Below the pieces are notes generated by a model, which saw only the letters and a program-made list of their open reading frames with translations, made no database searches and was not told the origin of the DNA. From Gammaproteobacteria bacterium (GTDB taxonomy: Bacteria > Pseudomonadota > Gammaproteobacteria > Steroidobacterales > Steroidobacteraceae), in assembly GCA_031382085.1 (NCBI GenBank), contig JANMYM010000036.1:23340-87339 (forward strand): a stretch of 64,000 nucleotides of DNA, written 5' to 3'. This document shows, one piece after another, positions 1 through 64,000 of this stretch; within the stretch, counting starts at the first letter, position 1; each line of letters begins with the position of its first letter. A program made the position numbers and the translations under genes.

Positions 1-857
1 GCTGCAAACCGCGGCGCGACCGGGGTTGCGAGCCGCACGTTAGCCCGTTGCGGCGGCCCGAGCCGCGCAACGATCTCGCGGGTTCGCGCCAGCGCGTGCA
101 GATCGTCTGCGGCCATGTGATCAGCGACACCGGAGATGCGCGTATGCACATCCGCGCCGCCGAGATCTTCCGCCGTCACTTCTTCACCGGTCGCGGCCTT
201 GACCAGCGGCGGTCCGCCGAGAAAAATCGTGCCCTGTTCGCGTACGATGACCGCCTCATCGCTCATCGCCGGAACATACGCGCCGCCCGCAGTGCAACTG
301 CCCATGACAACGGCGATCTGCGCGATGCCATGCGCCGACAGGTTCGCCTGATTAAAGAAGATCCGGCCAAAATGATCGCGATCCGGAAATACTTCATCCT
401 GCCGGGGCAGAAACGCCCCGCCGCTGTCGACCAGGTAGATGCACGGCAAACAGTTTTCGGCCGCGATCTCCTGCGCACGCAAATGCTTTTTCACGGTCAG
501 CGGGTAATACGTGCCGCCCTTCACCGTGGCGTCGTTGGCGACGATTACACACTCACGACCCGCGATCCGGCCGATCCCCGTGATCAGGCCGGCGGCCGGA
601 ACCGGCTCCTCATAGACCTCGAAGGCGGCGAGTTGCGAAAACTCCAGGAACGGCGAGCCGGGATCCAGTAGCGCCGCAATCCGCTCGCGCACGGGCAATT
701 TGCCGCGCTCGCGATGCCGCGCCATCGCCGCCAGCGATCCGCCCGCGGCAATGGCGGCCGTTTTGGCGTTCAGGTCCGCGACCAGGGCCAGCATCCCGGC
801 CTCGCGCTGGCGAAATTCCGCCGACTGCGGCTCAATTTGGCTCGGCAACTGCGACAT
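1..857 (-). CDS. mccB: methylcrotonyl-CoA carboxylase carboxyltransferase (beta) subunit, N-terminal part; runs off the left edge
   Basis: Not in the ORF track because no stop lies in the window. Reverse translation from ATG at 857 gives [26 protein letters not shown]...[33 protein letters not shown]...[19 protein letters not shown], an acyl-CoA carboxyltransferase fold, next to ivd. Plus-strand ORF 48..671 is its antisense shadow. Confidence 0.85.
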
Positions 858-867
858 CGCTATTGCT

Positions 868-891
868 CCGATTATCGGATTGTCCGACAAT
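868..891. promoter_or_regulatory. two back-to-back palindromes in the 40-bp mccB/ivd divergent spacer (candidate operator)
   Basis: CCGATtATCGG (868-878) is immediately followed by ATTGTCcGACAAT (879-891). The second fits the GntR-family operator pattern T-GT-N3-AC-A, and a GntR/FadR-type regulator is encoded just downstream of ivd. Confidence 0.5.
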
Positions 892-897
892 ACTACC

Positions 898-2076
898 ATG
901 AAATCCCAGCCGCGAATTGAACTGGGTCCCGACTTTGCATTGGGCGAGGACCTGGACAGCCTGCGGGACAGCGTCGCGAGGTTCGCCAGCGAGCGTATCG
1001 CGCCGCGCGCCGCGGACATTGACCGCGAAAACGTCCTGCCACGGGACCTCTGGCCGCTGCTCGGTGAGCAAGGCCTGCTAGGCATCACCGTGCCGGAGCG
1101 CTGGGGCGGCGCGGGCCTGGGCTACCTTGCACACATCATCGCGGTCGAGGAAGTCTCGCGTGCCAGCGGCGCTGTGGGCCTGTCCTACGGCGCGCATTCC
1201 AATCTCTGCGTCAATCAGCTGGTCCTGAATGGCAACGATGCGCAACGCGATCGTTACCTGCCGCGGCTGGTCAGTGGCGAGCATGTCGGCGCGTTAGCCA
1301 TGTCCGAATCCGGCGCTGGTTCCGACGTCGTCAGCATGCGCCTCGCCGCCCAAGTGGACGGCGGCTCCTATGTGCTCAATGGCCAGAAGATGTGGATCAC
1401 CAACGGCCCGATCGCCGATGTCGTCATTGTCTACGCAAAAACAGATCCAGCGGCAGGCACGCATGGTATTTCAGCATTCATTGTGGAGCGCGGCACACCG
1501 GGGTTCACCGCCCACCCCGGTCTCGACAAGCTCGGCATGCGGGGTTCCCCCACGGGGGAACTCACATTCGACAACTGCCGCATACCGGCGACCAACCTGT
1601 TAGGTGAACTGCACGGCGGAGTCAGGGTCCTTATGAGTGGTCTCGACTATGAGCGGCTGGTATTGGCCGGCGGCCCAATCGGCCTGCTCGCCGCCTGCAT
1701 CGACCTCGCCCTGCCCTATGCGCGCGAGCGCCAGCAATTCGGCCGGTCGATCGGCGAGTTTCAGCTGATCCAGCAGAAGCTGTCACGCATGTACACCGAG
1801 CTCGCCGCCGCGCGCGCGCTGGTTTATGGCATCGCCCGCGCCTGTGACCAGCGCCGGCCTCAGCGTCGCGATGCCGCAGCTGCAATCTGGTTCGCTGCCG
1901 ACTGCGCAACACGTGCCGCACTCGAAACCATCCAGATCCTGGGCGGCAACGGCTACACCAATGACTTTGCAGCCGGCCGACTGCTGCGCGACGCGAAACT
2001 CTATGAGATCGGCGCCGGCACGCAAGAAATTCGCCAGATCCTGATTGCACGCGAACTGATGGAGGCCGCCGATTGA
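898..2076 (+). CDS. ivd: isovaleryl-CoA dehydrogenase (acyl-CoA dehydrogenase family)
   Basis: ORF 700..2076 trimmed to ATG 898 ([26 protein letters not shown]). Contains ACAD motifs [18 protein letters not shown] and [19 protein letters not shown]. The 5' extension overlaps mccB. Confidence 0.9.
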
Positions 2077-2807
2077 GCGCCACATTCGAACGGATCAACA
2101 CCGGCCCGATCTATCGCCGCGTCGCAGAATCCATTGCCGCGCGCATCACCACCCGCGATCTGACGCCGGGCGAAGCGTTGCCGACCGAGACCGCGCTCGC
2201 CACCAGTCTTGGCGTGAATCGCTCGACGGTGCGCGAGGCGCTGCGGGAACTGGAAAGCCGCCGGCTCGTCGGCCGGCGCGCCGGCAGCAAGCGCATGTTC
2301 GTGATCCGGCCCGGTAATGAAATTCTGGGGGCACAGCTCAGCGATGCGCTACTGCTACACGATGTAACTGTTCACGACGTATGGGAATTGCTGATGCTTT
2401 TGGAGCCGGCTGCGGCAGAACTGGCCGCAAAACGCTGGCGCAAACCGCAGCTCAGGGCGCTCCGGTCCCTGGTCGGGCTGACTGCGATGCAGGGGTCCAC
2501 CGCGGTCGCCATCGCGCATGTCCAGGCTTTTTTTCGCACGCTGGTCGCGGCGAACCAGAACCATGCGCTGGCGCTCGCCCATGAACCCGCGATTCAATTG
2601 TTAGGCTCGTCGCTGGCACTGATGATCGACCGCGTGCCGCAGGCGCGGCAACGCATCGTGACTGCGCAGCTGCGGATCGTCGATGCGATCGCGCGGCGCG
2701 CCCCGCAGGAAGCCAGTGAATGGATGACGCGGCATATTCGCGATTTCCGCCGCGGTTTTGACATCGCCGGCATCGACATTGAACAGCGGGTCAGCCCGCT
2801 GCGCTGA
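2073..2807 (+). CDS. GntR family transcriptional regulator (FadR/FCD-type)
   Basis: N-terminal winged helix [31 protein letters not shown] with an all-helical C-terminal domain. There is a 4-nt overlap with the ivd stop. Confidence 0.85.
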
Positions 2808-5202
2808 TGCGCTGCGCTGTGGTCACTGCGCGTGCCGGAGTCTTGTATAGAGTCGTGCGCTGCTGCGGAAGCCGCCCGATGCTGCGGATTGCGTCGCCGA
2901 GCGTGGCGGCATCCTGTTGCTGGCCATGCACACCACCGGCCGCGCGCGTGATCGATTCATTCATCAGCGTACCCCCGAGGTCGTTGGCGCCGGCCTGCAG
3001 CGCTGATAAAGCGCCTTGAACCCCCATCTTGACCCAGGATGTCTGGATGTTGGGTATCACCGGGTGCAGCACCAGGCGTGCGATCGCATGCATCAGCAGA
3101 GCTTCGCGGAACGACGGCCCGGAACGAGCCCGGCCCTTGCGCCACAGCGGCGACTCCATGTGCACGAATGGCAGGGGTACGAATTCCGTAAAGCCGCCGG
3201 TTTCAATCTGCAGCGCCCTGACTCCTAACAAATGGCGGGCCCAATGGCGCGGCTCATCGACATGGCCGAACATGATCGTCGCCGTGCTGCGAATGCCGAT
3301 CGCATGTGCGGTGCGCATGACTTCGTACCATTGCGAAGTCGTCACCTTGTCGGGACAGATCACCGCCCGCACTTCATCATCGAGAATCTCTGCTGCCGTG
3401 CCGGGCAGACTTGCGAGCCCCGCATGCTTGAGCCGCAGTAAATAGTCGCGCAATGGCAAACCCAGGCTGGTGGCGCCGTGCCAGATTTCCAGTGGCGAAA
3501 ACGCGTGCAGGTGGATCTCCGGCACCGCATCCTTCACGGTACGCGCAATATCGAGGTAGGTGTCGCCCGTGTAGCGTGGATGAATGCCTCCCTGCAGGCA
3601 GACTTCGGTCGCGCCGCGATTCGCGGCTTCGATGGTGCGCACCGCGATTTCAGACAGATCGAGATCGTAGGCCGGTCCGCGCAGCGAATGCGCTGATCGG
3701 CCCTTCGCAAATGCACAGAAGCCGCAGCTGTGCTGACAGACATTGGTGTAATTGATGTTGCGATTGACGACAAAGGTGGTGGCATCACCCACCGTCTCGG
3801 CGCGCAGTCGGTCGGCGGCCTGCAAAATCGTTGTTAGCCCGCGGCCCTCGGCCGCAAACAGGGCTGCGATCTCGTTTTCGCTGAAGCTCTCGGCCAGCGC
3901 CGCTCGCTGTATCAGCTGGTCACGCGCTTTTTGAGTTCCTGGCCCGGGTCTGCCCAAAGCCGCCACGATCTTCGCGGGCGCAGCGAGCCCCGCGCCGGCG
4001 CGCCAGGCATCGGACTGCGCATAGCCGAGGGAGTCCGCGCGCCGCCGGGCTGCGGTTGCCATGACCGGGTCGCACCAGCGATCCGCCTGGCGTGCAAAAG
4101 ACGGCACCAATGCGAGTCGTTCGGTCAGCACCCGGCCCTGCGCCGCGGTCTCGGCCGCCAGCTGTTCCAGATGCGGCCACGGCGCTTCCGGATTCACATG
4201 ATCCGGAGTCACCGGCGAAATGCCGCCCCAGTCATTGAGTCCGGCAGCTAACAGAGGCGCCAGCATTCCCGGGCTCAGGTTCGGCGGCACCTGGATCGAC
4301 ATCTTCGGGCCTAACACCAGGCGCGCGGCAGCAATGCTCCACAGCAGCTCGTCCAGTGGCGCATCAGGCGCACGCCGCATGCGCGTGCCGGGCTTCGCCC
4401 TGAAGTTCTGGATGATAACTTCCTGGATATGGCCATAGCGTTCATGCTGCGCGCGAATCGCAAGCAGCGCCTCAAGACGCTCGCGCCGTGATTCGCCGAT
4501 GCCGATCAGCAGCCCGGTCGTCATCGCGACCTGCGCTTCACCGGCGGCGCTCAGAGTGGCGAGCCGCAGCGCCGGGTCCTTGTCCGGCGCCCGCCAATGC
4601 GCCTGTCCCTTGGCTAACAAACGACTGCTGGCCGACTCCAGCATCAGACCCATCGAGACCGCATGCGGTCGCAGCTTGTCAATGTCCGCAGGCGTCAGCA
4701 GACCCGGATTGAGATGCGGCAGCAGGCCGGTTTCGCGAAACACGGCGGCAGCGGCATCCTGCAGGTAGTCGAGCGTGCGGGCGTGCCCCATGGCTGCCAG
4801 TTCCTCCCGCGCCTGCGAAAAACGCAGCTCGGGCTTGTCGCCCAGCGTGAACAGAGCTTCCTGGCAGCCGGCCCGCGACCCGGCGCGCGCGATTTCCAGC
4901 ACCTGATCCAGTGTCAGGTAGGCGCGCTGCCCAGGTCGCGGTGCCTGCGCGAAGGTGCAATAGCCGCATACATCGCGGCACAGCTGCGTCAGCGGGATAA
5001 AAACTTTGCGCGAATAGCTGACACGACGGCCAAATCCCTGTTCCGCCAGGCGATTTGCGCCCAGCAACATCGGCGTCAGGTCGGCGATATCGGCCAGACC
5101 GTCCAGCGACGGCGCTACGGGTGCGCGGCCCGCAACCCATCCCCGCTCAATCGATTGGACCAACGCTTGCATGATCCGTGCAATTGTAGCGCCCCGGCCC
5201 AT
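2791..5202 (-). CDS. fbiC: FO synthase, fused CofG/CofH (7,8-didemethyl-8-hydroxy-5-deazariboflavin synthase)
   Basis: Carries two radical-SAM CxxxCxxC motifs, CRDVCGYCTF and CQHSCGFCAF, in one ~800-aa protein. The start is uncertain (ATG 5202 or 5172); the ORF-track start 5292 overlaps the neighbouring gene. Confidence 0.85.
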   Translation of the reverse strand: MGRGATIARIMQALVQSIERGWVAGRAPVAPSLDGLADIADLTPMLLGANRLAEQGFGRRVSYSRKVFIPLTQLCRDVCGYCTFAQAPRPGQRAYLTLDQVLEIARAGSRAGCQEALFTLGDKPELRFSQAREELAAMGHARTLDYLQDAAAAVFRETGLLPHLNPGLLTPADIDKLRPHAVSMGLMLESASSRLLAKGQAHWRAPDKDPALRLATLSAAGEAQVAMTTGLLIGIGESRRERLEALLAIRAQHERYGHIQEVIIQNFRAKPGTRMRRAPDAPLDELLWSIAAARLVLGPKMSIQVPPNLSPGMLAPLLAAGLNDWGGISPVTPDHVNPEAPWPHLEQLAAETAAQGRVLTERLALVPSFARQADRWCDPVMATAARRRADSLGYAQSDAWRAGAGLAAPAKIVAALGRPGPGTQKARDQLIQRAALAESFSENEIAALFAAEGRGLTTILQAADRLRAETVGDATTFVVNRNINYTNVCQHSCGFCAFAKGRSAHSLRGPAYDLDLSEIAVRTIEAANRGATEVCLQGGIHPRYTGDTYLDIARTVKDAVPEIHLHAFSPLEIWHGATSLGLPLRDYLLRLKHAGLASLPGTAAEILDDEVRAVICPDKVTTSQWYEVMRTAHAIGIRSTATIMFGHVDEPRHWARHLLGVRALQIETGGFTEFVPLPFVHMESPLWRKGRARSGPSFREALLMHAIARLVLHPVIPNIQTSWVKMGVQGALSALQAGANDLGGTLMNESITRAAGGVHGQQQDAATLGDAIRSIGRLPQQRTTLYKTPARAVTTAQRISAAG

Positions 5203-5237
5203 GGCAGACCGCGCCGAGTTGCAGTAAATTCGGTCTG

Positions 5238-6218
5238 ATGAACAAATTAACTCGCCTTGCGCGACGGGATCTGCTGCAGGGCGCCCTGGCAACGTTTACC
5301 ACAGCGGCGTTGCGTCCATCCCTCTCCTGGGCTGCTAACAACGCAGCAACCGTTACCAAGCCGGTAGGCACGCACGCGGAGCACGTGGCGGTCATAGGTC
5401 TTGGCACCAACCGCTTCCGCCTGGATAAGCGCGAACAGATTCGCCAGGTCCTGCAGCGCATGGCTGAGCTTGGGGGCCAGGTCATCGATACAGCGCCTGC
5501 TTATGGCGAGAGCGAGGAAACACTGGGTGGCGTCATCGCGGAACTTGGCCTGCGCGACAAATTCTTCCTGGCCACCAAGCTAACAGCCGCGGATGCTGGT
5601 GCCGCCAACGCCCTGAGCCCGGCCGCCAGCCTGGAGCGCTCGCTAACCCGGCTCAGGACTGAAAGAATTGACCTGTTGCAAGTCCATAACCTGCAGGGCA
5701 CGGCGCAATTGATGCCTGAGCTGCTGGAGTGGCGTCGCGCCGGCAGGATCCGTTACATCGGACTGACGACATCCCGGACTGCGCAGCACGCGCAGCTGCT
5801 GAGCGAAATGGATCAATACCCGGTCGATTTCATCCAGGTGGATTATTCACTGGGAAACCGCGCGGCAGCCGAGGCGATCTTGCCAGCCGCGGCTGCCAAG
5901 AAGATCGCAGTGCTGGTCAACCTGCCGTTAGGCGGCGGCCGTGGCGCGAATGTTGTCAACCTCGCGGGTACGAGACCGCTGCCGGCATGGGCAAAAAAGG
6001 CCGGCATTGAAACCTGGAGCCAATTTGGCCTGGTCTACGTGACCTCGCATCCGGCCGTGACCTGCGCGATACCTGGCACGACGCAGGCACAGCATCTGGC
6101 AGACAACATGATGGCGGCACGAGTACCGCCCCTGCGCGCGGAAATGCGCAAGCAGATGCAAGAGTTCTGGGACCGCGAAATAGACGGCGGCACTACGGCA
6201 ACGCCGCGCGCCATCTAA
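5238..6218 (+). CDS. aldo/keto reductase with Tat-type signal peptide
   Basis: N-terminus MNKLTRLARRDLLQGALATFTTAAL is a twin-arginine leader. AKR signature IDTAPAYGESEETLG is present. Confidence 0.8.
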   Translation: MNKLTRLARRDLLQGALATFTTAALRPSLSWAANNAATVTKPVGTHAEHVAVIGLGTNRFRLDKREQIRQVLQRMAELGGQVIDTAPAYGESEETLGGVIAELGLRDKFFLATKLTAADAGAANALSPAASLERSLTRLRTERIDLLQVHNLQGTAQLMPELLEWRRAGRIRYIGLTTSRTAQHAQLLSEMDQYPVDFIQVDYSLGNRAAAEAILPAAAAKKIAVLVNLPLGGGRGANVVNLAGTRPLPAWAKKAGIETWSQFGLVYVTSHPAVTCAIPGTTQAQHLADNMMAARVPPLRAEMRKQMQEFWDREIDGGTTATPRAI

Positions 6219-6228
6219 CAAATCGGGA

Positions 6229-7686
6229 TCAGGCCGTCAGAATTGCGGTCACTGCCCGTTCTGCCGTTTCCATCGCCGATTCCATGCCAAATTCCATGCG
6301 CCGCAGGTGTTCGCCCGCGAAATGCACGCACCGCCAGGGTTGATCCATGTTGCGTGCGAATCGGGTCACCTGCCCCGGCGCAAATACATGCTTGTGACCC
6401 GCGATAAACGGCTGCCGGGCCCACGAAAACTGCAAACGTGGCCGCAACTTGCCGCGCGCCGCCGGCCGCATGCGCTCAATTTCCGCGATCACATATTTTG
6501 TTAGCTGATCGGGCGGCAGCTGATCGATACGGTCCGCACCGGTACCGTTGGCCCACACGCGCAGGAATCGAATCGACTTGTCCGGATTCTGTATCGAGAA
6601 CATCCGTTCCAGCGGACCGTCGGTAAACATCGATGGCCCGAAGCCGTCCGCTTCCCAGAATTGCGCGCTGGTCTCCAGGATCACGTGAGTTGTACCGCCG
6701 TAGCGCGCAGCATTGATGGCTTCCGCCTGTGCCGCGGGCAGCTGCGGATAAAACTGCACTCTTTGCAGAGTACTGAACGGCAAGGTGCAGAGCACAAATG
6801 GCGCGCTGTAGCGGCTGCCATCAAGACAGCTGACTTCGGCGCGGCTGTCGCTGCTGTCAATGCGCGTGACAATTTTTCCGGTCCGGACCCGCTCGCCGAG
6901 CTGCGTGGCGAGCGCGCGCGGCAGCGACTCGGCACCGTCGCGAAATGCATAGACAAAGCTGTTGCCACCGTATTGCGATTGTTTCGAGTCCGGCTTGAAT
7001 CCCCCTAACACGGAGCGCGCGAGATCGCGCAGCAACGCCAGCGCCGAGGTTGACTCCAGATCGGTGTAGTCGGTTGCCACGCTCATCAATTCGATAGCGG
7101 CAGGCGAAACCTGTTTGCTGCGCAGAAAATCCGCCGCGGAAATATCGAGACCGGCGTTGCGGTCGTCGAGCCAGGCCGCGACATCGTCGCCGAACGGATT
7201 CAGGCGGCCGAAAATCCGCGATTCAAGCAGGTGCGCAGGAATCTCCCTCTCAGCGCCGACGGTCCTGTTTTCCGGTGCTGCCGGCCAGTCGCTCGCCTTG
7301 AGAGTGCGCCCACCGATGTGATAGCTGAAATCACCGTAGCCGGTTTGCCGCGGACCGAACTTCACCCCGACCCGGTTGGCCAGATCGATGACGCGGCCGT
7401 AATTGCTGCCGAGTTCCGAGGCGCCCAGTTCAAAAATCTGCCCGTCGAGCTTCTCACTGCGCATGCGACCGCCGACCCGCTGACTCGCTTCCAGCACCAG
7501 GACTTTCATCCCCTGATCTGCGAGCAGATAGGCGCCGCCGAGCCCGGCTAGTCCGGCACCTAATACGATGACGTCGGCAGCGTAATCTGCGGCCCAGACC
7601 GGCCGCGCTCGAGCCGCGGCCCCCGTTGCGATTACTGCCGCGGCACCACGCATCGCGCTGCGCCGCGACCAGCCGGCGCTGCTCAT
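6229..7686 (-). CDS. FAD-dependent amine oxidase (flavin monoamine oxidase family), Tat-exported
   Basis: Has the leader SRRSAMRGAAAVIATGAAARA. The dinucleotide fold is VIVLGAGLAGLGGAYLLADQGMKVLVLEASQRVGGR. Confidence 0.8.
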   Translation of the reverse strand: MSSAGWSRRSAMRGAAAVIATGAAARARPVWAADYAADVIVLGAGLAGLGGAYLLADQGMKVLVLEASQRVGGRMRSEKLDGQIFELGASELGSNYGRVIDLANRVGVKFGPRQTGYGDFSYHIGGRTLKASDWPAAPENRTVGAEREIPAHLLESRIFGRLNPFGDDVAAWLDDRNAGLDISAADFLRSKQVSPAAIELMSVATDYTDLESTSALALLRDLARSVLGGFKPDSKQSQYGGNSFVYAFRDGAESLPRALATQLGERVRTGKIVTRIDSSDSRAEVSCLDGSRYSAPFVLCTLPFSTLQRVQFYPQLPAAQAEAINAARYGGTTHVILETSAQFWEADGFGPSMFTDGPLERMFSIQNPDKSIRFLRVWANGTGADRIDQLPPDQLTKYVIAEIERMRPAARGKLRPRLQFSWARQPFIAGHKHVFAPGQVTRFARNMDQPWRCVHFAGEHLRRMEFGMESAMETAERAVTAILTA

Positions 7687-8171
7687 TGGGTGGCGGCCTT
7701 CAGCGCGGCGACAATCTGCAGCCGCTCGGCCGGGTCGGTAATCGGCTTGTAGCGCATGCGATGCTGGCCATCGAGAAATCTGGCAGGATCGGAAATCAGC
7801 TCGGCCACCTTGGCGTCATCCCAGGTCAGGCCTTGCTTGCCCGCAGTCACCACCGCAGCTGAATAATAGAATCCCTTGGCACTGCCGGCGCAGCGGCCAA
7901 ACACGCGGTGCAGGTTGGGACCGACGCCGTGCGGACCGCCCGCTTCGAAGCTGTGACAAAAGCGGCACCACATGAAGTCCTTCTGCGCGTCGCCGGACAG
8001 CTGCGGCATTGCCCCAACGTCGGCGTACTGGTCGACCGTTGCGGTTACACAGTTGTCGACCATCTGGGTCGTGGTCGTGAACGGCACCACACCGAATGTC
8101 CGATACGGCGAATACAATGCTGCCGCGCCTAACACCAGGAACACCAGCGTGTGCAGAATCTGATCTTTCAT
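7683..8171 (-). CDS. c-type cytochrome (membrane-anchored, monoheme)
   Basis: ORF 7683..8531 trimmed to MKDQILHTLVFLVLGAAAL. Contains heme motif CRFCH and GPNLHRVFGR. It overlaps both neighbours by 4 nt. Confidence 0.7.
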   Translation of the reverse strand: MKDQILHTLVFLVLGAAALYSPYRTFGVVPFTTTTQMVDNCVTATVDQYADVGAMPQLSGDAQKDFMWCRFCHSFEAGGPHGVGPNLHRVFGRCAGSAKGFYYSAAVVTAGKQGLTWDDAKVAELISDPARFLDGQHRMRYKPITDPAERLQIVAALKAATQ

Positions 8172-8710
8172 GGTAGTCGCCCCCACGCCATCGCCGGCAG
8201 CATTCGCAACAGCGGCGCGTGGTAGCGCAACCGCTGATAGATCGCGAGTCCGACTGCGAAAGCCGCCAGGTAGAAAATCCAGAAGCCGCAGGCGCTGTGA
8301 AAGTAACCGAAGGTCACGGACAACTGATAGGTCGATTTGATCAATGCAGGCACCGTGATAAGTCCGAACAGCGAGACCACATGGCCTTCCGACCACGCAA
8401 AAAGCGGTCCCGAGACTACGAAAAAGAGCACCGTCAGGTAAAAAGCCAGATTCACCTTGCGTGCCAGATTGTCTGCGCCGGCAGGCACGCCCGCAGGAAC
8501 CGCGGGCCGCGGCAGCACCCGCCACAGCCAAAGCCTCGGAATCACCAGGATCAATGCGACCAGGCCGGTCGAGACATGCGCATACTGCAACGCGTCCCGG
8601 GCCGCGGTGCCGCGCGGCGTCACACCAACTTTTGAGCTCAGATAGAGCTGGTACACGACCAGAACAAAAATGACCACCGACAGCAAACTGCTCCAGCGTT
8701 GCCTACTCAT
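8168..8710 (-). CDS. cytochrome b561-like (CybB family) membrane protein
   Basis: Trimmed to MSRQRW. It has four predicted TM helices and a CybB-like layout (YAHVSTGLVALILVIPRLW...GYFHSACGFW...LLRML). Confidence 0.6.
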   Translation of the reverse strand: MSRQRWSSLLSVVIFVLVVYQLYLSSKVGVTPRGTAARDALQYAHVSTGLVALILVIPRLWLWRVLPRPAVPAGVPAGADNLARKVNLAFYLTVLFFVVSGPLFAWSEGHVVSLFGLITVPALIKSTYQLSVTFGYFHSACGFWIFYLAAFAVGLAIYQRLRYHAPLLRMLPAMAWGRLP

Positions 8711-9926
8711 TCTGCGCACCCTTGTTAGCATCTGAACTTGCCTTGGGACCCTGCTGCGGATGCAGTCCACGCAAAATTGCATTCGGAATCACGGCATCAT
8801 CCCACGTTGTCTGCGCCCTGCCGGTTCTGATGATGATCAGTTGCTGCGACGGCACGATGTAAACCCTCTGACCACCGAATCCATCGATGTAAATCATGTC
8901 GGTAGCCGCAAACGGCTCGGAATGATAGGCCTTGATGGTCTTGTCATTGTATTTGCGCCCGGTTCCGGGCGGCGAGCCCAACCACACCTGATAGCCATAG
9001 TTGGCATTGTTAGGCGACGGCGTGGTCATCGCCGTAATCCAGGCGGCGGGAACGATTTGGTCATCACCGATTCGGCCATTACCGAGAATCAACTGGCCGA
9101 CCTGGAGCCAGGCGCGCGCCGTCGTATAGATACAACAAAAGGTGCGCGGCATGCCGCCTGCATGGTCCAGCCAGACTGCCGCAGGTGGAGCGCCAATCCG
9201 ACTCCACAGCCGCTGCGATAAATAGTCCGCATAGCGCTGGTGACTGGCGCGTTGAATGATGATCCCGAGCAGCTCGGCATTGACGTTGCTGTACTGGAAA
9301 TACGTTGCCGGCGGTTTTTCGAGCGGCAGGCTGAGCGCCGTGCGCGCAATATCGCTGCCGGAAATGAGGCGGATCGACGTGAGCCCGGGAAAGCGTGGCA
9401 CTTCGAGTCCGCTCGCCATCTGCAACAGATCGCGAATCCGAATGTCCTTGCGCGCGTCGGTGGCGAATTCCGCCAGATATTTCGCTGCCGGCTCGTCCAC
9501 CGAGTTGACAAAACCGTCCGCCACCGCTGCGCCAAACAACAGTGCCATGACAGTCTTGTGGCCCGAAAAGGAATCAGTGCGGACATCCGGGCCATAACCC
9601 GGAAAATATTTCTCGTAGCGGATCGCGCCGCGGTGATAGACGAGAAACGCGATTGAATCGGTCGCCTGCGCATAAGACTCGGCCCTGGCTATCGCGGCCG
9701 GGTCGATCGTGTCCTGCTGCGCCGTCGGTACCTGCGCCAGTGAGCCGCCGGCCACAAGCTCCTGGGGTTGATTGAGCTGGGTCTGGTCGGCGCGGCCCAT
9801 CGCCGGACCCTGGACCAGATTGCGCAGCGCGGTGAAATCCGCGACGCCCAGGGTTGCGACCACCAGCACCATGACGGCCATTAGAATCAGCAAGCCGCGG
9901 CCGAAGACCTTGAGAAATGTCTTCAT
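8703..9926 (-). CDS. serine hydrolase (beta-lactamase-related family), N-terminal membrane anchor
   Basis: Has an N-terminal TM/signal segment, an S-x-x-K candidate (SGHK) and a beta-lactamase-like length and profile. Confidence 0.65.
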   Translation of the reverse strand: MKTFLKVFGRGLLILMAVMVLVVATLGVADFTALRNLVQGPAMGRADQTQLNQPQELVAGGSLAQVPTAQQDTIDPAAIARAESYAQATDSIAFLVYHRGAIRYEKYFPGYGPDVRTDSFSGHKTVMALLFGAAVADGFVNSVDEPAAKYLAEFATDARKDIRIRDLLQMASGLEVPRFPGLTSIRLISGSDIARTALSLPLEKPPATYFQYSNVNAELLGIIIQRASHQRYADYLSQRLWSRIGAPPAAVWLDHAGGMPRTFCCIYTTARAWLQVGQLILGNGRIGDDQIVPAAWITAMTTPSPNNANYGYQVWLGSPPGTGRKYNDKTIKAYHSEPFAATDMIYIDGFGGQRVYIVPSQQLIIIRTGRAQTTWDDAVIPNAILRGLHPQQGPKASSDANKGAQNE

Positions 9927-11293
9927 GACTCCGCCGCAATCTTAGCGGCCAGCGCGGCGCGGATTTCAGCGTGACGTTTGCCGTCAATCGGATAACGCCA
10001 CATCAGCGCGATCGGGACCAGCAACATGAGCGCGGGCAACCAGGCGCCGGCCACTCGCACGCTCTGCTCGAGGCCCGGATCCAGAACCTGCGTCATGCTG
10101 ACGTAGCCAAAATAGCCGAGCACGCCCAGGCCCACAAACGCGCCCATGCCCATCCCGAACTTGAACACAAACGCCAGAAATGCCATATGGCCGCCCGCCT
10201 GCTCAACACCGGACAACAGTCGGTCGTTATCGATGGCATCGGCCGTCATCGCGGGTGGCAGCACCATCGTGCCGCCGTTGCCAAGACCCATCAGCGCCAC
10301 GACCGCTAACACCACGGCGAGATTGCCATGCGGCACAAAGAACAGCGCGGCATAGGACACCGCCGTCACGATATTGGCGTAGCAGTAGGCGCGGTGCTTG
10401 CCGACGCGGCGCGCGGCGACAACCCAGAGCGGGGCGAACGCCGCGGATGCCACGGTAATCGACAACGCAATCCATAACAGGCTCGCGCCAAGCCCATAGG
10501 TCTGGACGATCAGCGCGGGCTGCACGGCGAAATAGGTACCCATCGCAAGGCGGTCGATCACATAAGCCGACAATAAACGCGCAAACGGCTTGTTGCGTTT
10601 CAGAATGCCGAACAGCTCACCCCAGCCGGGTGTCGATTCGCTTGCGTTGCGTTGCACCGGCGGCACCAATGCAAGGCACCACACCATGGCTAACGGCAAT
10701 GCGCAAACGAAAAACACGCCGACGGCCTGGACAATCTGCGCAAAACTGGGTTGCCCGATACCACGGAAAAACCCCCAGTAAACGAGCGGCGCCAGCGTTG
10801 CCGCCAGATAGCCGACAAACGCGCCGGTCTCGCGGAATCCGGCGATGCGGGTACGCTCGTCGTAGCCCTGGGCGAGTTCACTGCCCCAGGTCTGGTGCGG
10901 CACATACACCATGGTCCAGCCAAGGTAAAAAATGATCAGCCAGGCTAACAAATAATACGCACTGGCGCCGCCCGGCGGATTCACCAGGAAAAAAGTCGCA
11001 ATCAGCGCCACCGGTGCGCCGGCCAGCATCCAGATTCTGCGGCGCCCGAAGCGGTGTTTGGTGCGATCGGACCAGGCGCCGATCAACGGATCAGACACGG
11101 CCTCCCAGATCCGCGCCAGGCCAAACATCAGGCCGACGAGCGCCGCCGCAAGACCAACGCGGGCATCGTAATAGACCGGCGGCAGGAAGTTATACATCGG
11201 CACCAGCATCGCCTGCAGCGCCACGGTGGGCGCCGCGTATGCTAACAAACGCGGCCATGCCAGGTGCTCATCCGGTTTGCTGTTGATAGTCAC
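9923..11293 (-). CDS. MFS transporter, glycoside-pentoside-hexuronide (GPH):cation symporter-like
   Basis: A 456-aa, 12-TM protein with motif DPLIGAWSDRTKHRFGRRR, typical of MelB/GPH-type carriers. Confidence 0.75.
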   Translation of the reverse strand: MTINSKPDEHLAWPRLLAYAAPTVALQAMLVPMYNFLPPVYYDARVGLAAALVGLMFGLARIWEAVSDPLIGAWSDRTKHRFGRRRIWMLAGAPVALIATFFLVNPPGGASAYYLLAWLIIFYLGWTMVYVPHQTWGSELAQGYDERTRIAGFRETGAFVGYLAATLAPLVYWGFFRGIGQPSFAQIVQAVGVFFVCALPLAMVWCLALVPPVQRNASESTPGWGELFGILKRNKPFARLLSAYVIDRLAMGTYFAVQPALIVQTYGLGASLLWIALSITVASAAFAPLWVVAARRVGKHRAYCYANIVTAVSYAALFFVPHGNLAVVLAVVALMGLGNGGTMVLPPAMTADAIDNDRLLSGVEQAGGHMAFLAFVFKFGMGMGAFVGLGVLGYFGYVSMTQVLDPGLEQSVRVAGAWLPALMLLVPIALMWRYPIDGKRHAEIRAALAAKIAAES

Positions 11294-11307
11294 GGGTCGG
11301 GTTTGCC

Positions 11308-12822
11308 CTAGATGACCGCGCAGACGGTCTTGGTTTCCAGGTAATTCTCAATCGCCTGCTGGCCGCTGTCTCGTCCCCAGCCGGATTGCTTCATACCACC
11401 GATCGGCAAGCTGGCATCGAACATCGAATGGCAGTTGATCCATACCGTGCCGGCCCGAATCTGCGCCGCAAGGCGGTGCGCCTTGGACAGATCGCGGGTC
11501 CAGACACTGGCCGCGAGACCATATATCGTATTGTTAGCCATAGCCGGAACGTCGGCGAGATCATCGACACGCTCCGCCACCACCACCGGGCCAAAAATCT
11601 CCTCCTGCACCACCGCCATGTCAGGCCGAGTGCCCACCAGCACTGTCGGTTCGATGAACGTGCCGGCGGGCCCGAGCTGCGCACCACCCGTGAGCACAGT
11701 CGCGCCGGCGCGCTTGCCCGATTCGATGTAGCGGGCAATCGTGTCGGCCTGCGCGCGGCTGACAACCGGGCCTAACTGGGTGGCCGGATCCAGGCCATGA
11801 CCCAGCTTCAAGGCCCGCGCCTGCGCGACCACGCCTTCGAGCACGCGGTCGAACACGGCGCGCTCGACATACAGGCGCGAGCCGGCGACGCAAACCTGGC
11901 CGGAATTGAAAAAGATGGCGTTGGCCGCACCCGGAATCGCATGCTCGAGTTCCGCGTCAGCTAACACAATGGCGGGGGACTTGCCGCCCAGTTCCAGTGT
12001 CAGTTTCTTGAGATTGCCACCTGCCGCCGCAAGAATCATGCGGCCGACTTCGGTTGAACCGGTAAACGCGATCTTGTCGACATCCGGGTGTGCCGCGAGT
12101 GCGGCGCCGGCCTCACTGCCACGACCGGTCACTACATTGAACACGCCCGGCGGAAAACCCGCCTCGCGCAACAACTCGGCGAGCCGCAGCGCCGTCAACG
12201 AGGTGTCCTCGGCCGGCTTCAGCACCATGGTGCAGCCTGCGGCGAGCGCGGGCGCCATTTTCATGGCTGTTAGCACAATAGGCGAATTCCACGGCGTAAT
12301 AGCGCCGACCACGCCGACCGGTTCCTTGCGGGTGTAGGCCAGGATCTGCTTACCGGGTGGCGCATAGCCAATTGAAGGCTGAATGGTCTGGCCTTCAATG
12401 CGAGTTGCCTGACCGGCGAAATAGCGGAACTGCTCAATGCCACCTGGAATCTCGGCGTACTTGCCGACCCACAGTGGTTTACCCTGGTCCAGCGTCTCGA
12501 GCTCTGCGAGTTCGTCGATGTTCTGCTCCATCAGGTCCGCCATGCGCCACAGCAGCCGCGCCCGTTGCGCTGGCAGCATCTCCGGCCAGGGTCCGCTACT
12601 GAAGGCCGCACGCGCGGCCCGCACCGCCACGTCAATGTCATCGGCATCGCCAGCCGCTATCTTCGCTAACACCTCGCCGGTGGCCGGGTTCACGGTCGGG
12701 AGGTAGCGGCCCGCCTGTGGCGCGCGCCACTCATTGGCAATGAAATGACTGCGCTCACCGACCGCCAGAAAGCGCCGCGCGCCGTCGGTCGCCGGAGCAA
12801 TGGGCAGGATGTCGAGGCTCAT
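11308..12822 (-). CDS. NAD(P)-dependent aldehyde dehydrogenase
   Basis: Contains LELGGKSPAIV, GQVCVAGSR and EEIFGPV motifs; 504 aa. Confidence 0.9.
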   Translation of the reverse strand: MSLDILPIAPATDGARRFLAVGERSHFIANEWRAPQAGRYLPTVNPATGEVLAKIAAGDADDIDVAVRAARAAFSSGPWPEMLPAQRARLLWRMADLMEQNIDELAELETLDQGKPLWVGKYAEIPGGIEQFRYFAGQATRIEGQTIQPSIGYAPPGKQILAYTRKEPVGVVGAITPWNSPIVLTAMKMAPALAAGCTMVLKPAEDTSLTALRLAELLREAGFPPGVFNVVTGRGSEAGAALAAHPDVDKIAFTGSTEVGRMILAAAGGNLKKLTLELGGKSPAIVLADAELEHAIPGAANAIFFNSGQVCVAGSRLYVERAVFDRVLEGVVAQARALKLGHGLDPATQLGPVVSRAQADTIARYIESGKRAGATVLTGGAQLGPAGTFIEPTVLVGTRPDMAVVQEEIFGPVVVAERVDDLADVPAMANNTIYGLAASVWTRDLSKAHRLAAQIRAGTVWINCHSMFDASLPIGGMKQSGWGRDSGQQAIENYLETKTVCAVI

Positions 12823-13751
12823 GTCCGCACGCGATTTTTCACGGCCGCGGTCGGCATATGACTCTCGTGATTCTTTAGATACCAGCTGGCGATTTCCTCG
12901 CGCGTCGCGAACCAGACACCCTTGAGTTTTTTCGCATAGCGCAGGAATTCCCGCAGCGCGCTGATGCGGTACGCCCGGCCGCTGACATGCGGATGCAGTC
13001 CGACGTTCATGATACGGCCCGATTCCGCGCCTTCGGCGTACAGGACTTTCAACTCTTCGATCAGCACATCGCGGAAATCGCGAGTCGTGAAGCCGCGGCG
13101 TGTCAGCAGCGTGAAATCGTTGATTTCATTGGTGTACGGCGTGGAAACAATGGGACCGTGGGGCGTGTGAATCAGGTAGGGCTGGTCATCGTTCATCAGG
13201 TCGCAGTAAAAGATGAGCCCGTGTTTCGCCAGGATGTCGGCGGTTTGCAGCGTGCCACGCAGGCTCGAAGACAACCAGCCGCGCGCGGGACGGCCGATTG
13301 CCTGCTGGTACACTTTCAGCGTCCGCTCGATGACGTCGCGTTCGCGCTCAGGGTCGCCTGCAAAGTCTGTTAGCAGTTCGCCCTGCTCGTAGTTGTGCGC
13401 GACGATTTCGCAGCCGCGGCTCAACGCCGCATCGAGCATCGGCCGGCGGCGCAGTGCCGTCTCGGCGTTGATGGTGCACGAGGGTTTGACTTTCATCTCA
13501 TCGAACAGCTTGAAGAGCCGGAAGCAGCCCACGCGTTGACCATATTCCCGCCAGGTGAAATTCGGGAAGTCCGGCGTGTTGCCCGGCAACACATCCGGCA
13601 GGATCGGCGGCCCACCGGCGTAGTACGGCTGGTCGGTGTCCTTCAGCAGCTGCCAGGTCTCCAGATTCAGGGTAAGTATCAGGGCCACGCGCTTGCCCCT
13701 GGGCCACCGTAGCGGCAGACGATCGGTTATCGCGGAATAGTCGTAATGCAT
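12819..13751 (-). CDS. polysaccharide deacetylase family protein (PuuE-like)
   Basis: MHYDYSAITDRLPLRWPRGKRVA...NVGLHPHVSGRAYRISALREFLRY. The start may instead be 13799. Confidence 0.7.
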   Translation of the reverse strand: MHYDYSAITDRLPLRWPRGKRVALILTLNLETWQLLKDTDQPYYAGGPPILPDVLPGNTPDFPNFTWREYGQRVGCFRLFKLFDEMKVKPSCTINAETALRRRPMLDAALSRGCEIVAHNYEQGELLTDFAGDPERERDVIERTLKVYQQAIGRPARGWLSSSLRGTLQTADILAKHGLIFYCDLMNDDQPYLIHTPHGPIVSTPYTNEINDFTLLTRRGFTTRDFRDVLIEELKVLYAEGAESGRIMNVGLHPHVSGRAYRISALREFLRYAKKLKGVWFATREEIASWYLKNHESHMPTAAVKNRVRT

Positions 13752-13958
13752 GCGCGTCAGTGCCCCCGCTAACAAAATATCTTGCAGACACCCCAACATC
13801 GGACCGGCTGGTGTGGCGTCGATTATCGAATCTCAACCGGGCGCCCGGTTCGCGTCCAAGGTGCCGACCGTACAGTGGACATCAGCTTTTTCAGCGATTA
13901 GAATTAACCTTGGCACACCTGCCTTAACGTTTGAAAAACCACGAGAGTTCCACCACGC

Positions 13959-14783
13959 ATGGAATCCACACGCCCTATCCGCGCGCTCATTCGCGGCCTT
14001 GACGCCCTCACCGTTCTCAACCTCCGCAACGGTGCTACCGTGTCTGAAGTGGCGCAGGAAATCAAACTGCCCCGCACCACCACCTATCGCATCCTCGAGA
14101 CCCTGAGCCACGCCGGCTATGTGTATCGTGATACCACGGACGACCGCTACCGCCTAACAATCATGGTGCGTGGCCTGTCGGACGGCTTCGACGACGAGGC
14201 ATGGGTTACCCAGATTGCCCGCCCTTACATTTACGAACTTGGCAAGGAAATCGTCTGGCCGGTGGCCATTGCTTCGCTGTCGGGGACCACGATGATGGTG
14301 CGCGAGTCGACCGACCATCGTAGTCCGCTGGCTGTCGAACGCTATTCCGCCGGTTTTCGCGTGCCTATCCTCATGTCATCGGTCGGCCGCGCATATCTTG
14401 CCTTCTCGCCACAGTCGCAGCGCGACAGCCTGCTGGAAATACTGGGCCGTTCGACCAAGGAAGAAGACAAGCTGGCGCGTAACCGTGCCGAAGTAACCAA
14501 GGTACTGAATGACACCCGTCTGCAGGGCTACGCCTCGGCGGTGCGACCGCGCCGTGTATCCGACGAACTCAGCATCGGCGTACCGATCATGATCGAAGAC
14601 CGCGTCCTCGCCGCACTCAGCGTCCGCTTTTCGAGCTCGGCCGTGCCCATGAAACTTGCGGTCGAGCGCTTTCTGCCCAAGCTGCGGGACACGGCGCAGA
14701 AAATCCGCCAGTCCTTTGCTGATCAGCAGCGCGATCCACCACAAGCGCATCATCGCCCGGCGATTGCGCGCCCTGCCGTCTGA
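13959..14783 (+). CDS. IclR family transcriptional regulator
   Basis: Has HTH VSEVAQEIKLPRTTTYRILETL plus an IclR effector domain. It is divergent from the 7-gene operon. Confidence 0.85.
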   Translation: MESTRPIRALIRGLDALTVLNLRNGATVSEVAQEIKLPRTTTYRILETLSHAGYVYRDTTDDRYRLTIMVRGLSDGFDDEAWVTQIARPYIYELGKEIVWPVAIASLSGTTMMVRESTDHRSPLAVERYSAGFRVPILMSSVGRAYLAFSPQSQRDSLLEILGRSTKEEDKLARNRAEVTKVLNDTRLQGYASAVRPRRVSDELSIGVPIMIEDRVLAALSVRFSSSAVPMKLAVERFLPKLRDTAQKIRQSFADQQRDPPQAHHRPAIARPAV

Positions 14784-14820
14784 AAGCCGGGCTGTCGAGG
14801 CGTAGTTCCAGGGGGCTCCC

Positions 14821-16404
14821 ATGAATGCCGAACTGTCCGTCAATTCCGACCCGGTGGTCGAGCGCCTGGTTGTTCTGTTAGGCCGCGATGCGGTGCTGAC
14901 CGACGCCACCGATCGCCAGTTCTATTCCACCGACATCTTTCACGAAGGCCCGCCGGTGCGCGCGGTGGTCCGGCCGCGCAGCACCGCGGATGTCCAGGCC
15001 CTTGCGAAACTAGCGCTGGAACACAAAGTCGCGCTGGTACCGCGCGGCGGCGGTGCTTCGTACACCGATGGCTATGTGCCGCAGGACAAGGATTCGATTG
15101 CGGTCGACACCTCGCGCATGGACCAGATCGTCGAGATCAATGAGCGCGACATGTACGTGGTGGTGCAGCCGGGCGTCAGCTGGGCGACGCTCAACGAGGC
15201 ACTGCAGGCCAAGGGCTTGAGGACGCCATTTTTCGGGCCATTTTCCGGACTGGTAGCCACCGTGGGCGGCTCAATGTCGCAGAACAGCGTGACCTGGGGC
15301 ACGGGCGTCTTCGGTGTCTCCGGCGAAACGGCGCTGGGCGTGGAAGTCGTGTTAGGTTCCGGCGCCACCGTCCGCACCGGCAGCTGGGGCGGCGCCAATA
15401 GCGTGCCGTTCCTGCGCTCCTACGGTCCGGATCTCACCGGTCTTTTCATGGGCGACTGCGGCGCCTTCGGCATCAAGACCGCGATCTCACTGCGCCTGAT
15501 GCCACGCAACAGCCATGTCATGGGGCTGTCCTTTGGTTTCAAGGATTTTGACAGCCTGGCTGCCGGCATGGAGGCCGCCGCCCGACAGGGCCTGAACCTC
15601 TGCAATTTCGGACTGGATCCAGCCTTGCAGCAGGGACAGCTCGGCAAGGCCGATACGGCGACCGCGCTGCAATCGGCGCTGGCGGTCTTCAAGACCTCGC
15701 GCAACGTGTTCGACGGCGCCCGGCAGTTGTTCAAGATGGCAGTCGCGGGTCGTGGGTTTCTGGACGGCGCGGTCTTTTCCGCCCACTGGATTGTCGATGG
15801 CCTGGATGATGCGCATTGCCGCTCGGCCGTCGCACGCTTGCGCAAAGTGTTGCAGCCGCACGGCGCGGAAGTCGCGCCAACCGTCCCCACGGTTGCCAAT
15901 GCCATGCCCTTCATGCCGCTCTACAACGTCCGCAGCCCGCTGGGTGAGCGCTGGGTACCGGTGCACGGGATTCTGCCGTTCTCACGCGTCAAGGCGTTTC
16001 GCGCCGAGCTGACCGCGTACTACCAGGCCAACGAGGAGCGCCTGAAGGCCAACAAGATCCGTTATGGCGGCATGTTCATGACGGTGAGTACCAACGCTTT
16101 CCTCTATGAGCCGGTGTTTTATTGGCACGATTCGCTGAACATCACGCAAGAGCGTCTGCTGCCGGACGGCTATGCAGCGACGCTGCCTAAATTCGAGGAA
16201 AACCTGCCCGGCCGGCGCATCGTTGAAGAAATGAAACGCGGCATCGCCGATATTTTCCAAAAGCACGGCGCGAGCCACTTGCAAATTGGCAAGTTCTACC
16301 CTTACATGCGGGGCCGCGATCCGGAGACGGCGAGCTTGATTCGGCACCTGAAGGCATTGCTGGACCCGGCGGGGCGCATGAATCCCGGCTCTCTGGGCCT
16401 GTAA
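14821..16404 (+). CDS. FAD-binding oxidoreductase (PCMH/FAD-linked oxidase, GlcD-like)
   Basis: VVRPRSTADVQALAKLALEHKVALVPRGGGASYTDG is a FAD_binding_4 signature. Confidence 0.8.
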   Translation: MNAELSVNSDPVVERLVVLLGRDAVLTDATDRQFYSTDIFHEGPPVRAVVRPRSTADVQALAKLALEHKVALVPRGGGASYTDGYVPQDKDSIAVDTSRMDQIVEINERDMYVVVQPGVSWATLNEALQAKGLRTPFFGPFSGLVATVGGSMSQNSVTWGTGVFGVSGETALGVEVVLGSGATVRTGSWGGANSVPFLRSYGPDLTGLFMGDCGAFGIKTAISLRLMPRNSHVMGLSFGFKDFDSLAAGMEAAARQGLNLCNFGLDPALQQGQLGKADTATALQSALAVFKTSRNVFDGARQLFKMAVAGRGFLDGAVFSAHWIVDGLDDAHCRSAVARLRKVLQPHGAEVAPTVPTVANAMPFMPLYNVRSPLGERWVPVHGILPFSRVKAFRAELTAYYQANEERLKANKIRYGGMFMTVSTNAFLYEPVFYWHDSLNITQERLLPDGYAATLPKFEENLPGRRIVEEMKRGIADIFQKHGASHLQIGKFYPYMRGRDPETASLIRHLKALLDPAGRMNPGSLGL

Positions 16405-16412
16405 AAAACGTT

Positions 16413-16441
16413 TTGGATCAATAAGTAAGGCAGAGTATTTA
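16413..16441 (+). promoter_or_regulatory. candidate sigma70 promoter of etfBA
   Basis: TTGGAT, a 17-nt spacer, then TATTTA, inside the only AT-rich spacer here (16405-16475). GGAG follows before ATG 16476. Confidence 0.4.
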
Positions 16442-16475
16442 ATAACTCACTTCACGGTGAGCAACGGAGTCATGG

Positions 16476-17228
16476 ATGAAGCGAATTCTGGTCGGCATTA
16501 AGCGGGTCGTCGATTACAACGTCCGCGTACGCGTCAAATCCGATGGCACCGGCGTCATGACTGACGGCGTCAAGATGAGTATCAATCCGTTTGACGAGAT
16601 TGCGCTCGAAGAGGCGCTGCGCATCAAGGAAAAAGGTGGCGCCGACGAAGTGGTCGTTCTGAGCATCGGCAGCGCCGATTGCCAGCAGCAGTTGCGCACT
16701 GCCCTCGCCATGGGCGCTGACCGCGCCCTGCACGTGCTGACGGATGCGACCCTTGAGCCGCTGGTCGTTGCCAGGATTTTCACCAAGCTGCTGGAGCGCG
16801 AACAGGCGTTCCTGTGCATCGTCGGCAAGCAGGCCATCGATGATGACTGCAACCAGGTCGGCCAGATGATCGCCGCCCTTTGGGATCGCCCGCAGGCGAT
16901 GTTCGCGTCCAAGGTCGAAATCAATGGCGACAAGGCAACCGTGACCCGCGAAATTGACGCGGGCCTCGAAGTGCTGGAAATCGACTTGCCGGCCGTGATC
17001 TCCTCGGATCTGCGCCTTAATGAGCCGCGCTACGTGAAGCTGCCAGACATCATGAAGGCCAAGAAGAAACCATTGGAAGCCATCGATCCTGCTGCACTGG
17101 GCGTGGAACTCAAGGTCACGGGCAGGATCACCCGGTTTGAGGCGCCACCGCAACGGAGCAAGGGCGTGATGGTCAAGTCCGCACAGGAGTTGATTGACGC
17201 GCTGAAGGCCAGGGGAGTGCTGGCATGA
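16476..17228 (+). CDS. etfB: electron transfer flavoprotein beta subunit
   Basis: MKRILVGIKRVVDYNVRVRVKSDGTGV...NPFDEIALEEALRIKE is canonical EtfB. Confidence 0.9.
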   Translation: MKRILVGIKRVVDYNVRVRVKSDGTGVMTDGVKMSINPFDEIALEEALRIKEKGGADEVVVLSIGSADCQQQLRTALAMGADRALHVLTDATLEPLVVARIFTKLLEREQAFLCIVGKQAIDDDCNQVGQMIAALWDRPQAMFASKVEINGDKATVTREIDAGLEVLEIDLPAVISSDLRLNEPRYVKLPDIMKAKKKPLEAIDPAALGVELKVTGRITRFEAPPQRSKGVMVKSAQELIDALKARGVLA

Positions 17229-18166
17229 GCAAGATCCTGATTATCGCCGAGCACAACGGCACCACCCTGCACCCTAACACCGCGAAATGCGTCGCCTGCG
17301 CCACGGGTATCGCCGGCGCTGAGATTCATGTCGGCGTCTTTGCAGCCAACGGCGCCGCCATCGCCGCGCAGGCCGCAAGACTAGCCGGCGTCGCCAAGGT
17401 GCGCGTCGTCAATAATCCGGCCAACGCGCATGCACTGGCCGCGGTGTTAGCGCCGCAAGTCGTGGCGCTGGCAGCGGGCTACAGCCACGTATTCGGCGCG
17501 TCCTCGACTTTCGGCAAGGACCTGACCCCGCGAGTTGCCGCGCTGTTAGGTGTCGGGCAGCTGTCGGATATCATGGTGGCAATCAATGCGACCACGTTCC
17601 GCCGGCCGATTTACGCCGGCAATGCCATTGTCACCGTCGAAGTGCCTGCCAATGAGATCATGGTCGCCACCGTGCGCACCGCTTCCTTCCAGCCGGTTGC
17701 CGAAAGTGGCAATGGCGCGCTGGAGAATGTCACGCTGGACGCAAGAATTCCGACGCACACCAGATTCATTTCGGTGTCGGCGGCCAAAGCCGGTCGCCCG
17801 GATCTGGCGACCGCGGCCCGCGTCGTCTCGGGCGGCCGCGCGCTGGGCAGCGCCGAAAATTTCAACATTCTTTTCAAGCTGGCCGACAAGCTGAGCGCAG
17901 GCGTCGGCGCATCGCGCGCCGCCGTTGATGCGGGCTATGCGGCTAACGACATGCAGGTCGGCCAGACCGGCAAGATCATCGCTCCCGAGCTGTACATGGC
18001 CTTCGGCATTTCCGGCGCCATCCAGCACCTGACCGGGATCAAGGACGCGCGCACGATTGTCGCGGTCAACAAGGACAGCGAGGCGCCGATCTTTGAAATT
18101 GCGGACATCGGATTGGTGGGCGACCTGTTCCAGATTGTGCCTGAGCTCGAGAAGCTGCTGGGTTGA
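17225..18166 (+). CDS. etfA: electron transfer flavoprotein alpha subunit
   Basis: The C-terminus matches the EtfA FAD domain: [40 protein letters not shown]. There is a 4-nt overlap with etfB. Confidence 0.9.
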
Positions 18167-18237
18167 TGGCTGACTAGCGAAGAAGTCGGGAAGCGATCGA
18201 GCGTGCCGGCCTTGCATTCAAGGGCGAAGGCACGAAA

Positions 18238-19431
18238 GTGGGCCCTATCAACACGCGATCAACCAAACGTTCTTTCATTCTGCTGATGGGCCTGATCGCC
18301 GGCCTGTCGGCGTTCGGCATGGCGAGCGTAGTCCCGAGCCTGCCGGCATTGGCGCGCGCATTCGGCCGGCCGCTGGGCGATGTGCAGTTCGTCGTTTCAA
18401 TCTACCTGCTGGGCCTCGGCATATTCCAGCCGTTCCAGGGCATGCTCAGCGACCGGTTTGGGCGGCGGCCGGTATTGCTTGCGGGTTTCGCGACCTTTTT
18501 GTTAGGCAGCATCGGCGCGGCGCTGGCGCCAAGCCTTCTGGTCCTGGTGCTATGCCGCCTGCTGCAGGCCGCCGGTGTCAGTGTCGCCACGGTGATAACG
18601 CGCGCCATCATTCGTGACACTTACGAGCCCCATGAAGCGGCAATCACCATGGCGTTCACGTCGGCCGTCATGGGTCTCGCGCCCATCATGGCGCCGCTGC
18701 TGGGCGGCGTGGTCATCGAATATTTCGACTGGCATGGCCTGTTCGTACTGCACGCACTGATTGCCCTCGGCCTCTGGATCTGGATTGCCGTGGCTTTGCG
18801 CGAATCGCGCCCCGCAGATACGCCGGTCAGTAACTTGCGCGATTTCCTGCGTAACGCGCGTCTGTTGTGGGGCGATGCCCGGTTCGTCGGCCACAGCATG
18901 ACGTACGCTTTCATGAGTGCCGCTTCCTTCGTGTTCGTCACCGTCGGCGCAACGCTTTTTAACCGCCTGTTCGGTATTCCGCCAGCGCGATTTGGCGTTA
19001 TCTGGGCGATGCTGGCGTTCGCCTACATGGTGGGCTCCTACCTCGCCGCGCGGCTGGTGCGGCGCTGGGGCAGCGCGCCGACCTTGTTAGCTGGTGTGCG
19101 GCTTAACCTGGCCAGCGGCCTGCTGTTCCTCGCGGTGGCTGGCTGGCGCGATGCGCCACTGGCCGCCTATTGCGTCGTGCTCGCCGGCAACACGCTGTCT
19201 TTCGGCATGGCCTCGCCGTTGTCGCTGGCGGGCGCGGTCGCGGACCGGCCTGAGATCGCCGGCGTGGCGTCGGGACTGTCGAGCTCGACCGCCATGCTGG
19301 TGGCGACAGTGTTTGCGTTCCTGTCCGGCAACTTGTTCGACGGCACCGCTCTCAGCGTGGCCTGGCTGATGCCTGTGACTTGTGTCGGCGCCTATATTGC
19401 CGTAAACAGGGCACTCAAATCCCATGCCTAA
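18238..19431 (+). CDS. MFS transporter (Bcr/CflA drug-resistance subfamily)
   Basis: Contains motif [14 protein letters not shown] and 12 TM helices. Confidence 0.8.
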
Positions 19432-19891
19432 CGTTCAGGATCAAGCCGCGATTGAAAGCGCCGTTCGGGCGCTGGAACAGTACTGGGCGGCACTCGACTT
19501 CAAGGCGATCCGCGCGCTGTGGGACGATTCCGCGCCGCCGCTCTACCTGGCCGAGGAAACCATGGGACCTGCCCGCAGCTGGGACGAGCTGGAAAAGTAC
19601 TGGGGCGCGACCGGGAAACTCGCCAAACGCAACCAGGTCAGGATCACCAATATTCGTTATCACGACCTCACTAGCGACGTCATTTCCACTTTCTATGACA
19701 TGCACTGGGACATCGAACTCGACGACGGCAAGACGATCGGCGGTGATAATCGCGTGTGCGTCAGCTTCAAGCGCACAGCCGCCGGCTGGCGCATCGGGCA
19801 ATACATCGAGGCGCCGTTAGCTCCGCTGCTCTACATGCGCCAGCTCTACGAACTGAATACGTCGCACGACTTTAAGACTCCGCGCCCATGA
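19424..19891 (+). CDS. small NTF2/SnoaL-like fold protein (tentative)
   Basis: A 155-aa soluble protein that overlaps both neighbours. The fold assignment rests on composition and length only. Confidence 0.4.
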   Translation: MPNVQDQAAIESAVRALEQYWAALDFKAIRALWDDSAPPLYLAEETMGPARSWDELEKYWGATGKLAKRNQVRITNIRYHDLTSDVISTFYDMHWDIELDDGKTIGGDNRVCVSFKRTAAGWRIGQYIEAPLAPLLYMRQLYELNTSHDFKTPRP

Positions 19892-21612
19892 TCCGCAAGG
19901 GCTTCGTCGATCTGCCGCACGGCCAGGTGCACTTCCGCTACGCCGGTCAGGGACAGCCGATTCTGCTGCTGCATGATTCGCCGCGATCGTCGGCCATGCA
20001 TGCCGCGCTGATCGAAGAACTGGCCGATGAATTCATGGTGATCGCGCTGGACACGCCGGGCTATGGTCACTCGAGCCCGCTGCCCGCTGAGTCGCGCCCG
20101 GAAATTCCGGATTTTGCGCGCGCGCTGGCCGCAACGCAGGCTGCGCTGGGTATCGAGCGCTGCGCCATTTACGGATTCCACACCAGCTCCAAGATACTGC
20201 TGCAGTTCGCACTCGAGCATCCGCAGCGCGTGGCACTGGCAATTATCGACGGCCTCAATCTGCCGCCGGGCGGACCCGGCGACGAATTCATAACGCGCTA
20301 CATGAAACCGCTGACCATCGCGGACGATGGCAGTCACCTCGCGGCCGGCTGGTCCCGGGCACGCGAGTTCATGCGTTTTTTCCCGTGGTTCGACAGCAGC
20401 CCGCGTTCGAGGCTGAATCAGGATTTTCCCGCGGACGAATACCTGCACGGCTATGCGCTCGATCTGCTGACAGCAGGACCACATTTTTCCGACGCTTACA
20501 GCGCGGCGATGCGCTATCTCGCGACGCCCCTGGTCAGCGGTGTGCGGGCACCCACGGTTTTCATGTGCCGATCCAACGATCCTTTGTTTGCGTTTCTCGA
20601 CTCGCTGCCTGCGCCCTTGCCGGCAGGCTGCCGTATCGAGCGCCTCGCACCCGAGCGCGACCGGTGGCAGGCGTTTTTGCGCGAACAGTTCCGCTCAGCG
20701 CACTCCAACACCACGCCTGCGGCTTCGCCGGGCCTGGGCCGCACCCGCGCGGCGGACGTGGCAACGACGGCGGTACAGCGGCGCTACCGCGATGGCACGC
20801 ACGGGCAATGGCACCTGCGTGAGGCCGGCGGCAGCAGCGGGCGTCCAATCGTGTTGCTGCCTGAATCCCCGGGATCATCCGCGGGACTGTTGCCTTTGTT
20901 AGCCGAGTGCGCCACGACCGGCCGGCCGGTGTGGGCACCCGACCTGCCCGGCCAGGGCGAGACAGCCGCGGTCGTGCGGCCAGATGGCAAGCCGCCCGTG
21001 CTGTCGGACTTCGTGGATGCGCTGCTCGGTCTGCTAGGGGCCAATACCCGGGAACCGTTGGACATCATTACGGCTTTCAGTGCCAGTCCGCTCGCGCTGG
21101 CAGCCGCGGCACGCGCGCCCGAGCGGATTCGCAGCGTGGTCTGCGACGGCATTCCCTTGTTAGGCGCCACGCTGCGCAAGCAGCTCGCGCGTCTCGATTG
21201 CCCGCCGCTCACCGTGTCACGGGACGGATCGCATCTGCTCGCCCTGTGGCACCAGTTGCGCGACCGCGAACTGTGCTGGCCCTGGTACGATCGCAGCGCC
21301 GCCGCGATCCGCCGCGTCAAACCGGATCTCGGGGCGTTGCGGATGGACCGCATGACTCTTGACCTGGCCCGCCAGCTGCCGCATTACGGCGCACTTAACC
21401 GCGCCATCTGGAGCAGCGACTACGCAAGCTTACTGGCCACGGTGCCGCAACCGGTGCTGCTGTTCAAGGATTCTGGGGATCCTCGCCTGGCAGCCAGTCT
21501 CAGGGCGCGACGACGCCTGCCGCTGGGCCAGCTGGTGCAGCGCCCGGATTCGGCGGCCAAATTGCTGGCAGCTGTTGGCAAGTTCTGGAGATCCATTGAT
21601 GCAGCAAGCTGA
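19888..21612 (+). CDS. tandem (two-domain) alpha/beta-hydrolase fold protein
   Basis: Two repeats of the pattern PILLLHDSPRSS...DTPGYGHS and PIVLLPESPGSS...DLPGQGET. No canonical GxSxG motif is seen. Confidence 0.6.
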   Translation: MIRKGFVDLPHGQVHFRYAGQGQPILLLHDSPRSSAMHAALIEELADEFMVIALDTPGYGHSSPLPAESRPEIPDFARALAATQAALGIERCAIYGFHTSSKILLQFALEHPQRVALAIIDGLNLPPGGPGDEFITRYMKPLTIADDGSHLAAGWSRAREFMRFFPWFDSSPRSRLNQDFPADEYLHGYALDLLTAGPHFSDAYSAAMRYLATPLVSGVRAPTVFMCRSNDPLFAFLDSLPAPLPAGCRIERLAPERDRWQAFLREQFRSAHSNTTPAASPGLGRTRAADVATTAVQRRYRDGTHGQWHLREAGGSSGRPIVLLPESPGSSAGLLPLLAECATTGRPVWAPDLPGQGETAAVVRPDGKPPVLSDFVDALLGLLGANTREPLDIITAFSASPLALAAAARAPERIRSVVCDGIPLLGATLRKQLARLDCPPLTVSRDGSHLLALWHQLRDRELCWPWYDRSAAAIRRVKPDLGALRMDRMTLDLARQLPHYGALNRAIWSSDYASLLATVPQPVLLFKDSGDPRLAASLRARRRLPLGQLVQRPDSAAKLLAAVGKFWRSIDAAS

Positions 21613-23182
21613 CGTCGCTGCGGCCAGGCGCGTCTTCATGCTCCTGCTGTTAGGCAGCCTGTGCGGCGATTTCAGCCAGGCCGCTGGCGATGCCGCCTGC
21701 AAAGCGCTGCTGCAACGAGATTTTGGCCAGACGCTCGACGCACCGACCCGGTTGACCGCCGCGGCGCTGGTCGAACCCAGCGCTGGCGTTCCGGCGCATT
21801 GCAAACTGGAAGGCCATGTCGCGCCGCAGGTGGGCCTCGAACTGCGGCTGCCGGCGTCCAACTGGAACGGCAAGCTGCTGACCCAGGGCTGCGGCGCCAT
21901 GTGCGGCATGATGTTAGGTTCGGAAGCCTGCGCCGAAGCGGTGTCGCGCGGCTATGCCTGCGTCACCACGGACATGGGACATCGCAGCCTGCCATACGAT
22001 GGCAAGTGGGCCTATAACAACCCGGTCGCCGAAATCGATCTGGGGCATCGCGCAACCCACGTGGCGACGCTGGCCGCCAGGGCGGTCGTCGGGGCCTATT
22101 ACTCGGCGGCGCCCAAACGCTCCTACTATCGCGGCTGCTCGACCGGTGGCCGGCAGGCGCTGGTGGCCGCGCAGCGCTATCCCTACGACTACGACGGCAT
22201 AATCGGTGGCGCCATCGTGTTCTATCAATTGATGGGTCCGCCGCTGCAATTGTTCTGGGGCTCCACGGTGAACCTCGACCGCCAGGGCAAGCCGCTACTC
22301 GATGTGGCCAAACTCCCCATGCTGGCGAAAGCCGTTTTGGCAGCCTGCGATGCTAACGACGGCGTCAAGGACGGCGTCATCGACAATCCTTTGCAATGCC
22401 AGTTCAAACCCGAGAGTCTGCGCTGTGGCGCGCAGGTTGGCGCCGAGTGCCTGACCGATGCCGAGGTTACTGTGGTCCAGAAGATGTACGCCGGACCAAT
22501 GACGTCGCAGGGCGTGAAGATAATGCCGAGCGGCCAGCTGCCGGGTTCCGAGCTCGCCTGGGACAGTTATTTTCGCGGCGGCAAGGCCTCGCCGAATTAT
22601 GGTTTCGGCGTGGAGATCCTGCGCTACCTGGCATTCCCGACCGACCCGGGTCCGACCTACGACCTGACCGACTTTAACTGGGATCGCGATCCGCAGCGCA
22701 TGAGCCTGTCGATGTTTTCGGCCGGCAATCCCGACCTGACATTGTTCCGCAATGCTGGCGGCAAGCTGCTGATGTTTCACGGCCTCGCGGACCCGGCGAT
22801 TTTCGCCACCTCGACGATCGCCTACTACGAACTCGCGACGCGCACGATGGGCGGCCGCAAGGACATGGACGCATTTGCGCGCCTGTTTCTACTTCCCGGC
22901 CTGTACCACTGCCGCGGCGGGCCGGGCACCAACTATGCCGATATGTTAGGCGCGCTGGAACAGTGGGTGGAGCATGATGCGGCGCCGGACATGATCATGG
23001 GCTATCACCAGAACAACGATGCACGCGGCCCAGTAGACCCACCCATAGGCTTTGAGCCGAAATCCGCTGATTTCAGCCGTCCAATTTTTCCTTATCCAGA
23101 TCGTGCCGTATACAAAGGTACGGGTGACTGGAAGGATCCTGGCAATTATCGGCGCCGCCCAGCCAGCGGTCATTTCCCGTAG
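21599..23182 (+). CDS. tannase/feruloyl esterase family alpha/beta hydrolase (secreted)
   Basis: ORF 21359.. trimmed to MQQADVAAARRVFMLLLLGSLCG (signal peptide). Carries the family motif YYRGCSTGGRQALVAAQRYPYDYDGIIGGA. Confidence 0.7.
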   Translation: MQQADVAAARRVFMLLLLGSLCGDFSQAAGDAACKALLQRDFGQTLDAPTRLTAAALVEPSAGVPAHCKLEGHVAPQVGLELRLPASNWNGKLLTQGCGAMCGMMLGSEACAEAVSRGYACVTTDMGHRSLPYDGKWAYNNPVAEIDLGHRATHVATLAARAVVGAYYSAAPKRSYYRGCSTGGRQALVAAQRYPYDYDGIIGGAIVFYQLMGPPLQLFWGSTVNLDRQGKPLLDVAKLPMLAKAVLAACDANDGVKDGVIDNPLQCQFKPESLRCGAQVGAECLTDAEVTVVQKMYAGPMTSQGVKIMPSGQLPGSELAWDSYFRGGKASPNYGFGVEILRYLAFPTDPGPTYDLTDFNWDRDPQRMSLSMFSAGNPDLTLFRNAGGKLLMFHGLADPAIFATSTIAYYELATRTMGGRKDMDAFARLFLLPGLYHCRGGPGTNYADMLGALEQWVEHDAAPDMIMGYHQNNDARGPVDPPIGFEPKSADFSRPIFPYPDRAVYKGTGDWKDPGNYRRRPASGHFP

Positions 23183-23192
23183 AATTCGCGCC

Positions 23193-23540
23193 ATGCAAAT
23201 TCAAAGAATTGGCTCCGGAATCCGGATGTCACAGGGTGTGGTCGCGGGCAGCGTGGTCTATATTGCCGGACAGGTCGCTGACGACACCAGCGCCGATGTC
23301 AAAGGCCAGACTGCGCAGGTGCTTGCAAAAATTGATGCAGTGTTAGCCAAGGCGGGTAGCAGCAAGTCACAATTGCTGTCGGCCACCATCTATCTCAAGG
23401 ACATGGCGGATTTCGCGGCCATGAACCAGATCTGGGACGCCTGGGTCGCGGTTGACGGCAAGCCGGCACGGGCGACGGTCCAGGCGGCACTGGCAACACC
23501 GCACTATCTGGTGGAAATCCAGGCGGTTGCCGCGCTGTAG
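23193..23540 (+). CDS. RidA/YjgF family protein
   Basis: VYIAGQVADD...ATIYLKDMADFAAMNQIWDAW...PARATVQA...VEIQAVA. Confidence 0.8.
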   Translation: MQIQRIGSGIRMSQGVVAGSVVYIAGQVADDTSADVKGQTAQVLAKIDAVLAKAGSSKSQLLSATIYLKDMADFAAMNQIWDAWVAVDGKPARATVQAALATPHYLVEIQAVAAL

Positions 23541-23599
23541 ATCGCGCTGCCGGCCAAGCCGTGACCTGATAAATTCCGCCGTGCCGAGGAACGTGGTGA

Positions 23600-24613
23600 C
23601 TAACTGCGCTCGGGCCCGATGCGCACCAGCGCCTTGCCGAAATTGCCGCCACGCATGAGCCGGCAAAAGGCCTCGGGCGCCGCCGCCAGCGGTTCGGCAA
23701 TATCCTCGCGATAGTGGAACTTGCCTTCACGAATCCACCCGGAAATCACGCGGCTCATCTCCGCCATGCGTTGCAGGTGGTCATAAACGACGAGACCCTT
23801 CAGGGTCGCACGGGCGCCGACCACCGGCCCCAGCCACGGCCCCGGCGGCGGCGTATCCATGCTGTAGGCTTCGATCATGCCGCAGAGCACGATCCGCGCA
23901 CCTAACGCCAGATTGCGAATCACGGCCTGCAGCGTGTCGCCGGCGACGTTGTCGAAGTAAACGTTTATGCCGTCAGGACACGCCGCTTTCAGCGACTTTG
24001 TGAGGTCGCCCCGCTTGTAATTGACGCAATCTGCAAACCCCAACTCCTTGATTGCATACGCGCACTTTTCATCGCTGCCCGCAATTCCGACCACGCGCGC
24101 ACCCATGTGCCGCGCAATTTGCCCCGCAGTTGAACCGACCGGGCCCGTGCACGCTGACACTACAAAAGTTTCGCCGGGCTTCGGCTCGCCTAACACGACC
24201 GTGCCAGCCCAGCCAGTCAGGCCGGGCATGCCCAGCACGCCCAGCGCCGAACCTAACGGCGCCTGCGCAGTATCAAGCTTGCGCACGCCCTGCCCCGACG
24301 ACAGCGCATATTGCTGCCAGCCGTTACGCACCGCGACATAGTCCCCGGCGCGAAACTCCGGGTTGCGTGAGTCCATGACCTGCGCAACTGTTTCCCCCAC
24401 CATCACATCGCCAGGCGCCAGCCGGTCTGCGTAGACCTGGCTGTTTTTCATCACATTGCGATAGTAGGGATCCAATGACAGGTAAATACTCCGGGACAGG
24501 AACTGTCCCGGGCCCGGCGTTGGGATTGCGGTTTCATCGGCGCCGAAATCCTCAAGCACGGGCAGCCCACGAGGGACCCGTGCCATCAGAATGCGCCGAT
24601 TGCGATCCGGCAT
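23600..24613 (-). CDS. NADP-dependent oxidoreductase, MDR superfamily (YncB/CurA-like enone reductase)
   Basis: GETFVVSACTGPVGSTAGQIARHMGARVVGIAGSDEK is the cofactor-binding segment. Confidence 0.8.
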   Translation of the reverse strand: MPDRNRRILMARVPRGLPVLEDFGADETAIPTPGPGQFLSRSIYLSLDPYYRNVMKNSQVYADRLAPGDVMVGETVAQVMDSRNPEFRAGDYVAVRNGWQQYALSSGQGVRKLDTAQAPLGSALGVLGMPGLTGWAGTVVLGEPKPGETFVVSACTGPVGSTAGQIARHMGARVVGIAGSDEKCAYAIKELGFADCVNYKRGDLTKSLKAACPDGINVYFDNVAGDTLQAVIRNLALGARIVLCGMIEAYSMDTPPPGPWLGPVVGARATLKGLVVYDHLQRMAEMSRVISGWIREGKFHYREDIAEPLAAAPEAFCRLMRGGNFGKALVRIGPERS

Positions 24614-24627
24614 GTGTGCCGCGCCGT

Positions 24628-25107
24628 TTATAGCTGCTTCAACAGGTATTCAGCCGCGGACACTTCGAACTTGCCCGGCGCTTCGATATTCACGTGCCTG
24701 GCAACGCCGTTGTCGACCACGATCGCAAAACGTTGACCACGCATGCCCATGCCGAAGCCACGGCCGTCCATTTCCAGGCCTAACGCGCGGGAGTAGTCAC
24801 CGTTGCCATCTGCCAGCATCATGACTTTGTCGCCGGTATTCGAGGCCTTGCCCCAGGCGCCCATGACGAAGGCATCGTTGACCGCCATGCAGGCAACGCT
24901 GTAGCCCTTGGCCTTGAATTCGGTGGCGTGATTCACGAATCCCGGCAGATGCTTGGCATCGCAGGTCGGCGTGAATGCGCCCGGCACTGAAAACAGCACC
25001 ACTTTCTTGTCCTTGAACAGCTCGTCGGACGTCACCGTCGCCATGCCGTCCTTGCCGATCATCTTGAAACTGCCCGTAGGCATGGTCTCGCCCGCTTTGA
25101 TAGTCAT
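24628..25107 (-). CDS. peroxiredoxin (Prx5-type)
   Basis: VLFSVPGAFTPTCDAKHLPGF is the peroxidatic Cys motif. Confidence 0.85.
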   Translation of the reverse strand: MTIKAGETMPTGSFKMIGKDGMATVTSDELFKDKKVVLFSVPGAFTPTCDAKHLPGFVNHATEFKAKGYSVACMAVNDAFVMGAWGKASNTGDKVMMLADGNGDYSRALGLEMDGRGFGMGMRGQRFAIVVDNGVARHVNIEAPGKFEVSAAEYLLKQL

Positions 25108-25149
25108 AGTCGTCTCTCTCTGTGGTTATCGATCAGGTTGGTGGCTGGA

Positions 25150-26700
25150 TCATCCGGAATACGGACGATGCAGGTACTGGCCGCGCGCCGGTCCCACCGA
25201 CTTGCCATTGTTCCATATCAACTGGCCCCGCAGGTAGGTACTGTCGATAGTCGCCGACATTTCCATGCCTTCGAAGACCGAAAAGCCCTGCGATGACTTC
25301 GATAATTTACCGCTGGCGACAAAGCTCTTTTTTGGGTCGACGAGCACGACGTCGGCATCCAAGCCGGGCGCCAGATCGCCTTTGGAATGCAGTCCAAAAC
25401 GTCGTGCAGGCGCCCAGGACGTAAGCTCAGCCATGCGGTTGTAGCTCAGGCCCCGCGGCTTGCCTTCGGTGATCAGGGCCGGGAGCATGAACTCCGTGCC
25501 ACCGAAGCCAGATTTCGCCATGAATACGTTGTCCTGCAGGCCGTGCTTGGATTCTTCCTTGCAGCAGGCGTGATCCGAACAGACCCAATCGAGTTCGCGA
25601 TCTAACAAGGACTGCCAAAGGTACTCAACATCGGCACGCGAGCGAATCGGCGGGTTGACCTTCGCCTGATTGCCGATCTTGCTGTTGTAATCCAGGCACA
25701 GGTGCCCGATGGTCACTTCGCGACGGAAGTTCACGTGCGGGAACGCCTTCTTCATGGCCTTGGCGGCTTCGACCGCCTTGCGCGATGTCAGGTGCAGCAG
25801 GTTGATGTTCGGGCAGTTGGTTTCGTTGGCGAGATAACTCGCGATCGAAATCGCCAGACCTTCTGAATGTGGCGGCCGCGCGGCACTGTAGGCGCGCAGT
25901 CCTGTCAGCGGCTCGCAGTCGACACAGCTCGGATCCATCGTATGACCATAGAGGTAGGTGTCAAGATCAGTGACCTTCGCGCCGGCTTCGACCATCCTGG
26001 TGTAGGCGCTGAGGATTTCCGCAAGTTCGCAGTGCAGCGACAGCGAGATTGAGTCCTTGATCCTGGGATTCATCGCCATCGCACGCTGCACACCACGCAT
26101 GACAAATTCGAAATGCGCGATGTCGTATTTCTCGTTCTTGTCGATCATCAGAAATTCGTGCTGTGAGTTAGACGCGCCGTGCAGGCCATAACCGCCATAA
26201 AACATGAAAATCTTGAATGATGTGACGCCGTACTTGTTGATCAGCATGTCGATCTCGCCGATATGGCGGCGATCGAGGGGCGCGAGATGATACGCGTAAT
26301 CCACATGAAACTTGCCGCGCGAGATTTCGAGTACTTCCGGGTACACATCCGCGTAAGGACCGCCCTTCTGCATGTAGTAGCCGCCGGTGCGCATGTAGTT
26401 GAGACTGGAGGTAACACCGCCCTGCGCGGCCGCCAGGCTCTCGGTGACTGCGTCCTCAGCTAACGGCGCGTAAATGCCGCAATGCATGTGCGGATCGACC
26501 AGACCCGGGAATGCGAGCCGTCCTTTGCCGTCCACGACTTCACGCGCATCGGCAGTCTTGAGGCCCACAGCAATTTTCTTGATCTTGCCGCCGACGATCG
26601 CGATGTCGGCTTTCGGGGTCGCGGACTTGCGCGGCCTCACGAGCTTTACGTTTTTGATCAGGAGATCATATTTCTTGGTGTCGCCCATAAATTCATCCAA
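25150..26700 (-). CDS. cyclic amidohydrolase (dihydropyrimidinase/hydantoinase-like)
   Basis: DLLIKNVKLV...FPGLVDPHMHCG is the metal-binding start of the amidohydrolase barrel; 516 aa. Confidence 0.75.
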   Translation of the reverse strand: MDEFMGDTKKYDLLIKNVKLVRPRKSATPKADIAIVGGKIKKIAVGLKTADAREVVDGKGRLAFPGLVDPHMHCGIYAPLAEDAVTESLAAAQGGVTSSLNYMRTGGYYMQKGGPYADVYPEVLEISRGKFHVDYAYHLAPLDRRHIGEIDMLINKYGVTSFKIFMFYGGYGLHGASNSQHEFLMIDKNEKYDIAHFEFVMRGVQRAMAMNPRIKDSISLSLHCELAEILSAYTRMVEAGAKVTDLDTYLYGHTMDPSCVDCEPLTGLRAYSAARPPHSEGLAISIASYLANETNCPNINLLHLTSRKAVEAAKAMKKAFPHVNFRREVTIGHLCLDYNSKIGNQAKVNPPIRSRADVEYLWQSLLDRELDWVCSDHACCKEESKHGLQDNVFMAKSGFGGTEFMLPALITEGKPRGLSYNRMAELTSWAPARRFGLHSKGDLAPGLDADVVLVDPKKSFVASGKLSKSSQGFSVFEGMEMSATIDSTYLRGQLIWNNGKSVGPARGQYLHRPYSG

Positions 26701-27952
26701 TCAGGAATAAAGACAGTCTTGGCCAGAATGACACGACAATCAGCCCAACCATCATCAGCAGTATGAAGGGCAGGACCGCGCGACAAATAAATCCGAAACT
26801 CTCGCGAAACGCGGTCATCGCGACAATCAGGTTGAGACCCATCGGCGGAGTCAGATAACCAATTTCGAGATTGACCGTCATCATTATGCCGAAATGCACA
26901 GGATGCAGGCCCTGTGACTCGGCCACTGGCTGCAGAATGGGCGCTAGCAGCAGGATTGCCGAGCCGATGTCCATCAGGCACCCGACCACCAGCAGCAGTG
27001 CGTTGCTGACCAGCAGGAACCCCGTTGGCCCGGAAATCAGCGACTCAAGTTGGCCAACCACCATTTGCGGCACTTGTTGATAGACCAGCAGCTTGTTTAT
27101 TGACAGCGCCATCATCAGGACGGGAAACAAGCCGCCCATGAGCCGCGATGTGTCCAGGACGACGCCCTTCAGGGCGCGCCAGTTCAAGTGACGGTAAACA
27201 ACCAATTCGACAAACAGCGCATACACCGATGCGACCGCCGCCGACTCCGTGGCGGTGAATTTGCCGGAGTAGATGCCACCCAGGATGATGATCGGCATCA
27301 GCAGCGCCCAGGTGCCCTCGCGCAGCGCCACGCGGATTTCCACGCCGTCCCAGCGCTTGTCGCGCAGCTGCCACTGGGTCGCCAGCGAATACGCCGTCAG
27401 CAATGCGAGCAGCAGCAATCCTGGACCAACGCCCGCGAGAAACAACTCCGCGATCGAGGTCCCGGTCATGACGCCATACAGAATCAGCGGGATCGACGGC
27501 GGGATGATGATCCCCAGCGTCGCGCCGGCGCATAGCAGGCCTAACGAAAAAGACTTGCTATACCCGCCCGCCAGTAGCGCCGGATACATGATGCTGCCAA
27601 CAGCTAACAGCGTGACCGCGCTGGAGCCGACGATGGCCGCAAACACGCCGCAGGACAGACAGGTTGCGACCGCGAGTCCCGCCGGCACCGCTGCGGTCAG
27701 CGCGCGCATTATGCGCACCAGGCGCCGCGCCATCGCGCCCTCGGCCATCAATTGCCCGGCCAGCATGTAGAGCGGTATCGCGATCAACACGTCTTTCTGC
27801 AGCTCGTCCCAGCCGTCCAGAATGACGTTGCTGACTTGACCGCCACCCACTGTGAGGTACAGGTAGATTGCGGCTGCGGCCAGCACGACAACCAGGTATT
27901 GCCGCAGCCACAGCAGCACAAACACCAGCGCAATCAGGCCGAGGGCCATCAT
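26693..27952 (-). CDS. dctM: TRAP transporter large permease
   Basis: ORF 26693..28225 trimmed to MMALGLIALVFVLLW. It has a typical DctM profile, with an ATGA overlap to dctQ. Confidence 0.85.
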   Translation of the reverse strand: MMALGLIALVFVLLWLRQYLVVVLAAAAIYLYLTVGGGQVSNVILDGWDELQKDVLIAIPLYMLAGQLMAEGAMARRLVRIMRALTAAVPAGLAVATCLSCGVFAAIVGSSAVTLLAVGSIMYPALLAGGYSKSFSLGLLCAGATLGIIIPPSIPLILYGVMTGTSIAELFLAGVGPGLLLLALLTAYSLATQWQLRDKRWDGVEIRVALREGTWALLMPIIILGGIYSGKFTATESAAVASVYALFVELVVYRHLNWRALKGVVLDTSRLMGGLFPVLMMALSINKLLVYQQVPQMVVGQLESLISGPTGFLLVSNALLLVVGCLMDIGSAILLLAPILQPVAESQGLHPVHFGIMMTVNLEIGYLTPPMGLNLIVAMTAFRESFGFICRAVLPFILLMMVGLIVVSFWPRLSLFLIG

Positions 27953-28479
27953 GCGCGCGGTGCCTCGCTGGTCTCGTCGCGTTCCTGCGGCCGAAGCACC
28001 GGATACAGCGCGAACAGGGCATGCTTGAATGTCGCAAATCCAAGCGCGACCGGCATGCACAGCTGAAAGATCCAGATCGGCCAGCGCAGCACACTGTTGC
28101 TGTCGCCAAGCTGGCGCGTGTCGGCAACGACCCGCGTGGCGATTACCGCCAGCAGCAGAAATCCGGCTGCTGTCAGCAGCTCCTGCACGCGCGGCAGCCA
28201 TGAATTCCAGCTTGCCCGGACCCACGAGTCCATGAACCTGGGCCGCAGGTGCGATCCCTGGCTCGATGCAATGCCGATGCCTAACATCGACAGCCAGATG
28301 TTGGCGTAGATGCCGACATCACGAGACCACAGCAGCCCGCTGCCGGTAATCGTGCGCAGTGCAACGTCGGCAAATGTCACCAGAATCAGGGTCGCGAACG
28401 CTGTCAGCAACACTGCGGTTTCCAACGCCAGCATTTTTTGCAGGCATCGTCGGGCCCAGGCGGCGTCAGCGGATTTCAA
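27949..28479 (-). CDS. dctQ: TRAP transporter small permease
   Basis: A 176-aa, 4-TM protein located immediately upstream of dctM. Confidence 0.7.
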   Translation of the reverse strand: MKSADAAWARRCLQKMLALETAVLLTAFATLILVTFADVALRTITGSGLLWSRDVGIYANIWLSMLGIGIASSQGSHLRPRFMDSWVRASWNSWLPRVQELLTAAGFLLLAVIATRVVADTRQLGDSNSVLRWPIWIFQLCMPVALGFATFKHALFALYPVLRPQERDETSEAPRA

Positions 28480-28490
28480 GCGGCTTCCGA

Positions 28491-29468
28491 TTACTTGCGG
28501 CGGCGCCAGGACTTGATTTCAGACGCCGACAGGTCGCGCGCGACCCGGAAGCCGAAATAACTGTAATGCGCATCGTTAGGATCCCGCCCGCGAAAACTCA
28601 GGCGCTGGCGGCTCGGCCGCGTCATCCAGCCACCGCCGCGTACCGACCAGTTGTCGCAGTCGGACGCGGCGGGTTCCGGCCTGCCGTCGGTCGGCGAGGT
28701 GTCGTAAGTCGCGCGATAACAGTCGGCGGTCCACTCCCAGACGTTGCCGATCATGTCGTGCAAACCGAAGTTGTTAGGCCTGAATTTCCCGACCGGGGCA
28801 AGCTCCGCGAAACCGTCATCGCAATCTACATAACCCCAGCCAAAATCGTTGGTCTTGTGGCCCGCACGATCGTAGAGATTGCCGTACTCACAGGCCAGAT
28901 CCTGGTTGTTGCCCCAGCTGTAGGCGCCGCGTGTACCGGCTGCCGCTGCGTATTCCCATTCGGACTCCGACGGCAGGCGATAGGACTTGCCAGTAGCCTG
29001 CCCGAGCCACGCGACGTATGCCAGCGCATCGATCCGTCCTACGCAGACTACCGGTGAATCGTCGGCCTGCGGCTCTCTGAATGCCGGCGCCAGCCAGCCC
29101 GCGGACCTGTCGGTGCTCCACTCGACGCGCCCGGTGTCGGCAGACAGCCCGTGCGCCTGCACGCGGCAGCCCGCGCTGACAACATGGCCGGTGGCGACCA
29201 CAAACCGCCGGAACTCCGCCAACGTGACTTCGAACTGACCTAACGCGAATGGCCTGGCGAATCGGACTGCATGGATCGGTCCTTCGGGGCGGTTTTTTTC
29301 GCCATCGTCCGAGCCCATCATAAAAAGACCCGGCGGCACGACCACCACCGGGCTGCAATCGGCGCAGTCAACTAGAGTCTGCGTGTTCGCGGCTGTGGCA
29401 ATACCCAGACGCATCGCCGGCAGCAAGGCGCAAACTAACATTGCGACGAAAGTGATTCGATGACTCAC
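28491..29468 (-). CDS. formylglycine-generating-enzyme (SUMF1/FGE-sulfatase) domain protein with signal peptide
   Basis: Contains GLHDMIGNVWEWTADCY and RGGGWMTRPSRQRLSFRG. The preferred start is GTG 29468, giving a GTGA overlap with the upstream MFS stop. The leader is SHRITFVAMLVCALLPAMRLGIATA. Confidence 0.75.
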   Translation of the reverse strand: MSHRITFVAMLVCALLPAMRLGIATAANTQTLVDCADCSPVVVVPPGLFMMGSDDGEKNRPEGPIHAVRFARPFALGQFEVTLAEFRRFVVATGHVVSAGCRVQAHGLSADTGRVEWSTDRSAGWLAPAFREPQADDSPVVCVGRIDALAYVAWLGQATGKSYRLPSESEWEYAAAAGTRGAYSWGNNQDLACEYGNLYDRAGHKTNDFGWGYVDCDDGFAELAPVGKFRPNNFGLHDMIGNVWEWTADCYRATYDTSPTDGRPEPAASDCDNWSVRGGGWMTRPSRQRLSFRGRDPNDAHYSYFGFRVARDLSASEIKSWRRRK

Positions 29469-30751
29469 ACGGCCGCCTCGAAACGCAGTGGCTCGACCTT
29501 GCGGATGAACAGCGAGATCATCATCGCCTGGCCTATGCATAACAAAGAGGCCAGAATAAAGGCGATTTCATAGCCCTGGCGGTCGATCAGCGAGCCGATG
29601 CCGAGTTGAAACAAAGCCGCGCCAAAAGACCCTGCAGCGCCGGACATGCCCCAGACCGTCGCGACATCGCGCGCCGGGAAAATATCCGTAGCCAATGGAA
29701 ACAGCGACGCCGTCTTGACCTGGATGAAAAACACCGCCAGCGACGCTAACAAAACGGCCAACCACGCAGAATCGACGATCGCCACGGGCCACGCCACCAG
29801 CGAGCCTATGCAGCCGATCCAGATCAGGGTCTTGCGCGAACGATCCACCGACCAGCCGCTCTTGATGAGTCTCTGGCCGGCCCAACCACCACCCAGCGCC
29901 CCAAAGTCGGCAAATACAAAAGGTATGGCCGCGATAAAGGCGGTCTTCAGTATCGACATGCCGCGTTCAGTCTGCAGGTACAGCGGCAGCCAGATCGCAA
30001 AGAAGTAGAAGCAACCATCGCCAATGAAGCGCGCCAGCACCAGGCCCCAGGTCTCGCGGAATCTGAGGTAATACCTCCACAGCCTGACTCGTTGCGCAAA
30101 TCCTAACGGCGTCGCACTGGCTGCGATGCGATCGGACATGGCGAGCGCTCGCTCTTCATCCGAAACCGTCGGGTGTTCTTCGGGCAGGAAGTAATTGCGA
30201 TTCCAGAACCACACCCAGATCAGTCCGGCCACGCCGGGCACGATGAACGCCGCCTGCCAGCCAAATTGGTAGGCCAGCGTGCCGGCGACCGGCGGCGCCA
30301 GAATGAGTCCCAGGCTGGTACCCGCGGTGACAAGTCCGGTCGCCATGCTGCGCTCGGCGCGCGGGAACCACTCCGCGATCGCTTTCATCGCGGCGGGCAG
30401 ATTTGCGCCCTCGGTAATCCCCAGGAACGCGCGCGCCAGGAAGAACCCGCCAAAGCTGGCCGCGAACACGTGCGTGACCGCCGCAATGCTCCACCAGATC
30501 ACCGCCAGCGACAGCGAGCGCCGCGTGCCGAGCTTGTCGACGAACACGCCGGCTAACAATTGTCCGATCGCGTAGGCAAACAGAAAGGCGAATCCCAGAG
30601 CGCCATATTGGGTCTTGGTCAGACCAAACTGATCCATCAGTACCTTCGCGGTCACCGACAAGGCCTGCCGGTCGATGCTGCCAACCGCGGTGACTAACAA
30701 CAACAGGATGCCGATCCACCAGCGTTTCTGGGACCACCAGGACTGCTTCAC
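29465..30751 (-). CDS. MFS transporter (anion:cation symporter/hexuronate-type)
   Basis: GSIDRQALSVTAKVLMDQFGLTKTQYGALGFAFLFAYAIGQLLAGVFVDKLGTRR. GTG 30751 overlaps the regulator stop (GTGA). Confidence 0.75.
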   Translation of the reverse strand: MKQSWWSQKRWWIGILLLLVTAVGSIDRQALSVTAKVLMDQFGLTKTQYGALGFAFLFAYAIGQLLAGVFVDKLGTRRSLSLAVIWWSIAAVTHVFAASFGGFFLARAFLGITEGANLPAAMKAIAEWFPRAERSMATGLVTAGTSLGLILAPPVAGTLAYQFGWQAAFIVPGVAGLIWVWFWNRNYFLPEEHPTVSDEERALAMSDRIAASATPLGFAQRVRLWRYYLRFRETWGLVLARFIGDGCFYFFAIWLPLYLQTERGMSILKTAFIAAIPFVFADFGALGGGWAGQRLIKSGWSVDRSRKTLIWIGCIGSLVAWPVAIVDSAWLAVLLASLAVFFIQVKTASLFPLATDIFPARDVATVWGMSGAAGSFGAALFQLGIGSLIDRQGYEIAFILASLLCIGQAMMISLFIRKVEPLRFEAAV

Positions 30752-31530
30752 TTGGGCCGCCGGGCTGCGCGCAGGCGCATCTGGTATTGATAGGCATCGG
30801 CACGGTACAGGGCGACCACACGCTCGACTGGTTTGCCGCGCACATCGCGGACCACGCGCGTCAGTCGCAACAACGGCGCGCCAACATCGATACCCAGCGC
30901 ACCGGCAGCTTCCACACCGGCCAGAGTCGCGCCAATCCATTGCTCTGCCGAGTCCACCTGCACGCCGGCACGGCCTAGCAACTCGAACATAGGCTGACGT
31001 GTCATGTCGCGACGGCCAATGCGGCTGGCGATGTCGAGCGGCACATAGGTGGTAATGAGACCCAGCGGCGCGCCGCGATGCACACGCACGTGGCTGGCGC
31101 GCTGGACTCGCTCGCCCGCCGCCAGCTCCAGCGTTGCCTGGGTTTCTTCATCCGGCAAGACCTCGGCGACCTCCAGGTCACGGACCTGGGTCGAAGCCGC
31201 GATGTCGGCGACCCGATGGCGCGCCTCGCTCAGGTCAAGCGTGGCGGCCGGTTCCGCAGCACCCAGACTGACAAACGTGCCCTTTCCCTGGTGCCTGACC
31301 AGCCAGCTTTCGCTGACAAGCTCGGAAATGGCCTTGCGGATAGTGATCCGCGAAACACCGAACAATTTGCACAATTCCGGCTCGGTCGGTATCTGCGAGC
31401 CCGGCGCGTAACTGCCGTCGCGCACCCAGCTGCGCAGCCGGACGTAAACCTGGTGGTAACGCGGTGCCTGAATTTTGGATGCCGCCGCGATTCGTTCGGT
31501 CGCCGGCGGCGCCACGCGACGCGCTCTCAA
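30748..31530 (-). CDS. GntR family transcriptional regulator (HutC subfamily, UTRA domain)
   Basis: IPTEPELCKLFGVSRITIRKAISELVSESWLVRHQGKGTFV. Confidence 0.8.
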   Translation of the reverse strand: MRARRVAPPATERIAAASKIQAPRYHQVYVRLRSWVRDGSYAPGSQIPTEPELCKLFGVSRITIRKAISELVSESWLVRHQGKGTFVSLGAAEPAATLDLSEARHRVADIAASTQVRDLEVAEVLPDEETQATLELAAGERVQRASHVRVHRGAPLGLITTYVPLDIASRIGRRDMTRQPMFELLGRAGVQVDSAEQWIGATLAGVEAAGALGIDVGAPLLRLTRVVRDVRGKPVERVVALYRADAYQYQMRLRAARRPK

Positions 31531-32246
31531 TCGAGCACCACGCCACCGGAAACGTTCATCACCGTGCCGGTCACATACTGTGCATCGTGGCTAACAAGGT
31601 AACCCACGGCAGCAGCGACCTCTTCCGCCCTGCCCAGGCGTTTCAGCAGCACGTTGTCCGTGATCGTCTGCAGCTGTTGCGCCGTGAACTTGCCGGTGAC
31701 CATCGGCGTTGCGATCGGACCCGGCGCGAGCGCATTCACCCGCACGCCCTGCGGCGCCCACTCCCGGGCGAGATAGCGCATCAGGTTGATGATGCCCGCC
31801 TTGGCAACGGCGTACGCGGGACCCGAGAGCGCATTGCCACCATTGATCGCATTGGTGGAGGCAGTCAGGGTCAGCGTGCCACGCGCTGTCGCCAGCGGCG
31901 CAGCCACCGCCTTGGCCAACAGGAATGCCGAGGTGAGATTGACCGCCAGCAGCCGGTCCCAGGCGCTGCGGCTCACGGCGGTCAGCGGTCCATCGCCCGT
32001 CTGACCCGCGAGATGCACAACGTGATCAAGTTGGCCAAATTCGCGCAGCACACGGTCCACCGTACGCGCGACCGCGGCCTCATCGACCACGTCCAGCGTG
32101 CAACTGAGGAAGCCGGGATCGGTGCACGGCAGCTCCGCGAGCCGCAGATCCGCAGCCGCAACGCGCATGCCCCGCGCCCGCAGCATGCTGACCGTGGCCT
32201 TGCCGATGCCGCCGGCGGCACCGGTGACGAGTACAACTTCGGCCAT
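31527..32246 (-). CDS. SDR family oxidoreductase
   Basis: Has VLVTGAAGGIGKA and the YAVAKAG catalytic motif. Confidence 0.85.
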   Translation of the reverse strand: MAEVVLVTGAAGGIGKATVSMLRARGMRVAAADLRLAELPCTDPGFLSCTLDVVDEAAVARTVDRVLREFGQLDHVVHLAGQTGDGPLTAVSRSAWDRLLAVNLTSAFLLAKAVAAPLATARGTLTLTASTNAINGGNALSGPAYAVAKAGIINLMRYLAREWAPQGVRVNALAPGPIATPMVTGKFTAQQLQTITDNVLLKRLGRAEEVAAAVGYLVSHDAQYVTGTVMNVSGGVVLD

Positions 32247-32959
32247 CAGGCGGCGTTCTTCTGCACCACGCGGTGGTAGATGCCATCCAGCATCGAGTAG
32301 CGCAATTCGGCGGAACCTTGCACCGCCGCGAGCGCGCGGGCCTGCATTTCAGCCGAGACTGCATATCGATCGGTCAGCTCCAGGCCGACATGCGCATGCT
32401 CGCTGTCGCCTTCGATGTGCACATGGAAAAATTCCATGTCATCTTCCGAAAAACCCATCTTGCGCATCGCTTCGACATATTTCGGATACAAGGTCGGCAA
32501 CTGGCCTTCCAACGCCACCATGATCCCGGCGCAGCTCTCGGCGATATGACGGATGCCCGCCAGCTCCCAGATCCAGGCACGCATGGCGCGCGTGGTCGGC
32601 AGCACCTCGCCATTCTGCTCGGCGCGGATGATGCGATCATCGGACACGCCGCAGGCGCGCGCAAATTTCCGCAGCAGGTCGGGATGACGCTTCTCGGGCA
32701 TCTGCGGCATTTCCTCGCCTAACAGATTTTCCATCAGATGCTGGCGTGCGTCGAGATCCGGCAGCCGTGAATAAAGCAGCGCGAATTGCTGTGGTATCGG
32801 ATCGATATAATAAAAGTGCTGTACCGCCCAGTCGCCGAGTTGGGCGCGACTCAGTTCACCGGCCGCCCAGGCGCGACTGAACGGATGGCCGCCACCATGT
32901 TTGGGCGCGCGCGCCGCTTCCAGTGCGGTATGAAACTCTCTTGACGGCAACAACTTCAT
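32246..32959 (-). CDS. PqqC/TenA-like (heme-oxygenase-fold, iron-containing redox enzyme family) protein
   Basis: A 237-aa all-helical protein. HPFSRAWAAGELSRAQLGDWAVQHFYY and HVHIEGDSEHAHVG resemble PqqC-like proteins. Confidence 0.6.
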   Translation of the reverse strand: MKLLPSREFHTALEAARAPKHGGGHPFSRAWAAGELSRAQLGDWAVQHFYYIDPIPQQFALLYSRLPDLDARQHLMENLLGEEMPQMPEKRHPDLLRKFARACGVSDDRIIRAEQNGEVLPTTRAMRAWIWELAGIRHIAESCAGIMVALEGQLPTLYPKYVEAMRKMGFSEDDMEFFHVHIEGDSEHAHVGLELTDRYAVSAEMQARALAAVQGSAELRYSMLDGIYHRVVQKNAA

Positions 32960-33046
32960 GGCTATCTCCTTGCAGGCAATGTGGCCTCGTTAAGGCCAGC
33001 GGAAGTTTGGTATGGCACAGGGGGCAACAGGCAGACGACGCGATTT

Positions 33047-34468
33047 TCATGCCTTGGGCCATGACTCGCCCCTCGCAGTCGCTAACAATTCATGTGCGCG
33101 CTGAATGCTGTCGGGCGGAACCGTGGCCACCGGCGGCACCGCGCGCGGCGCACCGGGGCGCGGTGCCGGTGGCAGGGTCGCATCGATGCCCATCTTTGAA
33201 GCGGTGTTAGCTCCCTCGGACAGCGACGGATCCAGATTGGAGCCCGACAGGCCGTCGATGATCATGCTGTCCCGGGACCATTGCACGCGGGTGGCAATCG
33301 CCCACAGCACGGACTGCGGCGCGAAAATGTCCACATCTTCATCGACCGCAACCACGGTCTTGACGCGCCGATAGGCCAGGGCTGCAACCAGCGCGTCCCG
33401 CGCCTCACCGCGGGCTGGATTCTGAAACTGCAGATAGGCATGGAACCGGCGGCCCTCGGTCGGCACATGCACGTTGATCAACGAGGGCGCCACGGCCTTC
33501 ACCATCTGGTAGAGCTTGCCTTCCATCGCCATGTTGTCCGGCACCAGCATGTCGGTGAGACCGGAGCCGTAGTCGTGGTAAATCGCGTCGCGCCGCAGCG
33601 TGATACAGCCGACCTCGAACAACGGCGCCTGCACCTGCGGGCCGAGGTAACCGGTGTACTCGCCGAAGGGACCATCAGCATGAAAACTGTCGACCGGTGC
33701 AAAGCCTTCGATGACGATCTCGGCATCGGCCGGCACCATGATCTTGCCGCCATGCAGGCGTGAGGGAGTAAGCCGCAGCGGCTCGCCTAACACGCCGCCC
33801 GTGGCGCGCCAGTGACTTTCCGGGTACTTCAGTTTTGACTGGCTACCTAACAGGACCGCCGGATGATGGCCGATCCAGAACGCTACCGGACAGGGTTCGC
33901 CGCGCGCCCAGAACTTGCGCAGGTTGCGCATGTTGTGCGTGGTGGGATACGGAAACCAGGTCATGCGCCGCTCGCCTAACACCCAGCAGCGCTGGATGGC
34001 GGTGTTATCGACGCCGGTATCCGGGTCATAAGTGCTCGCGTGCGCAGCCGTCAGGTACGGCCCGGGCTCCAGCTGGTGCTGGGTCAGCACTGGTAGTCTC
34101 TGCAGGCTCGCCTGCTCACCCTCCCAGACGATCTGCTGCACGGGAGCGTCAGCCGCTTTCACGACCAGCGGATCGATACCGCTCGCCGAGCGATTGGCAA
34201 ACCAGGACGCGGTTTGGCGATGATCAGGGATCCCGAGCGCGGCGGCAGTCAGCGCGCGGCTGGCCGTCAGATTCGTCACGATCGCGATGCCGAGCGGGCT
34301 GCCATCGGCTGGCTGGGGCCGCTTGGCCAGGATAATAGGAAAGCGTCCCGCGTTGTCGAGTTCATGCTGCAAAGCAGTCAGGGTGTGGCGCAGCCCGATG
34401 GGCTGGTCAATCTCCCAAACGGCGGCGCGATGATCGGCCAGAAAACTGCGCAAGTCCCGAATCGGCAT
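33047..34468 (-). CDS. UbiD family (prFMN-dependent) decarboxylase
   Basis: Trimmed to MPIRDLRSFLADH. Contains GPFGEYTGYLG and a UbiD-like length. Confidence 0.85.
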   Translation of the reverse strand: MPIRDLRSFLADHRAAVWEIDQPIGLRHTLTALQHELDNAGRFPIILAKRPQPADGSPLGIAIVTNLTASRALTAAALGIPDHRQTASWFANRSASGIDPLVVKAADAPVQQIVWEGEQASLQRLPVLTQHQLEPGPYLTAAHASTYDPDTGVDNTAIQRCWVLGERRMTWFPYPTTHNMRNLRKFWARGEPCPVAFWIGHHPAVLLGSQSKLKYPESHWRATGGVLGEPLRLTPSRLHGGKIMVPADAEIVIEGFAPVDSFHADGPFGEYTGYLGPQVQAPLFEVGCITLRRDAIYHDYGSGLTDMLVPDNMAMEGKLYQMVKAVAPSLINVHVPTEGRRFHAYLQFQNPARGEARDALVAALAYRRVKTVVAVDEDVDIFAPQSVLWAIATRVQWSRDSMIIDGLSGSNLDPSLSEGANTASKMGIDATLPPAPRPGAPRAVPPVATVPPDSIQRAHELLATARGESWPKA

Positions 34469-34559
34469 GTCGTTATGTTCGCATGATGACTGGTTCGACA
34501 CAAATACCAGGGTTGTAAGCTTGACACCAGCGGCTACAGTCACCGATTCTAGGCCCACT

Positions 34560-35678
34560 ATGGTACGCAGCGTTCAACACCCACTTCTGGCCGAGGTGAC
34601 GCACGATGAGGCCTCGCGGCAGCAGTTCAATGTCGCATTCAAGCAGTCGCTGACCCGCAACCTGCGCTCCTCCCAACAACGACTCTTTAACGAAGTCGTT
34701 GCGCCGGAAGTCGAACATCGCACCGGCTACCGCCCCGAGACCCGTAGCGAAATTCACGAGGCGATGATCCGGCACCCGGCCTGGCGCAGCTGGTCGTCGC
34801 TGGCGCGCAGTGCGCAGGAGCAGATGTGGCAGGCCGTGGGCGAAAGCATCTTCCGCGAGCGCAAACGCCTGGCTGAGACCGCCGCTGCGCTGACCGCCAA
34901 ACCCCGGTGCGGCGGCACGCTCGAACTCGATCCCGATCTAACACCGCCGCGCGGCATGGCAGCCGTCGATGTCCACCTGCAGACCGGTGGCTACCTGATG
35001 GACCTCGGCGGTGGCGACGTTTGCGCCGGCGCGATGTACGAAATGGGTGGCAACATCTATGCCTTCGGCAATGGCATCAGCCGCACCGACAGCAAGGCCG
35101 GGCAGGTCCAAGCCTACATTCACGAGCGCTTCCCGCAGCTCAAGCCGCGCCGCATCCTCGACATGGGCTGCAGCGCAGGTTCCGCCAGTGTGCCGTATGC
35201 GCTGGCTTTCCCGGACGCCGAAGTTCATGCGATCGATGTCGGCTCAGGCATGCTGCGCTACGCCCATGCCCGCGCTGAAGCCCTCGGCGCAGCGGTGCAT
35301 TTTCACCAGATGGATTGCGCCGCCATGCGCTTTCCGGACGGTCATTTCGACCTGATTGTCTCGCACAACCTGATGCATGAAAGCTCCGACGCCACGCGCC
35401 GCGGGATGTTGCGCGAATCATGGCGCCTGTTAGCTCCGGGCGGCGTCATGGTGCACCAGGATGTGCCGCTGCGCTTTGCCGATCTGAACCCGGTCCAGCA
35501 ATTCGATTTCTCGTGGGACACGCTCAACAACAATGAGCCGTACTGGGAGGTCTATGCCACTGCGGATCTTGCGGACGATATGGCAGGCGCCGGCATCCCT
35601 GTCGATCACACTCACGTCGGCAGCCTGCCCAGGAAGGAAGGCTCCCTGCCCTGGTTTGTCGCGACCGCCTGGAAATAA
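34560..35678 (+). CDS. class I SAM-dependent methyltransferase
   Basis: ILDMGCSAGSAS...DLIVSHNLMHE. Trimmed to ATG 34560. Confidence 0.7.
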   Translation: MVRSVQHPLLAEVTHDEASRQQFNVAFKQSLTRNLRSSQQRLFNEVVAPEVEHRTGYRPETRSEIHEAMIRHPAWRSWSSLARSAQEQMWQAVGESIFRERKRLAETAAALTAKPRCGGTLELDPDLTPPRGMAAVDVHLQTGGYLMDLGGGDVCAGAMYEMGGNIYAFGNGISRTDSKAGQVQAYIHERFPQLKPRRILDMGCSAGSASVPYALAFPDAEVHAIDVGSGMLRYAHARAEALGAAVHFHQMDCAAMRFPDGHFDLIVSHNLMHESSDATRRGMLRESWRLLAPGGVMVHQDVPLRFADLNPVQQFDFSWDTLNNNEPYWEVYATADLADDMAGAGIPVDHTHVGSLPRKEGSLPWFVATAWK

Positions 35679-35692
35679 CCGGAACCCATTGC

Positions 35693-37204
35693 ATGGACGC
35701 TGTTACCCAGAGCCGCGGCTTCGCGGTCAATCCGCATGTCACCAGCATTATCGACGGAAAAGCCGTAGCCCCTAAATCGGGTGGCGAAGACTTTGTAGTA
35801 CTCAATCCGACCACGGAAGAACCACTAACAAAGCTTCGTGAAGCCGACGCCTCAGAGGTCGATGCCGCGGTGCTGTCGGCGCGCCGCGCGTTCGATCAGG
35901 GCCCCTGGCCGCGCATGGACATCAACGATCGCAAGGACATTCTCTATTCGATTCGCGATCACCTGCGCAAGAACGCCGACGAACTCATGTATCTCGAGTC
36001 CTTGAATGTCGGCCTGCCAACCGCCAGCGTGCACATGCAGGTCTCGCGCATGGCGCGGAACTTCGAGTTTTTCGCCGAAGTCGCCAGTACGGTTCATGGC
36101 GAAACCTACACGCAGACCAAGGGTTACCTTACCTACGTCACCCGCGAGCCAAAAGGCGTGGCTGGATGCATCGCGCCCTGGAACGCGCCGCTGGCCCTCG
36201 CCTCCATGCGCGTCGCCACCTGCATCCCCTGGGGCAATACCTGCGTCCTTAAACCGTCCGAATACACGCCGCTGTCGATGCGTCGCATGGTCGAGATTTT
36301 CCATGAAGCGGGACTGCCGCCGGGCGTGGTCAACCTGGTCAATGGGCGCGGCGCTGTCACCGGCAATGCACTTGTCAGCCACCCGGGCATTGACATGATT
36401 GGTTTCACCGGCGGTACGGTCACCGGCCGCGCGATCGCGGCAACGGCCGGACGCAATCTCAAGCCCATTGCACTCGAGCTCGGCGGCAAGTCGGCCAACA
36501 TCATCCTCGAAACGGCAAACCTGGATCGCGCGCTCGATGGTGCGCTGGCGAGCATTTTCGGCAATAACGGACAACAATGCCTCGCCGGCTCGCGCATCCT
36601 GGTCCAGCGCAGCATGGCGGGCCAGTTCATCGAAAAATTTGTCGAACGAGCGCGCAAGATCCGGATTGGTGATCCCCTTGATCCCAGCACCGAAGTCGGA
36701 CCGCTGGCGTTCAAGGCGCACCTGGATCGCGTGTTGTCGTATGTCGATGTCGCCAAAGCCGACGGCGGCAAGCTGCTGACGGGCGGGCGCCGTGCACCTG
36801 GCTTTGCACGCGGCTTTTTCATGGAACCAACGGCGGTACTGGCTTCCAACAACAATGCGCGGGTTTGCCAGGAGGAGATTTTCGGACCATTCGCGACCTT
36901 CCTCGAATTCGACACGCTGGACGAGGCGATTGCGATCGCGAATCGCTCCAATTTCGGTCTCGTTAGCTATGTATGGTCCGACGACCTGACAACGGCGATG
37001 CGCTGCTCGCGCGAAATCCGCGCCGGCACTGTGTGGATCAACACGCCGCTGATGCGCGAATTGCGCGCGCCGTTCGGCGGCTACAAGGAATCCGGTATCG
37101 GGCGCGACGGCCCCTACTCCAGCCTCGACTTCTTTACCGAACTCAAGGCGACGATCATTCCGATCGATCTCGCACCGTTGCCCCGGTTCGGAGTGCCCAA
37201 GTAG
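35693..37204 (+). CDS. NAD(P)-dependent aldehyde dehydrogenase
   Basis: Contains LELGGKSANII, GQQCLAGSR and EEIFGPF. Confidence 0.9.
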   Translation: MDAVTQSRGFAVNPHVTSIIDGKAVAPKSGGEDFVVLNPTTEEPLTKLREADASEVDAAVLSARRAFDQGPWPRMDINDRKDILYSIRDHLRKNADELMYLESLNVGLPTASVHMQVSRMARNFEFFAEVASTVHGETYTQTKGYLTYVTREPKGVAGCIAPWNAPLALASMRVATCIPWGNTCVLKPSEYTPLSMRRMVEIFHEAGLPPGVVNLVNGRGAVTGNALVSHPGIDMIGFTGGTVTGRAIAATAGRNLKPIALELGGKSANIILETANLDRALDGALASIFGNNGQQCLAGSRILVQRSMAGQFIEKFVERARKIRIGDPLDPSTEVGPLAFKAHLDRVLSYVDVAKADGGKLLTGGRRAPGFARGFFMEPTAVLASNNNARVCQEEIFGPFATFLEFDTLDEAIAIANRSNFGLVSYVWSDDLTTAMRCSREIRAGTVWINTPLMRELRAPFGGYKESGIGRDGPYSSLDFFTELKATIIPIDLAPLPRFGVPK

Positions 37205-37214
37205 TTCGGAGTTT

Positions 37215-37765
37215 CTAAGCGGCCCGGCGCTTCCTGACCGCTCCCTTGATTCCGGGGAAACGGTTCGACAATCCGATCGAACCGCCCTTCATATTCTGGA
37301 TGAAATTGACCATGACGCCGTTAGGGTCGCGCAGGGTCATTTCGCGTGACTCGACACCGTGCTGAGCTAACGCCAGGGTCGTTGGCGCACACAGGACCTT
37401 CAGCCTGAGGCGCCGCGCTCCCCGGTGCACTTTGTCGATGTCGGGGGTGTGGAACACAAGGCAGGCCTCGCCTGCGTTGGCGCGCGCCGGCCGCGACAAG
37501 CGGCTGCTTCCCTGCCGGGTCCTGGATAACTCGAACAGCCCCACCATGCCCCAGGCGACATCCTCGGACTGCAGGATCACCCAGCGCAGCCGTCCGGGCC
37601 GCACGCCCAGCAGCTTGAAAATCGCAGGCAATTCGCCGCCCGCCTGGCCTTGCACCCAGATATTCATGCCAAGAACACCCTTATAGAAATCCAGCGAACG
37701 CCTGAGGTTGCGCACAAAGATCGCGGTACGTTTAAGGGGCGTAGCAACAGGTGCTGGATTTTTCA
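37215..37765 (-). CDS. VOC (glyoxalase/bleomycin-resistance/dioxygenase) family protein
   Basis: Trimmed to MKNPAPVATPLKRTAIFVRNLRRSLDFYKGVLGM. Confidence 0.6.
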
Positions 37766-37871
37766 TGAACCGGCCTCTTGATTGAAAAATTACTGCAAGT
37801 GCGGGCGACTTCCGCAATTTCGGGCTGACGATGTTTTTCGCCGACGTCGAAGTGCTGCGACCTAACAAATA

Positions 37872-38744
37872 TTAGCCCAGTGGCAATTCGCCACTCGACA
37901 GGAATTCCAGCAACATGGCAATCTTGTCAGCCTGACCACGCGCGCTGGCGCTGTCGTTGACGATCGCCGAACGGCAGCCCGGCAGTAACCGTGACGCCTC
38001 GCTGACACCGACCCGCAACGGATCGGTGTCGTCAGCCATGATCAGCGTCGGTATCCGCACCAGCGGCAGTCGCTCGCGATCGGCGTGGGCAAAGGCCGCA
38101 CGGTATGCGAGGTGATAGGTCCGGATCGATTTCAGGACTTCTACGGTCACGTCATGCAGCGCCTGGGTGGACGGCGGGTCGATGCCACGCAAGTGCGCCG
38201 TGTCACGCCTGAAATATGGGAAAAACCAGCCCTGATCGCGGACGAAATGCCAGGCCCAGTGCAGCTGGCTGCCGAAAAAATCCGGTTCCACGGCTGGCGC
38301 ATAGTTCGCGAGCATGTCCGCTTTTTCGTCGGGCGTGAACATGCCAATACCATCCAGCACCATCCGTCCGAACCGGTGCGGCTGCTGTAGCGCCATTTCC
38401 ATGACGATATGCGCGCCGGTATGGCTGCCATAGAGGTCCGCATGTGATATGCCCATCGCGTCCATGACCCGTAGTGACGACTCGGCGTACCAGGCGATAT
38501 CCGGCGCCGGCACCGATGGCGGCGCGGAATCACCGTTGCCTAACGTGTCGGGTGCGACGCAACTGCGATGATCGCCAAGCGCCCGCATCAGCGGCACCAG
38601 GTTGAGCGAGGATGCGGGGGACGCATGCACCATCCAGATGATCCGGCCGTCCTGACGCGGACCCGTGCGCCGGTAATGCGCCTGGCCGTCCCGAATGGCA
38701 ACGAAGCCGCGTTCAATTTGTACCATAGCCCTGTCCTGCCGCAT
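37872..38744 (-). CDS. alpha/beta hydrolase fold protein
   Basis: IIWMVHASPASS...DTLGNGDS...DLYGSHTGAHIVMEMA. It is related to the N-domain of 19888..21612. Confidence 0.65.
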   Translation of the reverse strand: MRQDRAMVQIERGFVAIRDGQAHYRRTGPRQDGRIIWMVHASPASSLNLVPLMRALGDHRSCVAPDTLGNGDSAPPSVPAPDIAWYAESSLRVMDAMGISHADLYGSHTGAHIVMEMALQQPHRFGRMVLDGIGMFTPDEKADMLANYAPAVEPDFFGSQLHWAWHFVRDQGWFFPYFRRDTAHLRGIDPPSTQALHDVTVEVLKSIRTYHLAYRAAFAHADRERLPLVRIPTLIMADDTDPLRVGVSEASRLLPGCRSAIVNDSASARGQADKIAMLLEFLSSGELPLG

Positions 38745-38781
38745 GATCCGCGGCCGACACTTTAGCGCAGGAGCCAGGCCC

Positions 38782-39402
38782 GTGATTGAACTGCATACCG
38801 TACCAACCGCAAACGGCTACAAGGTCTCGATCATGTTGGAGGAACTGCACTCTCCTTACGAGGTCGTGCCGTACAACCTGCAGAAGGGTGAGCACCTCGC
38901 GCCGGGCTACCTGAGCCGCAATCCGGTCGGCCGCCTGCCAATGATTGTCGACAAGGACCCGGCACAGCTCGAACCCCTGAGCCTCTACGGGACGATGGCG
39001 ATTCTGGTCTACCTCGCGGAAAAGTCGCAGCGTTTTCTGCCTGCGACACAACCGGGCCGGGCGCGCGCATTCGAATGGCTGGGCATCGTCTCCAGCGACA
39101 TCGCCCCCGCATTCACCGGGCAGTTCGTGTTCAACACGCTGATGCCCGAGAAAATTCCGGCCGCCATCGCATTCTACGACAAGCTCGTGACCCGACTGTT
39201 AGGTCCGATGGACCTGGCGCTGGGCCGCACGGAATATCTGGCCGGGCCGGAATACACGATCGCCGACATCATCGCGTTTCCGGTGGCGGCGATCTCCATG
39301 CAGCGCTTCCCGGGGAACTTCGAGCGGCACCCGAACATCGGCCGCTGGGCGGCGCTGGTTGGCGCGCGGCCCGCCGTACAGGCCGGAATGCGCGTGCCCT
39401 AG
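38782..39402 (+). CDS. glutathione S-transferase
   Basis: GTG 38782 follows AGGAG. IELHTVPTANGYKVSIMLEEL...NPVGRLPMIVD. Confidence 0.8.
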   Translation: MIELHTVPTANGYKVSIMLEELHSPYEVVPYNLQKGEHLAPGYLSRNPVGRLPMIVDKDPAQLEPLSLYGTMAILVYLAEKSQRFLPATQPGRARAFEWLGIVSSDIAPAFTGQFVFNTLMPEKIPAAIAFYDKLVTRLLGPMDLALGRTEYLAGPEYTIADIIAFPVAAISMQRFPGNFERHPNIGRWAALVGARPAVQAGMRVP

Positions 39403-40064
39403 CCCGGCTTGGCGATGCCGAGGAACGCGGCCGTGACTAACAAGGCCCAGATAGTCAGCACCATCGGGCGTGTTTTTGCCTGCGTCCTGACAACCAGGTC
39501 CTCAAGTTCGGGAGTTGAGCCCGTCGTGAAAATCTGCCGCAACGCCGGCACCATGGGCCTGCCGAAAACCCGGATGCCGATGCCGCAGACGATACACAGC
39601 GAATAGGCCAGGACTTTGCCGCTGAGCCACGGGGTCAGCAGGTGCCCGGTGCCACGAAAACCCTGGACGGCATCCCAGATCAGGCCCGGCACCAGGAAGA
39701 AACGCCAGACAAGATCCACCTTGCGCAGCCGCTCGCCTAACAAAGTGCCCTGGAAACGGTGCACCGACACGACCAGCGACAGCCAGCTGAGTGCCACCAG
39801 CCAGGTGATCGCGATCCAGCCCGGCCGCAGATTCACGGCGCCGACTTGGTCCGCGAGCATGTAGCCAACCGGCAGCATCAAGACCAGGCAGTAGCGCGGA
39901 ATCATGTCGATCCAGGCCAGAATGCGCAGCGCTGTTTGTCGCGCCTCGATGCCGAGCTCGCGCTTGCGCAAGAACGTCGCCGAGTAAAAAACGCCGATGT
40001 CGCCGCCCAGCCAATAGGCAAACAACAGCAGATGCGCCAGCTTCACGAACACATAGCTATCCAT
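39399..40064 (-). CDS. 6-TM membrane protein of unknown function (paralog of 52664..53329)
   Basis: MDSYVFVKLAHLLLFAYWLGGDIGVF... aligns along its whole length with MTEHGIWVFVHVMLLVYWLGADLGVL... of the second copy. Confidence 0.5.
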   Translation of the reverse strand: MDSYVFVKLAHLLLFAYWLGGDIGVFYSATFLRKRELGIEARQTALRILAWIDMIPRYCLVLMLPVGYMLADQVGAVNLRPGWIAITWLVALSWLSLVVSVHRFQGTLLGERLRKVDLVWRFFLVPGLIWDAVQGFRGTGHLLTPWLSGKVLAYSLCIVCGIGIRVFGRPMVPALRQIFTTGSTPELEDLVVRTQAKTRPMVLTIWALLVTAAFLGIAKPG

Positions 40065-40155
40065 GGGCGACACCCTACCGGAAGTGCTTGATCGGCTACA
40101 ATCCAATCGCTTCGGCAATCACGGTATGGGCGCGGCCGCCCCGGGGGTCCTGACG

Positions 40156-40959
40156 ATGGCTATGGCAAGAATCAATGATCACAACATGTATTACGAGGTG
40201 CTGGGCCAGGGTGATCCGATCCTCTGCATGGGCGGCTGGGGCACGTTCTGCCATGACAACCATCATCACCTCGCGCGCGGCCTGACCGACCGTTACCAGG
40301 TCATCTGTTTTGACTACCGCGGCATTTGTGATTCGGATGACAACCTGAGCCTGCCGTCCAACATGAAATTGCACGCCGGCGATGCAATCGGCCTGCTGGA
40401 TCATCTCGGGCTCAGAAACGTGCATCTCATGGGCCTGGTGGGCATGGGCGCCTGCGTGTGCCAGGAAATCGCGATTCAGCGGCCGGATCTGGCGCGCAGC
40501 ATGCTGAACATGGGGGCCTGGTGCGGCATGGATGATTTTCTGCGCGATCAGCTGGAGATGTTCCGCTGGATCCATCGCGACTGCGGTTTCATCGCGTTCC
40601 AGAAAGCCGTCACACTCTTGTCGTTCACGCCGGAGTACTACAACGAAAACAAAAGCAAATTGTTGGGCGAGAAAGGCGGCTGGAAGGAACTGAATGGCCG
40701 GTTGACTGCCCATGAGCGCCTGATCGATGCCTGCGTGGGTTTCGATTCCACCGACCGGCTGGCGCGGATCCGTTGCCCCAGCCTGATCATCCACGCGGGG
40801 CTCGATACCGTCACCAGCCCGCGCACCACCCTGCCGATCGAGAAAGGCATCCCGGGCGCCAGGGGAATTCTCTGGGAAGACGTTGCCCACGTGGTCGCCG
40901 GCAAGGAACAGAAAATCCGCTTTGCTAACACGCTGTTCGACTGGTTGAAGACCCACTGA
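40156..40959 (+). CDS. alpha/beta hydrolase fold protein
   Basis: Trimmed to MAMARINDHNMYYEVLGQGDPILCMGGWG. The minus-strand ORF 40096..40956 is its antisense shadow. Confidence 0.65.
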   Translation: MAMARINDHNMYYEVLGQGDPILCMGGWGTFCHDNHHHLARGLTDRYQVICFDYRGICDSDDNLSLPSNMKLHAGDAIGLLDHLGLRNVHLMGLVGMGACVCQEIAIQRPDLARSMLNMGAWCGMDDFLRDQLEMFRWIHRDCGFIAFQKAVTLLSFTPEYYNENKSKLLGEKGGWKELNGRLTAHERLIDACVGFDSTDRLARIRCPSLIIHAGLDTVTSPRTTLPIEKGIPGARGILWEDVAHVVAGKEQKIRFANTLFDWLKTH

Positions 40960-42158
40960 TGCCGCCGGTCGAGTTCCTGCTGTTTGGCGCCACGCTGGTC
41001 GGCGTTGCGCTGTTCCACCGGCAGGTGCTGGCCATCGCCGTTTGCGGCCTGATCGTCATCACGGCTTACAAGCTCGTGGCCACGGATTTTGCGGGTGTTC
41101 CCGGCATCGGCGGCCTGTTAGCTCACCTGCAGCACGAGTGGGTAATCCTTGCAAACCTGTTCGGCCTGCTGGTCGGTTTTGCCTTGCTCGCCGACCATTT
41201 TGAACTGTCGAAGGTACCGAAGGTGCTGCCCAGTTATCTGCCGGATGACTGGCATGGCGGTGTCGCCTTGCTCGCGATCATCTTCGTGCTCTCCGCCTTC
41301 CTCGACAACATCGCGGCTGCGCTGATCGGTGCGACGATGGCGGCCGGCGTGTTCCGCAACCGCGTGCACATTGGTTACCTGGCCGCCATTGTCGCCGCAT
41401 CGAATGCCGGCGGCGCCGGCAGCGTGCTGGGTGATACCACGACGACCATGATGTGGATCGATGGCGTGGCGGCCATCGACGTACTGCACGCCTATGCAGC
41501 CGCCGGCGCAGCGTTTTTCGTATTCGCGATTCCGGCAGCGCTGCAGCAGCACCGCTACTCGCCGATCGTCAAGGAAGGCATCGACGCGCATCGGGTCGAT
41601 TGGGCGCGGATTGCCATCGTCGCGATGATGCTCCTGGCGGCCATCGCGGCTAACGTCGCCGTCAATCGGCTGCCGGACGCCATCGGCGAGAGCCTGCCGT
41701 TTCTGGGTATCGCCGTCTGGCTGGTGTTGCTGTCAACCGCCGGCTGGCGCAAACCCACGTGGGACGTGCTGCCGGGCGCCGTCACCGGCAGTCTCTTTCT
41801 GTTAGCGCTGGTGCTGTGTGCCTCGCTGATGCCGGTCGAAAAGCTGCCGGCTGCGTCGCCCGCAACGACCTTCGGCCTTGGCTTCCTGTCAGCCGTGTTC
41901 GACAACATTCCGTTGACCAAGCTGGCTCTCGATGCGGGTGGCTACGACTGGGGATTCCTGGCGTACGCGGTCGGCTTTGGCGGCTCCATGATCTGGTTTG
42001 GCTCGTCGGCCGGTGTCGCGGTGTCCAACCGCTTCCCAGAGGCAAAATCGGTAGGCGCCTGGGTGCGCGGCGGCTGGCATGTGGCGCTTGCCTACGTGGT
42101 TGGCTTTGTCGCCATTTATTATTTGTTAGGCTGGCAACCGCACACGCCGCACCGCTAA
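40959..42158 (+). CDS. ArsB/NhaD-superfamily ion or anion permease
   Basis: A 399-aa polytopic protein with motif FLDNIAAALI...FDNIPLT. Confidence 0.55.
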   Translation: MPPVEFLLFGATLVGVALFHRQVLAIAVCGLIVITAYKLVATDFAGVPGIGGLLAHLQHEWVILANLFGLLVGFALLADHFELSKVPKVLPSYLPDDWHGGVALLAIIFVLSAFLDNIAAALIGATMAAGVFRNRVHIGYLAAIVAASNAGGAGSVLGDTTTTMMWIDGVAAIDVLHAYAAAGAAFFVFAIPAALQQHRYSPIVKEGIDAHRVDWARIAIVAMMLLAAIAANVAVNRLPDAIGESLPFLGIAVWLVLLSTAGWRKPTWDVLPGAVTGSLFLLALVLCASLMPVEKLPAASPATTFGLGFLSAVFDNIPLTKLALDAGGYDWGFLAYAVGFGGSMIWFGSSAGVAVSNRFPEAKSVGAWVRGGWHVALAYVVGFVAIYYLLGWQPHTPHR

Positions 42159-42176
42159 CGTCGACCCCCAAGGTTA

Positions 42177-43544
42177 CTAATTGAGCCGGATTTGGCCCCA
42201 GGGGCCGAGTCGCCAGCGCAACAACATGCTGCTACCTAACAAGACTGCATAGGCTGCCAGCGCCAGCCAGCCACCGGCTGCCCCCATGCCGGCGTGCGGC
42301 AGCGAGGCGGCCCAGGCCTGCTGCTCCGTAAAAACCAGCGAATGCGCGAGTGGCACGAACAGCAGCCACGACAGCAGCAGCGCGGTCAGTGCCGGGACAC
42401 GGGTGTCACCGGCGGCACGCAGCACAAATGCGCAACCAAAATAAAGTCCATCGAAAGCCTGGTAGGTCGCGGCGATCCATATTACGGTCAGCGCGATCTT
42501 GAGCGCCGCGCGTGATCCGGCGTCGGCCGCGCCCAGGAAGAACGGCATCACCCAGCTGGAACTCGTTACCAAAATCGTGGCAACAATAATCATCCAGAGA
42601 ACACACAGCTGGATCGTGCGATTGCCGATACGCCGCGCGTAATCCGGGTCGCGTGCGCCAATCGCCTGCCCCACGAGGATCGAGCCTGCGGATGCCAGAC
42701 CCAGCGTCGGCTGGTAGGCCAACGACGTCAACGACATCACCACCTGCGTGGCAGCCGCGCCCGGTACACTGGCCTGCGCCACCATGATCTGGAACAACGC
42801 GACACCTACCAGGTCGGCGCCATACATGATGCCCACCGGCATCCCGGACTTGAACATGCGCCATGTCCTGGCGCGTTTGAATCTCCAGGTCAGGTGTGAA
42901 GCGAATTTACCTCGCTGCTCACTCTGCAGAAAGAAAAACAGCCCGACAAGCAATGACACCGCCTGCGCCAGGTTCGTTGCCCAGGCTGAGCCCGCCATGC
43001 CCCAACCCAGATCAAATATGAACCATTGATTGAATGGCACGTTGACGATCACCGCCGCCAACGCGATCAGCAGCGTCTTACGCGTATCGCCGCTACCGTT
43101 GAAATAGCTCATCAGCGCCCAGCTCGCCATGCCTAACGGCAGCCCCAGCAAGCGAGGTTGCCAGAACGCCAGGGCGGCGCCCGCGATCGCCGGCTCCAGA
43201 CCCAGTCGATACATCATCCAGGGTCCCAGCGCAGCCGCGAGCCATGCGATCGGCAATATCCCGAACGACGCCCACAGGCCGGTCCAGGCCGCGGCACTGG
43301 CCGCACGATAGCGCCGCGCACCGACTGCCTGGCTGACATAGGACTGCACCATCAAGGCAACGCCCGCGAGCAACATGGTGATGCACGAGATAATCCAGTA
43401 AATCGCCGACATCGCGGCGACCGCGTCGGTCGCAAGACGGCCGAGGAACCAGGTATCGGTAACGTTCAGGACGGCCTGGATGGCGTTGGTTGCGAGCAAG
43501 GGTCCCGCAAGATGCAGGATATCGGCGCTCCGCGCAGGCTTCAC
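42177..43544 (-). CDS. MATE family efflux transporter
   Basis: LAGPLLATNAIQAVLNVTDTWFLGRL; 12 TM helices. Confidence 0.8.
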   Translation of the reverse strand: MKPARSADILHLAGPLLATNAIQAVLNVTDTWFLGRLATDAVAAMSAIYWIISCITMLLAGVALMVQSYVSQAVGARRYRAASAAAWTGLWASFGILPIAWLAAALGPWMMYRLGLEPAIAGAALAFWQPRLLGLPLGMASWALMSYFNGSGDTRKTLLIALAAVIVNVPFNQWFIFDLGWGMAGSAWATNLAQAVSLLVGLFFFLQSEQRGKFASHLTWRFKRARTWRMFKSGMPVGIMYGADLVGVALFQIMVAQASVPGAAATQVVMSLTSLAYQPTLGLASAGSILVGQAIGARDPDYARRIGNRTIQLCVLWMIIVATILVTSSSWVMPFFLGAADAGSRAALKIALTVIWIAATYQAFDGLYFGCAFVLRAAGDTRVPALTALLLSWLLFVPLAHSLVFTEQQAWAASLPHAGMGAAGGWLALAAYAVLLGSSMLLRWRLGPWGQIRLN

Positions 43545-44821
43545 GGCGACTGACCGGATCGGTCTGCCGTTTCCGAGCGGCTAAACTGCGAGCCCACCCA
43601 CAGCGCGACGCCTAACATCAGAACTGAAAATACCGTGCAGATCCAAGCATTGATGGCGAGACCAAACGCGGCGACGAATCCATACAGTCCCTGTCCGAGA
43701 CTGTCGCCGCCACGCTGCAGCAGCGTATCCAGCAAACTCTTGCTCTTGAACTTGGATTCCGGATTCAGGACTGTGAAAAGCATTTCGCGGGTTGGCTTGA
43801 AGAGGCCATAGTCCGCGGCGCGTCGCACGACCTGTGTCACCAGCAGCACCGACCCGACCGGAAACAGCGCCAGAGTCACCAGCGACGCAATCAGAACCAG
43901 TGGCACCGCGGACAGGCTCCAGCGCACGCCGCCGCGCGCGACCAGCCAGCCAACGACGACAACCTGCACAAACAAAGCTAACAGATTAACCGCCAGATCG
44001 ATTTGTGCGAACAGGCCGGCACGCGATTCTATCGAGACATAATGTTCCGCAACGTAACGGGCCTGCTCCTGGTACATGAACGCGCCCAATATCTGGCCAG
44101 CCACAATCAACCCGCCGATCGCCAACAGATATGGAGAATGTTCGAGTCGCTTCAGATCATCGATGACGCGGCCGCCTACGATGGTGTCCGGTCGTGCCGC
44201 TGCCGACTCGGTCGCGCCGGCCCATTGCTGGGCAAAATGCCCGCAAATAACCGCTGCGAGCAGCATGCCACAGGCCACGAAGATGACATTTGAGGTGCCA
44301 ACGGTTTCAACAAACAGCGCATTGAAGGACGGGCCAACGATGGCGCCGACACTGCCGCCAGCGGCGATGACGCCGAACAGGCGTTTGGCCGCGCCGCTGC
44401 GCCACATATCGACCATGATGCTCCAGAACACCGTCACCATGAAAAGATTCATCGATGTCACGGCAACAAAGAAGCAGCCGGCAAGTATTTTCGAATCGGG
44501 CGCAGCCCGCAACGCCAGACCTAACAGCAGGAACAAGCCAGTGATTCCCGCGATGACTCCTGCGTAAAGGCGGCTGCGCGTGACCCTCGCCACCAGCCAC
44601 CAGTATGCCGGCAACACCGGCAACATTATCAGGAACGTCAGGTAAAAAAGCACATCGATATTGTCGCGCCCGACCTGCAACGCATAGGCTTCGCGCAGAC
44701 TGCGCAGCATGTAGTAGCCACCTAACAGAAAAAAGTAGGCGGCGGCGGAAGCCAGCAGTGGGCGCCATTCAGAGGCCTGGATCTCGAAGCGGCCGCGCTG
44801 CGCCGCATTGCTCTCAGTCAT
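43541..44821 (-). CDS. MFS-type transporter, ATP/ADP-translocase (TLC/Npt)-like
   Basis: Trimmed to MTESNAAQRG. FFLLGGYYMLRSLREAYALQVG is TLC-like. There is an ATGA overlap with the upstream gene. Confidence 0.5.
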   Translation of the reverse strand: MTESNAAQRGRFEIQASEWRPLLASAAAYFFLLGGYYMLRSLREAYALQVGRDNIDVLFYLTFLIMLPVLPAYWWLVARVTRSRLYAGVIAGITGLFLLLGLALRAAPDSKILAGCFFVAVTSMNLFMVTVFWSIMVDMWRSGAAKRLFGVIAAGGSVGAIVGPSFNALFVETVGTSNVIFVACGMLLAAVICGHFAQQWAGATESAAARPDTIVGGRVIDDLKRLEHSPYLLAIGGLIVAGQILGAFMYQEQARYVAEHYVSIESRAGLFAQIDLAVNLLALFVQVVVVGWLVARGGVRWSLSAVPLVLIASLVTLALFPVGSVLLVTQVVRRAADYGLFKPTREMLFTVLNPESKFKSKSLLDTLLQRGGDSLGQGLYGFVAAFGLAINAWICTVFSVLMLGVALWVGSQFSRSETADRSGQSP

Positions 44822-45705
44822 CGCAGCGGCCGCAGGGTGCCGGTCAGGTGCGGTTTTTCCCCTTCGTTGTCGCGCAGACAAAACCCGGTGGCATCTGGCT
44901 GCGGCCACTGCTCGAAAAGCAGCCAGGCGGGCAGAAACACCGGCAACTTGAAACTGACCGTCAGTTCGCAGGGATTCTGCAATGCGTTCGCGTCAAGATC
45001 CGAGGCGCAACGCGCCAGCGACCACATGCCGTGCGCAATTGCCGACTTGAAGCCGAAAATCCTGGCGCTCAGATCCGTGAGGTGAATCGGATTCAGGTCG
45101 CCACCCAGCACGCCATAACTGCGGCCCAACCCAACCGGCGCATGAAAGCTTGTGGTCCGCACGCCGGTCGGCCGCGCCTCAGTCTCTGCGCGCGATTCGC
45201 TATCCGCGCTGCGGCTGCCAGCCGCTGCGCGTCGCTTGCGCCGCGCAAGGAAAACGCAGTCTTCATCCCAGGTCAATTCACCGTTCGCGGCGCGCCATTC
45301 CGTGCGCATCGTGAATTCCTGGCCACGATCGGTCTCAACGGGCCCGTCGATCCCAACCAGCAATGCCCCGCCCTCATCCGCGCTCAACGCACGATGCTGG
45401 CGAATCACATTGCGCACATGCACCAAACCTAACAACTTGACCGGAAATGCAGCATTTGACAGCACCGCGAGATGCAGACCGCTCGCGAGAACGTGCGGAT
45501 AGGCAATGGGCAGCATAACGGTATCCGCCGCGCCACAGCACTCACGATAGGCCCGCAGATGGGAGGCATCGATGCGCACCGCCTGAAGTTCGGCTTCGAT
45601 TCGTGGCACCGCCGCGCCCTCGCGCACCAGTGCCGGTTTGCGCGCGGCAATGGCTCGAGGATAGAGCGACCAAAGCGAAGGACTGTGGCGGAATTGCATT
45701 TTCAT
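44818..45705 (-). CDS. MaoC-family (double hotdog) dehydratase
   Basis: GGDLNPIHLTDLSARIFGFKSAIAHGMW. Confidence 0.75.
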   Translation of the reverse strand: MKMQFRHSPSLWSLYPRAIAARKPALVREGAAVPRIEAELQAVRIDASHLRAYRECCGAADTVMLPIAYPHVLASGLHLAVLSNAAFPVKLLGLVHVRNVIRQHRALSADEGGALLVGIDGPVETDRGQEFTMRTEWRAANGELTWDEDCVFLARRKRRAAAGSRSADSESRAETEARPTGVRTTSFHAPVGLGRSYGVLGGDLNPIHLTDLSARIFGFKSAIAHGMWSLARCASDLDANALQNPCELTVSFKLPVFLPAWLLFEQWPQPDATGFCLRDNEGEKPHLTGTLRPLR

Positions 45706-45716
45706 GCGAGCCTGCC

Positions 45717-46751
45717 CTAACGAGCCGGCGCTATTTGATCGATGGTGATGCCAACGCGCGCATCCTTGCCGACAGCGTACCTAATCATGCCAAATGGGTC
45801 CCCTGCTGACGCGGTAGGCGCACCGCTGCGGGAGAGTCTCGCCACGACCTCGACGGTATCGCCCGCGACCAGTTCCCGGCCCGGCAGCATCGCATCGGCC
45901 GTGGTCAATTCGACGTCCTGAGGAAAACGCGCTGGCAATCGCTTGACCGCCAACGGCGGCCCCGGCTCACCGGGACGACGGGCCAGGACAAAGAGTGGCG
46001 CCGACTCGAAATCGGCGCTCTTCAGTCCGGCACCCAGCCGGACAGTAACGCGCACTTGCGCCGCCGAGCTGGCATGGGTCGATTCCGGTGCAGCTGCCTC
46101 GCGCGCGGTCAGCGGCCCGCCCGCGATCAGACCGTCCAATTGCGTGATTTGCGCTTCGATGGCGCTGCGCAAATCCGCCGGCGGCCCGGATTCCATGACC
46201 CGGATGAATCGCTCGCGCGCCAATGGCAGTTCGCCGCGTCGTTGTGCGGCAATCGCGGCAAATAACTGCGCCTTGCCGGAGAGCGGATCCAGCGCCAGAG
46301 CTCGTTCAAACAGGCGTCCCGCCCGCCCTTCAATTTCCTTTTCATCACTGCGAAACAGGGCCTCGGCCCAACCTAACACCGCAGTTGCATCCGTGCCGGC
46401 CGCCAGCCGATCGGCGCGCTCGTAGGCCCTCGCGGCCATCGGAAACTGCCCTAACACCAGATAGGATTGGCCGAGCTGCAGCCAGCCCGGCTTGTCGTCC
46501 GGCTCGCGCTCAAGGCGGCGCGCCAGGCGCGCCACCATGGCAGCCGGACTGTCGGCGACCGCGGGTTCCGCCCAGTCGTGATTGCTCCACACCTTGTACA
46601 ACAGCACGGCCGCCAGCGGTATTGCTCCGGCGAGTGCCAACGCCGCTACCGTTGACCGCGGCGACGATCCCTTACGCCATAGTGGCCAGACCACCAAGGC
46701 CACCGCCACCAACAACATCAGGACTGCCAGCGACACAAACCCCGAACTCAA
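45717..46751 (-). CDS. ccmI: cytochrome c-type biogenesis protein CcmI (TPR)
   Basis: Has an N-terminal TM segment plus TPR-like repeats, and is the last gene of the ccm operon. Confidence 0.75.
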   Translation of the reverse strand: MSSGFVSLAVLMLLVAVALVVWPLWRKGSSPRSTVAALALAGAIPLAAVLLYKVWSNHDWAEPAVADSPAAMVARLARRLEREPDDKPGWLQLGQSYLVLGQFPMAARAYERADRLAAGTDATAVLGWAEALFRSDEKEIEGRAGRLFERALALDPLSGKAQLFAAIAAQRRGELPLARERFIRVMESGPPADLRSAIEAQITQLDGLIAGGPLTAREAAAPESTHASSAAQVRVTVRLGAGLKSADFESAPLFVLARRPGEPGPPLAVKRLPARFPQDVELTTADAMLPGRELVAGDTVEVVARLSRSGAPTASAGDPFGMIRYAVGKDARVGITIDQIAPAR

Positions 46752-47179
46752 GTCGAATCCTCCGGAGTGTCGCTATCGAGCGGCTCGAGCGCTTGCCGTT
46801 GCCGCAGGATCCGCCAACCGATCAGTCCGCCGCCCAGCAACAGGACACCCGGCAACAGCCACAACCACGCATTGCGCGGGCTGAACTCGGGTCGAAACAG
46901 GATGAAAGCGCCATAGCGCTCGCGCATCCAGCCGCGAATCTCATCGTCGGTCTTGCCTTGCTGCAGCAGCTCGCGCACCTCGCGCCGCAAGTCGCCGGCG
47001 AGGCCGACCGGCGAGTCGGCGATCGACTGGTTCTGACACTGCATGCAACGCAGCTCGTGAGTCAGCGCTCGATAGCGCGCCTGCAACGCGGGGTCGGCCA
47101 TTTCCTCCGGATCCACCGCACCAACGACAGCTGATCCCAGGGCTAACAGAATCAGCAGCAATGACCGCAAGTTACTCAA
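46748..47179 (-). CDS. ccmH: cytochrome c-type biogenesis protein CcmH
   Basis: LRCMQCQNQSIADS is the CxxC motif. Confidence 0.85.
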   Translation of the reverse strand: MSNLRSLLLILLALGSAVVGAVDPEEMADPALQARYRALTHELRCMQCQNQSIADSPVGLAGDLRREVRELLQQGKTDDEIRGWMRERYGAFILFRPEFSPRNAWLWLLPGVLLLGGGLIGWRILRQRQALEPLDSDTPEDST

Positions 47180-47721
47180 GGTGATGGCCGTGCTCCCGTG
47201 GGCTCGATGCGGGCCAGAAATTTTTGCGCCCAGATCTCATCTGTCATGGCGCCGACGTGCTTGTAGGCGATGATACCCTGCGGATCGACCAGGAACGTTT
47301 CCGGCGCGCCGTAAACGCCGTAGTTGATGGCTATCCGCCCGTCGCGGTCCTCCGCCACGATTTCGTAAGGGTTGCCCAACTGCCGCAACCACGACAGAGC
47401 ATCCTGCGGCTGATCCTTCCAGTCGAGGCCGACAATCGGTGCCTTGCCAGTGGCCTTGATCTGCAACAGAGTCGCGTGCTCGTTGCGACATTCGGCGCAC
47501 CAGGTGCCCCAGACATTGAGCAGGTACCAGCGACCGCGCAAGGAGTTTGCTTCGAAGCGCGCGCCGTCCGGACTGCCAAGCACCGGCGCCACGAAATCCG
47601 GCGCCGACTTGCCTAACAAAACAGACTGGATCACGGATTTTTCCGGCGCGCGCCGGACGCCGATCGCGAGCACAAGCACCAGCGCTGCGAATAACCCAAG
47701 CGGCAGCAAAAAACGGTTCAT
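47176..47721 (-). CDS. ccmG: thiol:disulfide oxidoreductase DsbE/CcmG
   Basis: Trimmed to MNRFLLPLGLF. Contains WGTWCAECRNEH. Confidence 0.85.
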   Translation of the reverse strand: MNRFLLPLGLFAALVLVLAIGVRRAPEKSVIQSVLLGKSAPDFVAPVLGSPDGARFEANSLRGRWYLLNVWGTWCAECRNEHATLLQIKATGKAPIVGLDWKDQPQDALSWLRQLGNPYEIVAEDRDGRIAINYGVYGAPETFLVDPQGIIAYKHVGAMTDEIWAQKFLARIEPTGARPSP

Positions 47722-49667
47722 GACGGCGCCAACACCCCAGGCCGGGTGGACGCCGCGGCTTCGCGCCGCTGATAACGGCGGTCGCTGGCAGCGAGGCCAC
47801 CACCGATTGCCATCAGGAACGCCGCCAGCCACACATAGCTGATAAACGGCCTGACCTGCGCACGAATGCTCCATTTGCCCTCGCCCAGGTCATCTCCGAT
47901 GGCGGCAAAAATGTTGCGCGTAATGTCATTCTCAATGCCGGCCTCCGTCATGACCGACCGTTGCACCCAGTACTGGCGCTTTTCCGGATGGAGTCGCGCC
48001 AATTCCCGGCCGTCGCGGCTGACAACAACGATGCCGCGTACGCCATCGTAATTGGGGCCCTCCATCGGGCCCATCGATTCCAGCCGGTATTCGAACGACC
48101 CTACCGTCGCGGTCTCACCGACACGCAGGGCCACGTCTCGTTCCACCGTATAAGTTTCGACCGCGGCGACTGCCAGCACGAATACCCCAAGGCCAACATG
48201 CGCAAGCGACATGCCCAGCACCGAACGCGACAGGCTGAGACCGCGGCGCAGCCGCATCAGTGGCTCGACCAGCGAGGACAGGATGATCCACGCGCCGAGC
48301 GCAATCGCCACCGGTGTCAACCAGGGGATACCGCCCTCGACACCTAACACAATGGCCAGCGCAAAGGCGGCCGCGAGCGCCGCGGTAGCCAGCAAAGTCC
48401 GGCGCTTTTCAGACAGCCGGCCTTTTTTCCAGCCGGCGTGCATGCCCACCGCAACCAACGCCAGCAGCGGGACCACCGGCAACATGAACACCGGATTGAA
48501 ATACTGCGCACCGACTGACACCGTGCCGAGACCGGCGGCGTCAGAAATCAGTGGCGCGAGCGTCCCCGCGAATACGGAGGTGCAGGCAACGACCAGCAGG
48601 ATGTTATTGAACAGCAGGAACGCTTCACGCGCGGTCAGCTCGAAGCCCGCAGTCGACTTCAGCAGCGGCGCGCGCCACGCATACAGCGTCAGCGCACCGC
48701 CGATGGTGATGATCAGGAAGATCAGAATGAAGATGCCGCGGGTCGGGTCGGCTGCAAATGAATGCACCGACACCAGCACGCCCGAGCGAACCAGGAACGT
48801 ACCTAACAAACTGAGGCTGAAGGTCAGAATTGCAAGCAGCAGCGTCCAGCTCTTGAACAAGCCGCGTTTGTCGGTAACCGCCAGCGAATGGATCAGCGCC
48901 GTCCCCATGAGCCAGGGCATGAACGAGGCATTCTCGACCGGATCCCAGAACCAGTAGCCGCCCCAGCCCAATTCGTAGTAGGCCCACCACGATCCGAGTG
49001 CGATACCTATGGACAGGAAGGCCCAGGCCGCAGTCGTCCACGGCCGCGTCCAGCGCGCCCAGGCCTGATCCAGCTTGCCTTCGAGCATCGCTGCGCAGGC
49101 AAAGGCGAACGCAACGCTAAATCCGACGTAGCCGAGATACAGCATCGGCGGGTGCGCCGCCAGCGCTGGATCCTGCAACAGCGGATTTAGATCGCGACCA
49201 TCCGGCGCGGCTGGTGACAGTCGCTCGAATGGATTCGACGTCGCTAACAAAAACAGCAGAAATCCTGCCGCAACAAGACCTAACACCCCGAGCACACGGG
49301 CCGCAAAGGTCGGCGGCAGGCCGCGCGACTTGAGCGCCACGGCCACCGTCCAGAAGCCCAGGATGCAGGTCCACAACAACATCGAGCCTTCATGAGCACC
49401 CCAGACCGCGGCAATGCGATATATCAGCGGCAACGCGCTGTTGGAGTTTTCCGCGACGTAGCGCACCGAAAAGTCGTGCTGCACGAAGGCGTCGGCCAGC
49501 GCCAGCAGTGCCAGCAACGACAGCGCGGTCTGGCCTAACGCTGCCGGCCTGGCTACGGCGCTCCAGCGATCCTTGCCAAGGGCGGGGCCGGCAATACCGA
49601 AAAAAGCCTGCGCCAGGGCCAGTAGCAGGGCCAGCACCAGCGCGAAAGTGCCAAGCTCCGGAATCAT
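47718..49667 (-). CDS. ccmF: cytochrome c heme lyase subunit CcmF
   Basis: A 649-aa polytopic protein with WWD-type motif GWGGYWFWDPVEN. Confidence 0.9.
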   Translation of the reverse strand: MIPELGTFALVLALLLALAQAFFGIAGPALGKDRWSAVARPAALGQTALSLLALLALADAFVQHDFSVRYVAENSNSALPLIYRIAAVWGAHEGSMLLWTCILGFWTVAVALKSRGLPPTFAARVLGVLGLVAAGFLLFLLATSNPFERLSPAAPDGRDLNPLLQDPALAAHPPMLYLGYVGFSVAFAFACAAMLEGKLDQAWARWTRPWTTAAWAFLSIGIALGSWWAYYELGWGGYWFWDPVENASFMPWLMGTALIHSLAVTDKRGLFKSWTLLLAILTFSLSLLGTFLVRSGVLVSVHSFAADPTRGIFILIFLIITIGGALTLYAWRAPLLKSTAGFELTAREAFLLFNNILLVVACTSVFAGTLAPLISDAAGLGTVSVGAQYFNPVFMLPVVPLLALVAVGMHAGWKKGRLSEKRRTLLATAALAAAFALAIVLGVEGGIPWLTPVAIALGAWIILSSLVEPLMRLRRGLSLSRSVLGMSLAHVGLGVFVLAVAAVETYTVERDVALRVGETATVGSFEYRLESMGPMEGPNYDGVRGIVVVSRDGRELARLHPEKRQYWVQRSVMTEAGIENDITRNIFAAIGDDLGEGKWSIRAQVRPFISYVWLAAFLMAIGGGLAASDRRYQRREAAASTRPGVLAPS

Positions 49668-50122
49668 GTTGCCCCCTTCGGCTGCACCGGCATGATGCCT
49701 TTGTGCTCTTTCTTGATCGCGGCGGCCACTTCAGGTGGCATGTAGTTCTCGTCATGCTTGGCGAGAATTTCATCCGCGACGAATTGCCCTTGTGAATTCA
49801 GCACACCGTGCGCAACCACGCCCTGATTCTCGCGAAACAGGTCCGGCAGCACACCCGAGTAGTGCAGCGGCACGTCGTGCTTGAAATCGGTCACGATGAA
49901 ATCGATGTCCAGCGAGCCTGGCTTGCGCTGCACACTGCCGGGCTTGACCATGCCACCGAGGCGAAAGCGCTGCGCGACCGGGGCTTTGCCAGCCACAATG
50001 TCTGCGGGGGCAAAAAAGAACATGACGTTTTCGCGCAACGCCACCAGTGCGAGCCCGCCCGCAACCGCGACGCCCGCAAGCACACCTAACACCAGGACCA
50101 GTCGTCGCCGCCGCGGCGTCAT
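49664..50122 (-). CDS. ccmE: heme chaperone CcmE
   Basis: FRLGGMVKPGSV...LAKHDENYMPPEV contains the heme-binding His. Confidence 0.9.
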   Translation of the reverse strand: MTPRRRRLVLVLGVLAGVAVAGGLALVALRENVMFFFAPADIVAGKAPVAQRFRLGGMVKPGSVQRKPGSLDIDFIVTDFKHDVPLHYSGVLPDLFRENQGVVAHGVLNSQGQFVADEILAKHDENYMPPEVAAAIKKEHKGIMPVQPKGAT

Positions 50123-50301
50123 GCGTCCTCCGATCCGTCGACAGCTGCACGGCGGGCCTCAGACAACGCGGCGCGCAGCACGCGCAGCGCGGACCACGTA
50201 GTAAGCGCAATCGCGCCAAGTGCAACCACATAAGACGGCCACACGAATTGTGCATAGCCCCCCATGGCGAAAAAAGCGGATATTGAATCAGGCATTGGCA
50301 A
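50119..50301 (-). CDS. ccmD: heme exporter protein CcmD
   Basis: A 60-aa single-TM protein (FFAMGGYAQFVWPSYVV) lying between ccmC and ccmE. Confidence 0.7.
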   Translation of the reverse strand: MPMPDSISAFFAMGGYAQFVWPSYVVALGAIALTTWSALRVLRAALSEARRAAVDGSEDA

Positions 50302-51028
50302 CCATCTCCCGCACCCAGGCGGAGTGCTTTTCGCGCCGCAGTATTTCCGCGCGCAAACGCACGCTCAGGAACGCCAGAAAAAACACGGTAAAACCTGCGA
50401 ACATCAATAATAAAGGCACCAGCATGGACGCGGGCATTGATGCGCGAGCCAGCTTCATCACCGACGGCGCTTGATGCAAAGAGTTCCACCACTCAACGGA
50501 AAATTTCACGATCGGCACGTTGACGATGCCAATCACCGCAAGCCAGGCGCTCAGGCGATCTGCGCGCGAGGCGTCATCATACGAGGCCCGCAGCGCCATG
50601 TAACCGAAAAACAGGAACAGCAGTATCAACTGTGCGGTGAGTCGCGGATCCCAGACCCAATATGCGCCCCACATGGGCTTGCCCCACAGCATGCCGGTTA
50701 TCAGCGACACCGCAGTAAATGCCGCACCGACGCCGGCGCAGCTCGCCGCCACCGCATGCGCCACTTTCATGCGCCAGATCAGACCGACCGCAGCTGCGGT
50801 CGCCATGCAGGAATAAATCATCAAGGACAGCCAAGCGGATGGCGCGTGCACATAGATGATGCGAAACCCGTCGCCCTGCTGGTAATCCGGCGGCGACGAC
50901 ACGAGACCGCCGTAGAGACCGGCAGCTATCAGCAGCGCCGTGCTCCATGTGAGCCACGGCGAGAGTCGCTCACTGAGACGGTATATATGTGGCGGCGAAC
51001 CGAGCCGATGAAACCACGTGAAAACCAT
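50288..51028 (-). CDS. ccmC: heme exporter protein CcmC
   Basis: MWGAYWVWDPRLT is the WWD domain. Confidence 0.9.
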   Translation of the reverse strand: MVFTWFHRLGSPPHIYRLSERLSPWLTWSTALLIAAGLYGGLVSSPPDYQQGDGFRIIYVHAPSAWLSLMIYSCMATAAAVGLIWRMKVAHAVAASCAGVGAAFTAVSLITGMLWGKPMWGAYWVWDPRLTAQLILLFLFFGYMALRASYDDASRADRLSAWLAVIGIVNVPIVKFSVEWWNSLHQAPSVMKLARASMPASMLVPLLLMFAGFTVFFLAFLSVRLRAEILRREKHSAWVREMVANA

Positions 51029-51031
51029 GCG

Positions 51032-51697
51032 TTACTCCACAGCAATGCGCAAAACGGCCGCCGTCGCCAGCGGCGCCAGTGTCAGTGCCAGAACCGTGAC
51101 CGCCGCTAACAAATAGAACGCGCCTGCCGCGTTGGCGCCTTCGATCACGAGCTTGGTGGCGCGCGCACCGAAGATCACCACCGGGACAGCGAGTGGCAAT
51201 GTTAGCAGCGTCAACAGAATCCCGCCACGGCGCGCACCCAGGGTCAGCGCCGCGGCGGCCGCGCCTAACAGACTAAGACAAACGGTGCCAAGCACCAGCG
51301 CCAGGATCACGCCGGGCATGGCGGTAACCGGGACGCCGAGGCCCGCGCCCAGCAGCGGTGCCAGAAGGGCCAGCGGCAGGCCTGTCAGCAACCAGTGCGC
51401 CGCAACCTTGGCCAGTACCAGCGACAGCAGCGACTCGCTGGCCGCGACCAGCTGCTCAAGCGTGCCGTCGGCTGCATCATCGCGCAGCAGGTGATCCAAA
51501 GACAGCAACGCAGCTAACAAAGCGCCGACCCACAACACACCGGGTGCGATGCCTCGCAGTTCCTCCAGCCGCGGCGACAAGGCAAGCGGAAACAGCGCGG
51601 TGACCATCGCAAAGAAACCTATCGGCAACAGCGTCTGGCCCGGCCTGCGAACCGCGAGTCGCAGATCCCGTGTCAGCAACAGTCCAAAGTGCCTCAT
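51032..51697 (-). CDS. ccmB: heme exporter permease CcmB
   Basis: A 221-aa, 6-TM protein in the expected operon position. Confidence 0.85.
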   Translation of the reverse strand: MRHFGLLLTRDLRLAVRRPGQTLLPIGFFAMVTALFPLALSPRLEELRGIAPGVLWVGALLAALLSLDHLLRDDAADGTLEQLVAASESLLSLVLAKVAAHWLLTGLPLALLAPLLGAGLGVPVTAMPGVILALVLGTVCLSLLGAAAAALTLGARRGGILLTLLTLPLAVPVVIFGARATKLVIEGANAAGAFYLLAAVTVLALTLAPLATAAVLRIAVE

Positions 51698-52326
51698 GCC
51701 GCCGCCAATACCAGTTCCTGCCTGGCAGCGGGTGCAGGCGCCAGCGGCGCATGCATCGCAGCGACCGCGATGCCGCCGGCGCGCAAATGCTCCGCGACCA
51801 GCCCGGCAAACATCGCCTGGCCGTCGGCATCGAGCTGAGTGGTCGGTTCATCGAGCAGCCACAAACGCACCCGGGCTAACAGAAGTGCCGCCAGGGACAC
51901 GCGCCGGCGCTGACCTGCCGAGAGCTGGCGCGTCGGACGAAGCTGTGCGGCGACCGGCAAGCCCACTTTGCTCAGAGCAGCCTCGATTTCGTGACGTTGC
52001 AGCGGGCGGCGTAGTCCGATCCAGTAGTGCAGGTTTTCGACGGCCGAGAAATCGGCCTTGAGGGGCGCATCATGCCCCAGATAGAGACTCTCGCTGCGGA
52101 ACGCGGACCGGTCGGTCGCCAGCGGCGCGCCACCCCAGACAACGCCACCCGATTCGATCGGCAACAGTCCTGCGAGCGCGCGCAACAAGGTAGTTTTGCC
52201 CGAACCATTGGCGCCGCGCAGCTCCAGGTACTGGCCGACGCCCAGCCGCAAATTGATTTTTTTGAGGACCGCGCGCTCACCACGCAAAACACGCAGATCG
52301 CGCACTTCCAGGACCACATCAAGCAT
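51694..52326 (-). CDS. ccmA: heme exporter ATP-binding protein CcmA
   Basis: Trimmed to MLDVVLEVRDL. Has Walker A GANGSGKTT and the signature LSAGQRRR. Confidence 0.85.
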   Translation of the reverse strand: MLDVVLEVRDLRVLRGERAVLKKINLRLGVGQYLELRGANGSGKTTLLRALAGLLPIESGGVVWGGAPLATDRSAFRSESLYLGHDAPLKADFSAVENLHYWIGLRRPLQRHEIEAALSKVGLPVAAQLRPTRQLSAGQRRRVSLAALLLARVRLWLLDEPTTQLDADGQAMFAGLVAEHLRAGGIAVAAMHAPLAPAPAARQELVLAAA

Positions 52327-52499
52327 CCCTGCATTGTAGTCGGTACGTGCTGAATTGGCCGCTTTTTTAGCTGTCCGCCCGCCCAAGCTGTGAACTGCTA
52401 ACAAGTACGCGCATTTCATTCACCTGCAGGTCCTGTCGCCGTCATGAGACAGCGGCTGCTGGCGCCTTTTCGCGAGATCGGCGCAATGCTGCGGGAAGT

Positions 52500-52588
52500 T
52501 GGTGCCCCGGGCCGGACTCGAACCGGCACGACCGATTAAGGTCAACGGATTTTAAGTCCGTTACGTCTACCAATTTCGCCACCGGGGC
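52500..52588 (-). tRNA. tRNA-Leu, anticodon UAA (type II, long variable arm, encoded CCA)
   Basis: The reverse complement is GCCCCGGTGGCGAAATTGGTAGACGTAACGGACTTAAAATCCGTTGACCTTAATCGGTCGTGCCGGTTCGAGTCCGGCCCGGGGCACCA. This gives a 7-bp acceptor stem, anticodon stem ACGGA/TCCGT, loop CTTAAAA and T-loop GGTTCGAGTCC. Confidence 0.9.
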
Positions 52589-52593
52589 ATTGC

Positions 52594-52654
52594 AAAAAAA
52601 ACCGCGGGGCGCAGGTTGCGTGAGCCGCCCTGTCGCGTCAAGCGCCGGCCCCGC
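52594..52654 (-). terminator. candidate intrinsic terminator after the 52664..53329 gene
   Basis: On the minus strand, GCGGGGC...GCCCCGC is followed by GG and T8. The loop is unusually long at about 37 nt. Confidence 0.4.
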
Positions 52655-52663
52655 AAAACGGCC

Positions 52664-53329
52664 CTAGAATGGCTTGACGACGCCCAGAAACGCGATCGCA
52701 ATCAGCAGCGCATAGAGCCCCAGCACGTAGCGAATCGCGCCGTCGATCGCGCCTGCAATACAGCGCTCGATGTCCGGGGTCGAACCCTCGCTGGCGAGCC
52801 GCACAAACGCCGGCGCGACCGGACGAAAGGCGAAATCGATGCCGATGGACATCGCAAAGATCACCGCCAGACCCAGCAGCTTGGCGGCGAACCAGCCGCC
52901 CGGCAGCGGCCCATGACCCAGCATTGACGACAGCGCCACAGCGCCGACCACTAACATCAGCACCGCCTGCAGACCCAGGTTGATTCGTCCGTAGGTCTCG
53001 GCGGCCGGCTTACCCTCGTTACGCCCGATCGCGAACAGCAACAGTATCCACCCCAGGGCAATCGCCCAGGACGCGGCGAGCAGCGAGGCCGGTATCGGCG
53101 CAAATCCGCCGGATGCGGTGACATGCAATCCGACCGGCAGCATCAGCGCAAAGCACAAGCGTGGAGTCAGGTCGATGGTGATGGCCATCTTGAGCGCGAA
53201 GGCGCGTTCGCCGAACGACAGGTCCGCGCGTTTAGCCGCCTGCGCCAGCAGCAGCACCCCGAGATCGGCGCCCAGCCAGTAGACCAGCAGCATGACATGC
53301 ACAAAAACCCAGATACCGTGTTCAGTCAT
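52664..53329 (-). CDS. 6-TM membrane protein of unknown function (paralog of 39399..40064)
   Basis: Homologous over its full length to the other copy. There is an 8-nt overlap with the NSS transporter stop. Confidence 0.5.
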   Translation of the reverse strand: MTEHGIWVFVHVMLLVYWLGADLGVLLLAQAAKRADLSFGERAFALKMAITIDLTPRLCFALMLPVGLHVTASGGFAPIPASLLAASWAIALGWILLLFAIGRNEGKPAAETYGRINLGLQAVLMLVVGAVALSSMLGHGPLPGGWFAAKLLGLAVIFAMSIGIDFAFRPVAPAFVRLASEGSTPDIERCIAGAIDGAIRYVLGLYALLIAIAFLGVVKPF

Positions 53330-54698
53330 AAATGAATCCCGTTAGCATGATCGCCACAATCGCCACAGGACAGAGATAACGCAGCAACCAGACCACTACG
53401 CGACGGCTGGCGGGCGTGGTTTCGATCAACTGTTCGTCGACGATAGCGCGACTGATGCGCCACCCCACAAAGACACTGGTCAGCAGTGCGCCGGCCACGA
53501 GCAGCAGGTTGGAAGCGACGTAGTCCATCAACGTGAAGAATGTCATCTCGTGAAACACAGGAATCACAGCGAATGGGTGCCACGCAGACCAAACATTGAA
53601 AGACAGCACCGAACCGAGCCCGACGATCCAGCATGCGCCAACCGCGATAAATGACGCCTTGGGTCGACTGAAACCACCCCTTTGTTCGAGCCATGCGATG
53701 ACGGGCTCGATTCCTGCCAGGGACGGCGTCAGTGCCGCGAAAACCAGCAGCAGAAAGAAGAGCCCCCCGACCAGCCGGCCGCCGGGCATTTCCGCAAAGG
53801 CCGTTGGAAGTACTCGGAACACCAGTTCCATGCCCTGGGCCGGATCGAGCCCATACGCGAACACCAATGGAAAGATCATCAAGGTGGCCAGCAACGACAC
53901 CAGCAGGATAGAGCCGACGATGATGAGCGAACAGCGGACCAGCGAGGTGCCTGTCTCTACGTATGAGCCCATGGCCAGCATCATTGCCATGCCAACACCG
54001 GTGGCGAAAAACGCCTGACCCACGGCCGCCAGCACCACCTGCGGCGTGATCGCGGCGAAATTGGGCGCAAATGCAAAGCTCAGGCCGCGAACGACATCGC
54101 CTGTACTGAGCGCGTAGACCACCAGAATCAGCAGCAGGATCAGCAGCGCCGGCGCGCGGAACTTGTTAGCGGCTTCGATGCCGCCTTGCAGGCCACGCGC
54201 GGTAATGAGTGCGACACCGACCAGGAATGCAAGATGCCATGCCGTTAGTTCGAGCGGATTCGCCAGGAAAGCGTCCCACAAGGAATTCACGCCCGGCCGG
54301 TCGAGGCCAGTGAGCTGACCAGCGCTGACTTTCCACGTGTACGCGAGCACCCAGCCGGCGATCACGGTGTAGTAGGACATGATCATGAATGCCGCGACCG
54401 TGCCTATACCGCCGATCCAGGTCCAACGTTGTGACAAGCCCGAGCTCAGTGCCACGACGCCAGCAGCCCGGGGCGGACTGGTTCGCGCGCGCCTGCCAAT
54501 CATGAATTCGGCGGCCAGCAGCGGTGTTGCAATCAACAGGCAACAAAGCACGAAAACGAAAATAAACGCGCTGCCACCACCGGTGCCCGCGAGATAGGGA
54601 AATCGCCAGATGCTCCCGAGGCCCACTGACCCGCCGACAGCCCCCAGGTAAAACGCGAAACTGGACGACCAACGCGTGCTGTTGCTATTCGAAGTCAT
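53322..54698 (-). CDS. sodium-dependent transporter (NSS/SNF family)
   Basis: GAVGGSVGLGSIWRFPYLAGTGGGSAFIFVF is the canonical NSS N-terminus. Confidence 0.85.
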   Translation of the reverse strand: MTSNSNSTRWSSSFAFYLGAVGGSVGLGSIWRFPYLAGTGGGSAFIFVFVLCCLLIATPLLAAEFMIGRRARTSPPRAAGVVALSSGLSQRWTWIGGIGTVAAFMIMSYYTVIAGWVLAYTWKVSAGQLTGLDRPGVNSLWDAFLANPLELTAWHLAFLVGVALITARGLQGGIEAANKFRAPALLILLLILVVYALSTGDVVRGLSFAFAPNFAAITPQVVLAAVGQAFFATGVGMAMMLAMGSYVETGTSLVRCSLIIVGSILLVSLLATLMIFPLVFAYGLDPAQGMELVFRVLPTAFAEMPGGRLVGGLFFLLLVFAALTPSLAGIEPVIAWLEQRGGFSRPKASFIAVGACWIVGLGSVLSFNVWSAWHPFAVIPVFHEMTFFTLMDYVASNLLLVAGALLTSVFVGWRISRAIVDEQLIETTPASRRVVVWLLRYLCPVAIVAIMLTGFIYD

Positions 54699-54862
54699 GA
54701 GTGCGCTCGCTGACCGCTATAAACTACCGGATGGAGGCCTGGGTCGGAATTTAGTTAGCGAACAATTAGGCTTTTTCATAGCGTTTAGTATTTGCTCCGC
54801 TGAATACCAGCTCTACAAAGGCGGGTACGGCAGCGTTCGAGCCTGAAATGCAACCGCCATTG

Positions 54863-55092
54863 CTATGCGATTGCTTTTGCAAGCGCGACAAAATCCGCAT
54901 CGGATGCCTCCAGCGTGGCCCGATGCAGCCGCGCGCAGGCACTGAATCACCCTTAGCCCTGACCTTACGCGCTAATTCATACGCCCGCACCCAGACTTCC
55001 CCAATGATTGGTAGCTCAGGCACTACCGCCTCGAAATCGCGTAGTACTTTGCGGTCTCGGTCACCCGAGGCGCCGTCGATGATTGTATTCAC
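54863..55092 (-). pseudogene. decayed PIN-domain (VapC-like) toxin gene
   Basis: One frame gives NTIIDGASG...VVPELPIIGEVWVRAYELARKVRAKGD. A 1-nt frame change near 54945 leads to FSACARLHRATLEASDADFVALAKAIA*, a PIN C-terminus. The central part of the domain is missing. Confidence 0.45.
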
Positions 55093-55189
55093 GTATCGCG
55101 GTCACAATTGCTTCTCGCTTCGTGGCTGCTCCAGCGAAACGCAATGCGTCTGCGAGATCCTGTTCTGGAATATCTACAGTGGTTTTCAT
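55061..55189 (-). CDS. VapB-type (DUF2191-like) antitoxin, short
   Basis: Not in the ORF track because it is under 60 aa. MKTTVDIPEQDLADALRFAGAATKREAIVTAIREYNHRRRLG* lies directly upstream of, and overlapping, the PIN remnant. Confidence 0.55.
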   Translation of the reverse strand: MKTTVDIPEQDLADALRFAGAATKREAIVTAIREYNHRRRLG

Positions 55190-55612
55190 AAATCCATATT
55201 GGCACAAAACGTATTCCCCCAGTTTTGACGGACGCTCGTCTCACGTAGCAACGAATGCCTTGCCAGAGTTTTCGAAACTGGCGCGAAAGTCCTCGATTGG
55301 TACTGCAGCCGCTTGTCTTAAGCCGGCTCACGCAAGGGTTCGAGGTTGTTCCAACGCTCGGGCATATAACGAACAAACACAGGTTGCAGCATGCTCGCGC
55401 CGTTTGCGGGAATGGCAAGAAAAACCTCGTTCTCGGTAAACAACCGTTGTTGTTCATTTGCTCTTGAACGGTCGCAGACGCGGCGCATTTTGTCTCTAAC
55501 AATCCAAACGGTGGCCTCGTCGGTGATGCGTGCGTGAAATGCACGGGTTCGGTACAATTCTGCAACGCGCGTCTGCCGCGCCGAACTGGTCTTTGTGCCA
55601 TAGGAAAACATC

Positions 55613-56647
55613 ATGATGCATGCGCTGCGACAACCTTTGGCCGCCGCCCTGCTCTGCGTGACGCTGGCGGTTGCGGTGGCGGCGCCGGTAGCCAATGCGA
55701 CCAATTCGCCGCCGGAGTTGCAAGCGGTACTTCGGGACCTGTTGGCCTGGTGGCCCGGTGAATACGACACGCTGCCGCAGGTTGAACTTGAGCGCGCGTT
55801 GGGCGCACCGCCGGATGGCGAACATGATCGACAATATCGCGTGTTTGCAAAAGTTGACGTGCCACATATCGGACCGAATGTCATTTACGGTGAGGTGCGT
55901 TCGGGTGGCAATGATGGACCATTGATCAAGGGTCAACAGGTGCTCTACATTCTGAGCATCGATGCGGCGCACCAAGTCGTTAATGTGAGTGGCCGGCGCA
56001 TCAAGGACGGTGACCAGTTCGAGCGCGCCTACCTGCACCCTGAGACGCTCAAGAACATTGCAGTGGATCCGGCCTACGGCGGCAACTGCGACTTTCGATT
56101 CCAGCGCTACGCCACGCTGCTGCGCGGCTGGCTGGCCAATCGGGACGCGGGCGTCGACAGCCGCACGTGCACTATGCTTTCCAAAACCTCCGGACAGACG
56201 ATGACCTGGGATGCCGACTGGGCCATCGCGCCCGAGGAAATCTGGGTTTTTGATAACGGCTACATGCAAGATCCCGCACATCCCGAGAAACCCGGCCGCC
56301 TGTTCGCCGGCCGGGAGGACCGAACCTATGAGCGCATGTACAAGTCACGTAACTTCCTTTGCAAGGTCGCGCCGCTCACAGGGCCGGCCATCAAGGAGGC
56401 AACCGTACTAGACCGAGGTGGCGAACTCGTTCTCTCGGCCCGCGGTAGCGGCGCGCGCAAGGCGCGGTTGTTGCGTATGCCCCAAGCCGTCGGGACTCCG
56501 ACGGTGCTCGAAGATACATTGCAGCTTGCGACATTCGCAGCGGATGGAACCGCGCCGCTAGAACAAACCCGCATGCCGGCGAGCGCCCGCACCATCGCCC
56601 TAGACTACGATGGCGGCCGTATCGACTGCCGCCTGTTGACTCAATAA
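55613..56647 (+). CDS. secreted protein, CpcT/CpeT-like (DUF1001 lipocalin-like) N-domain (tentative)
   Basis: Signal peptide MMHALRQPLAAALLCVTLAVAVAAPVANA. The pattern WWPGEYDT...YRVFAKVDVPHIG...YGEV...GGNCDFRF...TCTM...DNGY...YERMYK resembles CpcT-family proteins. Confidence 0.45.
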   Translation: MMHALRQPLAAALLCVTLAVAVAAPVANATNSPPELQAVLRDLLAWWPGEYDTLPQVELERALGAPPDGEHDRQYRVFAKVDVPHIGPNVIYGEVRSGGNDGPLIKGQQVLYILSIDAAHQVVNVSGRRIKDGDQFERAYLHPETLKNIAVDPAYGGNCDFRFQRYATLLRGWLANRDAGVDSRTCTMLSKTSGQTMTWDADWAIAPEEIWVFDNGYMQDPAHPEKPGRLFAGREDRTYERMYKSRNFLCKVAPLTGPAIKEATVLDRGGELVLSARGSGARKARLLRMPQAVGTPTVLEDTLQLATFAADGTAPLEQTRMPASARTIALDYDGGRIDCRLLTQ

Positions 56648-56660
56648 GCTGGAGCACGTT

Positions 56661-57116
56661 ATGCCACTACAAATCCGCCTGGGCCGTGTTGCGATGGTCA
56701 TCGCCGTCGCACTCGGCGCTTGCACAGCGCGGGCCGCGGACCCACTGGCGCCCTGCGATACCAGTCTTGGCAAACAGGTTTTTGCGCTGTGTAGCGCCTG
56801 CCATGCCCTGCAACCGAGCGAACCTGCACGGGAGGGGCCCAATCTGTTAGGTGTCATCGGCAAAGCGGCCGGGTCGCAAGACAAGTCGTTCAAGTATTCA
56901 CCCGCTCTTGTGGGCGCCAAGTGGCGCTGGGATGCGGCGACGCTCGACAAGTTTCTCACCAATCCGCGCCGCGCATTACCCGGCACAACGATGACCTTTA
57001 TCGGTTTAAAGGCCGCCAATGAAAGAGCAGCCGTAGCTTGTTATCTGCAAGGCGCCGCAGTCATCGGTGAGCGCCGTCAATCACGCGCAAGAAGCACGGC
57101 CCCACCTGTTGGTTGA
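56661..57116 (+). CDS. class I c-type cytochrome (c2-like), secreted
   Basis: Heme motif CSACHAL, plus GPNLLGVIGK and PGTTMTF, the distal Met region. Confidence 0.75.
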   Translation: MPLQIRLGRVAMVIAVALGACTARAADPLAPCDTSLGKQVFALCSACHALQPSEPAREGPNLLGVIGKAAGSQDKSFKYSPALVGAKWRWDAATLDKFLTNPRRALPGTTMTFIGLKAANERAAVACYLQGAAVIGERRQSRARSTAPPVG

Positions 57117-57132
57117 ATGAAGGGAGAACATC

Positions 57133-57789
57133 ATGATCAGATCGCTCGCACTCCTGGCCGCGGCCGCGCTGGGCGCGGCCGTTTCGAGCCTGGCCAGTGC
57201 CCACGACGCCTTTGCATCGATGTATGCCCCCGCCGGGTACAAGCAAGACGTCGAGATGCGTGTCTACCACGGCTGCAAGGGGAGCCCGGTGAATCAGCTG
57301 CGGATCAAAATCCCCGAGACCGTTTCTTACGTCAGTGTCGAGAACCGCCCCGATTGGACGGTCGAAATCAAGACCCGCAAGCTCGCGAAGCCCGTGTCCG
57401 ATGAGGTCGGGCGCCTCATTACGGAAGTGGTCGACGAGATCATATGGTCGAAACCGAAGAGCGCGCTGCCGCCCTCCCGGATGTTCGAAGGATTCAGGTT
57501 TCGCGTAGGGGTGCCGGATACCCCGGGAGCGATCCTCTTCTTCAAGACCATTACCGGTTGTGAGCAGGGGGACGATAAATACGTCGATCTGCCGAAGGAA
57601 CCGCTCGACGTCAACGCCAAGGACTTCCAGAAGAAGATCTGGGCGTTCATGACCGCGACGCCGGGACCCGCACCGTTTCTGATCCTCGAGAAGCCGGCGC
57701 GCCCCCAGTACCCTTGGGGCGATGCTGACAAAGCGCCCGCAACCTCCGCGCCCAAGCCGGCCGGCGCAGCCGCGGCGCCAGCACACTGA
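57133..57789 (+). CDS. YcnI-family (DUF1775) periplasmic copper-binding protein
   Basis: The signal peptide ends ASA|HDAF, so the mature N-terminus is His. DUF1775-like pattern VYHGC...IKIPETVSYVSVENRPDWTVEI...IIWSK...FRFRVGVPDTPGAILFFKTIT. The tail is Pro/Ala-rich. Confidence 0.65.
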   Translation: MIRSLALLAAAALGAAVSSLASAHDAFASMYAPAGYKQDVEMRVYHGCKGSPVNQLRIKIPETVSYVSVENRPDWTVEIKTRKLAKPVSDEVGRLITEVVDEIIWSKPKSALPPSRMFEGFRFRVGVPDTPGAILFFKTITGCEQGDDKYVDLPKEPLDVNAKDFQKKIWAFMTATPGPAPFLILEKPARPQYPWGDADKAPATSAPKPAGAAAAPAH

Positions 57790-58096
57790 GGCCCAAGGTC
57801 ATGAGCGGGTCTGCGGTCCGCGCGATGCTGGTGCTGTAGTGCATGTACCTCGGCCGATCGAGCTGCAATATTCTTTTGAATTAAAGCCATACTAAAGAAT
57901 CAACTGCTGACACCGTGTGACCGCGATATCGACTCGCAAGGTCTGTCCATCGCAGAGCCAGGCATTAGCCGAAGTTGCCGCAACAGCGTCTACGTACCTG
58001 AATCGTACAATCTAACAAGAGCGGCATCCGCCATTGCGACTCCACCGTCGTAACATAGGCTCCCTATCGACGCGACCATCCCGTTACAGGTATTTT

Positions 58097-58673
58097 TCAG
58101 CGTATCTCCACCGGCCCACTGAACTCAACCTTGTCATAGTCCGTGACAAAAGCATCCACGCCCAGCGTCCACTGACCGGGAATGATCATTCCCTGAACCA
58201 TCGCGTGCCACATGCCCCCTGGCTGCTTGCTGGCCTTGATGCGGATGTCCGAAATACCCGCTGTGGTTAACGAGGGCACGATTTCAAGGTCAGAAAGGTT
58301 ATCTAACACTTGGCCGTCAGTGCCCTTCACGGTCACCATAATCATGTTCTCGCCTGCTTTGCCGGGCGTTAGCTCGTATTGCGCACTATAGCCGTTCGCC
58401 GTTAGCGTGCCGCGCACGCTGGCGTTGGCCGCCATGGCGGCCGCAAAACCACCCGCCGCTGATGGTCTCTGCACAATCGCACGTGGCGGCCGTGGCCTCA
58501 CCCCGTTCCAACGCCGGTGTCAGCCACCATTTGTTAGCGCCCGCAACCACTAACAAGATTGCAAACAGCACGAGCTTGCGAATCAAACCCGTGCCAGAGT
58601 CATTGCCAAACAGATTGTCGATGGTTTGCAACTGCGTCCAGGAGATCACGATACCCGATGCGATACTCCGCAT
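58097..58673 (-). pseudogene. CopD-family copper-resistance membrane protein, C-terminal remnant (frame-shifted)
   Basis: ORF 58386..58673 gives GIVISWTQLQTIDNLFGNDSGTGLIRKLVLFAILLVVAGANKWWLTPAL. It continues in another frame (58097..58501) as a soluble Ig-like C-terminal domain. The N-terminal TM part is absent. Confidence 0.5.
58531..58556. repeat. inverted pair of the window-wide TTGTTAG word
   Basis: TTGTTAGcgcccgcaaccaCTAACAA is two copies in opposite orientation, 12 nt apart, inside the CopD remnant. Confidence 0.6.
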
Positions 58674-58953
58674 ACATCGCCGAAAGAGTCTCCACGAACG
58701 AAAAGACCAACATGGTGCCAGCGAAACCGATCAACCCAATGAGCAGCACGCTACGCGGGCCGCGTCGATCTGCCAGCCGGCCCCATAGGGGCGCAAACAG
58801 GAAAAGCGCAAGCGTATAGACTGCAGTCAGCAAGCCGGTATGCCGTGAGACTTTTGCAGCCGTTCTGCCCGCGCCGAGGAGTTGTTCCATCAGGTAGGGC
58901 AGCAAAGGCAACGCAACGCCGTAACCAACCGACACCGTGAATACGGCGAGCAT
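58600..58953 (-). pseudogene. MFS transporter, N-terminal fragment only
   Basis: MLAVFTVSVGYGVALPLLPYL...LFAPLWGRLADRRGPRSVLLIGLIGFAGTMLVFSF covers TM1-3 with the MFS signature loop. It then runs into unrelated sequence at about 58680. Confidence 0.5.
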
Positions 58954-59036
58954 CAGAGCGAGCTAGCTAGACGCGGACACGCCGACCGGGCGTTCCGTGC
59001 CGGCCGACACAGGTATTTTCGCGGGGCACCCTGCGC

Positions 59037-60338
59037 TCACAACCAACCGCCCTCAAAACCCGCTCGCCGCAACCCACGCACGATGTCGGGGCAGTCCCGC
59101 ATCAATCGCCACGCCAAACCGGTAAGATAATTTTCGATCATCAGGACGATAGGTCCCTGATTGAGCCCGTAATGCCACGGCGACACCCAACAACCATAAG
59201 GGTTGCCGGGCTGTCCAGGGTGGGACGGATTGAACGATGCTTTGAAACCATAGGAGTTGAACTGGGTCAACTTGGCCTGGTGCACGCAATACGCGATCGC
59301 GGGCAGCACAATTTCAGGCGCGAAGGGCAGCGACGCTACCACCGCCCACGGTGCGAGCGTGCCGTCGTCGGGACCGTACGGCACGCCGCGGCCAAGGTAA
59401 TCAAAAAACCGGCGTTCGATGCCGTTAGACTTCAGCGTGGCGGGACCCGGACCCTCGCTCGCAGTAATGCCCCAGCAATGCTCACCGTAGCCGTCGAATT
59501 TTTGCGGGTTATCGATGGCATATTGCTTCTGCACGTAAGTGGCCCGGCGACTGTTTTCGAAATAGTCGATGCCTCTATCGCGCATGAAACGGTCCTGAAT
59601 GCCGCGAAAGTCGATCCAGACATGCGATAACTGATGTGTGAACAGGGGACCGGCGTACAGATATTCCTGTCCATAACACCTTTCCCACCGGTAAGTGGAG
59701 GCCCAGCTCACGTAGCTCGATTCGGGCAGCGGATGGGTTGGCGATCCTAACGCCAACACATACAGCAACAGCGCTTCGTCGTATCCCTCCCATCGGTATT
59801 GGAGAAAACCGCCTTCGGGTCTCCACCCGTGCGTCACGGTGGCCCCACCGTCCTGCGCCCACGGCCAATCGGCGCGTCGATACAGTGCGTCGGCGAGGCT
59901 GCGAATTTCACGTTCGTTAGCCGTGTTAGCGTCAAAATAGCTCGCTGCCAGCAAAGCCCCGGCCAGCAGAAAAGCGCTGTCCACCGTCGACAGTTCGCAT
60001 TGCCAGGCGCGACGGCCGCTCTGCATGTCGAGAAAATGATAGTAAAACCCCCGGTAACCGGTTGCGTCCGGCTCAGGGCCTTGCGGGCTATTCCAGAAAA
60101 ACCGCAGCGTCGCCAGCGTTCGTTCAACGGCCGCGGTTCGCGTCATGAATCCGCGTTCGACGCCGACCGGGTAGCAGGCCAACGCAAGCCCAGTGGCGGC
60201 AATGCTCGCCGGCCAGTCCGCTGCAGTCTTGTCGACCACGAGACCGTTAGCAGGATTTGTTTCATGCAGGAAGTATTCGAATGTTTGGCGCTGCAGGTGT
60301 TCCAGCTCGGCATGACCCGTTAGTGCCGTGCCGCTCAT
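59037..60338 (-). CDS. glucoamylase-family/(alpha/alpha)6-barrel glycoside hydrolase-like protein (beta-1,2-glucanase-like)
   Basis: QRQTFEYFLHETNPANGLVVDK...YRGFYYHFLDM...STVDSAFLLAG...EGYDEALLLYVLALGSP. Confidence 0.65.
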   Translation of the reverse strand: MSGTALTGHAELEHLQRQTFEYFLHETNPANGLVVDKTAADWPASIAATGLALACYPVGVERGFMTRTAAVERTLATLRFFWNSPQGPEPDATGYRGFYYHFLDMQSGRRAWQCELSTVDSAFLLAGALLAASYFDANTANEREIRSLADALYRRADWPWAQDGGATVTHGWRPEGGFLQYRWEGYDEALLLYVLALGSPTHPLPESSYVSWASTYRWERCYGQEYLYAGPLFTHQLSHVWIDFRGIQDRFMRDRGIDYFENSRRATYVQKQYAIDNPQKFDGYGEHCWGITASEGPGPATLKSNGIERRFFDYLGRGVPYGPDDGTLAPWAVVASLPFAPEIVLPAIAYCVHQAKLTQFNSYGFKASFNPSHPGQPGNPYGCWVSPWHYGLNQGPIVLMIENYLTGLAWRLMRDCPDIVRGLRRAGFEGGWL

Positions 60339-60943
60339 GGATTAGACGCAGGGGCGCTGTCGCGCGTTTCGTTCCACGCGTGAATGACAGGCTCTGTCCA
60401 ATCATGGTCATAGCCCAGGCGACTCAAAGACGCCGTCGTGAGCAGCAACCGGCGAGCTTCGATTGCGGCGAGACCAATCCAGCGCACCGCAATGAGTCGC
60501 AGAATTTCCCGGTGTGCGACGAGCAGCGCATCGTCGCCTCGCGCGCGAATTCCTGCGATTACGCGATCCGCGCGCGCCGCCACCGCTTCCAGCGTCTCGC
60601 CACCAGGACAACCGTCACGAAAGAGGCTCCATCCGGGTCGCTCTGCTTGGATATCGACGGTGCGTCTACCTTCGTACGCGCCGTAGTGCCATTCCATCAG
60701 ATCTGCGTCGTCCACGACCAATGCCGCCGGCATCGCGAGTTCGGCCGTGCGGCGCGCGCGTTGCAGTGGACTCGAGAAAACGCAGTCGAAATTCAATTTG
60801 GAGAGACGCGGGCCAAGCTCGCGCGCGTGTCGTTCGCCTTGCTCGGTCAGCGGCAGATCGGTACGACCGGTGTGCTGCCCGGTGAGCGTCCACGCAGTTT
60901 CGGCGTGACGCACGAGGTAGACCATCGGCGATGACTGACTCAC
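60335..60943 (-). CDS. histidine phosphatase family protein (phosphoglycerate-mutase-like)
   Basis: VYLVRHAETAWTLTGQHTGRTDLPLTEQG is the RHG motif. Confidence 0.8.
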   Translation of the reverse strand: MSQSSPMVYLVRHAETAWTLTGQHTGRTDLPLTEQGERHARELGPRLSKLNFDCVFSSPLQRARRTAELAMPAALVVDDADLMEWHYGAYEGRRTVDIQAERPGWSLFRDGCPGGETLEAVAARADRVIAGIRARGDDALLVAHREILRLIAVRWIGLAAIEARRLLLTTASLSRLGYDHDWTEPVIHAWNETRDSAPASNP

Positions 60944-60962
60944 TATAATTTCACCTTAGGAA

Positions 60963-63347
60963 TCACGTTGGCTTGCCCGGCTTGGCAACACCCCATTTCC
61001 AATCACGAATTTCAGGCATGTCCTGACCATGTTCGTTGATGTATTTCTTGTGCTCGAGCAACTTTTGCTGGAGCCTCTGCTGCAGCAGCAGGCCGTTGGC
61101 GCCTGTCTGCGGCAGGCGCTCAATCGTGTCCATCACCAGATGAAAGCGATCCAGATCATTAAGCACGGTCATGTCGAAGGGTGTGGTGATGGTGCCTTCT
61201 TCCTTATAGCCGCGGACATGGATGTTGATGTGGTTGGTGCGCCGGTAAGTGAGCCGGTGGATCAACGAAGGGTAGCCATGGAAAGCGAAAATGATCGGCT
61301 TGTCGGTGGTGAAGATCGCATCGAAATCGGCGTCGCTCAGTCCATGTGGATGCTCGGTTTGCGGCTGCAGCTTCATCAAGTCGACGACGTTGACAGCACG
61401 AATTTTCAGATCCGGCAAATGTTCTCGCAGGATGGAGACGGCGGCGATTGTCTCCAAGGTGGGCACGTCACCGCAGCAGGCCATCACCACATCGGGCGCA
61501 TCGCCCATATCGTTGCTAGCCCACGGCCATATGCCAATCCCTGCGCGACAATGCCTAACAGCGGACTCCATGCTTAGCCACTGAGGCGCCGGGTGTTTGC
61601 CTGCGATCACCACATTGACGTAGTGGCGGCTGCGCAGGCAGTGATCCATCACCGACAGCAGACAATTGGCATCGGGCGGCAGATACACCCGCACGATCTC
61701 AGCCTTTTTGTTCATGACGACATCGATAAAGCCGGGATCCTGGTGCGTGAAGCCGTTGTGATCCTGACGCCACACGTGTGAGGCCAACAGGTAATTCAGC
61801 GAGGCGATTTTCCGCCGCCATGGCAATTGCGAGGTGACCTTCAACCACTTGGCATGCTGGTTGAACATCGAATCCACGATGTGGATGAATGCCTCGTAGC
61901 AGTTAAAGAGTCCGTGCCGGCCTGTTAGGAGATAGCCCTCGAGCCAGCCTTCGCATTGGTGCTCGCTGAGCATTTCCATCACGCGCCCGGTGGGCGCCAG
62001 AAATTCGTCATTCGGCTCGATTGCGGCATTCCATTGGCGTTGAGTCACGTCGAACAGCGCTTCCAGCCCGTTGGACAGTGTCTCGTCGGGACCGAACACG
62101 CGGAAATTCCGCTGCGCGCTGTTGAGCTTCACGACATCGCGTAGGAATTGTCCCAGCACATGCGTGTCGCCGATGCCGCGCAGACCCGGGGCAGCCACAT
62201 CGACCGCGTAGTCGCGAAAGTCCGGCATGGCCAGGTCGCGCAGAAGCATGCCACCGTTAGCGTGGGGGTTCTTACCCATACGCCGATCGCCGGTGGGTGC
62301 AAGCTCGGCCAGTTCCGGTCTCAGGCAGCCCCGTGCATCGAAAAGCTCTTCCGGACGATAGCTTCTCAACCAAGTCTCAAGTTGCCGCAAATGGTCAGCG
62401 TTTTTCGTGGGATCCGACAGCGGCACTTGATGCGAGCGAAACGTCCCCTCGTTAGGCCGGCCGTCAATGACTTTGGGTCCGGTCCAGCCCTTAGGTGAAC
62501 GGAGGATGATCATGGGCCAGCGCGGACGCGCGGCTTTGCCGTTAGTGCGAGCATCACTCTGGATTGTCTGGATCTGCTCCATCGCCATGTCGAGCGTTGC
62601 GGCCATGGCTTCGTGCATCAGATCAGGGTCGTGGCCTTCGACGAAGTAAGGCGTCCACCCATAGCCGCGAAACAGCTGTTCCAATTCCTCGCGCGTGATG
62701 CGGGCCAGCAGCGCTGGGTTCGCAATCTTATAGCCGTTGAGATGCAGGATCGGCAGCACTACACCGTCGGTGACAGGATCCAGAAACTTGTTAGAGTGCC
62801 AGGCTGTCGCTAACGGCCCGGTTTCGGCCTCGCCGTCGCCGACGACACAGGCAACAACAAGGTCCGGATTGTCAAAAACGGCGCCGAACGCATGGCTCAA
62901 CGAATAGCCCAGCTCGCCGCCCTCGTGGATCGAGCCCGGGCACTCGGGTGAGGCGTGGCTTGGAATTCCGCCGGGAAAGGAAAATTGCATGCAAAGCTTG
63001 CGTAGCCCGGCCTCATCCTGCGTGATGTCAGGATAAATCTCGCTGTAAGTGCCTTCAAGGTAGGTGTTACCCACGACCGCCGGTCCGCCGTGCCCCGGGC
63101 CGGAAACGTAAATCATGTTCAGATCAAATTTCTTGATGATCCGGTTCAGGTGAACGTAGATGAAGTTCTGACCTGGGGTCGTGCCCCAATGCCCGAGCAG
63201 CATGGGCTTCACGTCGGCGACTGTCAGCGGTCGCTTCAGCAGCGGATTGTCGTAAAGATACATCTGGCCGACGGACAGATAGTTGGCGGCGCGCCAATAC
63301 GCGTCCATCTTCTGCCGCAGTTCGCGTGTTAGCACTTGGGTTTTCAT
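60963..63347 (-). CDS. xfp: phosphoketolase (xylulose-5-P/fructose-6-P)
   Basis: A 794-aa protein containing [56 protein letters not shown] and [12 protein letters not shown]. Confidence 0.95.
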
Positions 63348-64000
63348 AGTTCAATGATCTTACATACCGACCTTGCGATCATGAGTTCTTCGTCGGTTCT
63401 GATAACTCGTACAGCCACAGGATTTGTTGTCGGCGAGATCACGGCTGCATTGACCGCGTTACCTGGCGTGTCCAGAGTGATGCCGAGGAAACCCAGACCC
63501 TTGCAGATACGCTCACGGACGCGCGGCGCGTTCTCACCGATGCCACCCGCGAATACCAGGGTGTCCAGGCCACCGAGTGCAGCGGCGAACGAACCAATCC
63601 ACTTTTTGGTTTGATAACAAAAAAGCGCCACCGCTTCGGCGGCGCGCGAATCGGTCGCTTCAAGTTCGAGCAAATCGCGCATATCGGAACTGGTCTCGGA
63701 AACACCGAGCAGTCCCGATTCGTTATTTACCAGGTTCTGCAATTGGGCAGCAGTCATTTTTTCGGTGTGTGTGAGGTAATACATGAGTCCCGGATCCAGA
63801 TCACCCGACCGCGTACTCATCATCAGTCCAGCGGTCGGAGTGAAACCCATGCTGGTATCAATGCATTTGCCGTGGCGAACGGCCGCCAGACTTGCGCCGT
63901 TGCCAAGATGCGCCAGGATCACGCGGCCGTTAATAGCCGCCGAGTCTCCCATGCGCGCAAGCTCTTCCATTTGAAACTGATAGGACAAACCATGAAAGCC
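63344..64000 (-). CDS. ackA: acetate kinase, C-terminal part; runs off the right edge
   Basis: GFHGLSYQF...[42 protein letters not shown]...[10 protein letters not shown]. There is a 4-nt overlap with the xfp start. Confidence 0.85.

What the first reader, a model, noticed from the sequence alone, without database searches (positions are those of the whole stretch)
1..64000. Hyper-abundant asymmetric word (T)TGTTAG(S) / (S)CTAACA(A) throughout genes, stop codons and spacers
Hand tally of the whole window gives about 142 copies of GTTAG/CTAAC, roughly one per 450 bp. About 99 extend to TGTTAG/CTAACA, about 44 to TTGTTAG, and about 20 to the 8-mer TTTGTTAG/CTAACAAA. The 8-mer copies sit at 3225, 4614, 6215, 6497, 10945, 11242, 13769, 18498, 20895, 29746, 35825, 37862, 39736, 42122, 47613, 48803, 49244, 51106, 51514 and 58530. 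At about 65% GC, a zero-order model predicts roughly 13 TGTTAG, about 2 TTGTTAG and fewer than 1 TTTGTTAG on both strands. Sister words are not enriched (CGTTAG about 37 versus about 23 expected, AGTTAG about 4, GGTTAG about 1), and CTAG is depleted as usual (about 19 sites). The base 3' of TGTTAG is almost always G or C. Codon usage alone does not explain this. About 87 copies are read as xNG-TTA-Gxx, often after the also-rare TTG codon. About 17 are read as CTA-ACx (Leu-Thr), about 26 as xCT-AAC (Asn), and 3 as GTT-AGx. Four overlap stop codons (6215, 23600, 42155, 45717), and about 5 lie in spacers or doubtful ORF extensions (37862, 52398, 54754, 55496, 58012). The only frames never used inside ORFs are those that would create TAG or TAA. 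TGTTAG lies on the sense strand about 3:1. This looks like a DNA-level signal fitted into coding sequence through synonymous choices, as with uptake sequences, Chi or other polar recognition words. I know of no described function for this word. Deliberate recoding or an artefact of the sequence source cannot be excluded from one window.
Basis: seen in the sequence. Interest (0 to 1): 0.85.

Follow-up and report, generated by a model that had tools for sequence, protein, structure and literature searches.

The report
Hyper-abundant conserved DNA word TGTTAG
An uncultured clade of Steroidobacteraceae bacteria has written the short DNA word (T)TGTTAG(S) into its genes about once every 650 bases, on both strands, and kept the copies in place over long evolutionary time, so this looks like a new example of the rare "genomic watermark" words such as DNA uptake sequences and cyanobacterial HIP1.

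Summary
TGTTAG is the top 6-mer outlier (99 against 7.7 under an order-2 Markov model). A within-gene synonymous-codon shuffle gives 8.9±3.0 sense copies (68 observed) and 1.9±1.3 antisense copies (23 observed).

The enrichment appears in three reading frames on both coding orientations and in non-coding DNA, so the signal is at the DNA level. Site availability explains most of the 3:1 sense bias. Occupancy of the main frame is the same in + and - strand genes (27.9% and 28.0%), so there is no chromosome-strand polarity.

The word is lineage-specific. Independent Steroidobacteraceae-like MAGs carry 1.5-2.3 copies/kb, while about 80 GC-matched loci from other lineages carry 0-0.13/kb. Copies are conserved in position (14/23 at 74% nucleotide identity, 3.9 expected) and spaced more evenly than random.

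My best explanation is a self-recognition word read by an orientation-neutral DNA-handling protein, most likely in DNA uptake or recombination. The mechanism is inferred (about 0.4). I found no prior description of this word.

The parts
1..64000 (.). Whole window. It holds 99 TGTTAG/CTAACA copies (listed below) and 38 weaker CGTTAG/CTAACG copies. Mean spacing is 630 bp for TGTTAG and 465 bp for YGTTAG. 50 of 57 called ORFs carry at least one YGTTAG.
52500..52588 (-). tRNA-Leu(UAA), the decoder of the TTA codons that the word creates in its main coding frame. It is context only; no direct link to the word was shown.
58531..58556 (.). The only close inverted pair in the window: TTGTTAG-N12-CTAACAA in a spacer. 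A predicted hairpin elsewhere in this stretch pairs other bases, and the fold is not significant (z = -1.26).
1598..1603 (+). CCTGTTAGG; sense xTG-TTA-G in ORF 700-2076(+)
2599..2604 (+). ATTGTTAGG; sense xTG-TTA-G in ORF 2073-2807(+)
3225..3230 (-). TTTGTTAGG; sense xTG-TTA-G in ORF 2791-5292(-)
3832..3837 (+). GTTGTTAGC; antisense CTA-ACA in ORF 2791-5292(-)
4248..4253 (-). TCTGTTAGC; sense xTG-TTA-G in ORF 2791-5292(-)
4311..4316 (-). GGTGTTAGG; sense xTG-TTA-G in ORF 2791-5292(-)
4614..4619 (-). TTTGTTAGC; sense xTG-TTA-G in ORF 2791-5292(-)
5335..5340 (-). GTTGTTAGC; antisense xCT-AAC-A in ORF 5238-6218(+)
5580..5585 (-). GCTGTTAGC; antisense CTA-ACA in ORF 5238-6218(+)
6215..6220 (-). 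TTTGTTAGA; overlaps the TAA stop of ORF 5238-6218(+)
6499..6504 (+). TTTGTTAGC; antisense CTA-ACA in ORF 6229-7686(-)
7005..7010 (-). CGTGTTAGG; sense xTG-TTA-G in ORF 6229-7686(-)
8129..8134 (-). GGTGTTAGG; outside called ORFs (unresolved ORF overlap region)
8723..8728 (+). CTTGTTAGC; antisense xCT-AAC-A in ORF 8703-9926(-)
9008..9013 (+). ATTGTTAGG; antisense xCT-AAC-A in ORF 8703-9926(-)
10306..10311 (-). GGTGTTAGC; sense xTG-TTA-G in ORF 9923-11293(-)
10945..10950 (-). TTTGTTAGC; sense xTG-TTA-G in ORF 9923-11293(-)
11242..11247 (-). TTTGTTAGC; sense xTG-TTA-G in ORF 9923-11293(-)
11532..11537 (+). ATTGTTAGC; antisense xCT-AAC-A in ORF 11308-12822(-)
11961..11966 (-). TGTGTTAGC; sense xTG-TTA-G in ORF 11308-12822(-)
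12268..12273 (+). GCTGTTAGC; antisense CTA-ACA in ORF 11308-12822(-)
12666..12671 (-). GGTGTTAGC; sense xTG-TTA-G in ORF 11308-12822(-)
13368..13373 (+). TCTGTTAGC; antisense CTA-ACA in ORF 12819-13799(-)
13769..13774 (-). TTTGTTAGC; sense xTG-TTA-G in ORF 12819-13799(-)
14154..14159 (-). ATTGTTAGG; antisense CTA-ACA in ORF 13959-14783(+)
14876..14881 (+). TCTGTTAGG; sense xTG-TTA-G in ORF 14821-16404(+)
15350..15355 (+). CGTGTTAGG; sense xTG-TTA-G in ORF 14821-16404(+)
17274..17279 (-). GGTGTTAGG; antisense xCT-AAC-A in ORF 17225-18166(+)
17445..17450 (+). GGTGTTAGC; sense xTG-TTA-G in ORF 17225-18166(+)
17544..17549 (+). GCTGTTAGG; sense xTG-TTA-G in ORF 17225-18166(+)
18500..18505 (+). TTTGTTAGG; sense xTG-TTA-G in ORF 18238-19431(+)
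19085..19090 (+). CTTGTTAGC; sense xTG-TTA-G in ORF 18238-19431(+)
20897..20902 (+). TTTGTTAGC; sense xTG-TTA-G in ORF 19888-21612(+)
21158..21163 (+). CTTGTTAGG; sense xTG-TTA-G in ORF 19888-21612(+)
21648..21653 (+). GCTGTTAGG; sense xTG-TTA-G in ORF 21359-23182(+)
21912..21917 (+). GATGTTAGG; sense xTG-TTA-G in ORF 21359-23182(+)
22944..22949 (+). TATGTTAGG; sense xTG-TTA-G in ORF 21359-23182(+)
23341..23346 (+). AGTGTTAGC; spacer between ORFs 21359-23182 and 23600-24613
24190..24195 (-). CGTGTTAGG; sense xTG-TTA-G in ORF 23600-24613(-)
25602..25607 (-). CTTGTTAGA; sense xTG-TTA-G in ORF 25150-26700(-)
27604..27609 (-). GCTGTTAGC; sense xTG-TTA-G in ORF 26693-28225(-)
28281..28286 (-). GATGTTAGG; outside called ORFs
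28772..28777 (+). GTTGTTAGG; antisense xCT-AAC-A in ORF 28491-29540(-)
29435..29440 (-). AATGTTAGT; sense xTG-TTA-G in ORF 28491-29540(-)
29746..29751 (-). TTTGTTAGC; sense xTG-TTA-G in ORF 29465-30940(-)
30553..30558 (-). ATTGTTAGC; sense xTG-TTA-G in ORF 29465-30940(-)
30694..30699 (-). GTTGTTAGT; sense xTG-TTA-G in ORF 29465-30940(-)
31591..31596 (-). CTTGTTAGC; sense xxT-GTT-AGx in ORF 31527-32246(-)
32719..32724 (-). TCTGTTAGG; sense xTG-TTA-G in ORF 32246-32959(-)
33082..33087 (-). ATTGTTAGC; sense xTG-TTA-G in ORF 33047-34558(-)
33205..33210 (+). GGTGTTAGC; antisense xCT-AAC-A in ORF 33047-34558(-)
33787..33792 (-). CGTGTTAGG; sense xTG-TTA-G in ORF 33047-34558(-)
33847..33852 (-). CCTGTTAGG; sense xTG-TTA-G in ORF 33047-34558(-)
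33976..33981 (-). GGTGTTAGG; sense xTG-TTA-G in ORF 33047-34558(-)
34938..34943 (-). GGTGTTAGA; antisense CTA-ACA in ORF 34467-35678(+)
35428..35433 (+). CCTGTTAGC; sense xTG-TTA-G in ORF 34467-35678(+)
35825..35830 (-). TTTGTTAGT; antisense CTA-ACA in ORF 35693-37204(+)
37862..37867 (-). TTTGTTAGG; at the 5' end of ORF 37215-37868(-), a doubtful ORF extension
39197..39202 (+). ACTGTTAGG; sense xTG-TTA-G in ORF 38695-39402(+)
39437..39442 (-). CTTGTTAGT; sense xTG-TTA-G in ORF 39399-40118(-)
39737..39742 (-). TTTGTTAGG; sense xTG-TTA-G in ORF 39399-40118(-)
40925..40930 (-). CGTGTTAGC; antisense xCT-AAC-A in ORF 40063-40959(+)
41116..41121 (+). CCTGTTAGC; sense xTG-TTA-G in ORF 40959-42158(+)
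41800..41805 (+). TCTGTTAGC; sense xTG-TTA-G in ORF 40959-42158(+)
42124..42129 (+). TTTGTTAGG; sense xTG-TTA-G in ORF 40959-42158(+)
42236..42241 (-). CTTGTTAGG; sense xTG-TTA-G in ORF 42177-43544(-)
43612..43617 (-). GATGTTAGG; sense xTG-TTA-G in ORF 43541-44908(-)
43978..43983 (-). TCTGTTAGC; sense xTG-TTA-G in ORF 43541-44908(-)
44521..44526 (-). GCTGTTAGG; sense xTG-TTA-G in ORF 43541-44908(-)
44722..44727 (-). TCTGTTAGG; sense xTG-TTA-G in ORF 43541-44908(-)
45429..45434 (-). GTTGTTAGG; sense xTG-TTA-G in ORF 44818-45705(-)
46373..46378 (-). GGTGTTAGG; sense xTG-TTA-G in ORF 45717-46751(-)
46451..46456 (-). GGTGTTAGG; sense xTG-TTA-G in ORF 45717-46751(-)
47143..47148 (-). TCTGTTAGC; sense xTG-TTA-G in ORF 46748-47179(-)
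47613..47618 (-). TTTGTTAGG; outside my called ORFs (lies in the uncalled ORF 47176-47874)
48344..48349 (-). TGTGTTAGG; sense xTG-TTA-G in ccmF 47718-49667(-)
48803..48808 (-). TTTGTTAGG; sense xTG-TTA-G in ccmF 47718-49667(-)
49244..49249 (-). TTTGTTAGC; sense xTG-TTA-G in ccmF 47718-49667(-)
49280..49285 (-). GGTGTTAGG; sense xTG-TTA-G in ccmF 47718-49667(-)
50086..50091 (-). GGTGTTAGG; sense xTG-TTA-G in ORF 49664-50122(-)
51106..51111 (-). TTTGTTAGC; sense xTG-TTA-G in ORF 51032-51697(-)
51200..51205 (+). AATGTTAGC; antisense CTA-ACA in ORF 51032-51697(-)
51265..51270 (-). TCTGTTAGG; sense xTG-TTA-G in ORF 51032-51697(-)
51514..51519 (-). TTTGTTAGC; sense xTG-TTA-G in ORF 51032-51697(-)
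51876..51881 (-). TCTGTTAGC; sense xTG-TTA-G in ORF 51694-52419(-)
52398..52403 (-). CTTGTTAGC; near the 5' end of ORF 51694-52419(-), a doubtful ORF extension
52951..52956 (-). GATGTTAGT; sense xTG-TTA-G in ORF 52664-53329(-)
54164..54169 (+). CTTGTTAGC; antisense xCT-AAC-A in ORF 53322-54698(-)
55496..55501 (-). ATTGTTAGA; spacer or doubtful ORF
56845..56850 (+). TCTGTTAGG; sense xTG-TTA-G in weak ORF 56661-57116(+)
58012..58017 (-). CTTGTTAGA; spacer
58303..58308 (-). AGTGTTAGA; sense xTG-TTA-G in ORF 58097-58501(-)
58532..58537 (+). TTTGTTAGC; spacer, left arm of the inverted pair
58550..58555 (-). CTTGTTAGT; spacer, right arm of the inverted pair
59924..59929 (+). CGTGTTAGC; antisense xCT-AAC-A in ORF 59037-60338(-)
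61555..61560 (-). GCTGTTAGG; sense xxT-GTT-AGx in phosphoketolase ORF 60963-63347(-)
61923..61928 (+). CCTGTTAGG; antisense CTA-ACA in ORF 60963-63347(-)
62789..62794 (+). CTTGTTAGA; antisense xCT-AAC-A in ORF 60963-63347(-)
63327..63332 (+). CGTGTTAGC; antisense CTA-ACA in ORF 60963-63347(-)

Best explanation
SHOWN. (T)TGTTAG(S) is a DNA-level word specific to one clade of uncultured Steroidobacteraceae (Gammaproteobacteria). It was written into the genome mainly by turning Leu CTG/CTC into TTA after a codon ending in TG and before a codon starting with G. Equivalent choices (CTA-ACA, xCT-AAC-A) place it on the other strand. It now fills about 28% of all peptide-compatible sites. Copies then stay at the same positions far longer than neighbouring synonymous sites, and they keep apart from one another, with few gaps under 200 bp. 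Both orientations are used, and neither the chromosome strand nor the transcript direction matters. INFERRED. The word is therefore the recognition site of a sequence-specific protein that reads double-stranded DNA without regard to direction and benefits from one site every few hundred bases. MOST LIKELY MECHANISM (about 0.4). It is a self-recognition word for DNA uptake or homologous recombination, comparable to USS in Pasteurellaceae, DUS in Neisseriaceae and, as recently proposed, HIP1 in cyanobacteria. Fragments carrying the word would be taken up or recombined preferentially, so the word spreads by molecular drive and is replenished at existing sites. A second copy on the same fragment adds little, which would explain the even spacing. 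Recognition may depend on methylation of the single adenine (position 5 of TGTTAG), as in 6-bp asymmetric adenine-methylase motifs. That last step is speculation.
For: - Real and codon-independent: TGTTAG is the top 6-mer, 99 against 7.7 under order-2 Markov. A synonymous shuffle gives sense 68 against 8.9±3.0 and antisense 23 against 1.9±1.3.
- DNA-level: occupancy of compatible sites is 65/232 for xTG-TTA-G, 12/130 for CTA-ACA (0.33 expected) and 11/42 for xCT-AAC-A (1.29 expected). The same occupancies recur in six relatives: 26%, 9.8% and 30%. Density outside called genes is 1.8/kb. The preferences for T at -1 and S at +7 hold in both coding orientations.
- Not polar: main-frame occupancy is 27.9% in + genes and 28.0% in - genes, and the antisense frames also match (Fisher P about 0.8). 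Cumulative GC skew is monotonic across the window.
- Lineage-specific: 1.5-2.4 copies/kb in L001, L002, L003, L005, L081, L082, L084 and L088. Density is 0-0.13/kb in 75 other FbiC loci and 0 in the CcmF loci L083, L085, L087 and L089. That is 155 against 3.3 per 100 kb in GC-matched outgroups.
- Held in place: 20/24, 20/24 and 14/23 window sites are conserved in L001, L002 and L003, against 11.5, 11.0 and 3.9 expected from phase-matched 6-mers. 20/20 are conserved in L084.
- Gains need two substitutions from the outgroup alleles TGCTGG/TGCTCG. Motif and non-motif alleles differ at two or more positions in 14/23 pair comparisons, against 32% in controls (P = 0.0055).
- Even spacing: CV 0.74 against 0.985 (P about 2e-4). 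The result holds against a null drawn from compatible sites (gaps under 200 bp: 14 against 23, P = 0.008). In relatives, pooled gaps under 200 bp are 14 against 41.
- Literature: USS/DUS and HIP1 show the same combination of hyper-abundance, positional conservation and non-random spacing (PMC1939737, PMC5861425). HIP1 has recently been linked to uptake and transformation (bioRxiv 10.64898/2026.06.24.733823).
Against: - Nothing here tests uptake, binding or methylation. The window and the fetched loci contain no competence, pilin, methylase or recombination gene that could be tied to the word.
- The word is much shorter (about 12 bits) than known uptake sequences of 9-12 bp plus flanks.
- Close inverted pairs that could act as terminators, typical of USS and DUS, are rare: 2 in 187 kb.
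- One-mismatch variants are not broadly over-represented. Only CGTTAG reaches 10-fold; the others are at or below 3-fold. This differs from the graded drive reported for USS/DUS (PMC1939737).
- Polarity could be tested in only one 64-kb window, and its replication direction is inferred from GC skew.
- The pairs in the allele-distance test are not independent.
Confidence: 0.4

Rival explanations
1. The word is a chromosome-architecture or nucleoid-protein site kept by direct selection, in the way Xu, Lawrence and Durand read HIP1. An abundant DNA-binding protein specific to the lineage uses TGTTAG as a regularly spaced anchor, and selection on chromosome function keeps each copy.
For: Copies are conserved in position well above phase-matched controls. 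Spacing is even, with a deficit of short gaps. Orientation is neutral. Density is the same in genes and spacers. HIP1 shows the same signature and was interpreted this way (PMC5861425).
Against: No candidate protein is known. A 6-7 bp asymmetric site is unusual for architectural proteins. The long-range (10-90 kb) periodicity reported for HIP1 cannot be assessed in 64 kb. The disjunct, non-orthologous accumulation in L086 needs the same protein specificity to arise or transfer twice.
Confidence: 0.2
2. The word is produced by a methyltransferase-linked repair ratchet, as in Elhai's model for HIP1 or very-short-patch repair at Dcm sites. A methylase that recognises TGTTAG, paired with a mismatch-specific repair activity, converts near-matches into the word and repairs mutated copies back. 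The word then has no function of its own.
For: TGTTAG has the form of 6-bp asymmetric adenine-methylase motifs, with A at position 5 (my own knowledge of BREX and Type III/IIG motifs; not tested). The word occurs in L086, a lineage no closer to the window than word-free lineages, and at non-orthologous positions. That pattern fits a horizontally mobile gene such as a methylase. Repair back to the word would also yield positional conservation.
Against: No single-transition neighbour is depleted; TGTTGG, TGCTAG and TGTCAG are all at or above outgroup density. Gains from CTG/CTC need two substitutions, and alleles differ by two or more changes more often than controls. A ratchet does not predict the deficit of short gaps. 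VSP-type effects known in E. coli are weak by comparison (own knowledge).
Confidence: 0.15
3. The word is a Chi-like recognition sequence for RecBCD or AddAB, or another polar guide word such as KOPS, enriched because it protects or guides processing of the cell's own DNA.
For: It is short, asymmetric and over-represented. 64% of copies lie on the G-rich strand, which is presumably the leading strand. Known Chi sequences are 5-8 nt long (own knowledge).
Against: Gene orientation and site availability fully account for the strand excess. Occupancy is identical in + and - strand genes in every frame. The enrichment (13-fold against Markov, 47-fold against GC-matched outgroups) and the occupancy of 28% of available sites are far above what is known for Chi (own knowledge).
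Confidence: 0.1
4. The effect is at the level of translation: a TTA codon-context or codon-pair preference, a TTA-based regulatory device, or selection for off-frame (hidden) stop codons.
For: 83 of 107 TTA codons lie in YG-TTA-G. A tRNA-Leu(UAA) gene is present. The word carries TAG on one strand and TAA on the other.
Against: The reverse complement is enriched 12-fold in two other frames that contain no TTA codon. The word is equally dense outside genes. Among NTTAG words only GTTAG is enriched; ATTAG, CTTAG and TTTAG sit at outgroup level. So stop-codon content cannot be the target.
Confidence: 0.02
5. The pattern is an artefact: an assembly or sequencing artefact, a chimeric bin, or deliberate synthetic recoding.
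For: None beyond the oddity of the pattern in a single window.
Against: The same word lies at orthologous positions in MAGs and contigs from independent projects and archives (NCBI, ENA, JGI) at 72-88% nucleotide identity. Lineage-specific gains and losses are visible.
Confidence: 0.01

Closest known systems
DNA uptake sequences: USS of Pasteurellaceae (AAGTGCGGT / ACAAGCGGT) and DUS of Neisseriaceae (GCCGTCTGAA and dialects)
   Same: The density is about one copy per kb. The word is restricted to one lineage, occurs in both orientations without replication polarity, and is embedded in coding DNA in a few favoured frames. Copies are conserved in position among related species and spaced more evenly than random. 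There is a possible 'dialect' in L086, where TTGTTAG occurs without CGTTAG.
   Different: The word is only 6-8 bp (about 12 bits) against 9-12 bp plus flanks. Terminator-like inverted pairs are rare. One-mismatch forms are mostly not enriched. The host is an uncultured soil, freshwater or glacier-stream gammaproteobacterial clade with no known competence. Uptake bias and a receptor were not tested.
HIP1 (GCGATCGC) of cyanobacteria
   Same: Both are hyper-abundant (15-300-fold for HIP1; 13-47-fold here) at about one copy per gene. Both are independent of codon usage, peptide or RNA function, and both are conserved within and between ORFs. Spacing is non-random in both. In both cases function was unknown at discovery, and both a methylase link and an uptake link are on the table (PMC5861425, PMC4390886, bioRxiv 10.64898/2026.06.24.733823).
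   Different: HIP1 is a palindromic octamer with known cognate methylases. This word is an asymmetric hexamer or heptamer, no methylase is known for it, and long-range periodicity could not be tested.
Chi (for example GCTGGTGG in E. coli) and KOPS/AIMS polar words
   Same: All are short asymmetric over-represented words placed in genes through codon choice.
   Different: There is no strand polarity beyond gene orientation, and the enrichment and site occupancy are far higher.
VSP-repair-driven excess of CCWGG in E. coli
   Same: It offers a conceivable way to enrich a methylase site without any function of the site itself.
   Different: The excess in E. coli is small. Here no neighbouring word is depleted, gains need two substitutions, and spacing is even.

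Membership tests
DNA uptake sequences (USS/DUS) | Lineage-specific genomic hyper-abundance of about one copy per kb | tested here: met
   1.5-2.4 copies/kb in the window and eight related loci; 0-0.13/kb in about 80 other loci
DNA uptake sequences (USS/DUS) | Both orientations used, with no replication-strand polarity | tested here: met
   Occupancy is equal in + and - strand genes. This is one window only, and replication direction is inferred from GC skew.
DNA uptake sequences (USS/DUS) | Copies conserved at orthologous positions in related species | tested here: met
   14/23 conserved against 3.9 expected at 74% nt identity; 20/24 against 11 at 87%; 20/20 in L084
DNA uptake sequences (USS/DUS) | Spacing more even than random | tested here: met
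   CV 0.74 against 0.985. Against the compatible-site null, gaps under 200 bp give P = 0.008. In relatives, gaps under 200 bp are 14 against 41.
DNA uptake sequences (USS/DUS) | Graded over-representation of mismatched forms | tested here: inconclusive
   CGTTAG is 10-fold enriched. Several transition neighbours are 1.4-2.9-fold enriched, and others are at or below outgroup level.
DNA uptake sequences (USS/DUS) | Frequent inverted pairs forming terminators | tested here: not met
   2 convergent pairs within 40 bp in 187 kb. The pair at 58531-58556 does not fold significantly.
DNA uptake sequences (USS/DUS) | Core of 9-12 bp, with flanking preferences | tested here: not met
   The logo shows information only at YGTTAG, plus weak T at -1/-2 and S at +7.
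DNA uptake sequences (USS/DUS) | Competent cells preferentially take up DNA carrying the word; a receptor exists (for example ComP) | not testable with these tools
   This needs uptake or transformation assays, or complete genomes.
HIP1-like hyper-abundant words | Over-representation of 15-fold or more that is independent of codon usage | tested here: met
   13-fold against order-2 Markov, 47-fold against GC-matched outgroups, and 7.6-fold and 12-fold against the synonymous shuffle
HIP1-like hyper-abundant words | Palindromic octamer | tested here: not met
   The word is an asymmetric hexamer or heptamer.
HIP1-like hyper-abundant words | Conserved within and between ORFs | tested here: met
   Within ORFs. 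Outside called ORFs: same density, and at least one orthologous spacer copy is shared by L001 and L002.
HIP1-like hyper-abundant words | Cognate orphan methyltransferases; 10-90 kb periodicity | not testable with these tools
   Only 64 kb plus 20-kb loci are held, and they contain no methylase gene.
Chi / KOPS / AIMS polar words | Orientation bias towards the leading strand beyond gene orientation | tested here: not met
   27.9% against 28.0% occupancy in + and - genes; the antisense frames are also equal.
Restriction-modification target | Target word avoided in the host genome | tested here: not met
   The word is enriched, not avoided.
Codon-pair / TTA-codon / hidden-stop effects | Enrichment confined to one reading frame of the sense strand, or shared by all stop-containing neighbours | tested here: not met
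   Antisense frames and spacers are enriched. Only GTTAG among NTTAG is enriched.

The most novel reading that the evidence does not exclude
TGTTAG is the uptake or self-recognition sequence of a previously unknown, sequence-specific DNA uptake or recombination system in uncultured Steroidobacteraceae. That would make this a further independent lineage with a genomic watermark, after Pasteurellaceae, Neisseriaceae and possibly cyanobacteria. The word would be unusually short and asymmetric, possibly read through methylation of its single adenine. The specificity could move between lineages, as suggested by the disjunct, non-orthologous accumulation in L086.
Probability: 0.3. Interest if true: 0.85.

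Novelty: new variant of a known kind. Interest (0 to 1): 0.78.

Why it matters
Very few hyper-abundant, conserved genomic words are known: USS, DUS, HIP1 and Chi. Each has revealed a sequence-specific DNA transaction that shapes genome evolution and gene flow.

This case is clean and strongly supported, and it sits in an uncultured environmental gammaproteobacterial clade. The word fills about 28% of all synonymous opportunities, overrides codon preference by turning CTG into the rarest Leu codon TTA, occasionally costs an amino-acid change (Ser to Leu), and stays in place at 74% nucleotide identity.

If it marks DNA for uptake or recombination, sequence-biased gene flow would extend to soil and freshwater bacteria, and the word would offer a handle for transforming them. 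If it is an architectural or methylation-linked site, it would be an asymmetric counterpart of HIP1 that helps decide what such words do.

In practice the word is a sharp taxonomic signature for binning and for spotting foreign DNA in this clade.

Tried and rejected
- **Codon usage or codon-pair bias:** rejected by the synonymous shuffle and by enrichment in antisense frames.
- **Hidden-stop (ambush) selection:** rejected, because only GTTAG among NTTAG is enriched.
- **Longer repeat or MITE:** rejected, because there is no flank conservation beyond -2 to +7.
- **Replication polarity:** no effect of gene strand on occupancy.
- **Depleted source word, as expected for a VSP-like ratchet:** none found among the 18 single-substitution neighbours. 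TGTTAA is 0, but only about 2 were expected.
- **Terminator-type inverted pairs:** rare, and the one in the window does not fold significantly.
- **A different hyper-abundant 6-mer in the nearest word-free relatives (L083, L085, L087, L004), which would be a 'dialect':** none found.
- **Source contig:** the 100%-identical CcmF (P0001, NCBI contig of 177 kb) could not be retrieved with the look-up of encoding contigs, so no sequence beyond the window was obtained.
- **Literature:** searches for the word itself returned only primers and unrelated hits. Searches on Steroidobacteraceae with uptake or methylase terms returned nothing relevant.
- **Window gene content:** ordinary metabolism (FbiC, acyl-CoA dehydrogenase, ETF, aldehyde dehydrogenases, MFS/TRAP transporters, ccm operon, phosphoketolase). 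No competence, restriction-modification or recombination gene is present.
- **Not run:** the metagenome-contig scan. A motif-pair pattern would be swamped by chance hits, and a protein-based scan would only return more copies of the same region.

Full report
**1. The observation**

- GTTAG/CTAAC 142, TGTTAG/CTAACA 99 (36 on +, 63 on -), TTGTTAG 44, TTTGTTAG 20.
- CGTTAG 38, AGTTAG 4, GGTTAG 1.
- TGTTAG is followed by G or C in 86 of 99 copies.

All 8-mer coordinates are right except one off-by-one, 39736 for 39737.

Among all 6-mers, TGTTAG is the strongest outlier: 99 against 7.7 under an order-2 Markov model, z about 33. Under a maximal-order Markov model the 7- and 8-mers follow from the 6-mer. 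A logo built on 271 GTTAG copies from the window and its relatives carries information only at Y-G-T-T-A-G. There is weak T at -1 and -2 and S at +7, for about 12 bits in total, and no longer repeat unit.

**2. Codon-aware tests**

I called 57 ORFs with a self-trained codon model, covering 92.6% of the window. Of 107 TTA codons, 66 are xTG-TTA-G and 17 are xCG-TTA-G.

I then shuffled synonymous codons within each gene, keeping every protein sequence and every gene's codon counts. TGTTAG is expected 8.9±3.0 times on the sense strand (68 observed, z = 20) and 1.9±1.3 times on the antisense strand (23 observed, z = 15.7).

Occupancy of the peptide-compatible sites:

| Frame | Occupied / compatible | Expected from independent codon usage |
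|---|---|---|
| xTG-TTA-Gxx (sense) | 65 / 232 | 7.0 |
| CTA-ACA (antisense) | 12 / 130 | 0.33 |
| xCT-AAC-Axx (antisense) | 11 / 42 | 1.29 |
| xxT-GTT-AGx (sense) | 2 / 142 | 0.8 |

The last frame needs three disfavoured codons. The two remaining frames would create a stop codon.

Six related loci give almost the same occupancies: 26%, 9.8%, 30% and 2.7%. Density outside called ORFs is 1.8/kb, the same as inside. The preferences for T at -1 and S at +7 hold in sense, antisense and spacer copies. Among NTTAG words only GTTAG is enriched (222 against 15.7 per 100 kb), so stop-codon content is not the target.

The signal is therefore in the DNA, not in the mRNA or the protein. The 3:1 sense bias is largely a matter of how many compatible sites each orientation offers.

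**3. No chromosome-strand polarity**

Cumulative GC skew falls monotonically across the window, which suggests a single replichore. Main-frame occupancy is 19/68 (27.9%) in + strand genes and 46/164 (28.0%) in - strand genes. The antisense frames are also equal (Fisher P about 0.8). This argues against a Chi-, KOPS- or AIMS-type polar word. The caveat is that only one window was tested.

**4. Organism and lineage specificity**

The window encodes ordinary metabolism: bifunctional FbiC, ETF, aldehyde dehydrogenases, transporters, the ccmA-H operon and phosphoketolase.

A scan of one genome per GTDB species with FbiC returned 80 loci. The closest are Gammaproteobacteria/Steroidobacteraceae MAGs:
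- L001 and L002, 88% amino-acid identity.
- L005, 84%.
- L003, 74%.

Those four carry 1.5-2.4 TGTTAG per kb. The other 76 loci, many of matching GC, carry 0-0.13 per kb, apart from one short 9-kb locus (L058) at 0.33 per kb with 3 copies. One of the 76 is a gammaproteobacterial MAG at 63% identity. Against 332 kb of GC-matched outgroup DNA the density is 155 against 3.3 per 100 kb, a 47-fold difference. CGTTAG is 10-fold enriched.

CcmF relatives give the same picture. Loci at 93%, 87% and 81% identity (L084, L081/L082, L088) have 1.5-2.3 per kb. Four lineages at 72-74% (L083, L085, L087, L089) have none.

One Steroidobacteraceae MAG at 72% identity (L086) has an intermediate 0.46 per kb, mostly as TTGTTAG. 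In nucleotide identity it is no closer to the window than the word-free lineages. Four of its five copies in the ccm region lie at non-orthologous positions. This points to independent accumulation in that lineage.

The sequences come from separate NCBI, ENA and JGI projects, which excludes artefact and deliberate recoding.

**5. Conservation, turnover and spacing**

The window is collinear with L001 and L002 at 87.5% nucleotide identity and with L003 at 74%, over about 15 kb.

| Comparison | Window copies conserved | Expected from phase-matched 6-mers |
|---|---|---|
| L001 | 20 / 24 | 11.5 |
| L002 | 20 / 24 | 11.0 |
| L003 | 14 / 23 | 3.9 |

In the ccm region 20/20 copies are kept in L084. 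L081 shares 9 copies and has 7 private ones. Copies are therefore held in place, but gain and loss continue.

At the window's sites the word-free outgroups mostly carry TGCTGG or TGCTCG, that is Leu CTG or CTC. A gain therefore needs two substitutions to the rarest Leu codon. Some alternative alleles are TGTCAG or TGTCGG, which means a Ser/Leu replacement. Motif and non-motif alleles differ at two or more positions in 14/23 pair comparisons, against 32% for control 6-mers (P = 0.0055, though the pairs are not independent). This suggests one-off intermediates are short-lived.

Spacing is more even than random:
- CV 0.74 against 0.985, P about 2e-4.
- The result holds against a null that draws from compatible sites only: gaps under 200 bp are 14 against 23, P = 0.008.
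- It replicates in five related loci: pooled gaps under 200 bp are 14 against 41 expected.

**6. Mechanism**

What is shown:
- The word is a lineage-specific, orientation-neutral, double-strand-level signal.
- It is actively gained against codon preference and then retained.
- There is a penalty on close neighbours.

These properties call for a sequence-specific DNA-handling protein. They match DNA uptake sequences and HIP1 and do not match polar words.

I favour, at about 0.4, a self-recognition word for DNA uptake or recombination that spreads by molecular drive. Three points count against this reading:
- The word is much shorter than USS or DUS.
- Terminator-like inverted pairs are rare, 2 in 187 kb; the pair at 58531-58556 does not fold significantly.
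- Apart from CGTTAG, one-mismatch forms are barely enriched.

Rivals:
- **Directly selected architectural site, HIP1-style (0.2).**
- **Methylase-linked repair ratchet (0.15).** It fits the disjunct distribution and the position-5 adenine. It does not fit the lack of depleted neighbours, the two-step gains or the even spacing.
- **Chi-like word (0.1).** Disfavoured.
- **Translation-level effects (0.02).**
- **Artefact (0.01).**

**7. Comparison with what is known, and novelty**

Full-text searches found no description of this word.

The nearest analogues are USS/DUS (PMC1939737, PMC3630211, PMC2817400) and HIP1. HIP1 is 15-300-fold over-represented, conserved within and between ORFs, and periodic (PMC5861425). 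A methylase ratchet has been proposed for it (PMC4390886), and it has recently been linked to DNA uptake (bioRxiv 10.64898/2026.06.24.733823).

This case shares their population-genetic signature. It differs in three ways: the word is a short asymmetric hexamer or heptamer, it lacks terminator pairs, and it sits in an uncultured Steroidobacteraceae clade. I class it as a new variant of a known kind, the hyper-abundant conserved genomic words, with the molecular reader unknown.

Noticed in passing
L086 (GCA_041395625.1, JAWLAE010000002.1), whole 22-kb locus: This Steroidobacteraceae MAG is no closer to the window than word-free lineages, yet it carries TGTTAG at an intermediate density of 0.46/kb. 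The copies are mostly TTGTTAG, with no CGTTAG, and lie at mostly non-orthologous positions. This suggests independent or recent acquisition of whatever drives the word.
   Followed up: partly
window 52500-52588 (-): A tRNA-Leu(UAA) gene lies just upstream of the ccm operon. It decodes the TTA codons that the word creates. I did not examine whether its copy number or expression differs in the clade.
   Followed up: no
window 58600-58953 (-) and 58097-58501 (-): A 117-aa ORF matches only the N-terminal part of an MFS transporter, so it looks like a truncated gene remnant. It is followed by the spacer holding the inverted word pair and by an unannotated 134-aa ORF.
   Followed up: partly
window 54700-58100 and 63344-64000: This stretch has low coding scores, ORFs without Pfam matches (55613-56647, 56661-57116, 55089-55601), lower GC and few or no TGTTAG copies. 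It may be more recently acquired DNA.
   Followed up: no
window 7683-8782 (-): Two overlapping ORFs in different frames (7683-8531 and 8168-8782), neither with a Pfam match. The gene structure here is unresolved, and one word copy (8129) falls in this region.
   Followed up: no
window 2791-5292 (-): A bifunctional FbiC (F420 / FO synthase CofGH) sits in a gammaproteobacterium. Outside the clade its nearest homologues (55-64% identity) come from Actinomycetota, Chloroflexota and Alpha/Betaproteobacteria, which suggests old horizontal transfer. The gene carries the word at normal density (5 copies), so it is fully assimilated.
   Followed up: partly
whole window: TGTTAA/TTAACA is absent (0 copies). 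GGTTAG, TTTTAG and TGTTAC fall below the density seen in GC-matched outgroups. Counts are too small to interpret.
   Followed up: partly
P0001 (CcmF, 100% identical to window 47718-49667): The protein database lists this protein on an NCBI contig of 177,259 bases, presumably the source of the window. The exact-match contig look-up found no record for it, so the flanks of the window could not be read.
   Followed up: yes
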